Shown here one piece after another: positions 1-56,172 of a stretch of 56,172 nucleotides of DNA (its first letter is position 1; every line of letters starts with the position of its first letter). The DNA is taken from the NCBI GenBank assembly GCA_032718475.1, contig JAUCBJ010001310.1, positions 1 to 56,172 on the forward strand, given 5' to 3'. The notes below the pieces were generated by a model, which worked only from the letters and a program-made list of their open reading frames with translations, made no database searches and was not told where the DNA came from. Both the position numbers and the translations under genes were made by a program. This stretch comes from Nemertoderma westbladi (taxonomy: Eukaryota; Animalia; Xenacoelomorpha).

Positions 1-574
1 TTAGAGAAAGATAAGTAGGCCCTACAGTTCTGCCCTGTAATGTAAAAAGACCGCAAGTGGCGCAAGTCACAAAAAGTCATTTCGAGTAAAACGCAAATTA
101 CTGTTTGCCTTCAGGGTGCCTTTGGTTTAAAATGTCCGTAAATTACTAATTTTTTATAACCCGACGCAATTCGGGGTGGGAAATTTTCTACGTGATTATT
201 TCTCACTTTCCATTAATATTTTGACTTAAGGGTTATTTTTTGTATTACGGTGTTTTCACATTGTACAACCTGTATGTAAATAAATACATTCGATACAATG
301 CGAAAACAAAAGTTCAATGACAAAACAAATGTCACAATGACAAAACACCGCAAGTCTGTCAGTTGCGGTGTTTTTTAATTGTATAAATTTAATGTATAAA
401 TTGTGGGGGGGGGGGGGGGGGGCAACACCGCCCTGCGGTTTTTAATTTGTAAATAACTCGAAAGTGGTTGCATAAACAAAAAAAATTGGGAACGGGGAAA
501 TTATGAAATAAGAAGCGAAAATTACAAAAAACAGTTAAATGACAAAGGAGTAGTGTTTTTTGCGTGAACAAGTT

Positions 575-745
575 TCATTCCGAGAAAATTGCCTTGAAAG
601 TTTAAACATTCCCACACAAAACTGCCCGTATGGGGTCTGGTTGGTTAATAATGTGTGCGTGTGGCATGAAAGAAGTACACCACAGAGCTATAATTTTCAT
701 TATGGTGGTTTTCGAGGTCCGTGATTTCATATCCATGTCATTTTT
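575..745 (-). repeat. Segment shared (inverted) with the interior of the Kolobok-like element at ~23783-23950
   Basis: GAGAAAATTGCCTTGAAAGTTTAAACATTCCCAC...GGTCTGGTTGGTTAAT...TTTTCGAGGTCCGTGATTTCAT aligns with the reverse complement of 23783-23950. Confidence 0.7.
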
Positions 746-940
746 ATGTTCGGTAGAATCTAATCTGTTTGACTATTAATTGGTCAGCCTGTGGCTTTGA
801 TTATGACTTTTTACATTTTGATCTCGCTTAAAGCACTTAAGAAGGGATTCTTAGTTATGGTAGGGCGGGTTGACCTCAGGTGACTAATGGAATTATTAAC
901 AACAATTATTACAAGCTTTTTTATTATGATATTTGCACTG

Positions 941-1266
941 CTTGTTTATTTCGTGCCCCAGGGGGCACTTTCAAAATTGCCAACAATGTTCTCGAATATT
1001 ATATTTGAGTTCTATAATCGTGATCAGCATCTAAAAAGCCGGTATATGCATGCTGCCATTAATTTTAGTTAGCCATAAAAACTTTTAAAAATTTAGCACA
1101 AAAAATACTTCAGATTGGTGCCAGAAAGGGACCACAGCACGAAAACTAACATAGCCATGTAAATGGCGTTTGTTCTATTGGATAGCCCATTAAATTTTAG
1201 GAAAAGTCACAATATCTCGGGGTTCCCAATAGACCCGACTCAAAGATACAGATGAATTACAAAAAA
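941..1266 (+). repeat. Dispersed repeat; second copy at ~25705-26030
   Basis: Colinear match over ~325 bp (TTCGTGCCC.AGGGGGCAC.TTCAAAATT...AGCACGAAAACTAACATAG...AAAGATACAGATGA.TTACAAAAAA). Confidence 0.85.
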
Positions 1267-4200
1267 TTAAAAAATTTAATTATAGAGAAATGGGTCAGTG
1301 CTAAAGTAGTTTACTATAATCATCATCAATCAACAATAGGCCTACGGCAATAAATAATATGAGAACAAAACTTTTACCGCTACAATGATATACTGTATAT
1401 ATATAATCCTAATTAAATATTAAAATGTAGTGACGTTTACTTGGGGTTTATCTTAATGCAATTACTGCAATGTCTATTCACTGGTCGGCAGGTTGTTCCG
1501 TAGCATAGAGCTAATGATGATAAAACACCGCAAGTACTTTCAATTTTGAATTTCGCGGGTTTTCTGCTAATAGTAAAAAACCGCAAGTCAAAAGACATAT
1601 TTCAATAAAACCGTATGTGCGTTTTCTTATTATCTATGCAATGACAAAACACCGCAAGTCTTGTGACTTACGGTTTTTTGCCTAAATTTAAGTTGTTGCG
1701 GTCTTTTGTATTGCACTTAACGGTCATTTACCATTGTAACATCTACATATGTTGTGACTTACGGCCTTTCTACATTGCTTATCTCGAGAACTAAAGAGTA
1801 GATACGGTCTTCTCGATTATACCATTAGATAGAGCGCATTTTTTAGACCCAGAAAAAGTGAATTTTGGAAAAATGCGACTTGCGGTCTTTTTACATTGCA
1901 CGGCAGCGTTGTACTTAGTGGATCATTGGGTATCTTTTGAAAACACAAATTAATTTATTAGATTCTACATTTTCTCTGTGATATTGAGTGATAGCCCTCC
2001 AGACAGACAGTGACAATTCAGGCGTTATTACAATATTTATTTTATATTAGTTTTGGATATTCGTAATGGAGCTCTTAATATCATTGGTAATATTTCCTAG
2101 ATACAGTAGAGACCAAGCATCGTGGTATTTTTTACACTGGGGACTAGTGATTTTGTATGTTAACCTTTATACTGTTATGTTTACTTTGTTGTAAGAAGGA
2201 CTCGTTTTAATTTGTTTTATATGTATTTTAATTATTTATATCACGCTGATAAATTTATGAAGAATATATCTTCTAGCATAATTTTGTATATTTATTTCAT
2301 GGTGTGTGTCTAGCAGAAGTGGAAAAAAAATTGTTTGGCTATAAACAATCGAATAAAGGCTGGGGCTAACGTGATGTCTATCAAAGTTGCGACGGTGTGT
2401 TTTTTATTTGAACACGCAGAAATTGATGACAAACTCAGTAGATATTAGATAAGCTGGCGCGGAAAGCAATTTTTAAAATCAACAGTAATTTAGCTGTTTA
2501 ACATTTCTATATTATTTACCTTTTCAATGTATCAAAAGGTCTATAAAATTTTATTTCGCGGAATATAAATTTAATCATGTAAGTTCTACATAAATTGGCG
2601 TAATACAAACGAAACAATAGGAATAGTAGAGAGTAGAGACTAAACTTTTCTGCACCAAATTTGGGGAAAATCCCACAAAAACATGAAATTGAAGCTGATC
2701 CCCATCCGCATGATATATTTTTATACTCTTTTTTTTGCTAGATAACGTAGAATGAAATAAAATGGTTCGGTTGAATCAGGAATTAGATACCCCGTATTTT
2801 TGCTAGATTGACTGATAAATACAACTGTTGTATATTTCCAATTAATTTTATATGTTCTGAATATTGACCAGCTTTATGTGGCGTATTTCTTAAAACGTTT
2901 GTCGCATTATATTTACTATCAAATCGATGGTTAGTTTATAGTAGCTGTGGCTAATGTAGGCCTATTCATGGCCGTATACTCTTGGTATGCCTAGCCTATA
3001 AATACTTGAGTGAATTTAATTAAATTAATCAATAGAAATAAAATAGGCCCAGAAACGAATGGTTGTAAATAGAACGGAAATAATTAAACTGTTTTTATTG
3101 GGACATGATTGAAAGTTTATGAAACGATTCAACTCGGGTGTATGCGGCTGTCTTTTATCCTGAGTTGAACATTCAGATAGTTGATATTCGGTTTAATTAC
3201 TTTTTAGTGTTAGGTCTACGATCAATCCGGTGTTAAGTCTAATTAATAATAAACCTACCGGCATAATAAGTCTGATGCAATGCTTTTAAACTAAAAGTTA
3301 GGGAGATGGAAAGTCATTTTGTAAACTCCAAGGAGATGAAAATTTTGACAGTGAACTTTGACAACCTCAGGAATCGTACAAGCATTAGCTCCAAGGATGG
3401 TTTGCTTGATACTATATTGTGCGAAAAAAAATATTTTTAAAATATAAAAAAAATATTATAAATAAATACATGTCCCTCTAGGGGGTCCGTACAAACCACA
3501 TGAATACCGAATACAATATCATTATTGATTTGACCGCACCCAAAAAAAACTGCCAATAACGTTGTTTATGACAAACCAACAAGTGTAGGCCTACGTTTCT
3601 TCCTTCATACAAATGTTGTATGATTTACAGTACTGTATTATTAATATTACATATCGCTGTAAATTGCCACATGTACTGTACAGTAGGCCTAATAAAAAGG
3701 AGTCTGGCTCGACATAATGAGGCCTAGGCCTACAGTATTTATTAGCCGTGCAATTGCTCAAGGTCAACAACTACAGTATGTCGCCAACGCCTTTCATTTC
3801 ATTAGCAAAAATTAATTGAAATGGTTAAATATGCTTTATGGTGTGACGAAAATATATGGTGAATTGTGAAATGGTGAATAAATTGAAATGTATATACGGT
3901 AAGTAAGTTTTGTGTGCAATTTTGAAAGTTATTGGAAATACAATATTGTCACGTAAGTCAGTAAGTGTTTGTAAAGTTAATAAAAAGTAAAGTTTTCTTC
4001 ACAGAAATCGCACCCACTTCTTCCGGAGAGGTGTGTGAAACGGATTCCAACTGTCCAAGGTGGTTAAACTTAAACAGTAACTACAGTATTTAATTCAGGT
4101 CTTTAGTAATTATTATCTAACATTTATAAGATTTCGATTGCATCGACAGATCGAGACGGGAGCTTCAATCTTATGTGCAATCAATCGGAACTTATCCATC

Positions 4201-5877
4201 TGTCAGTATAAATTAAATTCCCTATGGCTGCCTGGAGCGGTATGTAATGTAATACCCATGTGGAAGCTTGGGAAGCGCGCTTTGCAAAGTATTCCGATCA
4301 GCCGATTCAGGCATGGCCATTACTTATCGGCTTATCGTAATTCCTATTCAGATGATCTACTGTATAGTGTAATTACCGCTATTGAACAGAGGCATCGCAT
4401 CATCTTACCAACAACTATTTTTATATTTTAATGACTTGGTGGAGGATATTCAATGTTTTCTTTTCCCATAATAACCTGATAACAACAACATCAAAACTGT
4501 GCAGTAGGCACTAGGCAGGTAGGCCTATGCTACGCTACAGGTAACGGGCAACAGGTACACCAGAGAGAAACCAATCAATGTTAGTCCCTCCCATTTTCTG
4601 TATTACAGAAGGCTGGAAGGAACTCAAAAAAATGAAATTAACGGTACCGGCGGTACAGCGTACAGGGTTTCGTAATTCGTTAGCGGCTTCCTCATATGGA
4701 TACAAGTTTTTATGGTTGGATGATGTTCTCCGCTCAGTCAGTCCGTGGCACGCAGCCAGCAACTGCCTTATGCCTTACCTGTTACAGCATAGGCCTATCG
4801 TTCACCAGCTTTACTGCTTTACCTACTTATTTTCGGTAAAACTAACGCCGCAGTGTTATCTTTAGAATTATTGGATTCCTAGGAGGTACGTCATTGGACA
4901 CTCAGGGCTGCAGGGTTGAGATCCCCAACGCTGACCTTCAAGAATTATCCTCTTGAAATTCCCTTTCCCTGGGTGAGTACATTCATTATTTGCATGCAAT
5001 GCAAGCTGCAACGGCTGTAGTTTTATTTCTGTATTTTAGCGCAATGGCAATATCAAATTTGAAATTGTGTTTAGCTGTTTCCTGTTTAGTACCGGTATGC
5101 CTACTTACTGTATATCTGTATGGCAAACTAAGTGCCCACTCTACGGATCTCTTTCCAATATTTTACAGACGATTTAACAGTTTAAAATGCTCTGTATAGT
5201 GGCTCAGTAGAACTCAATAAAATTATGTATCATTATATACTTGTAGGAGTCAATGGCGCAAAATGACCGCAAACACAAAATAACTTTTAGTGGGTTTGAA
5301 AATTTAATGTAATTTAATTAAAAACATTAAGGGAAAGGAGCAGGTTACGGTGACAGTGTTTTCTAACCAAAACAATAAACTATACATTATTTCACTTAAA
5401 ATCAATTTTCGCTTATGATCACTATTTTCACTTACGGTCAATGTGACAATGTGCGCCACTATCTGCTGATCTGACTTGTAGTGGATTCAGTTCGATGTTG
5501 TTTACTCTCGATTTTCGTCAATGCCTATCTGCCTATGCAGCTATGTACGGTACTAAACTGATGTATAACTACTGGAACTTAAAGGCCATAACATTACCTA
5601 CCATACCACTACAAAGCAATAATACTGATATACCGATTTGTAGATTACAATTTTCAAAAACGTAGCGGGGTAGCGCATAGCGGAACCTTTCTGCCATTGC
5701 AGTAATCCTGTAATCTTCCGTGCCCATTCCATTAGCATAGAAAAGTACCGGTACTGTACGGTACTAGTACAAAAGATAATTGCTGAATTGTGTTTGTTTC
5801 TGACTGTCTGATAATACAGTAGGCTAGTAGGCCTAATAAGGATTAAGGCTGAAAGGCTGTAACGCTGTAAGGGCTGA

Positions 5878-7565
5878 GGGTACGTCTAAACACTCAAATC
5901 ACAACAAATCACACCAACAGACTGCAGACCAAATCACAAACCAAAAAAAAAAATCACAAACCAAATTACAAAAAATAATCCCAAAACCAAATCACACCGA
6001 ATGATAGGGTAAACCGGGGTTGTATGGCTGTATGGCAGTATGGCCATGTCTGCATGTGGGTTGTATGGCCACCCTTGACATAAAGTGCTATAACTTTACT
6101 TTATTCAGTTATTTTAATGTCTGTCAGTTTTTATTACTTCTAAATGAAGCTGAATAATTTTCCAATAAAATGACATATAAACCATATCTTCAACTGATTC
6201 CATTATTTTACAGTGACATGGCAAAGTTTCAGTTCATGAAAAAGTGCAACTTTTAGGTTTTGTGAATTTAGAGTAACACACACTAACAGCTAACAGGAGG
6301 TGCCTTCTGGAACAAGTTAATGCTTGCCCATATTGTAATGATGTTGAATATTATGTTTATTATAATTAATAAATAATTTAATTTATTCGATTTCGTTAAC
6401 TTTTAGATGAGTTATTTACCCTCAAAAAATCATGCCATACCACCCCGCCAAATTTAGACGTTGGGGTGGTATGTGGTATGGCCACTGATAGCAGATACTG
6501 AGATAGGGACATCCCATTAATACTGGTAAAGGCTACTTTACTTTGTCAGTTTATTTAACTCCAGATCTCTGGAACCCATATATATTCTATATTATTTTGT
6601 GATACAATGTATTATTCCACCTTCTCTAATTGTTAGTTATTCCACATTTTATAATTGTCAGATTCTACATTGATATCATAATTTTTTTTCATGCTCTACC
6701 TGTCTGCCTGTAGGTTGACTCAATGGTTTTATATCCAAAAATGGCCATTTGTAGTACCGGTAATCTGGTAATACTAATTTACTACCTACAAACTACTCTG
6801 TAAATACATAAATAATGAAAATAACAGATAATACTAGTTAAATCTTGTAGAATCGGGTGTTTGCTGTCACTTTTAAAAAAGGTCAAACCGGGTGATTTTC
6901 AAACCTGTGATGAAAACTCTTGAAATTTCTGGTGGACTATTTTATAACAACTTGTAGTTTAGTTTATTGTCTGATATTTGAAAAAAAGTGGCTGTTTCTA
7001 GGACAGAAAATTCATTGTGATTTTTTTAAAAGTCATTCCAATGGCCATACAACTGTACAACCCCATGAGAGGGGTGCTAAGGCTTTTGAAATTTATACAA
7101 TATTGGTGGCCAATGGCCATACCACCCCGCCCTGGGGTGGTATGGCCATCCCAGTTTCTTTTTCCCCTCTGACGCTCTGGTGACCCGAAATCGAAAATTA
7201 CAATGGGTTTCAAAAGTTTAATATACCCCTATAGCTGTATAGCTGTAGCTGATATGTGTAGGTTTCTTCCTATGGGTGGCCATGATGGTTTCATGTAACT
7301 GTGCTCCCGTGTGCCGTGGGATTAAAAAAAGTTGAAAAAATGGCCATACAACCCCAACCTACCCTACCAAATCCAGAAATCCCACCAAGTCACAAAAAAA
7401 ATTGAAAATTCAAGGCGAAGGTTACTGTGGTAGCCAGAAGGAACCAAAACAATAAACGATTTGAAAAAATGAAAATTAGAATTTTTTGTGTGATTTGGTG
7501 TGACTTGTTGTGATTTGGTCAATTTTGTGTGATTTGGGTGTTTAGATTAGCTGATTAGACGGACC
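5878..7565. mobile_element. Outer MITE with CAAATCACA subterminal repeats
   Basis: Left GGGTACGTCTAAACACTCAAATCAC versus right GTGATTTGGGTGTTTAG...ACGGACC; arrays of CAAATCACA at left and TGTGATTTG at right; interrupted by 6007-7364. Confidence 0.65.
6007..7364. mobile_element. TA-flanked MITE nested in the previous element
   Basis: TA|GGGTAAACCGGGGTTGTATGGC ... GCCATACAACCCCAACCTACCC|TA; internal repeats of TGGCCATAC(A/C)ACCCC including a hairpin at ~7113-7149. Confidence 0.8.
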
Positions 7566-7898
7566 GGATAATAATGGCTTCTGAATATGAAACTCACAAG
7601 CCAGACATAGTATAATTTTTTAACTCAACTCTGCCACTCCCCTTCGAGCCTTCGATTTCTATATGAATAATAAATGTAAACAATGAACACATGCCAAATA
7701 AAGTGCCCGCAAACCAATACAGCAATAGACTGATAGAAAACCCTTCATCAATACCGGTATTAACGTAAACTGGTAGACGTAGTCTGCTAGTAGTAGTAGT
7801 GGTACAACACAACATGGTAATCTAATTGAATTTAGGAATAGTGGATTTTAACTTCAAATGAATTCGCGTTCGAGTTTTGTGAATGTCAGTTATCAGTA

Positions 7899-10800
7899 AT
7901 GAGTTCCGGAAGCGGTAAGTACGTTGTGACGCCGGTACCCATGGACGCGCAGGCTCCGTCATCCACTACGGAACAGTTGCCCCCGTCACCCACTACTTCC
8001 GCCCCCCTAGTGCCCCCACCTGCGACCCCCGCGGTCCGCTTCCGAGCGGATGCAAGCGCCACCGACAACGGAGGTCCCCATGCCGACATCCAAATCCCCG
8101 AGGAAAAAGAGAGACAACTTCCCCTCTATCAGGAAGACAACCCAGATCTACCGGCGATGCTATCGGAATGGGTTAACTACTCCGCGATACTCCCCAATGC
8201 GAAGGAACGCGATGAATGCGAATCTTTAGCGGAAAGTACTCCTGATAGCGCTCTTTCGAAACGGCCCCAACTTGGTACCCTAATGGGCGTTTACTTGCCT
8301 TGCCTTCAGAACATCCTCGGGGTTATCCTCTTCCTACGACTCTCCTGGATTGTCGGCTGTGCCGGTATCCTCGAAGCCTTCACTATTGTCTTTCTGTGCT
8401 GTTTAACGACGCTGTTAACAGCGATCTCAATGAGCGCAGTCGCCACTAACGGAGTGGTCCCGGCGGGCGGCAGCTACTTTATGATTTCTCGCGCTCTGGG
8501 GCCAGAGTTTGGTGGAGCTGTCGGGATCCTGTTCTACCTTGGGACCACCTTCGCTGCGAGTATGTACATCCTCGGAGCCGTCGAGATCTTTATGTTCTAC
8601 CTTGTCCCGGGAGCGGCCATCTTCGAGATTCCCTCCGGCCCCAAAGGTCTGACTTCCCCCCAAATGTACAATAACATGAGGGTTTATGGTACCTGCCTGC
8701 TCGGGGCCATGGCCTTCCTCGTCTTCGTTGGAGTCAAGGTAGTAAATAAATGCGCCTCCCTCTTCCTCGCGTGTGTCATCATCTCCATAGTGGCCATCTA
8801 CATCGGAATCTTCTACCGTGACAATGAACCCACGGTCTGTAAACTCGATGGTGTTCTCCTTGCTGAGAGTGCTGGCTGTCCCAACCCCGGGGAAAACATC
8901 TCCGCGATCCCTGGGCTTGCCAGCGGAGTAATCTCGCAAAACTACATGCCGAAGTACCTCCAGCTCAACCAAATGGAGAACTTGACTTTCTTGAACGAAG
9001 AAAAGAAGAAGCAAGGCTTCTTGGCCTCAGATATGACGACCTCCTTTATGGTTCTGTTCGGTATATTCTTTCCTTCTGTCACCGGGATCATGGCCGGATC
9101 CAATAGGTCCGGGGATCTGCGGGATGCCCAGGCGTCCATCCCTAAAGGCACCATCGCTGCCATAATAACCACTAGCACCATCTACCTCAGCTGCGTGCTC
9201 CTGTTCGGCTCGATAGTGGACGGGGCGGTGCTGCGAGATAAGTTCGGCCAGTCGTTGGGCAATCAGATGATAGTGTCGATAATGGCCTGGCCTACCAAGT
9301 GGTTGATCCTTGTTGGCTCGTTGTTAAGCACGATAGGGGCGGGACTGCAGTCGCTTACTGGGGCGCCCCGTCTGCTGCAGGCCATTGCCAAGGACAACGT
9401 CATCCCGATACTGAGACCCTTCGGGAGCGGGAAGAAGGGATCGGGAGAGCCGACCTGGTCTCTGTTGCTAACCGCCTCCATCACAGAGATCGGTATTCTG
9501 ATCGCCGTTCTTGACGAAGTCACCCCAATTATCACCATGTTCTTTCTCATGTGCTACATGTTCGTGAACATGGCTTGCGCCTTGCAGACACTACTGAAAA
9601 CGCCCAACTGGCGCCCACGATTCCGCTACTACCATTGGGCGCTCTCGTTCATGGGGATGGCTTTGTGCGTCGGGATTATGTTCATCACGTCCTGGTACTA
9701 CGCTCTTACTGTTTTCTTCATCGCCTTCGCTATCTACAAGTACATCGAGTTCCAGGGCGCTGAGAAGGAGTGGGGCGACGGTATCCGTGGATTGGCCTTG
9801 TCCGCCGCTCGGTTCAGTCTGCTCCGACTCGAAGTCAATCCCCCGCACGCCAAGAACTGGCGCCCGCAATTGATGTTACTCGCGAAGCTGGACACCGAGT
9901 TGCAGCCAATATACCCGCAGCTGTTGGACCTGGCCAATCAGTTGAAGGCTGGCAGCGGATTGGTTATCGTAGGTTCGGTGATTAGGGGTAACTTCCTCGA
10001 GGTTTCGGATCAGGCGAAACGCGCAACAGCAAATCTTCGAGCCGATCTTTCGGATCACAAAGTTCGGGGTTTCGTGCACGTAGCGGTAGCGCGGTACGAG
10101 CCGGCCGCGCTAGCCACCATGGTGCAGACATCCGGTCTGGGCGGACTCCGACCCAACACCGTGGTTGTCGGCTGGCCCTACGGCTGGCGACAGAGCCAGG
10201 ACCCCTCCCAGTACGAATCCTTTATGGCCGCCGTGAAGCACATCGCCAAGGCCAACCTGGCCGTCGCCATTCCCAAGAACATCCACATGTGGCCGGCGTC
10301 GGAGAAGCGGTTCGATTCCGGGTTCATCGATGTCTGGTGGATCGTCCAGGACGGCGGGATGCTCATACTCATGGCCTTCCTCTTTCAGCAACACAAAGTC
10401 TGGAAGAAGTGCACAATGAGGATATTCACGGTGGCCCAAGCCGAGGACAACTCCATACAGATGAAGAATGATCTCGAGAAATTTCTTTATCAGTTGCGGA
10501 TCCCCGCGGTGGTTGATGTTATAGAGATGACCGATCAGGACATCCCCGAGTACACTTACCAGCGGACTCTGGCCATGGAGGAACGAACCAACCTCCTTAA
10601 GAAGATTCATTTGTCGCGGCGGCAGTCCAAGTTGGAGGTTCAGGGGATCTCGGACATGCATCGCGAGTCCTATCGTCGCTTCAGTCTCATCGGAGACAAG
10701 GTTGCCGAGGCGGTGTCAGAAGATCAGCTGTCCCGGAAACCCCTCGAGTACAACGTCCGGAAGATGGACACCGCGGTTAAACTCAACAAGTTGATCCGCG

Positions 10801-10967
10801 ATCGATCGAGCGACTCGCATCTCGTGATTACCAACCTGCCGCCGCCGCCGAAGGACGCGGATTGCGACTCGGATTATATGGAGTTCCTGGAGGCCCTCAC
10901 CGAGGGTATCGACAGGATCATATTGGTTCGTGGCAGCGGGAAGGAGGTCGTCACTATATACTCGTAG
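7899..10967 (+). CDS. kcc: Potassium-chloride cotransporter (KCC, SLC12A4/5/6/7 family), 1022 aa, single coding exon
   Basis: Diagnostic motifs LGTLMGVYLPCLQNILGVILFLRL, GGSYFMISRALGPEFGGAVG, FFPSVTGIMAGSNRSGDL, GLQSLTGAPRLLQAIAKD, WRPRFRYYHW, EKEWGDGIRGL, KNWRPQL, IDVWWIVQDGG and the canonical C-terminus VRGSGKEVVTIYS; uninterrupted GC-rich ORF. Confidence 0.97.
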   Translation: MSSGSGKYVVTPVPMDAQAPSSTTEQLPPSPTTSAPLVPPPATPAVRFRADASATDNGGPHADIQIPEEKERQLPLYQEDNPDLPAMLSEWVNYSAILPNAKERDECESLAESTPDSALSKRPQLGTLMGVYLPCLQNILGVILFLRLSWIVGCAGILEAFTIVFLCCLTTLLTAISMSAVATNGVVPAGGSYFMISRALGPEFGGAVGILFYLGTTFAASMYILGAVEIFMFYLVPGAAIFEIPSGPKGLTSPQMYNNMRVYGTCLLGAMAFLVFVGVKVVNKCASLFLACVIISIVAIYIGIFYRDNEPTVCKLDGVLLAESAGCPNPGENISAIPGLASGVISQNYMPKYLQLNQMENLTFLNEEKKKQGFLASDMTTSFMVLFGIFFPSVTGIMAGSNRSGDLRDAQASIPKGTIAAIITTSTIYLSCVLLFGSIVDGAVLRDKFGQSLGNQMIVSIMAWPTKWLILVGSLLSTIGAGLQSLTGAPRLLQAIAKDNVIPILRPFGSGKKGSGEPTWSLLLTASITEIGILIAVLDEVTPIITMFFLMCYMFVNMACALQTLLKTPNWRPRFRYYHWALSFMGMALCVGIMFITSWYYALTVFFIAFAIYKYIEFQGAEKEWGDGIRGLALSAARFSLLRLEVNPPHAKNWRPQLMLLAKLDTELQPIYPQLLDLANQLKAGSGLVIVGSVIRGNFLEVSDQAKRATANLRADLSDHKVRGFVHVAVARYEPAALATMVQTSGLGGLRPNTVVVGWPYGWRQSQDPSQYESFMAAVKHIAKANLAVAIPKNIHMWPASEKRFDSGFIDVWWIVQDGGMLILMAFLFQQHKVWKKCTMRIFTVAQAEDNSIQMKNDLEKFLYQLRIPAVVDVIEMTDQDIPEYTYQRTLAMEERTNLLKKIHLSRRQSKLEVQGISDMHRESYRRFSLIGDKVAEAVSEDQLSRKPLEYNVRKMDTAVKLNKLIRDRSSDSHLVITNLPPPPKDADCDSDYMEFLEALTEGIDRIILVRGSGKEVVTIYS

Positions 10968-13309
10968 ACGGCAGTGACGCTGCGGGAATCGAGGGATTGT
11001 TTAACATCAGCTACGAGTTGTTTGTTACTTTCGTGTTCTACCTGTTGTTGTTTGTTTACACGGTGTTGCTATGGTTATTTGACCGCTGATATTACGGTTA
11101 TATTCTAGTTTCTTTGGCTCCTCGTCTTAACTTGCGATGTCTACTGGGTATTTGCGTTGCAGTTTATTCGTCCTATGTCGGCAATGTGTAGTACCGGTTT
11201 TTACTCCGTTATCTTTCGAGACTGTTTTATTGTGTAGGAGTGAGAGACAGGCAGGCGTATTATTATTTGGGATGAAACTACCGTTACTCTAAGGTTTCCA
11301 AAGTGAAAGTATTTGAATTATATTTTTTATAAATTATACAATAATTTGCCACGACATTAGCGAAATAGGAGCTCTTAATGTACCGTAAAACTAATTTGAA
11401 ACTCTAGTTATTGTTTATCGGTTTCGTTGTAACAACCAGCGCAGTATTTATTATAAATTATCAGCTCTATACAATAGCAATATTCGTATAATAATTAGAG
11501 TTCGCCTTGGAACTCATATTGGTACATTTCGATTTGAATATAGTTTTTCATATTATTATTCATATTGCGTTACTTATAATTATATACGACGTTTGTTTGT
11601 TTATATTGTTTTGTTTCGAATTATATATATATAGGAATCAAGTAGTCTTAGTATTTTTAGCATTTAAGTATATTTTGTAGGAATTTGGTTTTGGCTCGCG
11701 TGTGCAGTATTTCTACAACATACAGCGTAGGAAATATTAAGTTTGCTTTTTTTAAGTTTACACTATATTTTTCAATGTGCTACTTAATCCATTGTTGCAG
11801 GAACTATATTAAATATACCTTAAGATAAGACCGACTGTATTTTAGATAGGGTTAAGTGTTTGGTGTGCTATTTTTGACTTCTTTGGTGCCAATTCGGTTG
11901 TCTTTTAAAAATTCAAATATCTCCAAACAAATGTATTTTGCATGATTTTGCGTTCACTAGCAAAAGCAAACGAATTTAAACTAACATTTAGTCATTGAAA
12001 CGTAATTAATATTTAATAATGTTTATGTATTTTTCGCGTAGGTTTGTTATCAATCTGTCTGTTGATTCTATCCCTCTCCTATTCCCAATGGAACACCGAA
12101 GCACTCTAACTATCCCTAGTTTCTCGTCCCCATTTTACCAACATTATTATTTTTCAGGTGGTTAACTTATCAGTTACATTTCCTTCCTGTCCAACTGGCT
12201 ATTGTATTTTATTACGGCAACGTTTTTCCTTATCATATCCTGGATTTTCGTTTAATTTGCATATATTTTTAACTCGGAGTAGATTGTGAATTTCCGCTCT
12301 GGTGTAGATCCCTTTTGCCGAGTGTAATTTCGTTCGCAACCCACTCGGTTTGGTAGGGAGTAAACATGTAACAGAGTGTTTGATCTAACTACACTATCTA
12401 ATCCTTTCTTAGAATTCATTTACTCTTGTACCTTATTATTGTCCTGTGTGATGTTTTATTTTGTGCAATGTGTGAATGTGAGCTAACTGTCGTATTATCA
12501 CTGGTATTTTGTTATTAGCAATGTATTTATGCAGTATTTTTAAACGAAATAAAACTTTTCCCAGCAATATTTTTACAGTATTATTTAGGTTCCTTTAATT
12601 TCTTCAGATTATTTATTTATCATTAAGTAACAGCTGACTAACAATTTACTTTAATAACAAACCTGCAACTCACAATCTTCCTGGATAGTTCCATTTATTT
12701 TTTATGATATATTTTTTTTTTTATTGCATAAATTATCACTTAACACTTCACACTTAATGCAAATATTTATTATAAAAGATACAATACCCTATGATAAACC
12801 CTAATCTGTTGGTTAATTTCTTTTTTTAGATATAAGATTCCTTAAATATTTACCACCTTAATGTTGTTAGATGGTATTATAAGTTTTGTAAAAAAAATTA
12901 TATCATTACTTAGGTATAGCGCTTAACATAAATTATATTTGTATTTTAAATCCTTTATGGAGTTAACCTTTTGTCCTTTCTTTTTCTTACAGTTAAATTA
13001 TGAGATTAATATGTAAATATTCAAAAGTTATTTTATATTTACTTTTCATATTGGTTCTGTTTCTAACCCGAACAGGTACCGTCCAATATGTTAAGTATAT
13101 TACTTTTGGTTGATGTAAAAGGAATATTCTAATATTTATTTATACGTTTTTTATTAAATTTAATTTCGATGGCTTTTACTTCTGTATATATTTCAGATTG
13201 GCTGTCATTTATTATAAACCACGATATATTGACAAAAGCATTGATTTTAGAGCCAAATCTAATATTATTATTTCTTTGCACATATTACACTTTCTAAACT
13301 TACACTTAA

Positions 13310-13637
13310 GGATGCGTTCATAAAGTATTTTCTCGATTTCTTAAACCCCCCCCCCCCCTCTGTCACATTAGTAAATTAGTAATACCCACAAATTATACTG
13401 TTCATCTATATTAATAACAGGTATTACAGTGTCTGAGTCAATGGCTTCTATGTCCTCCTCAATTTATCGTTTATACTCAATGTTATTAAGTTTATTGTTT
13501 ACCTTAAAGTTACCCACTCTTCTACACATGTGTTAAGTGAAAGTCAAGCTAACATTAAAGCTTATAACATTGCCGTGACCGTCACAAAAGTCGATACCCC
13601 CCCCCCCATGTGCGTAACATACGTAATGAACGCCTAC
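13310..13637. mobile_element. PIF/Harbinger-like MITE (degenerate), similar type to 48982-49470
   Basis: TAA|GGATGCGTTCATAAAGTA versus TACGTAATGAACGCCTAC inverted ends; C-runs and GTCACA motifs inside both ends. Confidence 0.55.
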
Positions 13638-14201
13638 AACCAATTATTACTAATATCAATAAAATTCCGACCCCATGGTAATGCAAATATATTAATTATT
13701 AAGATAAGATATTTTAATATTAATACAACGTTAGTTAAAAATAGTATAACATATTTTATTGTTTTATCGTTTCTATGTCCTGATGCGTCTCATTATTAAT
13801 TTACAGTGTACCGAATTATTGATAAAATTATCCATATTTAATGCGCCAAGTGTGATGCAATGCATGCATCAAAATTTTATATTTGGATACGAAATGTTTT
13901 TTTAATATTATTGATTATTTATTTTTTCGCCTTTCGTATTCGCCCAAATAAGGCAGTATAACTCGGAGTTCAGAGAACGGGTACACAATGGCAGGACGCA
14001 CTCTCTCCACACACTCATACAGTGTGTGGATCACTCACTATAACAACATCACTTAGCTGTTACAAATTGTATACCATTTATAAACATTAATTCCTCAGCT
14101 AAACGTTGTAGAAAGAAAAGGAAGATAGATAATACTCAATCTATCCTCTCCATAATATCCTATATACATCATGTACATTGCATATGCATGTACGTACAGT
14201 A

Positions 14202-14766
14202 CCGGGTGTTCCATAATAATTCCCCCCCCCCCTGGCAGGCCAAAACTCCCAGAGATGCACCGTAGTGTAATATATCATTCGTAAGATAATTTAATTCTGA
14301 GCTTACATGCAAAAGTTTAGGGTCCAATACAAAAGTATACAAATTTTATAGGCAATTTTTTAAACCAATCTTACTTTTCAATGTGATTTAATCACAATTT
14401 TAAAAAAAATATAATTTATCCAGCGTTAGTCATAAGATTTGCAGCCTTGTTAAAACAGTTATTACTGCCTGACTTTTGCTGTATTGCAATATATTACAGT
14501 ATTCAGTTACCGGTATTAGTGTTTCTTTGTAATTTTACTGAATTAGGCCTAACAGAAGTAATTAAAATGACAAGTTCCAGTGCAATCTTCAATGACTCTG
14601 AAGAAAAACGTATGATTGACAGGGAGGGTCGTGATTCTGTGGCATAATCAAACTGAACTCAAACCAAAACGGCCCTTTTAAGGGCCAACATTGCAAGCTC
14701 ATAATTAAATTATCTTTCGAATGGTATATTACTCTAAAGTACATGTCTGGCAGTTTTGGCTGGCCA

Positions 14767-14797
<31 letters not shown>

Positions 14798-14819
14798 TGC
14801 GAACATTATGAACACCTGG
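14202..14819. mobile_element. TA-flanked MITE with ~110-bp imperfect TIRs
   Basis: TA|CCGGGTGTTCCATAAT...CCTGGCAGGCCAAAACT...AGATAATTTAATT.TGAGCTT is mirrored by AAGCTCATAATTAAATTATCT...AGTTTTGGCTGGCCAGG(G)n...ATTATGAACACCTGG|TA. Confidence 0.85.
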
Positions 14820-15082
14820 TACATGTGTACGTACAATGTACCTTTACATTCATTCCTACCGTTCACTATAGCAATTGTGTCATTTTATTACAGATTTTTA
14901 TACAAATGAGATTATGAAAATTTCAATCCTTAGTTTACCAATATTTCAGGCGTTGCTTAATCTCCCTCTCGCGGGAGGCTGGAGAACTGCTGAATCCCCC
15001 AAGCAAATTATATTTCAGCATTTTAATTGACTACATGTGTACCAAGTTTGGTTTAATTTTATCAAACATTGGCCGACAGACG

Positions 15083-15190
15083 GACCGACCGACCGACCGA
15101 CCGACCGACCGACCGACCGACCGACCGACCGACCGACCGACCGACCGACCGACCGACCGACCGACCGACCGACCGACCGACAGACAGACA
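15083..15190 (+). repeat. (GACC)n/(GACA)n microsatellite, probably inside a Helitron/Helentron-type non-autonomous element (~14950-15330)
   Basis: About 24 perfect GACC units grading into GACA, preceded by CATGTGTACCAAGTTTGG; the host-element identity is inference. Confidence 0.85.
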
Positions 15191-18102
15191 ACGGTTGAAA
15201 CAGCGGTAACCGTATGCTAAGTTCACTTACTGCGTCGCTTGCCCCACAACTGTCATAAACATTGAACAATTTTTTAAGGCCAGAAGTTGCTCTCATACCA
15301 ACTGCTTGGGCGCCCTTGGCAAGATAAATAATAATAAATAATTAAAAAATAATAAAACAAAAAACTAACCATATTTGGTGCATGAACATAGGCGGCAGCT
15401 ACTACTAGGATTGTGATTATTACGAATACAACAACTAATAATGTTATTATTTGTTAAGAACACTGATAAATAATAAATTTATAACAATAAAACGAAAGAG
15501 AGCAAAACCATACACAATATAAAATCCCGACTTATAGCAGTCCCTTCCAGATCATCTTGTGAGAACTTAATAAAAACATTTATTTTTTAACAACCATTAA
15601 ACTTTTTCAAATATACCTAACGTAAGAAACTCAATATAAACTTATAACCAAACTCATTCTCAAACCCAAACCCCAAACTGTTCATACGGTAACTGACAAT
15701 GTGTGCACCGCCTCGTCTACACCCTCCTTGGTGTGCCAACTGAAAGTTCAACGGTTTTTTTCGAAAATGTCACGTCAAAGCCAAAGGTTACAAAATACAG
15801 AGTGGTGGTGTCATGGGTTACACCATTCAAACACATTACGAAATAAGACACGCCAAATGTTACTAAACAAAAAACATCAAGTGTGAAATTTATACATCCT
15901 TTCCTGTGCCACTATTTGTTTCACTAATTGACTATTTACATAATTTAATTAAGTATAATTTAATTGTACTTTTTAACCATTAGCTCGCCATTTGCACAAC
16001 ACTTGTCTGGCATAAGTTAGGGTAATGTACTGTATTTGAAAGATGTAACCCTTGACTCGATTATTGTAACCTTCGACACTCTATTTTGTGACTCTGTGCC
16101 CACTTCGGAACTTGTGGTGATGTTGAACATTTTATCTTGTTAGCTTATTTTTGTGCTTATCCCCATACACAGGAATAAAATTGGTATTTACTGCAATTAT
16201 TTAACCTGATAATTAATAGTTTAAGATGGCCCCCCAGGTGATAGTTACTAAACAGCTGTTTGTATTTTGTAATATTTATTGTTTTCTAATTTATGATATT
16301 TGCAGTAAAATGTAGTTAGTTTTGCACTATTTTTTTCTATGTAGTGTTCACGCAAGGGTTTTATATTATTTATGTCGACCGACATTCTTCAGTTTCTTTG
16401 TATATATTTATCATTCTCTTGGGAATTTGTTCCGGTCAATTTATTCATTGCGCTACATATTTAATATGATAAAGTTTAACTAACCGTATCATCAAATGGA
16501 GTATCATTTTCTTTTCATGTCAAACATTTTTTTAAGATTTCATGATATCAGCGTGCATTTTAATATTTTAATATATTTATTTTATTCAACATCAATAAAT
16601 ACCGCTTTTTCTGTACCCTAACGCCAACAGTGTGATATAAAAAAATTTTATTTTCTAGTCCAAGCTATAACCGATCGATTTATTTGAATTTTTGAAATCG
16701 CACTGCTATCGCCAATGTTGATACTGTGTTTACTGCCGACTGCAGGAGTGCTATAATCAATTTTAGAGTTTATATAATATCATATCGTATTTCAACATAT
16801 TTACTGCGTAGTGCTTACATAGCTAACATTGTGTTTGTGTTCGGTCTATATTGCATGCTTAATTTGTAGTTTGTAACGCAATTTTGTAACATGATTTTGT
16901 CGTGCACAACATTTGGTTGAGTTTCGTGTGTATAAAAATAAAAAATGTTTGCTCATTGAGATATTTATTTCTGGAAATTATTCAACCATGTTCTTTGATT
17001 TGTAACTTTCTTTCATCTTGTTCCATATATTGCATTAACTCTTCACTGACAATCCGTGAGATTCCAGTACAAGGCCTTCATTCACCTCTGGGCCATTCCT
17101 TCTGCCCATCCGATCGCCAGGATAGCTGATTGAATTAACAGGCGGAATATGCAGTTTCAGGATGGGGCTTCGCGTAAATCCTATGCAGTTTGCACGTTGC
17201 TGCATGCGCACCGCCCAAGGCCACAGTTGGGATCGGTTTTGGGTAATACACTTACACGACGAATAGTCTTGCCAAGCTCCCTGAGATAGCGAATATTTTA
17301 GGTAATGAACTGAGATCGAACGGGCACACATATCTCTCCTTCGCCAATGCGGTCTCATTGTTTGCGATCCGACATTAATTTAGCCGATTGATAAATCTCG
17401 GAGATATGACTGACCACGATACAATATCGATAATTCATTTCGCCTACTGATGTACAAAAACCTTATAAGGAACGGAGCACAATAATTTTACTTTGATTTT
17501 TTTATCAGATTTCCTTGCGAGATTTCGTACTATGTCAGTCGACTAATCCGCTTACCATATCTGCCGCAAGCCAAAGACACGACAGAATTCAATTATTAAA
17601 TAATAACTTCCTCATTTCAAAATGATTATTTATTTTGTTATCCATTAGGCTACATGTAGATACTGTGTATAATATTCCATTAAATTCGCCTTGTCTTCCA
17701 TCGTACTCCTTATGGCACACGGCGTCCCATTCATTAAATATTTAATGCCGCAGCTATGCTAGGATTATATTTCTTTTATTGGTTTGTTGGGCTTGGCATG
17801 GCAATGCTAATAAAATAAAGGCGAACTACTCTATATTAAATCCTTGCGGGTAATTTAAATTTCTTCGATTTAAATGTCAGGCCTGTCATTGTTCGTGACA
17901 TATGGAAATCGGCTGCTAAATTATGTGCTGCATATCTTGGAAAAGCACATCTTGCTTCACAATGAATCGACACTTACTTTAAGATGCTTTCAAACTCCGA
18001 ATAGTATGTACATTTGTACAACGGACATTGACCATTTGGCATTAAATTACAATATTCAATTTCCGGCCGAAATCCACATGTTAATGCGTTAATTTATGGA
18101 TA

Positions 18103-21100
18103 CTACTGTACTACTACTAGGTCGAGCGAACTCGGACAGTGGAAATGAGATCCTTCCAGGCTTCCCGATTCTCCATAGTTGTCGCAATTTCGTTTCTCCC
18201 AAGTTCAGTATCCCTTTCAAGTTGATCTATATATGTTATGGCAGGTCGTCCACGACTACGCTTTCCATGAGTTGGTTGCCAGAGAAGTAGATCTGGTATT
18301 TACTTCGCCAGCAGTGCCCACTGAATCTTAATCTGCGTTCACGGAGGGTGGTTGATACAGGTGGTATTGTACCATAAAGCTCGGCGTTTATCATGTGTTG
18401 TCTCCAGCTGATGTTTAGGGCTGCCCTTAGTAGTCTTGTGTAGCAACCATAAATTCGTTGTTTAAGTGATTTAGTCAGTGTCCAGGTCTCACCCCCGTAT
18501 AAAAATACACTTTCCACTGTGGCTCGAAAGAACTTAGTCTTCAGGTGCCTGGAAAGATCTGATTTCCAGATGGTATCCATTTTGGATAGAGCTACCCAAG
18601 CCTTTGCTTTCCTAACTTCTATGTCCTTTTTGCTACTCTCTATCCATGATCCAAGGTACTGGAAGTCATCGACCTTCCTTAGTTGATTATTATCAATGGT
18701 TGTCAAGTTTCCATCTGCATTAAAGGTCATGAATTCGGTCTTGGTAGCATTTATATGCAATCCAACCTCCTTAGCATCCCTCTCCACTTTATTTAGTAGA
18801 AGCTGTGCATCTGCTAGCGTATTAGAGAGCAGGGCGATGTCATCCGCAAAGTCGGTGTCTGTGACTGTAGTTGCCGGATATCTACTACTTCTGCGTTCTT
18901 GAAGTGTGAATCCCAGATCTTCACCCTTTGTGGCCGTCCTCCTTGCGTAATCCAGCACAATTACAAATAGTAATGGTGCTAATGTGTCACCTTGCAGTAC
19001 GCCAGCCAGGATTGAGAAAAACTCAGTTCACCATCTGGTGAGAGTACCTGCGCTTCTGTGTCACAATATAACAATCCAATGCCGGCAACAATTACTTCTG
19101 GTATTCCATAAGCTCTTAGGATTTCAAGCATTTTACCTCTATGGATGGAGTCGAATGCCTTCTTGAAGTCCACAAAAGTCATGACTGCGGGGAGATTCTT
19201 TGACTTAATTCCTTCAATCAGTCTCCGTAGTGCAAGTATCTGAGCTATTGTTGATCTACTTGGTCGAAATCCGTTTTGGCTCTTACGCAGTAGTTTCTCT
19301 ATGTGAGGCCTAATCCTATATAGAATCATTTTATTGTATATTTTGGCAACTACCACAAGCAGACAGATCCCACGATAGTTTGTTGGTATGACGAGGTCTC
19401 CTTTCTTGGGGAGAGGCTTTAGTTGACCTTTAGTCCAAATTGGTGGTGGCTTTTCCCCTTTTAACATCCGGTTGCAAACATTCAATAATGGTCTATTTAG
19501 CACTCCGGTTTTCCATACCTCCGCTGGGATTTCATCTAATCCACTCGCTTTATTATTGGACATGCTTTTAATGCTTCTTTGGAGTTCGGCAGGTGTGAAG
19601 TCCCCTGTTTCTATAGGTAGTGTCTTGTCATATATTTTCCTTGTAGGGCTGACCTCGATGTTTGGTGACTGCCCAAGCAAGTTGCTGAAGTGATTTTTCC
19701 ACTTCCCAGCACGTTCTTCAGGACTATCGGCTTTGAGGCGCCCCTTTGCACAACTTTTCCGACCAGATACCACCTCATTTACAGTTTGCCAGGTAAGTCT
19801 TGATTGTTGTTGTATGTGAGCAGTTGTAATTGCTTCAGTTTTATCCTGTATGTACTTTTCCTGGCTGATGTTGTAGGCCAATTTAAGATCGTCCTTAGCT
19901 TTCTCAACCTTGTTAATGTTTTCGGTTGTTGGTTGTTCGGTTTTAACTTTGTAGGCTATCTTAAGATCTTCTCTCTTACAAGTAACCTCAGAGTTTTGCC
20001 ATGGCACATACTGTTTTCGTTTTGGTTTCTGGAGGATATGCCTCTTAGCTGATTCCTTGTGGGCTGTTATTATATTCTGGTATATTGGATCGGTGGATTG
20101 GTCTTCATCCATTGACTGAAGTGCTTCAAAGCGGTTTTGAACTTCTACTGTATAAGAATCCTTTACAGCATTGTCAGTTCTGAGTTTCTCCCAGTCATAG
20201 TTGATTTGCTTGCTTGTCCTGGGTTTGCTGGCTCTCAAACTGAGTCTGATCTCTGCAGTCACAATTAACCAATTAGGTTGAACGAGCTGTATGCCTCGCA
20301 GTTGATCATGCTATTTCTCCACTTTTTGTTTATAAGGATGTAATCCAGTTGTGCTTTGGTTCCATTAGGGTATTGAAAGGTCCATAGCTTCCCCTTACTC
20401 TTTTCGAATGTGTTGTTTGTTGGTATCAATTCACATTCTTCCATTAGGTCTAAAAGTAAGTACCCATTTCTGTTAGAACTGGTGTTATATGTGAAACCCT
20501 TGATGTCTTCTGGGCCAATTTGCGCATTCAGGTCACCAGCAATGACTTTAACATTGTGTTTCGGGATGTCCTTAATAAGTCCAGTCAGTTCTTCATAAAA
20601 CTTGACTGCTTGTTCTGGCTCTGATGCATTGGTTGGACTGTAGCAACATATAACTGTCGTCTTGGGATTCCCATCAAATGTTGCGATCATAACCCTGGAA
20701 TTTATAGATTCGATGTTGTTTAGGGTCTTAAGTGCAAATGGGCTTAGCAGAATTCCTACTCCACCAATTGATGCATTGGCCGAGTTTCTTACTGCTGAGC
20801 TTGTTACTAATGTCCATCCATTTCCAATGTCATTGTACTTCATGGCAGTGTCTTCATGACAAATCCGATGTTCTTGGATGCAGATGATGTCGATGTTATA
20901 TTCCATTGCCAGAGCGACCATGTCACCCTGTTTGCTCTGTGCTTTCAGCGTGCGTGCGTTCATTGTAGCAATTTTTAGTGTCTTTTTACATTTCAACAGG
21001 TTGGTTCTTCTTTCTTCTCTGTCTTCTGTTCCAGTAGCCAATTTATCGACCCCAGCCTGGTGTACCACTGAGGGACGCGGTCCTTGTTGACCCGGGCGAC

Positions 21101-21636
21101 GACCGAGCCGGTATTTCTCCTGGAGGGTTCTCATACTCATATCTTTCAGTTGCGGGAGTAAACCGCTTGTGGTCGCAACTCCTACAAGCGTCTTCGCAGT
21201 AGGTCGCCGTTGGTTGATTACCTTCCGCCGACCTTGTCAGCATGTCTAGCCGTTGGTTGATTACCTTCCGCCTATCCATGGCCTACATCCCTGCTGCCGA
21301 CTGTAGGGGTCCATTTGTTACACCCTGAACCAAGTGTGCCTCCTGGGTTAGGTTACCTAACACTGGTAGAGGAGCATCCAGTATAGACAGGGCGGGGCTT
21401 GTATCATCTCTAATGCAGATGTGTATCAAGCCTTTGCCTTGAATGGTGCCCTAGGTGCTATAGCCCTCAATGACATATTTAGTTGACGGGGCTGAACCAA
21501 CCCACTCTTGATCAACTAAATAATGAATAGGCTATGCTTATCGGGGCTGCCCTACTGGGCTGACAGCTACAGGTAGTACCACATTACTGCCATAGTGGTA
21601 GCAGGATCTGGGGACCTGACCTGACCAAAAAAAAAA
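18103..21636 (-). mobile_element. Full-length RTE-clade non-LTR retrotransposon, inactivated
   Basis: 12-bp TSD AATTTATGGATA at 18091-18102 and 21637-21648; 3' (TAG)n tail; APE and RT coding fragments; ~490-bp 5' leader starting GGTCAGGTCAGGTCCC. Confidence 0.93.
18236..21140 (-). pseudogene. RTE APE-endonuclease/reverse transcriptase ORF broken into three pieces
   Basis: IATMNARTL, ICIQEHR, GGVG, AGDLNA, QLDYIL (APE); NYRGI, QNGFR, FVDFKKAFDSI, DFADD, YLGS (RT). A small deletion near 20263 removes the SDH motif and there is a 1-bp frameshift near 19028. Confidence 0.92.
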
Positions 21637-22780
21637 AATTTATGGATAATAAATATAAATGTATATACCACATGTGGCGACGCGTCTCTGCTCTGAGTGA
21701 ACAGTCATAAAAGCGGTTTTAAAGGAACCAAAACAATAAGCGAGAGTTAGGAAGGAATATTACAATGTAATATAATTATAGTTTCTGGCGAGCTCGTATG
21801 ATTGTACTGTAGCTATTTACTGGTGCTATACACTTTTTGAAGCCCCAGGCTTGCATTTATTGTTGAGGACAAAAATAAAACTTGTTATATAAAGTTGCGT
21901 CGACGCCTTAATTTTTGTGAAAGTAATTCAATTTTCAATTGAAGTCAATTGAATGTGAAGTTGACAGTTTGTAAGCGAATCAACAAGAGAGAGGCTGTAA
22001 CGGCAGTAATTGTGAAGCTAACGCTAGTATTAAGCTGCTAGTATTTACTAAAACCTGGGAGGGCTTTACCGTGTACTGTGTTCTGTACAGAAGTCGTCTT
22101 TCACTCAGGGGGGAATTGTTCTTCTGATAATCCAAGACCTGATGTTTTACCTCGGGATTTGCTGCCTGAAGAATGGGGATTATTGATGTCATAAAATTGC
22201 GATTTCTTCGACGGTACGAGTTACAGACATATTAATTAAATGTGTTTAAAGATTCAACCGGAATATTGGACGTTTTAAATGATGCTGTTATAAACTATAA
22301 AACAGTCAGTTCGAGTTATGTCATTTGCAACTGCAAGGTACTGACTATAGCCCTATAATTGACGTCTCACAGTCACAGTTAGTTTCATTTCGGCGCTCTT
22401 GCATGTCAAAATTAATAATCTGATTTGTCAATCTATCGCATCACAGAGGCACTTAATGTGAATGGAAGTATATAAATGGCCTCGAAGCTATTGTAGTGCT
22501 TATTAATAATTGTCTGTAAGAGAGAGTCGGCCAGCTGAATGCACTAAGCCTTATGGAGCTGGGTAGGATCTACTGTTGTTGTTTTTGGTTAACTGTCCTT
22601 TCATCTTACATATTACTTGATTTCTTGGTTTCCCCAATTAGTGTAATTATAAAAGTATAGGGGCCTACATTTACTAAAAAATAATCCCAGTTACTATAAT
22701 ATGCCTAGTATGATGTACCGCGTACCAAAACCTCATTGAATAAAGCACAATACATTAGCAAGCTCTAATGAACTATCTGC

Positions 22781-22793
22781 AGGTCAATGACCT
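22781..22793. promoter_or_regulatory. Perfect IR1 nuclear-receptor element AGGTCA-A-TGACCT (EcR/USP or FXR/RXR type)
   Basis: Exact consensus palindrome in unique-looking, non-TE sequence; function not shown. Confidence 0.4.
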
Positions 22794-23554
22794 TGTTACC
22801 GACGCACTTTCAAAATAATTGGAATTCATTTTCTCTGTTATCCATTGGGATGAGGAGGCACCGAAGGCCTCCGAGGTAACTCAATTCGTCCACTCATTGA
22901 GTCGCCAACTACCCATAATTAAACAACCGCTCTGGGTGGGAGTGCGTTGTACCTACATTCACTTTACAGCCAATATCAACCTGGAAGCCTACATGAGAAG
23001 TTTAGGGTAGGGATTACTAGTGGGTGCAGGTGTCAGAATTAAACAACTAATCATATCAATACTGTATACAGGATGGGTTACCGGTGTCATGTTGCTGAAC
23101 CCCCAATCCCCGGGCTGGTACCATATTTTAGAACACCCCTTATGAAACGTACGGTAGGCATGTTAGATAAGGAGTCGGTTGTATAGGCAGGTTAGCTAAG
23201 GAGTAGGTTGTATAGGCAGGTTAGGGTCACAGAAACAATGAACGAAAGTTAACACGTGTTACAAGATTATGTAAGTTACTGTAGTAACGACATTTCTAAA
23301 AAGGAGAAAGCAAAAACGAACAATAAACTTTTTGCTTTTCATATTTGCAGAAAACTGAAAAGCAAAAACTCATGATTCATTGTAAAAAGAAGAAAGTTGC
23401 CTAAAATCACCACCTTAGAAATGGGATGACTTATTTAATAATTTAGACCTCAAGCGGGAGTCTGTTGAACTGATTGTCTGTCAAGGCCTGTTATACTGTA
23501 TATCTCAACTTTTGGTCCTATTGATGCCAAAAAATTTGAAATCGACAACTTTAA

Positions 23555-24464
23555 GGCCGGAGTACCCCACCCCCCCCCCCCCCCCCCCGGTCAAAATTTC
23601 AAATGTATGTTTCTTCTATAGCAGTTATTTACCCTATAGCAGAATTTAATTCAAATCTGAAAACCGCTTAGTGAAACCTCTTTTAGTTCTCGAGTTATCG
23701 CTTTTTTTCTGTATGATGGTCAGTCAGTCAAATTGTAACGCAGACAGACAACCGACATACAGACTAGATTCCACCAAACCTTAAAACTGACATCAGAAAT
23801 GAAATCAGCGACCCCGAAAAATCCCATTATGAAAGTTTTAGCTCAGTGATGAGCTCGTTTCGTGCCAGAAATGATTAACCAACCAGACCACAGACAGCCA
23901 CTTTTGGTGGGAAGGTTTAAACTTTGAAGGCAATTATCTCGTCGAATGACATTTTTCTTTTTTTTTCAAAATACTACTCCTCCGCCATTTTTTAACCAAT
24001 ATTCTTTATTTTTGGCTCATTCGAAAGGGTTTCGGCAGTTCTTTAAAAGTTATCGGATGAAATTTTTATATTTCTGATTTCTACCGCCAATTTTTCAGAT
24101 TAAAGCCAAAAATTTGTTAAAATTTTGCCAAATATTAATAAATATTAATTAATTTTCATAAAAATGCTAAACAAACAATTTTAACTGATAACTTTTGTGG
24201 AGCTCACCTCCCTAATTCGAAAAAAATTGGGTTTCAGACAATTTCACCTAAAATTGAATGACTAGTAGCATTTTAACCGTAAATCTTGTTTCATTCAATG
24301 GCCGCTAGAGGGCGACTGAAAATTTCAACATTTTTCGAAAAAACAATTGTTTAGCCATATTTTAATAGCTACAAATACTGTATAAAATCAAAATATTTTT
24401 TTTCAGTAGAAATTATAGAATGAAAAAAAAGTGTTCAGGGGGGGGGGGGGGGGGTACTCCGGCC
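23555..24464. mobile_element. Kolobok-like non-autonomous DNA transposon
   Basis: TTAA|GGCCGGAGTACCCC ... GGGGTACTCCGGCC|TTAA: perfect TIR, TTAA TSD, RR..YY termini. Confidence 0.9.
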
Positions 24465-24603
24465 TTAAATTCGACAGAGTTATTGGCATGTGAAAATCTT
24501 AACGAAGTACGGAGATGTAAAGCAGGAAATAATATAGAAGAAATAAAAGATTCTCCCATTTAAATATAAATGAAAAGTCATCGAAAAAAATATCGATACA
24601 TAC

Positions 24604-24675
24604 TGCGTCGCCCGGGATTCGAACCCGGGTCTATTGCTTGGGAAGCAACAATGCTAACCACTACACCAGCGACGC
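24604..24675 (-). tRNA. tRNA-Gly (anticodon CCC)
   Basis: Minus strand GCGTCGCTGGTGTAGTGGTTAGCATTGTTGCTTCCCAAGCAATAGACCCGGGTTCGAATCCCGGGCGACGCA folds as a cloverleaf with a perfect 7-bp acceptor stem, intact A and B boxes and a TTCCCAA anticodon loop; a T7 Pol III terminator lies ~13 nt downstream. Confidence 0.95.
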
Positions 24676-24752
24676 CTGAAGTAAAGTAATCTTATAATTA
24701 TAAGTTAGGTATATTATCGACTGAAAAAAACGACATTATTTGTAATTTGGGG

Positions 24753-24965
24753 ATAAGTTAATAAGACGGACCAAGATTGACGACACCTACAAACAGAAAA
24801 ATAAATAATATACTACGTGCTTTTAGCCTTCTTCAGGTGTATATATTAGGGATTATTGTTAATATAGTAAGTTACAGATTTCAGATCCAATATTTTCTGC
24901 AACATACTTTATATTATTTATTTTTCTGGTTGTGGGTGTCGACCTTCGTCCGTCTTATTACTTAT
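24753..24965. mobile_element. Small hairpin MITE
   Basis: TAATAAGACGGAC...CGACACCTACAAACAGAAAAATAAATAATA versus TATTATTTATTTTTCTGGTTGTGGGTGTCG...GTCCGTCTTATTA. Confidence 0.7.
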
Positions 24966-25018
24966 ATTACTTAATACTCGACAGGTGAGCTTCGGAACTT
25001 GAAATCCGATCCTATTAA

Positions 25019-26030
25019 CCCTATCTGGCCCGGGCTATCTTACAACGTAATTGAGGGAGGGGGAGTGGGTCTTTTTATAAATTTTTTAAATCTTGGCTCA
25101 AAAATTAAAATTTTGATGGTATAAGGGTTTTCGAGGTCGTTGATCTCGATGACACTAGTTATAATATTTCCAGTAATGCAAACCCAATTTTGGTGCCATT
25201 CTGGTGCCCTAGAACGAAAAGTACAAGTAGCACAAAATTACCAACTGTTAAATTTTGCCATTGTTGGTAATTCTGAAGCTATACTAATTTTCAAGGTCGC
25301 TAATCACGATAAAATTCGTTAAAAATTATATGTGGTAAAGCAACTATCATTTTTGGCGCTTGTCTGGTGGGACGAAAAATGCAAGTAGCCTAAAATTTCA
25401 AACGGCAAAAATCGAATTTGGTTGGATGATACGATATTTTTTAGTGTCATATTCGTGATCAGCGCCCCAGAAAACCCATAATGTCTAACAATCAGGTTAA
25501 TTTGGTGATGATTTTTGATTATCAAATTTGTGCTACTTGTATTTTTCGTGCCGCACATTGACACATATCCAAAAATCTCCTAATCAACAATGTACGATAT
25601 ATATCAGTGTCATATTCGTGATCAGCATCCTAAAAAACCTATGGTGATAAAATTGAGTTGATTTTTTTGTGATTTTTAATTATCATATTTTTGCACTACA
25701 GGTACTTGTTTTATTCGTGCCCTAGGGGGCACATTCAAAATTATCAAAAAATTTCTCGAATGTTATATTTGAGTTCTATAATCGTTATAAGCATCCAAAA
25801 AACCGCTATATACGGCAAATAAATTTATTTTAGTGAGCCATAAAATTTTTTGAATATTTTAGCACGAAAAAGATGGGTGCCAGAAATGGACCATATAGCA
25901 CGAAAACTAACATAGAGCCATATAAATGGCGTTTTCGCTGTTGGAAAGCCCATTAAATTGTAGGAATAGTCACGAAATTTCGGTTTTCCCAACAAACCTG
26001 ACTGAAAGATACAGATGATTTACAAAAAAA
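25019..26030. mobile_element. piggyBac-like (TTAA|CCC) non-autonomous element, right end missing
   Basis: TTAA|CCCTATCTGGCCCGGG start; internal repeats AGTGTCATATTCGTGATCAGC (x2); distal part duplicated at 941-1266; no matching GGG|TTAA end seen. Confidence 0.5.
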
Positions 26031-26118
26031 TTTCTACGTATAGACGTACAATAATAAATTCAGTACAGAATTTACATTGTACAGCTGTACATTTTGTAGA
26101 GTTCAGTACAATAATAAG

Positions 26119-26475
26119 TAGCAATGGTGCCAATGTGTCACCTTGCAGTACGCCAGCCAGGATTGGGAAAAACTAAGTTACACCATCTGGTGAGAGTACC
26201 TGCGCTTCTGTGTCACAATATAACAATCCAATGCAGGGCGCATCTCTGCCTTGCATCCTTTAGTGGTAGCTAAATGAATACTGGAGTTTCCTCTGGGGAG
26301 TAAAGTTCTGGGGGGACCGCACTGGAAATCAGTCGTCAGACTTTGTGTGTAATCCCTGGCCTAGCGGCCGAATAAAATTTACTTTTTTTTAATGCAATGC
26401 CGGCGACAATTACTTCAGGTATTCCATAAGCTCTTAGGATTTACAGTATTTAACCTCTATGGATGGAGTCGAATG
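26119..26475 (-). mobile_element. Internal RT fragment of the same RTE family (equivalent to 18968-19157), split by a SINE-like insert
   Basis: Near-identical to 18968-19157 on both sides of the insert. Confidence 0.9.
26235..26394 (+). mobile_element. 5'-truncated SINE-like insertion
   Basis: Absent from the reference RTE copy; TSD CAATGC (26229-26234 / 26395-26400); GCCTTGCATCCTTTAGTGGTAGCTAAATGAATAC resembles conserved metazoan SINE central domains; T-rich tail. Confidence 0.7.
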
Positions 26476-26560
26476 TCGAATATAACAACTCCACTTTCAT
26501 AACTAATATATATCTTCTAATAATTATTTCGCTCAGCAGACTATATGAAACTACTTGCTG

Positions 26561-26773
<213 letters not shown>

Positions 26774-27211
26774 TAGAAATTCTACACAGACAGACTTCTA
26801 AAGATCATCTGTCTGCGTCTGCCGCTATGAGTCGAATTGACAGATACGTAAAAGTTGCTGTAATTATAGAACCATTATTCATATGAAATTTGGTAATACT
26901 AATAAGATGCGAGCATTACTTAATTAGAAATTATACACACAGTCACAGATACAGTCCCAATCCCAATAAACATTAACTTGGTCCTTTTGGCGGCCAAAAT
27001 GACCAAAATCGCCAAAAAAATGTAGTGTATTCCTATGGGCTACTTGGTCGTTTTGGCGAAGCGATTTAACTCGACTCAGTTAAGTCCAGACATTCAGTCT
27101 CCTTGGCCATCCATTTGGTTGCTCTGACTAAATGTCGGCTCGCTTTCATTTTTATTATTGACAGTTTGTTAACTTACCCGGAGCTGAGTCGGGCCTTGCA
27201 CTTGCAGTTGT

Positions 27212-27542
27212 ATTATATTTAACCTATGTCAGACGTTTCAAAACAACGTTAAATATTGACGTTAAAATTCAACGTCAATTTAACGTTTGGGTTTAGTGAT
27301 TTATGTACATGATTATATTTAACCAATGTCAGACGTTTCAAAATAACGTTAAAAATCTACGTTAAAATTGAACGTCAGGTTAACGTTTGTGTTTAGTTGC
27401 TTATAGACATGTAGTTTTTGAACGATTATAAGACGTCAGAAAACGTATGTTTTAAGTTATTTTCATAACTTTATTTTTCTAACCTAAAACAGACTAAAGT
27501 CTAACGTTAGATTAGCGTATTTAACGTAAAATGTTTGCAGGG
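27212..27542. repeat. 100-bp tandem units rich in AACGTT, probable right end of a CACTA/EnSpm-type MITE
   Basis: Units start at 27212 and 27312, with a decayed third; ends AAAATGTTTGCAGGG. Confidence 0.55.
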
Positions 27543-27780
27543 AGTAGAGACCACCCACTGAGGCATTGATACAGCACAGGCTAATACGTAATAAGGGAGT
27601 TAGTTGGATGCGGCTTTGTTTAAAGGAGAAGTATGTATAATAATCGGATTTTGTGTGTTATTATTAGATAATCACTTCTCACCTTTTCCTTTGTGTAACT
27701 TCAGTTTAGAGTCATTATGAAATGACAACGTTCTATGAAGGCGTCCTAATTATAGTTCTATATTATATTATATTATATTT

Positions 27781-30700
27781 TAGATGGGACCTTTGGTGGT
27801 GATTATATATGTAAATACCTACCGGGAACAACGTCACAAGTTACTAACAGCACGCGGGGAGGCGTATGTATACTTATTAAGCGTGGTATATTCAGTTCCG
27901 TTGTACCGGTTGAATCTGGAAATGACGTCATAGGTGTGCTTGCCACAATGGATGGATTTCATAAACAACTCCTAATTATTTCAGCGTATGCACCGGACTC
28001 CAGCAAGCCCCCCAGTGTCTACAATGACTTTCTTGGAAGACTAAGTAATGTGGTTATTTCTCATCATACGACGATACCCCTAATCTTAATGGATGGGAAT
28101 GCTGATGTTGGGCCGCTCCAAGGTAAAAGGTACAGTAGAAAAGTGGCAACTGCCAGAGGAATTTCACTGAACGACTTCCTTACTGACCACACTCTGGAGG
28201 CAGCTGATACACTTGATAACTTTGACGGCCCATGCTGCACATTCTATGGGCGAGGGCGTACATACATAGACCATATACTAACTACGGACACTGGGTTAGA
28301 CTTGATAATGAATGGTAGAATTTACGATATGGACAACGTATCAAACCAATCCGATCATGTACCTGTATCCGCCACACTGAAAGTTACCATAAGACCAACT
28401 CCGGACAGTGCGGTTAATAAACTAAACTCTTCGCACCATCGTATTCGTCGATTCAACTGGCATAAATGTAGCGAAGAGCAATTAGAAAGTTACAAGCAAG
28501 CGACCATTGCCGATCTCAACCACCTAGATGACGTAATAGAAGGTAGCCATTACAGTTGGACCAAAGTTGATTTGGAGTGGTATGGGGAATCATTACAGAG
28601 TGTATTTTACGAAGCTGCCTGTGCACACGTTCCCCAGAGTTCCATCAGAAAACGAACTCGTAATTATAGAATTAGGAGTACCCAATTGCATGAAAAGTCC
28701 AAAATCACCAGAACTCTATATGGCATCTGGTGTGAGCGTGGCAAATGTCAATCAGATCGCTACAACCATTTGTTCAAGGATTCAAAACGTGCAGTGAGGC
28801 GTCTTCGGAACTGGTTAACCAAGAACAGGCTATCTAATCATATTCACGGGATAATTCATAACCATACGGCCAAACCTCGCTCCTTATGGAATCACCTCAA
28901 GAATAAACAAACCGTAGAAACTTCAGAATCAATGCGCGTCCCACTTACTACCCATCTGCGTCAGCAATTTCAGAGAGATTCTGGTGAAACTGGAGATCTT
29001 GAAACGTTAATAGATGGTATAAATGCTAAATGTGAAGGGACTGAGCACCCGCTCATCTCAGAAAAGACGGTGGAAGACGTTATCTTACTCCTGGGCAAAG
29101 GTAAATCACCGGATAAACGTACCTTGACAGTCGAACACTTGATCTACACAGATAAGGATACAGTATGCAAACACTTAGCCAGACTTTACAATGAATCCAT
29201 TCGCCTAGGCATAGTACCAACTTTCTTTGGGGAGACAGTTGTAAAATGCCTATACAAAGGCAAAGGCAAAGATTCTATGAACCCATCATCTTACCGTCCC
29301 ATCGCATCCATTTGTTTATTTGCAAAAGTTCTGGAAGGTATCGTAGCAAAGGAATATTTCTTGGAGATTATACCTGATGGAATGCAATTCGCCTACCAAA
29401 AACGTATCGGTTCCGATGTTATACTCAGCGCTATTCTAGAACATATCGAATTTTATCGCAGTAGAGGCTCCGGGGTTTACGTCTGCCAAATGGATATAGC
29501 AGCAGCATTCGACTCTGTTAATCACTATCTTCTATTTAAAAAATTATCAGAACATATTAATCCCTATATATGTCGACTGCTGGTAGTTTATTACAAAGCA
29601 AGTATGGTGTTTATCAACATCAATGGCATGGTGGACACAAATGGATTTGCAATGCATAATGGTGTTAAACAGGGATCTATAATATCGCCCGTATTATTCA
29701 ATTTCTACACCAATGGTATTCTTACACAACTTCATGATGGTGGGCCAGACAGTAAAGGGTTTCGTATTTTTCATCTAATTATGGGTACACTTTCTTATGC
29801 GGATGACATACTGTTAATGGGAACGTCCAGCAATGAAATTGAGCAAATGGCTAGTCATATACAAACTGAACTCACGAATCTCAACCTTGCATTAGAGACA
29901 TCTAAAGTAAACTGGATTTTCAAGGAATCTCACACCAACCGGAAAAACGACAGTCCACCGCTCATGATTTCTATAAATGGATATCTTCATGCCACATCTC
30001 CATCCCTCACATTCCTTGGGGTCACTATTCGTGGGATTAAACAGGATCACAATAACATTCATGTATCTGACATAATACAATCAATAGCTGCGCTTGCAGA
30101 CACATTCCATAGGAATGGATGGACAACGAAGCACTACCCTGTACGGATTGTGGCTCTGTTATGGCGGTCTGTTGGATTGTCGTCCCTATTGTACAGACTG
30201 AAATTCCGCATTGGCGAACTATCCAAGAAAGATACTGATATGGTGGAAATTTATTATAGGAAACATCTGCGAGGAATTCTTCACGTTGGATGTTATGTAT
30301 CAAATGACACCTTAAATCACCTCTTTGGGACCGGAACACTCTCGCTAGAGGCGTATAAGTCATGTCTGGGGACAGTGCTTCGGTCTCTCAACTGTCCCAA
30401 CACGAATCTTCAGGAATCACTTCGCATCACGTTACAATCGAACCAACGTTCATATTATCAAGGATTAGGAAGCGTGTACAGTAAAGCTGTCGCTAATTAT
30501 GGTCTACCCACGATTGGGTCACTCTGTAACTACAAATACAATACAAATAACCTATTCGCCAGACTATCTGAGCCAGCCACCTCACTACGCCACCTAGAGG
30601 AAGGACAGTACATACGACAATGTTACGAACTGCCAGGGCTCACTTTTAGAGCCAAGCACAAACGCATAACAGATTTTTACAACATTTGAGTTCGATAAAC

Positions 30701-30979
30701 GGACTAATTGCGTATAATTTAGTTCATATCGTCGATATAATTTTAATTAGATCTCACAAAACCAATGTTTTTTTTTTACTTTATTGTGACTCACAGTTTG
30801 TACGCGTCCTAGAAGTATATTCTGCTATCTTGAAATCACATTATATCTCTATGTAAATAACGTGACTATTTGACCTTAACTGTAAAGGGTATTTTAATGT
30901 GTATTTTTAATGTTTATTTTTAATGTTTATCTTTCAATATGTCAATTTTATTTGATTAAATAATAATGAATGAATGAAT
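27781..30979 (+). mobile_element. 5'-truncated non-LTR retrotransposon (RTE-X or L2/Crack-like; clade tentative)
   Basis: APE-RT ORF, AT-rich 3' UTR, (AATG)n tail at 30965-30979, (TATAT)n filler at the 5' junction. Confidence 0.85.
27783..30689 (+). CDS. APE endonuclease/reverse transcriptase, N-terminally truncated but otherwise open
   Basis: The frame is open from 27783 and includes TRGGVCILIK upstream of the listed ORF start; MDGNAD, YIDHIL, SDHVPV, SYRPI, DIAAAFDSV, GVKQGSIISP, YADD, FLGV. Confidence 0.88.
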   Translation, partial: DGTFGGDYICKYLPGTTSQVTNSTRGGVCILIKRGIFSSVVPVESGNDVIGVLATMDGFHKQLLIISAYAPDSSKPPSVYNDFLGRLSNVVISHHTTIPLILMDGNADVGPLQGKRYSRKVATARGISLNDFLTDHTLEAADTLDNFDGPCCTFYGRGRTYIDHILTTDTGLDLIMNGRIYDMDNVSNQSDHVPVSATLKVTIRPTPDSAVNKLNSSHHRIRRFNWHKCSEEQLESYKQATIADLNHLDDVIEGSHYSWTKVDLEWYGESLQSVFYEAACAHVPQSSIRKRTRNYRIRSTQLHEKSKITRTLYGIWCERGKCQSDRYNHLFKDSKRAVRRLRNWLTKNRLSNHIHGIIHNHTAKPRSLWNHLKNKQTVETSESMRVPLTTHLRQQFQRDSGETGDLETLIDGINAKCEGTEHPLISEKTVEDVILLLGKGKSPDKRTLTVEHLIYTDKDTVCKHLARLYNESIRLGIVPTFFGETVVKCLYKGKGKDSMNPSSYRPIASICLFAKVLEGIVAKEYFLEIIPDGMQFAYQKRIGSDVILSAILEHIEFYRSRGSGVYVCQMDIAAAFDSVNHYLLFKKLSEHINPYICRLLVVYYKASMVFININGMVDTNGFAMHNGVKQGSIISPVLFNFYTNGILTQLHDGGPDSKGFRIFHLIMGTLSYADDILLMGTSSNEIEQMASHIQTELTNLNLALETSKVNWIFKESHTNRKNDSPPLMISINGYLHATSPSLTFLGVTIRGIKQDHNNIHVSDIIQSIAALADTFHRNGWTTKHYPVRIVALLWRSVGLSSLLYRLKFRIGELSKKDTDMVEIYYRKHLRGILHVGCYVSNDTLNHLFGTGTLSLEAYKSCLGTVLRSLNCPNTNLQESLRITLQSNQRSYYQGLGSVYSKAVANYGLPTIGSLCNYKYNTNNLFARLSEPATSLRHLEEGQYIRQCYELPGLTFRAKHKRITDFYNI

Positions 30980-31221
30980 ATAGTTAGTAGCTGGGTTTGT
31001 TACAAGGCAAGAGGCAGCAATTAAATGGCGACACTGTCTCGAACGAGTTCGGTAAACTGATGAAATTCAGATTAGGTGGCGCGGCCTATTTATTTAGTAG
31101 CTGGGTCTGAATTCGAGGGCGATAGTAACTGAAAACATTACAATATTAGGCTCTGGCTCTGTGCTAACAGAGTCGGCATATTTGGGTGATTTTATGATTA
31201 TGTAATTATTATTTATCGAGA

Positions 31222-31499
31222 CAGGGGGGGGGGGGGGGGGGGGGGACTGGACGCAAACTCGCCTTGGCGAATTAATATCCCGCCTCAATGTTAAATTATC
31301 AATTTAGGGAAAGGAGCAGGTTAAAGTTGCACGTTATTTTAACCAAAACAATAAATTAAACTTAAACATAAATGAACAGGTTACAGTTTTATTTTTGAGA
31401 GTAATCATCTGTTATTTGCGTCAAATTTACCCTGGAGAGGGACGACTTTTTATTGCGTCCAGTTAAACCCCCCCCCCCCCCCCCCCCCCCCCCTAACTG
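31222..31499. mobile_element. Small MITE with G22/C26 runs in its TIRs
   Basis: CAG(G)nACTGGACGCAA ... TTGCGTCCAGTTAAA(C)nTAACTG|TA; interior AGGGAAAGGAGCAGGTTA...TAACCAAAACAATAAA also occurs at ~5330-5380. Confidence 0.7.
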
Positions 31500-33166
31500 T
31501 ATTTATGAGAGCATTTATATTATAGCGTACTAAAACAGCTAAATAAAGTAAAGTACTTTTCTCATATTTTAAATAAATTTACGAATTAAATATATGAACT
31601 TGTTATTTTTATTACCAATCGAATAGAATAAAAGTAAATAATTAATTAATTATTACGCTCCAAGTGCTAGCACACTGCTTATAACCTAATATAACCCTAT
31701 ATTCAATTATCATATAACCTAAGTGACAGGTAAAGGTGTGTTAATTATTAGATTAGTAAAAAATATGTAGAAAATAATAAGTTAGGGCGGGCGCCTCACA
31801 CTGCACTCTTACAGGCATGTTTACTACAGTGGCGAGTCCAGCCGTTACTAAACTGGAGCCTTTCTCTCTACCTAAGTGCCAACATGCTGGGCTTTTTTAC
31901 ACTGAGCCTCTATTCACTGGCTGTGATTGACAAGCCTACGTGCCTCAATAGTCCCTTTTATGAATACCGCAGTTTTTATTTGGCCGTTTGAGTCATTTTG
32001 GTCGCCACAATGACCAAGTTAATGCTTATTGGGATTAGGACTTCACAGTTCCTCTGCCGCGTTGTCAGAGCTCCAGTTCATCGTGCTTAGCGCGGTTTAT
32101 AAACATTTCATTCAACATTTTTATTGGATGACGCATATGTTGGCATCATCAGCTGAGTTGATTTAGTTTAGTAAGTATGAAGTAGGGCCTACTGGCCTAA
32201 CAGGTTTGATACTTTTTGCAAGACTTTGGTAGGTACGGCGTATGGCAGTACAGCAGTACACAGTATGGCTGTATGGTGTATGCCCTGCAGCCCTGTACTG
32301 CTGTATGAGGATGTACCGCCAGAACTTTTGTGGCATCGGTAAGTACAGCAATTTATCCTACCGTCTGGCGTCTGACCGGTCTTAATAACCCCCCTGCATG
32401 CCCTGCAGTCAGACAGTTATTCCTGCATCCTGTATTCCAGTACTGCAGTACGGCTGTATGGTACCGTACCCTACCGGCTACCAGCCTACAGCTGTCTGGC
32501 TGTGCTGCACGCTGGCACGGTAGCTACCAGCTACCACCTACAGCAGTACCGGCTGACCGGCAGACCGGTCCGGTCAGCCAGTACCAGTCAGTATTCCTGT
32601 AGGCCTTATTCAGCTGTTCAGTTCTTATTCCAACTCCTGAACTCACGGCTGGACGGCCTGACGGCTGCACGGACTCTGCGTCTGAAGGGACTCCCCTCAC
32701 GCTCACACTCACAGACACAGACTCAACCCCGTTCCCGTTGCACAGTGCTGCAGTGCACAGGCTGGAAAAAGTCTCCCAGGCGCGCACAACGCCCGCACAC
32801 TGCACTCCATTGCCAACCGCGCATTCCCATATCTGCATATTATGCCATACCAGCATACAGCCATAGGCAGGATAGGCCTACCGGTATGCAATAATCGCAC
32901 CCCAAAAATCTCAACCGCGCAACCGTGCACCCAAAAAATTCAACCGCGCACCCCGAAACAAAAGTAGGATACCGGTCTGCCCGCTGCCGGTAGTTTAAAT
33001 TGCTGAATTGCAGAATTGCGCAAGTCTGCAAGTTGCGAGTCTACGACTAGTAAATGACATCAAGCAGTCAAGTAATTAATAATCTTCGGGTCCGACGAAT
33101 TTGTACAAAAAAATATAAAATAGTACAGTAGTACAATAGGCCTATAGTACAAAAGAATACTGGAAT

Positions 33167-34089
33167 CAGGGATGGCAAAAACCATGGTTTTTTGAAAAAA
33201 ATTTTTTGGTTTTGGTTTTATTGTTTGGTTTTTTATGGTTTTTTTCGGTTTTTTATGGTTTTTTATGGTTTTTCTGTGGTTTAATTAAATCCAATACAGC
33301 AATACATACAAATGTAGGGCCTACATACAACAGTCTGACAGTACAACCCTTGCGCTTGCCCAATACAATAGAACAAAATACTGGAATAACTGAATAAGGC
33401 CACACTGCCACATACAGTATGCTGGTTTGAAGCGTTTCTTCTGCTGTTCTGTTCTGTCCTTACTCTCATCCAACCCATCAGCCCTTGTCAGCATGCGACA
33501 AAATACTAACAACATACAACAGTACAACGTAAAAATACATACCAACGTCCAGACGTCTGCACTGCTCCACTGCACGCCAGGCTGCCAGGCTGCAAACCAC
33601 CACTGAACCGCGCACAACGCCTGCGCACAATTTTTCAGCCCCGCAATATTGGACAATATACCTACCGCGCATGCACCGAAAAAAAACGCGCACACCACAT
33701 TTTAACAATGTAAACGAGAAACATACGCCAGCGAAGCGAGCAAAACCTTTTCATTAACATTGCAAAATGAACAGATGAAAAAGAAACGCGAGCAAAACTC
33801 AAAGTGAGAGAAATTTGTCCATTCTAACAGCTGAACAGTGCAAAATGTAAGATAAAGAAACGCGAGCAAAACTCAAAGTGAGCGAAATTTTTTCCTTCTA
33901 ACAGTGCAAAATGAAAAAGAAACGCGACTACCAGTCTGCTTTATATTATTTACAGCGTTAATTGAAAAATTTTATGAAAAACCATAAAAAACCATAAAAA
34001 ACCAATTTTTTCGCCTTTTTTTAAAAGTTGGTTAAACCAAAAAACCATAAAAAACCAATGGTGAGAAAAACCATTGGTTGCCAACCCTG
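33167..34089. mobile_element. hAT-like MITE, copy 1 (923 bp)
   Basis: 8-bp TSD ACTGGAAT; CAGGGATGGCAA...TTGCCAACCCTG termini; GGTTTTTTAT subterminal arrays. Confidence 0.93.
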
Positions 34090-35400
34090 ACTGGAATACA
34101 AAAGACAGAAAGAGTACAATAAAGTGCAAAAATAGTACAAAAGAGTGCAAAAATAGTTGTACAAAAGAGTACAAACGAGTGAGAAACGCTTGCAAAACGT
34201 CTGAACGTGTATCCATCCTGCCATCCGAGTGTAGTTCAAATCGTTTAGAGGGGCGCACATGATGTGCAAAATAAAACAAAGCATTGTCTGATTGTGAGGC
34301 GAGCCATGCATTGAGCGGGGGCTGATCTAGCAGTCAGAGAGTAGGCCCCTATCTGCCTAATACAATACAATCTTATGAGTTTTAATGCAGCCTTTTGTGT
34401 TCAAAAAACACAAAAATTGTCCCAAGCTCGCAAAATTGCAGAGCAGCAGAGGGAGCACTCAATAAAGTTGCAGATAGAGGCGTACATACAGACATACTGA
34501 CATACATACATAGCCAGGGATGGCAAAAACCATGGTTTTTTGAAAAAAAATTTTTGGTTTTGGTTTTATTGTTTGGTTTTTTATGGTTTTTTTCGGTTTT
34601 TTATGGTTTTTTATGGTTTTTCTGTGGTTTAATTAAATCCAATACAGCAATACATATAAATGTAGGGTCTATGTACAACAGTCTGACAGTCAGACAGTAT
34701 AACCCTTGCTGCCTTGGGCCTTGCGCTTGCCCAATAGAACAAAACACTGGAATAACTGAATAAGGCCACATTCAGTATGCTGGTTTGAAGCGTTTCTTCT
34801 GCTGTTCGGTCCTTACTCTCATCCAGATCCAACCCATCAATCAGCCCATGCAGCCATGTCAGCATGTGACAAAATACTAACAACATACTGACATACAATG
34901 TTATTATTATTATTAAACACGGTGAAATATTATAAAAATGTTAACACCGGAGAAAAACAACAAGGTACACTTACGGTAAAACCAGGTACACTAATAGTTG
35001 AATTGAAATCAGAAAAACACGAATAAATAAAATTGTGACCAATGCATCTTAAGAAAATAAAAACGGACAGTACTTACTAAAGAGTGAAATCAAGTGGAAA
35101 TTTAAACGGAAATGAAGTAAAAATATTGAAATTATGTATGTAAATACTATAAACAGTACATTAGAGCAGCATATTATTAAAAATTTACAAATCTTATAAA
35201 AACGTAACAATATGCCATATTAAATTAAAAACGTATACATGAGTTCCAAGTAGTACAGTAGAACAAATGACATTATTACAAATATAGATATAGAAGGCAG
35301 ATAACAATTAATAGTATGTAGAAATTATAATAGATATGATAAAAACATAAAGTAGAACAGATAAAAACATATATTATATTTACAGATAAAATTACAATAA

Positions 35401-35878
35401 TTACACTAAATTCCGGTTAAACATACAAAAAGAAAGTAGGTTAATTTCTTTGAGTCTTAGAGAAAATAACAGTTTATTACGGCAATTTACAACTTCAGCT
35501 GGAAGCGAGTTCCAAATGGGCACCACTCTATGGGAAAAATTATTTTTGCACATCTGCAAGCGCGACTGTTTATGAAACAGTTTACGGTCGTGACCTCTCA
35601 ACCCACCCCTAGGGGCCAAGGTAAAGAAGTCCGCGAAGTTTAGGTCGACTTCGTTGTTCGAAAGAGCGAAGGTCATCTTGAGGTCAAAAATTATGCGGCG
35701 CACTTCCAGGGGTTGAAGCTGTAATACGTTAATTCGATTCAAATAGCTTACTGTACAATCCAAATTACAACGTTTAAAAAGGCGACGCGTAAAATATCTC
35801 TGTACCCGCTCAAGTAAGTCTATACAACCTAAATGAAAAGGAGACCATATAGGCGTACAGTACTCTAATAAGGGACGC
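35401..35878 (-). pseudogene. C-terminal part of CR1 ORF2, separated by the Sola2 insertion
   Basis: RPLLEYCTPIWSP, LERVQRYFTR, LEVRR, RGHDRKL, FSHRVVPIWNSLP; joins in frame to ...AFKSYV once the insert and one ACAT are removed. Confidence 0.92.
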
Positions 35879-35882
35879 ACAT

Positions 35883-38800
35883 GAGTCATTCCATTTATAA
35901 TCAACCAGGTGGTGAACCCATGTCCTCAGATTGATTCAATTTTTTGAGGGATCGAAGGGATTGGTAAACGATGGTACCATGCAAAATTTGAGCTCATGAA
36001 GTTCAGTGGTTCATGAGTTATTGCAATTTGAAAATTGGCTCTCTATGCGGCATGCGCACCGATTTGCGGCTCCTCGACATAGTACTTTTTTTTTAATTTT
36101 AGATAACATTTGTGAAAAACTACCCAACAAAATGTTTATGGGGGGTTTTCGACCATGTAGATCCCGAATTTTGGGTTAAAAATAGTAAATTCCAATGCCT
36201 TGTTTGGTTTTCAGCAAGATAAATTTCATTCGCTATAGGGTATTTTCAGTCAAAAAATTCATGATGTTGGTTAACTTTATTTTCTTTGGGACCAAGTTAG
36301 TTTAAAAATACCATCAATGTGTAATAGATAGCAAAAGGATTCATCCCCGCCCCGTTTTCCAAACTTGTGCTACATCAATTTGAATATTCGCGACATCGCG
36401 ACATGTCGCGAAAGCTCATGCTCTAAGCTAAAAAAGCTGAAGTGACATTTGGCTGATAGGCCTACTTCATAACAGTTTTGCATGTTTACATCACTTCTAG
36501 CTAAGTACTGCTCTACTATTGAGAAGTTTTAAAATTTGTATATTCGTGACATGTCATGAAGACTAAAATTCACCGTCCATGTAATTTTCTTTCCTATTTT
36601 CTTAACATCTTTTGAAACCTTTCTATGACATTAGTTTCATCTTGTTTTGACAGAGAGTAGGATCGCCCTGATATTGAAGTTGCCGAAGGAACATCTATCC
36701 TGCAGATCATGTCATTCAATGGAATAAGGCACTCATCAATTCTACGAGGCCAAAAGAAGCTCTTTGAAGGTCCGCTTGGGTGCATGAATGTTACCGATGC
36801 TTCCAATTCAACATCGTTCACATTTTTAACAAGACCCACCCACCACAAATCGTCATATTTACCAGCCACGTAATCATTCGCTTGATAATTCATATTATAT
36901 GAATATTTTTTAGAAAAATTATAGGAATTTGTAAAACTTTCATCTTCACTGCATCTTTTATAAGCTATTGCTAGATGCTGATCCTCTAATGGAACAAACT
37001 GGTGAAAACTGAGTGTACCTGGTATAGTTGTGGCCAACTCATATCGCTCTTTCAATTTTTCTCGTGTAGTCTTCAATTCTTCTTTCGAAATGGTGTAAAA
37101 CTTTATACCAGTAATTGAATCTGTGCAAAATTTGAAAAGATCAGCAACTGTAAGAATCTGATTGGAAAGTGGTCTACGAAGACTTTCCGAAGCAGCAAGT
37201 CGCTTTACAGTACCTCCAATTCCATCACATGCAGACTTGCCATGGCTGGTTGCAAAAAAGTTCCAAGATGCAGCTATCTTAAAGTCATGTTTATGTAAAG
37301 TTAGGTTGAGAAAATTTTTGCAATTTTTGTATTGGCCTCCACAGCCATCAGAATAATAATGTATGTGGCTAACAAGGGGAAATTCTTCCCTTATATATGA
37401 ACAAAGATGCTCCTGCATCTTGTAAACAAAACTTGTATCGTGATCAGAATCTTCTGATAGGTAGCAAAGTGAAGTAGAGCCTAAATGATTGTCAGCACCT
37501 TCTTTGTAGAAGTATAACACGAATGGATGTAAGGTGCAATACATTTGCGACCAGTGGTAGCTTTGTATTTCGTCCTGAATGACGAATGTATAATTCTCTG
37601 AGAAATCCCCAATAGCTATTACATAGCTGGGTTTGATCTCGCTCTTTAATTTGCGAAGATATTGTGATTGCGATTTTGCAAGGAAAGAATGTGGTGTTAG
37701 TTTCTTTATTGACTGTGAAACGATATCAATGTATTCATTAATTGTTGTGGCTTGTGATATTAGTGTAGATCGATCAGTTGTCTGCCATTGTTGAAAAATT
37801 ATCTGATCATCAAGGTTGTCACTAAATTCAGTTCTTAAATGTGATACAAGTTGTTCAATCCCAGGGCAAACCTGACATCTTTGAAGCATACATTCTTTAT
37901 TATTTGTATCACATACAGTCTTTGCAATCATTTCCTTATATGTGAGATTAGTCTTTGATGCCAAAAGCTTGGCATTTTGGTGGTAGGTACACACACACAC
38001 AAAATGTGTTCCTGAAGCACCTGGCAGTACACACCACTTAGGACGCAGAGAGCAGAAACTTGAAAACCCAACTTTGGTGTGGGGGTTTTGATTCTTAAAC
38101 TCAACAAATAACTCCTTGAGGGTGTTTAAAATGAGTCTTTTCTGCTCATATTGTTCACCCCTTCTAATACTAACAACATCCTTTACTCCTGGTAAAATAC
38201 GAGAGAACCTGTCATCCTGATAAAATTCAATTACTGTATCTTTTGAATTTTGTGATATTACATTTCTAAGTTTGTATTGGGGGACTGAAAGTATGCCTGA
38301 TTCAACATGCAGCTTTCGAGCTTGTTTAGCCTGATGAGCAGATACATTGAAGAAATCAACAGTATGAGTTTGAGACCAGGAGGAAGGAACCAAAGTTAAC
38401 ATCTTAATTATTTCAGAAGACTTAGTACCTGGTTGATTAATTTTCAGTTTTATTTCACCCATTAAAGTATTCAAATCATTAGAATCCCTTTGAAGGTTTT
38501 TTACTTCTGTATCTGAAACACTGTAACTGACTGCACCTTGACTAAAACTAGTGCTTGGGATATCAAGGGCATCTCCAAACGAATGCCTCAAAGACTTGAC
38601 GGTGCGTTCAAATTTATCTTTAGAATAGGGCAAGATTCGTTTCCCATGGAGCTTAATAGGTGTCAAACCACTATCAACCAACATTGTATCCAGATTCTTT
38701 CGAGCAATTTCTTTAGCTTCACTTCTTTGAATTGCACCTATCTCTGAATCTGTAGAGTGTGCAGAAACACTATCAGTATCACTAAGCTCTACATTTTCGA

Positions 38801-40509
38801 TCAGTTCATGTTCAGTCTCAATGTTACGTTTATTTAATTCAGTTAAGCAGCGATGGCATAGTTTCCATCCAGGAATTACAGAGAACCCCATACTTTGAAA
38901 TTGGATTGCATTTGCTATTGAAATAACACGATCACCTTTAGGTGCGTGGTTTTCCTTCTGAAAAACGTTGCAACATTTCTTAAATTGTCTTTCATAAATG
39001 GGACCTAAATATATATACTCATGATGTAAGCAAATATTAAAATCGCAGTCTAGCTGTATATCTTTAAACCCGGTTTGCCACTTTAGAAGTTGCAGGTTAT
39101 GATCTGACAACTCTGTCACGTTTTTAAGAGCTTTTGACATGTTATATGTTGTCTTGTGACAGGCACCTTCATCATTAAGTAATGTTGCGAGATTGCAACA
39201 ATTTAATACAGACATTACTCACAGAACTCAATCAACAGTGAATTAAAAGAAATAACAATTAATTAAAACAAAATACAGTTAAAATTCACAAAAAAAATAG
39301 TTCTAATTTACTGGTAGTCCTAATAAGGACTGTTTTGGCTAGTTGATAGTCTATGATAAAGGAAATAAAAAATAGGATAAAACAAACTTGCTAAAATTTG
39401 CGCACTTTATTATTATATAAAAAGATAAGAAAACAATTCAATACACAAAAGGAGATTTGACAGCTTTGATTAAGCTCAAAAAGGCAAGTGGAATGAGCTT
39501 ATGCACTAGCTTTTATAACCAGCAGAAACAACTCTGGCCAATGAGATGTCTCCAAAGTAAGATCAGCCAATAAGGTGCAAGGAATTCCAAGGCTGCTCTT
39601 TCAAGCTACTCGGGCCAACGTTTAAGCAGTGACTGCCTTGTTTACAAGTACATTTTATCTAAAAAACCTAAAAGTGGTATAACTTTTGAAGGGGTGATCA
39701 GTTTTCAAAAATCTTTTCGGATTCGAATTTGTCATTTTCTTGTGATCAAAAAAAGTTACGACATGATATTATTTTAATCACATTAAATTATTAAAACTAA
39801 TCAATAGTAGAGCAGTACTTACCTAGAAGTGATGTAAACATGCAAAAGTGTTATGAAGTAGGCTTGGCCTATCTGCCAAATGTAGTGTCACTTCAGCTTT
39901 TTTAGCTTAGAGCACAAGGTTTCGTGACATGTCGTGAACTTTCGAGAACTTTCGTGACATGTCGCGAACTTTCGCGACATGTCGCGAATATTCAAATTTT
40001 CAAATTGATGTAGCACAAGTTTGGAAAACGGGGCGGAAATGAATCCTTCTGCTATCTACTACACATTTATGGTACTTTTGAACTAACTTGGTCCTAAATA
40101 AAATAAAGTTGACCAACATCATGAATTTTTTGACTGAAAATTCCCTATCGCAAAAGAAATTTATCTTCCTGAAAACCAAACAAGGCATTGGCCTTTTCTT
40201 TTTTTAACCCGAAATTCGGGATCTACATGATCGAAAACCCCAATAAACATTTTGTTGGGTAGTTTTTCACAAATATTATCTAAAATTTCAAAAAAAATAC
40301 TACGTCGAGGTGCCGCAAATCGGTGCGCATGCCGCATAGAGAGACAATTTTCAAATTGCAATAACTCATGAACCACTGAACCAAATGAGCCCAAATTTTG
40401 CATAGTATTCTCTATATATTGGTTTCATATGCATGCAAAATATGAGTCTGAACGGGAGACCTTGGTGTCATTTTGACAATTTTCTGGTTGATTATAAATG
40501 GAATGACTC
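35883..40509 (-). mobile_element. Autonomous Sola2-type DNA transposon (4627 bp)
   Basis: 4-bp TSD ACAT; perfect 26-bp TIR GAGTCATTCCATTTATAATCAACCAG with GRG terminus; additional ~540-bp imperfect inverted repeats (~35979-36522 / ~39801-40403); central transposase. Confidence 0.9.
36594..39215 (-). CDS. Sola2-type DDD transposase, 873 aa, intact
   Basis: GDFSENY..QDEIQSYHW, YSDGCGGQYKN, FFATSHGKSACDGIGG; CVCTYHQN and N-terminal Cys/His clusters; C-terminal Tudor-like YDDLWWVG segment. Confidence 0.88.
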   Translation of the reverse strand: MSVLNCCNLATLLNDEGACHKTTYNMSKALKNVTELSDHNLQLLKWQTGFKDIQLDCDFNICLHHEYIYLGPIYERQFKKCCNVFQKENHAPKGDRVISIANAIQFQSMGFSVIPGWKLCHRCLTELNKRNIETEHELIENVELSDTDSVSAHSTDSEIGAIQRSEAKEIARKNLDTMLVDSGLTPIKLHGKRILPYSKDKFERTVKSLRHSFGDALDIPSTSFSQGAVSYSVSDTEVKNLQRDSNDLNTLMGEIKLKINQPGTKSSEIIKMLTLVPSSWSQTHTVDFFNVSAHQAKQARKLHVESGILSVPQYKLRNVISQNSKDTVIEFYQDDRFSRILPGVKDVVSIRRGEQYEQKRLILNTLKELFVEFKNQNPHTKVGFSSFCSLRPKWCVLPGASGTHFVCVCTYHQNAKLLASKTNLTYKEMIAKTVCDTNNKECMLQRCQVCPGIEQLVSHLRTEFSDNLDDQIIFQQWQTTDRSTLISQATTINEYIDIVSQSIKKLTPHSFLAKSQSQYLRKLKSEIKPSYVIAIGDFSENYTFVIQDEIQSYHWSQMYCTLHPFVLYFYKEGADNHLGSTSLCYLSEDSDHDTSFVYKMQEHLCSYIREEFPLVSHIHYYSDGCGGQYKNCKNFLNLTLHKHDFKIAASWNFFATSHGKSACDGIGGTVKRLAASESLRRPLSNQILTVADLFKFCTDSITGIKFYTISKEELKTTREKLKERYELATTIPGTLSFHQFVPLEDQHLAIAYKRCSEDESFTNSYNFSKKYSYNMNYQANDYVAGKYDDLWWVGLVKNVNDVELEASVTFMHPSGPSKSFFWPRRIDECLIPLNDMICRIDVPSATSISGRSYSLSKQDETNVIERFQKMLRK

Positions 40510-42860
40510 ACATAAGATTTAAAAGCCGTAATTAATGCAGAACGATTCGAAGTTAAAAAGCACTTGAAAATCAAATTTGTCATTTTTAGGGCCTTGGCAG
40601 CTTGTTCGCGACAATAAACATCGAAATTAAGAGAACTACACATTGTAATACCCAGGTCTCTACAGGAAGTGTCAATCTTTAAACATTTACCACCTAACAT
40701 GTACTGCGTATCATTTCGGTCTGCCGAACCGATGTAAAGCACGGTGCACTTATGAGCAGCAATTTTGAGTTGCCATGTATCAGCCCACTTTTCCAAAGCA
40801 GATAAAGCTTCAGCGAGTTGCAAATTATCGGACGAGCGCGCATACAGCTTTACATCGTCGGCGAACAATTTGCATGATACACTATTACCGATTATATCAG
40901 GTAGGTCATTAATAAACAACACAAACAATATTGGGCCAAGTACGCCACCTTGAGGGGTACCGGATAGTACATAGCAGACATCGGAAAAACTATTTCCAAC
41001 AACAACACGTTGGCTACGATCAGATAAAAAAGCCGATAACCACAATAGTAAATCTCCAGATATACCATATGCCGATAATTTAGATAATAACTTCCTATGT
41101 ACAACAGAATCAAATGCTTTCGCAAAATCAATATAAATTGTGTCCGTGCTCTGTCGACTATGTAATAAATTGCACCAATCAGTTGTACATTCCAATAATT
41201 GAGTACAGGTAGACCGTTTCTTTAAGAACCCATGTTGCGATTTAGATATGAGTTTATGAGAATATAAATAATCGAGCAATTTGTCCTTTATACACATCTC
41301 CATAATTTTGCATGCAATACAGGTCAAAGAAACAGGTCTGTAATTGTACGGGTCGGCAGCATCCCCCTTCTTATAGATTGGAACAATGGATGCTGTTAAC
41401 CAAATAGAAGGTAGACAATGGCTACTAAACGATATTTGGAAAATGGCCGCTAGAGGAGCTGCCAAGCACCGTGATAATCTAGAGAAGATAATACTGGGGA
41501 AACCATCAGGCGTACGACTCGATTTACCTTCAAGTTTACGTAATATACAGGATACGTTTACCGGACTAAAATCAACATGAGACATAGAAATATGATTGGG
41601 AACACGCCGCTCAAAATTTGGTGTAGCACTGTTATCAACGGAAAAGTTTTCTGAGAATACCTTTGATAGAATACGGGCTTTCTCAATATCATCTACCACG
41701 GTTGCACCTTTAAATTTAAACGGTGAAACACCAGAATTAAGGTTACGTTTCGAATTAATATATGAAAAAATATCACCGATATTGCCCGAACTAAGAATCT
41801 TGTTTTCCCGAATACAGGCTGCCCTGAAGCAAGCCTGGGATACAGCTTTGGCGCATTTCTTATATTCAGAACTACCAGTTACGGTATGACGTCGCCGCCA
41901 TAAGCGTTTTTTCTTGCGTTGTAATAAGCGAACAAAATCAGGGAAAACCTTCTTCTTGCGCGGTGTCACAAAACTCTTAAAAGTAACAAATCGTTCTATA
42001 CCTGTACGTAGTGTAGCACTAAAAAAATCCCAAAAATCATCAACGGAAATACAAGAATCAAAATTAGTGTTCCAATCAATACTTTCCATAAATATGGAGA
42101 ATTCACTGTAGTTACCATTCTTAAAATCATAATAACCTACGTTATCATCAGATGACGGGCTACGATCAGCAGATAAAATATTAAAAATTACAGATGCATG
42201 GTCACTAGTACTAAAATTATCAATAACATCTACATTAGAAACAAACATATCCTCACTTGAAAAAACTAGATCTAGAATGTTATTATCGCGGGTGGGTTTT
42301 AATTGTAACTGAGTTAAACCACTGTCCAGAAAACACTGGTTTAGTAAGTCGTAGTTAGCATATGTAGGATGTGTTAAGTTAAGCCAATCGAAATCTGGTA
42401 AATTAAAATCACCATTAACGACACATGGGGTATTTACTTGACAGAGAAGAGATATGCATTCGGACAAGAGTTTATCAGTTTCAATGGTCGCGATGGTTCC
42501 TGATCGATATATACATATAAACCGACAGGGGGAGCTTCCAACTAGATCGATCGCTACCACCTCAGTATCTACAAAGCGAGCCGGTAGTTGTACCTGGACG
42601 CATTTGATGTCCAACCGGACAAGGACGGCAACTCCACCACCACGAGAGGGTCTATCTTTGCGGAAGACACGGTATTGCCCATTGTTGCTCACCATCTTGT
42701 CTGGGATTGTATATGTGAGCCAGGACTCGGTGACAGCCAGGATCCCATATTTATTAGGTTGTAAGAAGAGCTCGAGGTCAGTTAGTTTATTGTTCAGCGA
42801 CCGCGCATTCACTAAGCAGCATTCGATGAATGGCTCCTTGACGGGTTGTTTCCCTCCGTT
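40510..42860 (-). pseudogene. CR1 ORF2 (APE + RT), N-terminal ~770 aa, interrupted by Sola2
   Basis: NARSL, VTESWL, RGGGV, GDFNLP, LDLVF, SDH, NYRPVSLT, QHGF, DFAKAFDSV, PQGGVLGP, FADD, RDLGI. Confidence 0.93.
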
Positions 42861-44038
42861 TAAACGTTTCCCGACGAAGAAGACGTCGGATCGGCAGTTG
42901 CGCCATTTGTATTCTGTGGCGTCGTCCGAGGATCCGGCGTACGGTGCTCCGGCCTCCCGGGCTCCGTCGTCCGCGGCGAGGGGGACACGGGAGACGGGTT
43001 TCTCGTTGATCGGTGTTGTCGTTGGTTACGAACAGCTTCCCGTTTATGGTACTGCTGCTCGGCCTGTAGTCGGGTAAGATCATGGTCAATATAAACCCCA
43101 GTATGCGCAGTGGATTTCCGGAGTTTTTTCTTTTGTTCCATGATATTATTCTTGGAATCCATGCTAGAGAGGCGGACAATGAAACGCGTAGGTTTATTAT
43201 CCCTCGCCGGTAGACTGGAAACCACTGAAAATACCACATCTTTCTGATCGAACTCTGACTCCAACAGAGAAGAGATTTCTCCTTTGTTAGAATCGTCGGT
43301 TGATACCGGTAAACCTCGAATGACGATGTTGAGCTCACGTTTCCGCTGCTCTTGAACCTCGCGATCCACATCCTCCGCGGTCATTGGGACCGCAGTAGAC
43401 GCGGGCCGGGTTTTGTTCTTCTTCTGTTGCACCTGGGACCAGGCCTCTCCACCCGAGTCCTTGGATTCCTCTCGAAGAAGATCGATCTCGGATTTCAGGG
43501 AACTGAAATCATTAGTGATTTTTTCTTCCAGTTTGGATATAACCGTTATTAGCGATTCCGAACTGGAACTGGTCGTATTTGCTGGTTGCTTAAATGCGCC
43601 ACGTGACTCGCAAGTGTTGCACACGATCTTGCAGTTTTTGGACTTCCCGAGAATCGGTATGTCCGAAGCGACGAGCCCGAGACACTTGCTGTGAATCCAG
43701 GATCCACAGCAGTCGCATCCCAGACAGTTTCTGCCCACCACCGCCTTCAGGCAGTGGGGACACAAATTCTCCACGAATTCGTCCCCGTCGCACGATGGAG
43801 TAGACACGTCGCACATGGCGACGTGGTTATTGTAGGCGGCTTTATCGGTGAAAAGGGCAGAACATCCGTCGCAGTTTAGCAGCTTGGAGAGATCTATTTT
43901 TCCTATTGGACTATTACCGCCGAGACTTGTCCTTGATGCTGGAGTGTTCGTCCCACGCGGTGCCGCTCCAGCTGGGCTTTGTCTCGTCGCTGGTTGCTTC
44001 TGCTTCGGAGGCATCTCGAAGCAGCGAAGGTATACCAA
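42860..44038 (-). CDS. CR1 ORF1 protein (C2HC finger, PHD finger, coiled coil, RRM-like domain)
   Basis: CPHC..CDCCGSWIHSKC..CNTC (PHD); KRELNIVIRGL and VYIDHDLT typical of CR1/L2 ORF1. Confidence 0.88.
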   Translation of the reverse strand: MVYLRCFEMPPKQKQPATRQSPAGAAPRGTNTPASRTSLGGNSPIGKIDLSKLLNCDGCSALFTDKAAYNNHVAMCDVSTPSCDGDEFVENLCPHCLKAVVGRNCLGCDCCGSWIHSKCLGLVASDIPILGKSKNCKIVCNTCESRGAFKQPANTTSSSSESLITVISKLEEKITNDFSSLKSEIDLLREESKDSGGEAWSQVQQKKNKTRPASTAVPMTAEDVDREVQEQRKRELNIVIRGLPVSTDDSNKGEISSLLESEFDQKDVVFSVVSSLPARDNKPTRFIVRLSSMDSKNNIMEQKKKLRKSTAHTGVYIDHDLTRLQAEQQYHKREAVRNQRQHRSTRNPSPVSPSPRTTEPGRPEHRTPDPRTTPQNTNGATADPTSSSSGNV

Positions 44039-45591
44039 AGCAGTCGTATAGCAGTATATATAAACAATATATATTAAATAATTAAGTAGGCCTAAGGGCT
44101 GTGCTGCTGTGAGTTACAATACATACCAACGTCCAGACGTCTGCACTGCTCCACTCCTGCCACTGCACGCCAGCCAGGCTGCAAACCACCACTGAACCGC
44201 GCACAACGCCTGCGCACAATTTTTCAGCCGCGCAGTAGGCCTATTGTGTATTGGACAATATACCGCGCATGCACCGAAAAAAAGGGCACACAACATTTTA
44301 ACAATGTAAACTAGAAACATACGCCAGCGAAGCGAGCCAAAGAAACGAGAGCAAAACTCAAAGCAGCAAAGTGAGCGAAATTTGTTCATTCTACATGTAA
44401 CAGTGCAAAATGAAAAAGAAACGCGAGCAAAACTCAAAGTGTTCGAAATTTTTTCATTCTAACAGTGCAAAATGAAAAAGAAATGCGACTACTGGACTAC
44501 CAGTCTGCTTTATATTATTTATAGCGTTAATTGTAAAATTTTATGAAAAACCATAAAAAACCAATTTTTTCGCCTTTTTTTAAAAGTTGGTTAAACCAAA
44601 AAACCATAAAAAACCAATGGTGAGAAAAACCATTGGTTGCCAACCCTGTACATAGCCTACATAATGTGCAGTAGCATACAGTCTATCCTTCAGTATATGG
44701 GCTACTTTAAGACTATGACCTAAATTTTGAGTCTCAGTTATAGGAGTTTTATCTACCCACTGCATAGTATTGCATTATATTGTATTATACGAACTGTCTG
44801 CCTGTAGCCTATTTGCTATTTCTACTTGTACTGTTGTAAGCCAGTCAAAATCTACATGTATCAAAGTTCTGTCAATCATTTCATATTGACCACAGAACCA
44901 AGGCCGCTAGTGGCTAGTCTGCTAGGGGCTAGTGATTGACACTGTAGCGGCGCATATTTCGGTCCTGTTGCATTTACTTACAATTAATTATATTTATATA
45001 CATACAAGCAGACAAGTGTAGTGTAGTGTACTGGTGTAGCTGTAGACTACACTGGTATACACGTTTTGCATGCGTTTCTCACTCGTTTGTACTCTTTTGT
45101 ACTATTTTTGCACTCTTTTGTACTATTTTTGCACTTTATTGTACTAATTTGTACTTTTTTGTACAGATTCGTCAGACCGATAATCTTCAAATAAATAATG
45201 TTCCAGACTGCCAGAATATTGTGTATTTCAGTATTTATCAAATAGGCCTATTATAAATGGCCTGACCTGCAGGCTGTATCGGATGCAAAGTTCTGCACTT
45301 TTTGAAGGCCCATATCTCCGCTATTTATCAATGGCATTCAGACATCAATAGTTATTTACAAATTTGGAATCCTTGCAACGACAAATTTGCATTGGTATCA
45401 ACAGCAGATCAACAAATCACAATAAGGATCAGGAATAATTGCGGTGCGAGGTGTGACTGGTGCAATGTCTGAATGTCAGAATGTCCAGATCAAAAATCTT
45501 AGTTTTATTTTAATCAGATTTTTGGTGTCTTAACTGTTAAATTTGTCTGATAACTAGCTGACTAGTAGGTAGGGCCTAAGCGGTAGTAGTA

Positions 45592-47335
45592 GGGTGTTTG
45601 AAAAAGGTGGACTGGACACAGAAAACATGAACAACGGACTGACCAATCAGAAACGTATTAAGCAAAGCTGTTTGTAGCGATTAGTTTGTCCACCTTTTTC
45701 AAGTTTTCGCTTTCTTAATTACATAATTGGGAATAAGATGTGTGTTTGAAAAAAGTGGACTGGACATAGATAATATAGATAATAGTCTGACCAATCAGAA
45801 ACGTATTAACAGATTAAAGCAATGCTATTTCGTAGTGATTGGACATGGACTGCCCACCTTTTTTCAGGTTTCAATTATCATTTATAATCGGCATGCTGGA
45901 AGCAGCTGCATTAAGAACAGAAGAATGCTGCCGGTGTCCTAGGCGCCGGCCATTCGGTCGTGGCCATTCTTCACATTAGTCGTAATTTTTTCATATCATT
46001 AGAAAGCTTGCCTTGCAAGGATTCGAAATATGTAACAATATCTGAATTTCGTTGAGAAACAACTGAGATATAGGCGTTCAAAGATTACAAGAAGTATCGT
46101 TCGGGTTCGCTGAAGGACATTTATTCTTTTCAATAAATGCACGATGTTCTGGAACATTTTGTTTAAGTATGAATAGCTATGCAATAAATATAATGGATAG
46201 GAATACCGCTGTTGCCAACCAACTTATAAAATAAATAACACATTCTAGAATTTTGTGTATTTATTAAATAGAATAAATGGCCTGTAGGGAACGATAATTC
46301 TTGCAATCTTTGAACGCCTATATCCCAGCTGTTCCTCAACGAAATTCAGATATTGTTACATATTTCGAATCCTTGCAAGGCAAGCTTTCTAATGATATGA
46401 AAACATTACGACTAATGTGAAGAATGTCCACGATACGGAGAGTGCGATTTCGCAAAAGACATTTACTTAAAAAGCTTATAAAAACAATTAAAGGCAAAAT
46501 CGAAAATTCCGGCTTCGTGGGGTCGTCGACGGTGAGTGGAACTAGTGGTGTTTCAAATTTCAAGCAATATAAAGATTTGTAGAAAAATCTGGGGGGGGGG
46601 GTGTCATCAGAAAATGACACAATATTACGGGACATGGTAATTTTAACACTAAAACTACATAGGCCTACAGTTGTAGGGGGCCTATTGTAAAATAAATAAT
46701 ACTTTATTGACCTTTTCGCTCCTCGATCTGACTTATTTACCACCCTCGCAGCGCTCGGTCGTTTAATAACAGATTTCGGGACGAACGGTAAATAAAGCAT
46801 ATTATATTTCCCTCACAGCTCACATTACAATATATAGTTATTATAATTAACTGTATACTGTAATGAGTTAGAATATTGACGTTCCAATATTGATGCTAAG
46901 GCTGTAAGGCTCAGCTCACAGACTTCGTGGCTCGCCCCATATTATTGAACTAGGCCTATTTCGACAACTTCAGAACTTCGGTTGGTCACAGTAAGTACAG
47001 TAAGTATGATTCGTCTACTTCGACAATTTCGGTTGGTCACGCAGTGCAGTAAGTATGGGATAATAATAACAATTATAATCCATAAAAACCTTCTGAAAAC
47101 TTTTGAAAAACGTGGACAGAGCTGCTATACCTATAATGTGCAAAGCAATCTGATTGGTCAATTCATTGCCTGTTCTTTCTCAACCCAGTCCACCTTATTG
47201 AAATTTGAAAAAAGTGGACAACAAAGCTGAAAAAGGTGGACATGCTGTGTGACGCCAATCGATTGATTGATTGACAATGATTGGTCTGTCCATTGTCCAT
47301 GTTTTCTGTGTCCAGTCCACCTTTTTCAAACACCC
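45592..47335. mobile_element. MULE-like non-autonomous element with CCAAT-containing repeated modules and nested inserts
   Basis: GGGTGTTTGAAAAAGGTGGACTGGACACAGAAAACATG versus CATGTTTTCTGTGTCCAGTCCACCTTTTTCAAACACCC; flanks GCGGTAGTA(GTA) / GCGGTAGTA give a 9-bp TSD with a 3-bp slip. Confidence 0.82.
45958..46433. mobile_element. Foldback element with ~145-bp inverted arms, nested in the previous element
   Basis: CATTCTTCACATTAGTCGTAAT...CCTTGCAAGGATTCGAAATATGTAACAATATCTGAATTTCGTTGAG is mirrored at ~46289-46433. Confidence 0.8.
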
Positions 47336-47463
47336 GCGGTAGTACTAACAAACTAGGCCTGCTGTATTTAATTTATCATTATTGTCACAGAAGCGCATAG
47401 GCCTATCGACTATCAGGCGTTCTATGAACAGGTGAATGTGACCGTCTAAAAAGTGTTTACAAT

Positions 47464-48795
47464 ATGGGGTCGACGAGTTTAAATAATGTATTAAAATTGA
47501 ACCGTGTGAATCAGAAATTTATTACCCGTCGTTTAACCGGATTTCGCAGTCTGATAACTGGGAGCAAAGTAGCGACCGATTCGCCAAGACCACTGAACCA
47601 TGTCCTCGCGAGAGGCGCAGCGAACTCGCAAATTAACAACCAGTTTACGAGCGAAGACGACGAATACAAATACTCTTACCGGGAGATCAGCAAAAAAATA
47701 TCTGCCTTCTTTTACCACCCAGCGATCGATGCTGCGGCCGCTCGCCAGATCGTACGTCTCTCGCCCTCCTCGTTGATGTACCAGGGACCGCAATCAGCAA
47801 GCGAACCTTCAATACATATCTTACGCAGTGCGCAGTTCCTCCAGAAAGAGTTGCCAGTTCGAATCTCTCGTCGAATTATCGGGTTCCGTCAACTTCCTTT
47901 CATCGTTGGCTGCAACCCAACCATCCTTCACGTACATGAGATGTACATTCGTGCTTTCCACATGGTCAAAAACTTTCCACAGATTAAAGACAGGCAAATC
48001 GAGGGCGAATTCTCTTTGATGCTTCGAAACTTACTAGAGGATCACCGCAACGTTATCCATCAGCTCGCCTCCGGGTTCAAGGAGTGCCGTAGACACTTAC
48101 GAAACGAGAATATAGTCCAGGAATTCCTCGACGAAACTCTAACCTCGAGGTTGAAGATCCGATTAATGTGCGAGCATCATATCGCCTTCCACGACGAACG
48201 CCCAAACCATGTCGGCATCATCAACAAACGCGTCCCGCTCGCCAAGGTCATCACGAACGCAAGCGAGTACTCTGCGCGTATCTGCGAGATGCGATACGGT
48301 GTGGCTCCCGACGTTAACATACACGGCCACACACAAGCGTGCTTCCCGTACATTGTGTCTCCTCTGGACTATATACTAGCGGAACTGTTAAAGAATGCGA
48401 TGCGAGCTACCGTGGATCATTCGAAGTCTATGAAATCACCGGTGCATCCAATCGATATCACTATCAGCAGTAACGATGTCGATTTCATAATTAAGATTAG
48501 TGATAGAGGAGGTGGAATCCCTCACAGCAATGTAGATAAAGTTTATGAATATCATTACACAACGGCAGAGGAAGAAGCGGAAGCAGACATGGACCACAAC
48601 CCCATGGGACATATGATATCTCAGGTTAATAACGCAATCCCGATGCACGGGTACGGTTTCGGTCTACCCACCTGCCTCGCCTACGCGCGGTACCTGATGG
48701 GAGACCTGACGATGGAGTCGATGCAGGGTATCGGTACCGATATGTACCTACGGTTGAGACACATCGACGGAAAAATGGAGAGTTTCAAAATATAA
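47464..48795 (+). CDS. BCKDK: Branched-chain alpha-ketoacid dehydrogenase kinase, mitochondrial, 443 aa, single coding exon
   Basis: ELPVRI, LPFIVGCNPTILHVHEMYIRAF (BCKDK-type rather than PDK), ELLKNAMRAT (N box), ISDRGGGI (G1), PMHGYGFGLP (G2), C-terminus ESFKI; basic, acid-poor N-terminal presequence. Confidence 0.96.
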   Translation: MGSTSLNNVLKLNRVNQKFITRRLTGFRSLITGSKVATDSPRPLNHVLARGAANSQINNQFTSEDDEYKYSYREISKKISAFFYHPAIDAAAARQIVRLSPSSLMYQGPQSASEPSIHILRSAQFLQKELPVRISRRIIGFRQLPFIVGCNPTILHVHEMYIRAFHMVKNFPQIKDRQIEGEFSLMLRNLLEDHRNVIHQLASGFKECRRHLRNENIVQEFLDETLTSRLKIRLMCEHHIAFHDERPNHVGIINKRVPLAKVITNASEYSARICEMRYGVAPDVNIHGHTQACFPYIVSPLDYILAELLKNAMRATVDHSKSMKSPVHPIDITISSNDVDFIIKISDRGGGIPHSNVDKVYEYHYTTAEEEAEADMDHNPMGHMISQVNNAIPMHGYGFGLPTCLAYARYLMGDLTMESMQGIGTDMYLRLRHIDGKMESFKI

Positions 48796-48981
48796 TAATA
48801 TAAAATATATACTGACTTGTTTTTCTACCTTTTTTGTTTGCTAAAACTACAGGTAATTCGTGCGCTATAACAAGCACTCATAACTCTGCACAGGTTGATA
48901 ATTTTGAACATAACTTCTTAATATTATGTGGAATTTTATTTAATAAACCAGCAGTATTGCTTGCTTTCTAGTTGTTACTAA

Positions 48982-49470
48982 AGGGCCATCCTTAAATTAC
49001 GTAACGCAAGGGTGGGGGCAGGGTGTCCGTCCAACTTATCGTGACGGTTTGTGACATAGGGCAGGGGGGAGGTTGGGTTTGAAAAAAAACGTGACATAAC
49101 GAAATTGTCTAGTGGATTACCCTATATAACTACTTTCAGTTTGGTGCCCAGCCAGGCAACCCCTAGTATGACTCTACCACATCATTGTAGATTACATCCA
49201 ACGGTAGGTACACTAGGTCTATGTCAATCGCCTAAACTGAGCTCGCTCTCCTGCCGTATGCTGACCAATAAGTAAAGGACCAGAACAAAATATTTCATGC
49301 AAATATTAAGATAAATATATGGTTACTATGATTAGTATACAGTTATTTAATTTGGAACTTATTTCTTGGCGTGACGTGGGGGGTGGGGTGGGGGGGTGTC
49401 CGAGCTTAACAGAGGGTGGAGGGGGTCAAAAATGGTCTAAAAAAGCGTTACGAAATTTAAGGAAGACCCC
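48982..49470. mobile_element. PIF/Harbinger-like MITE
   Basis: AGGGCCATCCTTAAATTACGTAACGC versus GCGTTACGAAATTTAAGGAAGACCCC; TAA/TAG flanks; G-runs and GTGAC motifs. Confidence 0.8.
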
Positions 49471-49867
49471 TAGTGAGTCATATTTATATAATTTAACAGT
49501 GTATATTTTAATTGTATGTAAAGCCATGGTGTTCGACTAACATATTTAACTAAAAAACTACGATTAAAAAATATCAATAAGTGTTGGCAACGATTTTTCA
49601 TGAAATAAACTTTATAGTCGATTTATTTCAAAATCGTAAAAATCACAAGAATGTTGTAATAAAGTGGTCATGTTTAAAAATGCTTTTCAAAGAAAAAAGG
49701 TTTTCTGGAAGGCGATGTTACATCTCCGTTAAGTCGACAACAAGTATTAATATGCCTCCTATTGTACCAGCAAATAAAGATAATAATAATTAATACCGGT
49801 AATAACTATATCCACTTATTTCATATAAATCCCATTAACAAATCAACTTTTTTTTTATAATGAATTT

Positions 49868-49970
49868 TAATTATTTATTGCATGGAAAAGACGTAGGACT
49901 ATTCTCACTATGCTCTCAAATCTTTATTGACCACACCAGTCATACTTTTTTCCCATGCAATGAATAATTA
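49868..49970. repeat. Short inverted repeat / mini-MITE
   Basis: TAATTATTTATTGCATGG versus CCATGCAATGAATAATTA; the left arm recurs at ~50447. Confidence 0.5.
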
Positions 49971-51325
49971 TTACATCACGACTTTACCTTATTTATAAGA
50001 TTACAGTGAAATGATTTAAAGCCAGCGAGTATATATGCTAAATCTTATAATTACGACTTGCAGTAATTATGTAACTTTATTCGGAATTGGAAATATTCAT
50101 TAAAAAGGCTCTAATTATTAAATACTATATCTAAATGTTAAACATTAAATTATTACCGATGTCATGTAGGGCAGGCCTACCGATAAACCGGTACAGTTTT
50201 CAGATAGTCCGTGAAATGAAAGTAAATGGTTGGCAACCTGTACACTGGTAATGGGCCCAACTTCTATGCTGTGTACTATCGACGCTACTGCTTTCTTAGC
50301 TGCCGTAAAACAATTTTTACTAGCCGAAAAGGGAAAAGTTGTATAACCTCTTCTACCTGGAGTGTCCCAGCTGACCTGGTAGTATTTTTTCCTATTTGTG
50401 ATCTGCATTTCCTCTAAATAGTAATATTTTCATCGGCCTTGTAAAGTAATTATTTATTGCATTTACCGAGCGCCACAAGGTTAATAAAGAATCGAGAGCA
50501 TAATGAAAATATGTTTCACGTTATTTATTTTTTATCTTTTTTAAAAATAATTATAGAATATATAATTATTATCACACCTTTTTAGTAATTTCCTAACAAC
50601 AGCCCACATTTTAAAAACACCCTCGATATTTATCTTATACAGTATTATAGTATAAAAATATATTTACAATGGCTGGGATGCCAAAAAAATATCCACTTAA
50701 TATATAGTACATGGTTAACCATTAACTATTTACCATATTATATTACCGTAGTAGTTTTTTTGCTAATTTTTGTAATCAATATTTACCTCTTAAACCGGCA
50801 CTGCTTTAACCTGAATGTTTTGAAATCCTTCCTTTATTTCTAACCAATTATTCCGCGTTTGGCATATAAAATAGTCCTTTGGGTATTAAGTTAAGCTTGC
50901 GTTTGTAATCTACTATTTTTTCTATGAATACTCGATTTTGTGTGCACTTGGCAGTATATTATATACCGAATACGATATAAACTGCAGTGATTAATTACTT
51001 CTGAGTGTAATTAATATTCATAAGATAGCTATTTCTTAATATATACTGTACTACACACCCCATCCTCATTCATTACTTAAGTCTAAATTATTTGTCAGCC
51101 ATTAATCATTTCACAGTTAGTTTGTAAGCTGTGGAAAATAATAAATACCTTGCTTCTGGTGCTTAAAGGCCAGTTTCCGCGCTGCTTTTTTCCGAGCTAT
51201 TTTAAGGCCAGTTTACGCTTTAATAGATACTAGCCATATAAAATGGTTATTTATGCGGGGCGAGTCAGAACTGCGATCCATCAGCGGACTGTTATAATTA
51301 TACTATGGCCGTTTATCCAAAAGTT

Positions 51326-52072
51326 TGTGGGGGTGTCTTTCAGCTGTGTGGCTGGTCTGTGGGGGTGTCTGTCAGCTGTGTGGCTGGTCTGTGGGGGTGT
51401 CTGTCAGTTGTGTGGCTGGTCTGTGGGGGTATCTCTCAGCTCTGTGGCTGGTCTGTGGGGGTGTCTGTGAACTGTGTGGCTGGTTTGTGGGAGGTGTCTA
51501 TCAGTTGTGTGACTGGTTTGTGGGAGGTGTCTATCAGTTGTGTGGCTGGTCTGTGGGGGTGTCTGTCAGCTGTGTGGCTGGTCTGTGGGGGTGTCTGTCA
51601 GCTGTGTGGCTGGTCTGTGGGGGTATCTCTCAGCTCTGTGGCTGGTCTGTGGGGGTATCTGTCAGCTGTATGGCTGGTCTGTGGGGGTGTCTGTCAGCTG
51701 TGTGACTGGTCTGTGGGGGTGTCTGTCAGCTGTGTGGCTGGTCTGTGGGGGCGTCTGTCAGTTGTGTGGCTGGTCTGTGGGGTGTCTGTCAGCTGTGTGG
51801 CTGGTCTGTGGGGGTGTCTGTGAACTGTGTGGCTGGTTTTTGGGAGGTGTCTGTCAGTTGTGTGGCTGGTCTGCGGGGGTGTCTGTCAGCTGTGTGGCTG
51901 GTCGTGGCTGGTCTGTGGGGGTGTCTGTCAGTTGTGTAGCTGGTCTGTGGAGGTGCCTGTGAACTGTGTGGCTGGTTTGTGGGAGGTGTCTGTCAGCTGT
52001 GTGGCTGGTCTTTGGGGGTGTTTGTCAGCTGTGTGACTGGTCTGTGGGGGTGTCTGTCAGCTGTGTGGCTGG
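51326..52072 (+). repeat. 32-bp minisatellite, ~23 copies
   Basis: Consensus CTGTGTGGCTGGTCTGTGGGGGTGTCTGTCAG, head-to-tail with recurring variant units. Confidence 0.97.
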
Positions 52073-52106
52073 ATGTGTGTATTGGAAGCACGACTGGCAT
52101 CGAATC

Positions 52107-52394
52107 GGATAGGTCTAATTAAGGACAATCAATACTGTTGTATTGAGGAGTCAAAAACAGTCAAAAAGACCTACCAACAGTCAGAAAAACTCACCAACAG
52201 TCAGAAAACAGTCCCAGATAGTGTACCAACAGTCAAGGGTTTCAAAAAATTCCCATTATCTAAATAATTAAAATAAATATAAATAATAATAATATTAAAA
52301 TAATAAAAATAAAAATAAAAAATTAATTCGAAATAATCAAAATTATATCAGCTGATATCCGTAACTAATGTATTGTCCTTAATTAGACCTATCC
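52107..52394. mobile_element. MULE-like MITE (288 bp)
   Basis: 9-bp TSD CATCGAATC (52098-52106 / 52395-52403); TIR GGATAGGTCTAATTAAGGACAAT; internal ACCAACAGTCA repeats. Confidence 0.88.
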
Positions 52395-53534
52395 CATCGA
52401 ATCGAAAGCAATTCTTCAGCTTCGATTTCCCATAAATTTTTCGATTCGAATCAGCGCGATTTCGATTCGTCTCAGGTAAAAAAATTCGACTTTCAATTCG
52501 ATTATTCAACCCTAACGATATTTGACAGTAACGATATTTGCCATAACATGTCAAATGTTACAATGTCAAATATCGACATACTGTAGGCCTACCCGATTAA
52601 TAACGATATTTGACAGTAAATAGACCTAATTGTTTTTTTGTCACAAAATAGACTGCCGCACGCCGTCAGTAAGATTACTCGGGACGACACGATCATCAAG
52701 TTCGGATCGGCGAGTAATGGCATATGACTACCGGTACAGTACTGTAGCTGTACTTTGCACTGGTAAGTACGAAATTGCAGAATAACAATTTGACACCACC
52801 TAGCGGATTAATATATGATTGTATATCGAAAGGATACATTTAAAGCATGGGCTATGGAGTCCGAGCCACGAAGTTGGCGGAGCCTTTGCGAACTGACTAT
52901 CTATTAGGGGGGTAGGTCAATTAAGGCAAATAGTTCATTCAATAATGGTACTGTATGTCATCATCGTCACTGCGATTTTGAATTACTTATAACTTCGTCG
53001 GATTTAAAGCAGTCGAGTCGAAAATTAGTAGGCATCAATAAGACCATAAGTTGAGATATTTTAGGGACTTTCAGACACCATTAAATCAACAGTCTCTCGC
53101 TATAGGCCTACATGTCTAGACATTAAATATCCTCATTTCTTTGCTTTAAATTTTTTCTTTTAAATTTTAAACTTATTTGCTTTGGTTTGAAGCCGTTCTA
53201 GCTTAAACTTGGCATATTTGTACTAGAACTAAATATTTGAACATTAACTGCATCATTCAGAGGCTCATCCGTCTGCAGTTCTCCAGTCTGCCCCTAGAGG
53301 GCGAAATATCTCAAAATTGCTCAATTTTAATTTGTATCTCATAAATGAGCCTCGTGCTGCGCGTGCACGAACGTGTTCTTGGTCGTCTTGCGTCATATTT
53401 ATTATCCACTCCCTACAATGAGAATGTAGTGGTTGCAAATAGGCAATGGTTGTTGGGAGGTCATGAGGATGTAAATTGAAGACATACAGCATATCAGGTA
53501 ATATTTCGAGGTCCGCTATCGCCGCTGGCTATTT

Positions 53535-53722
53535 TGAGCCGATATCGGAATGATTAGAACTCCAGACTTCAACCGTGGAAGTCACCAGTTCGATCCCATC
53601 TGGACGTCATTTATACCGAATTTGCTAAGCGGTGCTCAACAAAAACTCGAATTGTTGACGAAACCAACAATCCCGATTTATTATAGAGAATGTAAACCTG
53701 CTGATGTATAAAATACATACAT
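53535..53722 (+). mobile_element. Possible decayed tRNA-derived SINE
   Basis: B-box-like AGTTCGATCCC at ~53587 and ATACATACAT tail; A box unclear. Confidence 0.3.
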
Positions 53723-55244
53723 TTTGTTTACATCGATACAAGTCTATACAATCAGTGTGAGTGTATATAATATACTTAATTCAATAAAAATTATATTTAG
53801 AGGGAGCTTGTGGTAGCCAAGCCAACATAAAATACCACAACCTATGTGACACCATGAGTGACACACAAAACACAATAACAGAGCCAATTTTTATATCAGC
53901 ATGTATTTACACAATCTGCACTGCAACACGCCTGCACCAATAATATAAATACCGTACATAGACAGAAATCATAAAATAAATCAATAAATATACCGGAAAA
54001 GAGGTTGAATCAATTTTATCTCAAAATACAAACAATGTTGAGATACAGTAACCATATAGTGATTCAATTAAATCTTCGGAATTAATTAAACATTTAACAC
54101 ATATATTGAAACCTGTAACTACGAAATATAGTAATTATATGTTTTTTTTTATTTTTATATATTGTTGTTACCATAACCACACGTTATGTACTATATATAT
54201 ATATATACCCATAATAAAATCTCATTAAATTAAATCTGACTTTCAAAACTAAATAATTTCAAATTAAAATTCTGCGGACCACTCATATCCACTCTGGAAA
54301 TTGAACTATCTAAATTGAGCAAAAAAATATGTTATATGTCTAACGGTACTCATTTTTATCTCAGATTGCACATCTTTACTTTAAAAAAATACATGAACCA
54401 TTATTCCGTTTTATGACCAAAATTAGATATATTTCTTGAGCGAGACTCAATGTTTCCGAATCTGTGCACGCCCAAAAATACTACGAAATATAAACTCAGT
54501 AAGTAGACGCAAATATATATAGATCATTAAAACTTGTCAATCTATGTATTTAAAAAGCTAAAAGCACATATTTCTGTTCGGAATATCCCTCTTCTTCGTT
54601 TTACAGAAAACTCCACTGGTTTATTAATGATTTAATTATTATTATTTACTGAGCATTATTATTATATCGTTAATTATTATTGGTAGTGCATAATAATTAT
54701 CCAACCAGAATGCGTAGCACTATTACCGGTAGATCAGTAACAATGAATTAATTTTAATTTAGAATTGTGCGACCGCATAGACCACCATATATATTGCGTT
54801 TTATAAATTCATTATTATTATTAACAACTGAATCGTTTGCTAAATCGGTCACCCACACGCAAATATTGAATTTACCTAAACACTTATTATAAAATACAAC
54901 TAGTACAGCAGTTAAAAGCACACTCATGTATGTATAATTTCATAATATATACATACCGTAATGCAGACAGACTAGACTATAGGTAACTAGACTATATACC
55001 AACACTCCTCATGTCAATGTGGTCAAAATCACTAATATTATAAGTGATAAATGATGAAAAAGTACCATTTACAGTTAAATTAAATACAAAATTAATATTA
55101 TTCAACTCTTATTTCTATATTGCCTGGCGCAAATAAACGACAGGTTTGGGTTTGTGTGACTATTTACAATAACCTCTGAGGCAATTGGTCTAACCGGAAG
55201 TGTCGAAAAAGGTCAGAGTTGAGTAAATAAACTAAGTAGGTCAA

Positions 55245-55772
55245 TCAATCAGGTCGCGTCATATATAATCGGGGAATCTCCTCTATTCGAATAACATACT
55301 CCTGCATAGCTGATGTACTGGAACAACGCTGTCTAGAAAGTCGCCAACACAACCCCAGTTTAGTGTACAACCTACTGTTCTCCCATTCCAAAGCCTTCTC
55401 CACTGCGTGGCGGCATCGTTTACTGAGACATACGACAGGCCACATTGAACAGCCCAGTGTACAACAGCAGCAGAGAAAGCCGCAGATCAGCCAACGCATG
55501 TTTAATGGGAACGTGTCGAGTAATATGTCGTTGATACGATCGATGCTCAGTTTGAATTCCTCCGGGGCAACTTTGGCGGCCAATCGGGAAGGGAATTCGT
55601 TATTAAACTGGTTATTTAGACCGAATATCGTCGCGTTTCCATTTCCCCGTATTATGATCGGGTCGGGGACTGGTTCAGGCACTACCGGGGGGTCGTTTTC
55701 TACTGTCTCCACGTAAATCGCATCAGCGTCAATGTCGCTGTCAACCGGATTTGGGTATGCCGCTTCCGCCAT
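55245..55772 (-). CDS. CHIC2: Cysteine-rich hydrophobic domain protein (CHIC1/CHIC2, Erf4/GOLGA7-like family), 175 aa, single coding exon
   Basis: PDPIIIRGNG..IFGL, KVAPEEFK, WLICGFLCCCCTLGCSMWPVVCLSKR, LEWEN.RLY.KLGL.W and C-terminal RPD; probably a pro-orthologue of CHIC1/2. Confidence 0.93.
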   Translation of the reverse strand: MAEAAYPNPVDSDIDADAIYVETVENDPPVVPEPVPDPIIIRGNGNATIFGLNNQFNNEFPSRLAAKVAPEEFKLSIDRINDILLDTFPLNMRWLICGFLCCCCTLGCSMWPVVCLSKRCRHAVEKALEWENSRLYTKLGLCWRLSRQRCSSTSAMQEYVIRIEEIPRLYMTRPD

Positions 55773-56172
55773 TAGTAGGCCTGTCTGATGTACAACACTG
55801 TAATACTACCTGCTCGTGGGTTCCGGATTCCCTGCTATTTATTAAAATAGTTGGGTTGGAGTTACTTTCGTCAGCCTGTCTGCACTGCACTCCCGCAGTT
55901 CAGTTCAGTTGAGCAGTTGATCTTTGTGTCGTCGTGAGAAAGGAAATCTACCGTATCCGTGTATCCGTACAGCTTTCAGGCTTTATGCCCTTAATTCAGC
56001 AGATGTAGATGTGTAGGCGTAGGGCCAGCCAGGCCATACACAGCAACATACAGACATCTGGACATATTCAGTCAGCTACAGAGCTGGTACTGTGGTAGCT
56101 CAGTCTGTCAGTACCAGACTGCCAGAGTACTGCAGTACAGCAGTAGGTACGCCTACGCGGAAATGATTGATT

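What the first reader, a model, noticed from the sequence alone, without database searches (positions are those of the whole stretch)
7899..55772. Three of three conserved host genes are intronless in a transposon-bloated genome: candidate genome-wide intron purge
Seen: KCC (3069 bp), BCKDK (1332 bp) and CHIC (528 bp) are each one uninterrupted full-length ORF, with no poly(A) scar or TSD noticed and no disabling lesions, separated by tens of kb of TEs. Known: vertebrate KCCs have roughly two dozen exons, BCKDK about a dozen and CHIC several, and wholesale intron loss in animals is normally tied to compact genomes. Inference: this lineage may have lost most coding introns without compaction, plausibly by cDNA-mediated gene conversion using the RT of its LINEs (three families in this window). 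The alternative is three independent functional retrogenes side by side.
Basis: partly seen in the sequence, partly recalled or inferred. Interest (0 to 1): 0.85.

Follow-up and report, generated by a model that had tools for sequence, protein, structure and literature searches.

The report
Intron-free housekeeping genes amid transposons
Three housekeeping genes that are split into several or many exons in other animals lie here as unbroken reading frames among jumping-gene debris, one of them matching a polyadenylated transcript end to end, likely because mRNA copies replaced the original genes, which hints at frequent but incomplete intron loss in a repeat-rich animal, likely a marine worm.

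Summary
Observation confirmed. KCC, BCKDK and CHIC are full-length single ORFs in a window that is at least 42% repeats. BCKDK matches one gap-free, poly(A)-ended contig from a run that behaves as RNA, and no second copy of 80% or more identity covers its coding region in 4 of 4 runs laid. The strong claim, loss of most coding introns, is not shown. Unchecked scan notes describe 16 multi-exon genes in the same assembly, most with giant satellite-filled introns. No genome was available to count introns. The taxon is a long-branch bilaterian; a scan note names Nemertoderma (not tested by me). Published N. westbladi figures (3.3 and 1.5 exons per gene, 60% repeats; Xenoturbella 8.5) fit partial intron poverty, which the authors did not read as loss. 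Best reading: a mosaic genome in which many genes lost all introns at once, likely by retrocopies replacing their parents. Three in a row needs a rate of about 5% or more, far above the human background. The scan found single retrogene replacements before in other genomes (octopus, shark); 0 of 79 notes on this genome mention intronless genes.

The parts
7899..10967 (+). KCC (SLC12A4-7 type K-Cl cotransporter), intronless CDS, 1022 aa
   Evidence: best hits hemichordates at 59-60%
47464..48795 (+). BCKDK, intronless CDS, 443 aa
47316..50117 (+). BCKDK transcript-like contig: 148-nt 5' UTR, CDS, 1322-nt 3' UTR, 0 gaps against the DNA, ending in a non-genomic A tail
   Evidence: (run X4, record 31; loose end C+A23)
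50099..50104 (+). ATTAAA, likely poly(A) signal 13 nt before the cleavage site; no genomic A tract at the site
55245..55772 (-). CHIC (cysteine-rich hydrophobic domain protein), intronless CDS, 175 aa; only 400 bp of upstream DNA in the window
18236..21236 (-). LINE with endonuclease and RT in separate, shifted frames (RTE-like; clade name recalled)
27756..30689 (+). second LINE: 977-codon open frame with RT domain; no endonuclease hit, likely 5'-truncated
35401..44113 (-). third LINE (CR1-like; clade name recalled): ORF1 with weak PHD hit, ORF2 with EN+RT, split near its 3' end by a DNA transposon
35883..40509 (-). 4627-bp DNA transposon with long inverted ends (GAG...CTC), 4-bp ACAT target duplication and an 873-aa ORF
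45592..47335 (.). high-copy element with 58-nt inverted ends (95%) and a nested palindromic MITE (45958-46433); its right end overlaps the first 20 nt of the BCKDK transcript contig
48983..49469 (.). MITE-like insertion (25-nt inverted ends) inside the BCKDK 3' UTR; a second, high-copy one at 49868-49970

Best explanation
KCC, BCKDK and CHIC are intact genes without coding introns, and each likely lost all its introns in one step when a LINE reverse transcriptase copied its spliced mRNA into a new site and the intron-bearing parent was later lost. This likely happened to a sizeable share of genes in this lineage (about 5% at least, plausibly tens of percent) but not to all: the genome appears to be a mosaic of fully intronless genes and multi-exon genes with very long introns. 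Shown: intronless full-length ORFs; for BCKDK a colinear poly(A)-ended transcript contig and no second copy at 80% identity or more; RT-bearing LINEs nearby. Inferred: the cDNA route, the relocation, parent loss for KCC and CHIC, and the genome-wide rate.
For: Full-length colinear ORFs that include the N-terminal motif. Orthologues are multi-exon: most shrimp SLC12 genes have 20 exons, only A8 and A9 being named as fewer (PMC12428425); amphioxus CHIC primers are named for exons 1 and 6 (PMC5803294); BCKDK about a dozen exons is recalled. BCKDK depth is flat from one contig over the CDS in 4 of 4 runs, and the RNA-like run ends in poly(A) where the DNA has none. MITEs inside the 3' UTR show an old, settled locus, so missing A-tail and TSD are expected. 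Outgroups place KCC and BCKDK on different contigs in 2 of 2 hemichordates with chromosome-scale contigs, and BCKDK and CHIC on different contigs in 2 of 2 such bivalves. One such window in a 240-680 Mb genome needs a per-gene rate of about 0.04-0.06; at 0.002-0.02 only 0.0-0.1 windows are expected. Human has 25 orphan retrogenes (PMC3548309 abstract). N. westbladi: 3.28 (long-read) and 1.53 (short-read) exons per gene, about 60% repeats, 11.5% LINEs; 23,120 vs 22,578 gene models although short-read contigs average 2.4 kb. Xenoturbella averages 8.5 exons.
Against: n = 3 genes in a window chosen for being striking. No genome was available, so no intron count, no parent search and no synteny test. 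A parent below 80% nucleotide identity would be invisible, and that tool filters some records out. Fragmented assemblies inflate single-exon counts (PMC5534336 passage), and the N. westbladi authors call exon numbers comparable to acoels. BCKDK and CHIC share one 7.5-Mb scaffold in a millipede, 310 accession numbers apart, so old linkage is not excluded. Scrambling of acoel genomes could explain new neighbours without retroposition (Hox genes scattered in acoels, untested in nemertodermatids). The taxon rests on an unchecked note; my tree left the gene unplaced. 0 of 79 scan notes on this genome mention intronless genes.
Confidence: 0.45

Rival explanations
1. Widespread but partial intron loss in place: cDNA recombined with each gene at its own locus (RT-mediated intron loss), once with a full-length cDNA or in several rounds.
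For: Same intronless, parent-free, scar-free picture. Native promoters are kept, which explains function easily. This is the mechanism favoured for Aculops (PMC7738191). BCKDK and CHIC share a scaffold in a millipede.
Against: In Aculops retained introns are biased to 5' ends and some genes keep part of their introns; here none of 3 keeps any coding intron, including roughly 20 in KCC. Outgroup contigs mostly differ. The BCKDK transcript contig starts at the end of a mobile element, not in unique DNA, although contigs cannot fix a start site.
Confidence: 0.22
2. Local cluster of old functional retrogenes in an otherwise ordinary genome; diverged intron-bearing parents may still exist elsewhere.
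For: Sixteen scan notes describe multi-exon genes in this assembly. Published exon numbers were judged comparable among acoelomorphs. A permissive insertion region would break the independence assumed.
Against: No second BCKDK at 80% or more in three DNA runs or the RNA-like run. Three independent survivors within 48 kb are improbable at known background rates. The likely taxon has the lowest exon counts of the xenacoelomorphs compared.
Confidence: 0.15
3. Near-complete purge: over 80% of conserved genes intronless, as in Aculops, with the intron-rich genes being a small remnant or belonging to another organism in the assembly.
For: 3 of 3 here; with a flat prior the 5% lower bound on the rate is 0.47 before allowing for selection of the window. 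'Almost all' genes are single-exon in the short-read N. westbladi assembly, which still holds 76.8% of BUSCO genes at N50 4 kb. That assembly's long-read counterpart had many contaminant contigs. The notes on intron-bearing genes are selected for oddities.
Against: Long-read mean of 3.28 exons per gene against about 1.3 implied for Aculops (3057 introns in 10,263 genes). The BUSCO figure appears to include fragmented genes, since present and missing sum to 100%.
Confidence: 0.12
4. Introns were removed one by one by precise genomic deletion, without reverse transcription, or the window is an assembly artefact built from cDNA.
For: Genomic deletion cannot be excluded over long branches. KCC has two internal deletions.
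Against: About 35 separate precise losses would be needed in three neighbours (count partly recalled). DNA contigs of two samples run unbroken through the BCKDK CDS, and DNA cover continues past the poly(A) site without an A tail. DNA runs hold 0.97-1.00 of the KCC words. Both samples may be sources of the window.
Confidence: 0.06

Closest known systems
Retrogene replacement / orphan retrogenes (human, PMC3548309, abstract and outline seen; amphioxus and Ciona SYCP1, PMC5803294, 12 passages seen; review PMC5470649, 5 passages; Kim et al. 2014 on Ciona only as cited there)
   Same: Single-exon functional gene where orthologues are multi-exon, no visible parent, conserved protein.
   Different: Known cases are scattered single genes (25 in human) or occur in compact tunicate genomes; here three lie in a row in repeat-rich DNA. 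Relocation and parent loss are not proven here.
Massive intron loss in the mite Aculops lycopersici (PMC7738191, 12 passages seen)
   Same: Conserved multi-intron genes reduced to single ORFs; RT-mediated loss or retroposition with parent loss proposed.
   Different: Aculops is 32.5 Mb with few transposons and 538-bp median intergenic spacers; here spacers are 6-36 kb and at least 42% repeats. 84% intronless is not shown here.
Nemertoderma westbladi genome description (PMC10565955; outline, sections 7, 12, 18, passages for 'exon' and 'intron', and a two-term search of 5 supplementary tables seen; figures not seen)
   Same: Repeat-rich acoelomorph with low exon counts (3.28 and 1.53 per gene), fewer or longer exons in several tested genes, and gene models with 349 and over 1200 'exons'.
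   Different: The authors conclude that exon number is relatively conserved and do not discuss intron loss in the parts read. That this window is from that species is a lead from a scan note, not my test.
Rule that intron and intergenic DNA scale together across animals (PMC5534336, abstract and 3 passages seen)
   Same: Provides the expectation: a repeat-rich genome should have large intronic mass.
   Different: This window has 0 intronic bases detected and about 9% host coding DNA; genome-wide the giant satellite introns may restore the ratio.

Membership tests
Orphan retrogene (retrogene replacement) | Intronless CDS where orthologues are multi-exon | tested here: met
   outgroup exon numbers; BCKDK number recalled
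Orphan retrogene (retrogene replacement) | Functional: intact, conserved, expressed | tested here: met
Orphan retrogene (retrogene replacement) | Intron-bearing parent absent from the genome | tested here: inconclusive
   BCKDK only: no other contig at 80% or more over the CDS in 4 of 4 runs; older parents, KCC and CHIC untested; no genome
Orphan retrogene (retrogene replacement) | Lies at a locus other than the ancestral one | tested here: inconclusive
   different contigs in 2 hemichordates and 2 bivalves, same scaffold in 1 millipede; no xenacoelomorph synteny available
Recent processed retrocopy | Genomic poly(A) tract and target-site duplication | tested here: not met
   the real BCKDK poly(A) site has no genomic A tract
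In-place RT-mediated intron loss | 5'-biased retention of remaining introns | tested here: inconclusive
   no coding intron remains in 3 of 3 genes, and none in the 148 nt of BCKDK 5' UTR seen; the sample is too small
In-place RT-mediated intron loss | Precise loss at ancestral intron positions, gene still at its ancestral locus | not testable with these tools
   no outgroup gene structures or own genome available
Aculops-type massive intron loss | More than 80% of genes intronless | not testable with these tools
   no genome; comparator means of 3.28 and 1.53 exons
Aculops-type massive intron loss | Compact genome with few transposons | tested here: not met
   at least 41.6% of the window is repeat-derived; spacers of 36.5 and 6.4 kb

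The most novel reading that the evidence does not exclude
A repeat-rich bilaterian with a two-state gene architecture: a large share of housekeeping genes have been wiped of all introns by LINE-made cDNA copies, while the rest carry introns swollen to tens of kb by tandem copies of their own splice junctions. Runaway intron swelling would itself favour the intronless replacements, so intron loss here would be driven by genome expansion rather than by compaction.
Probability: 0.22. Interest if true: 0.82.

Novelty: new variant of a known kind. Interest (0 to 1): 0.58.

Why it matters
Wholesale intron loss in animals is best documented in tiny, streamlined genomes, so mechanism (reverse transcription) and selection (small size, fast cycles) are confounded. 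A transposon-rich animal with many fully intronless housekeeping genes next to giant-intron genes would separate the two. It would make retroposition-with-parent-loss versus in-place conversion directly testable with an assembly that may already be public. It would also revise the published view that acoelomorph exon numbers are simply conserved.

Tried and rejected
No RNA holder was listed by record; run X4, listed as 'DNA?', is read by me as RNA because of its non-genomic A tail, its cover stopping exactly there (102.1 predicted and observed in the last bin) and its low repeat depth. KCC and CHIC have no read-level evidence. Taxon placement by tree failed: BCKDK has an end branch of 1.58 (median 0.28), no supported group, in a quick unfinished search of 89 rows (71 of 120 hits, 17 of 150, plus the window protein). 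The three window proteins are not in the protein collection. Three short KCC peptides were not found in the 8 text supplements of PMC6687202 (nothing else of that paper read). Vertebrate origin rejected: best identities are 55-67% to any animal. Rfam found only a tRNA, no snRNA or leader RNA. Paper searches for a prior report of intron loss in this group: 'Nemertodermatida'+'intron' (21 papers, 19 listed), 'acoel'+'intron loss'+'genome' (12), 'massive intron loss'+'metazoan'+'reverse transcriptase' (9), a five-term search (1) and a four-of-five-term search (0); no title or abstract start reported it. Most subscription papers and bioRxiv supplements are outside the library. PMC13520880, PMC13125763, PMC9911081 and PMC11521371 were seen as passages only; the first two said nothing on nemertodermatid intron loss in the passages shown. 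Supplementary figures of PMC10565955 (BUSCO breakdown) and its Figure 1D were not visible and bear directly on the genome-wide claim.
Full report
Observation. The three ORFs are as described: KCC 7899-10967 (+), BCKDK 47464-48795 (+), CHIC 55245-55772 (-), with the expected Pfam domains. Alignments with five orthologues each run from the first to the last residue without an intron-sized insertion; tblastn agrees. KCC keeps its N-terminal 'VVTP' motif in the same frame, so even the 5'-most coding introns are absent. Orthologues are multi-exon: most shrimp SLC12 genes have 20 exons (PMC12428425) and amphioxus CHIC has primers named for exons 1 and 6 (PMC5803294); the BCKDK exon number is recalled. 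No poly(A) scar or target duplication was found. Of 382 other open frames of 45 aa or more, 146 were scanned against Pfam and none looked like a host exon. At least 41.6% of the window is repeat-derived; the spacers are 36.5 and 6.4 kb. Three RT-bearing LINE-type elements are present, each frameshifted, truncated or interrupted.

Reads. Five runs hold the KCC stretch or part of it, four of them with 0.82-1.00 of its words. Over BCKDK, three DNA runs from two samples show one contig and flat depth across the whole CDS, with repeats at 100-1000 times that depth on the flank. Both samples may be sources of the window. The fourth run gives one contig from 47316 to 50117 with 0 gaps and 1 difference, depth 1044, ending in C+A23 where the DNA has no A tract, 13 nt after ATTAAA; cover stops there. 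I read it as a polyadenylated transcript. So the intronless BCKDK is the expressed copy, its UTRs as seen are unspliced too, and no other copy of 80% or more identity appears in DNA or RNA. Two MITE-like insertions in its 3' UTR show that the locus is old. A parent more diverged than 80%, or filtered out by the tool, would be missed.

Taxon. All three proteins are 55-67% identical to their best hits: hemichordates lead for KCC and among named BCKDK hits, and mixed bilaterians for CHIC. A quick BCKDK tree leaves the gene on a long unsupported branch among bilaterians. An unchecked scan note says another gene of this assembly matches a Nemertoderma transcript, and another guesses an acoel. I use the published N. 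westbladi genome as a comparator only. It has 59.7% repeats, 11.5% LINEs, 3.28 exons per gene in the long-read and 1.53 in the short-read assembly ('almost all' single-exon). Gene counts are similar in both (22,578 vs 23,120) although short-read contigs average 2.4 kb, and one model has over 1200 exons (PMC10565955). Xenoturbella averages 8.5 exons, median 4; the two acoels 6.4 and 4.2. The authors call exon number relatively conserved and do not discuss intron loss in the sections read. Fragmentation alone inflates single-exon counts, so these figures are suggestive, not decisive.

Is it genome-wide? This could not be counted. Against a near-complete purge: 16 scan notes on other pieces of this assembly describe multi-exon conserved genes (an ion transporter, GALNS, MEMO1, a RhoGEF with seven exon edges, mitoguardin, NF-kB, aconitase, a nuclear receptor, PRP8, DYRK4, beta-catenin, RGM, KIDINS220, BRSK and two glutamate receptors), most with introns swollen by splice-junction satellites. 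They are unchecked, chosen for oddity, and might include another organism. 0 of 79 notes on this genome match 'intronless'. Against an ordinary background: if genes lose introns independently, one three-of-three window in a 240-680 Mb genome needs a per-gene rate near 0.05; at 0.002-0.02 only 0.0-0.1 such windows are expected (genome size assumed, every window treated as holding three genes). Human has 25 orphan retrogenes. The rate is therefore likely raised well above background, or this region is a landing site for retrocopies.

Mechanism. Loss of about 20, a dozen and five introns with none left is most simply one cDNA event per gene (inference). Retroposition with parent loss is slightly favoured over in-place conversion. 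In Aculops retained introns are 5'-biased and some genes are only partly stripped, whereas here nothing remains. KCC and BCKDK lie on different contigs in two hemichordates, and BCKDK and CHIC in two bivalves. The BCKDK transcript contig begins at the inverted end of a mobile element. Against: BCKDK and CHIC share a scaffold in a millipede, though 310 accession numbers apart; general scrambling could give new neighbours; and contig starts are not transcription starts.

Comparison and novelty. Retrogene replacement and massive intron loss in a 32.5-Mb mite are known, and the scan noted single replacements in octopus and shark genomes. My searches found no report of frequent whole-gene intron loss in a repeat-rich acoelomorph, within a library that lacks most subscription papers. 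I rate it a new variant of a known kind, interest 0.58. The boldest reading still open is a two-state genome in which satellite-swollen introns favour intronless replacements (probability about 0.2).

Noticed in passing
window 35883-40509: 4627-bp DNA transposon with GAG...CTC ends, about 600-bp inverted arms (82%), ACAT target duplication and an intact 873-aa ORF without Pfam hit, inserted in the ORF2 of a LINE; resembles Sola2 elements (label recalled).
   Followed up: partly
window 7899-10967: KCC lacks about 30-50 aa of the large extracellular loop, including the middle two of four conserved cysteines, and about 30-100 aa of the variable C-terminal insert, relative to 5 orthologues. Could reflect exon skipping in the copied mRNA or ordinary shortening.
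   Followed up: no
window 7899-10967, 47464-48795, 55245-55772: CpG observed/expected is 1.0, 1.36 and 1.16 in the three CDS (0.89 window-wide) and GC3 is 0.53-0.71 against flanks of about 35% GC: no sign of the CpG depletion that gene-body methylation usually leaves in invertebrate housekeeping genes (expectation recalled).
   Followed up: no
window 47278-47335: The inverted end of a high-copy element carries CCAAT-like boxes and overlaps the start of the BCKDK transcript contig (47316); possible transposon-supplied promoter.
   Followed up: partly
window 24604-24675 (-): tRNA-Gly(CCC) gene.
   Followed up: yes
window 51326-52072: 32-bp minisatellite, about 23 copies, between BCKDK and CHIC; its 172-aa ORF has no Pfam hit.
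   Followed up: partly
run X4: Listed as 'DNA?' but behaves as a poly(A) RNA library.
   Followed up: yes
protein P0322: A full-length 175-aa CHIC called from an unnamed 10.7-kb contig, so intronless CHIC may also occur in another organism.
   Followed up: no
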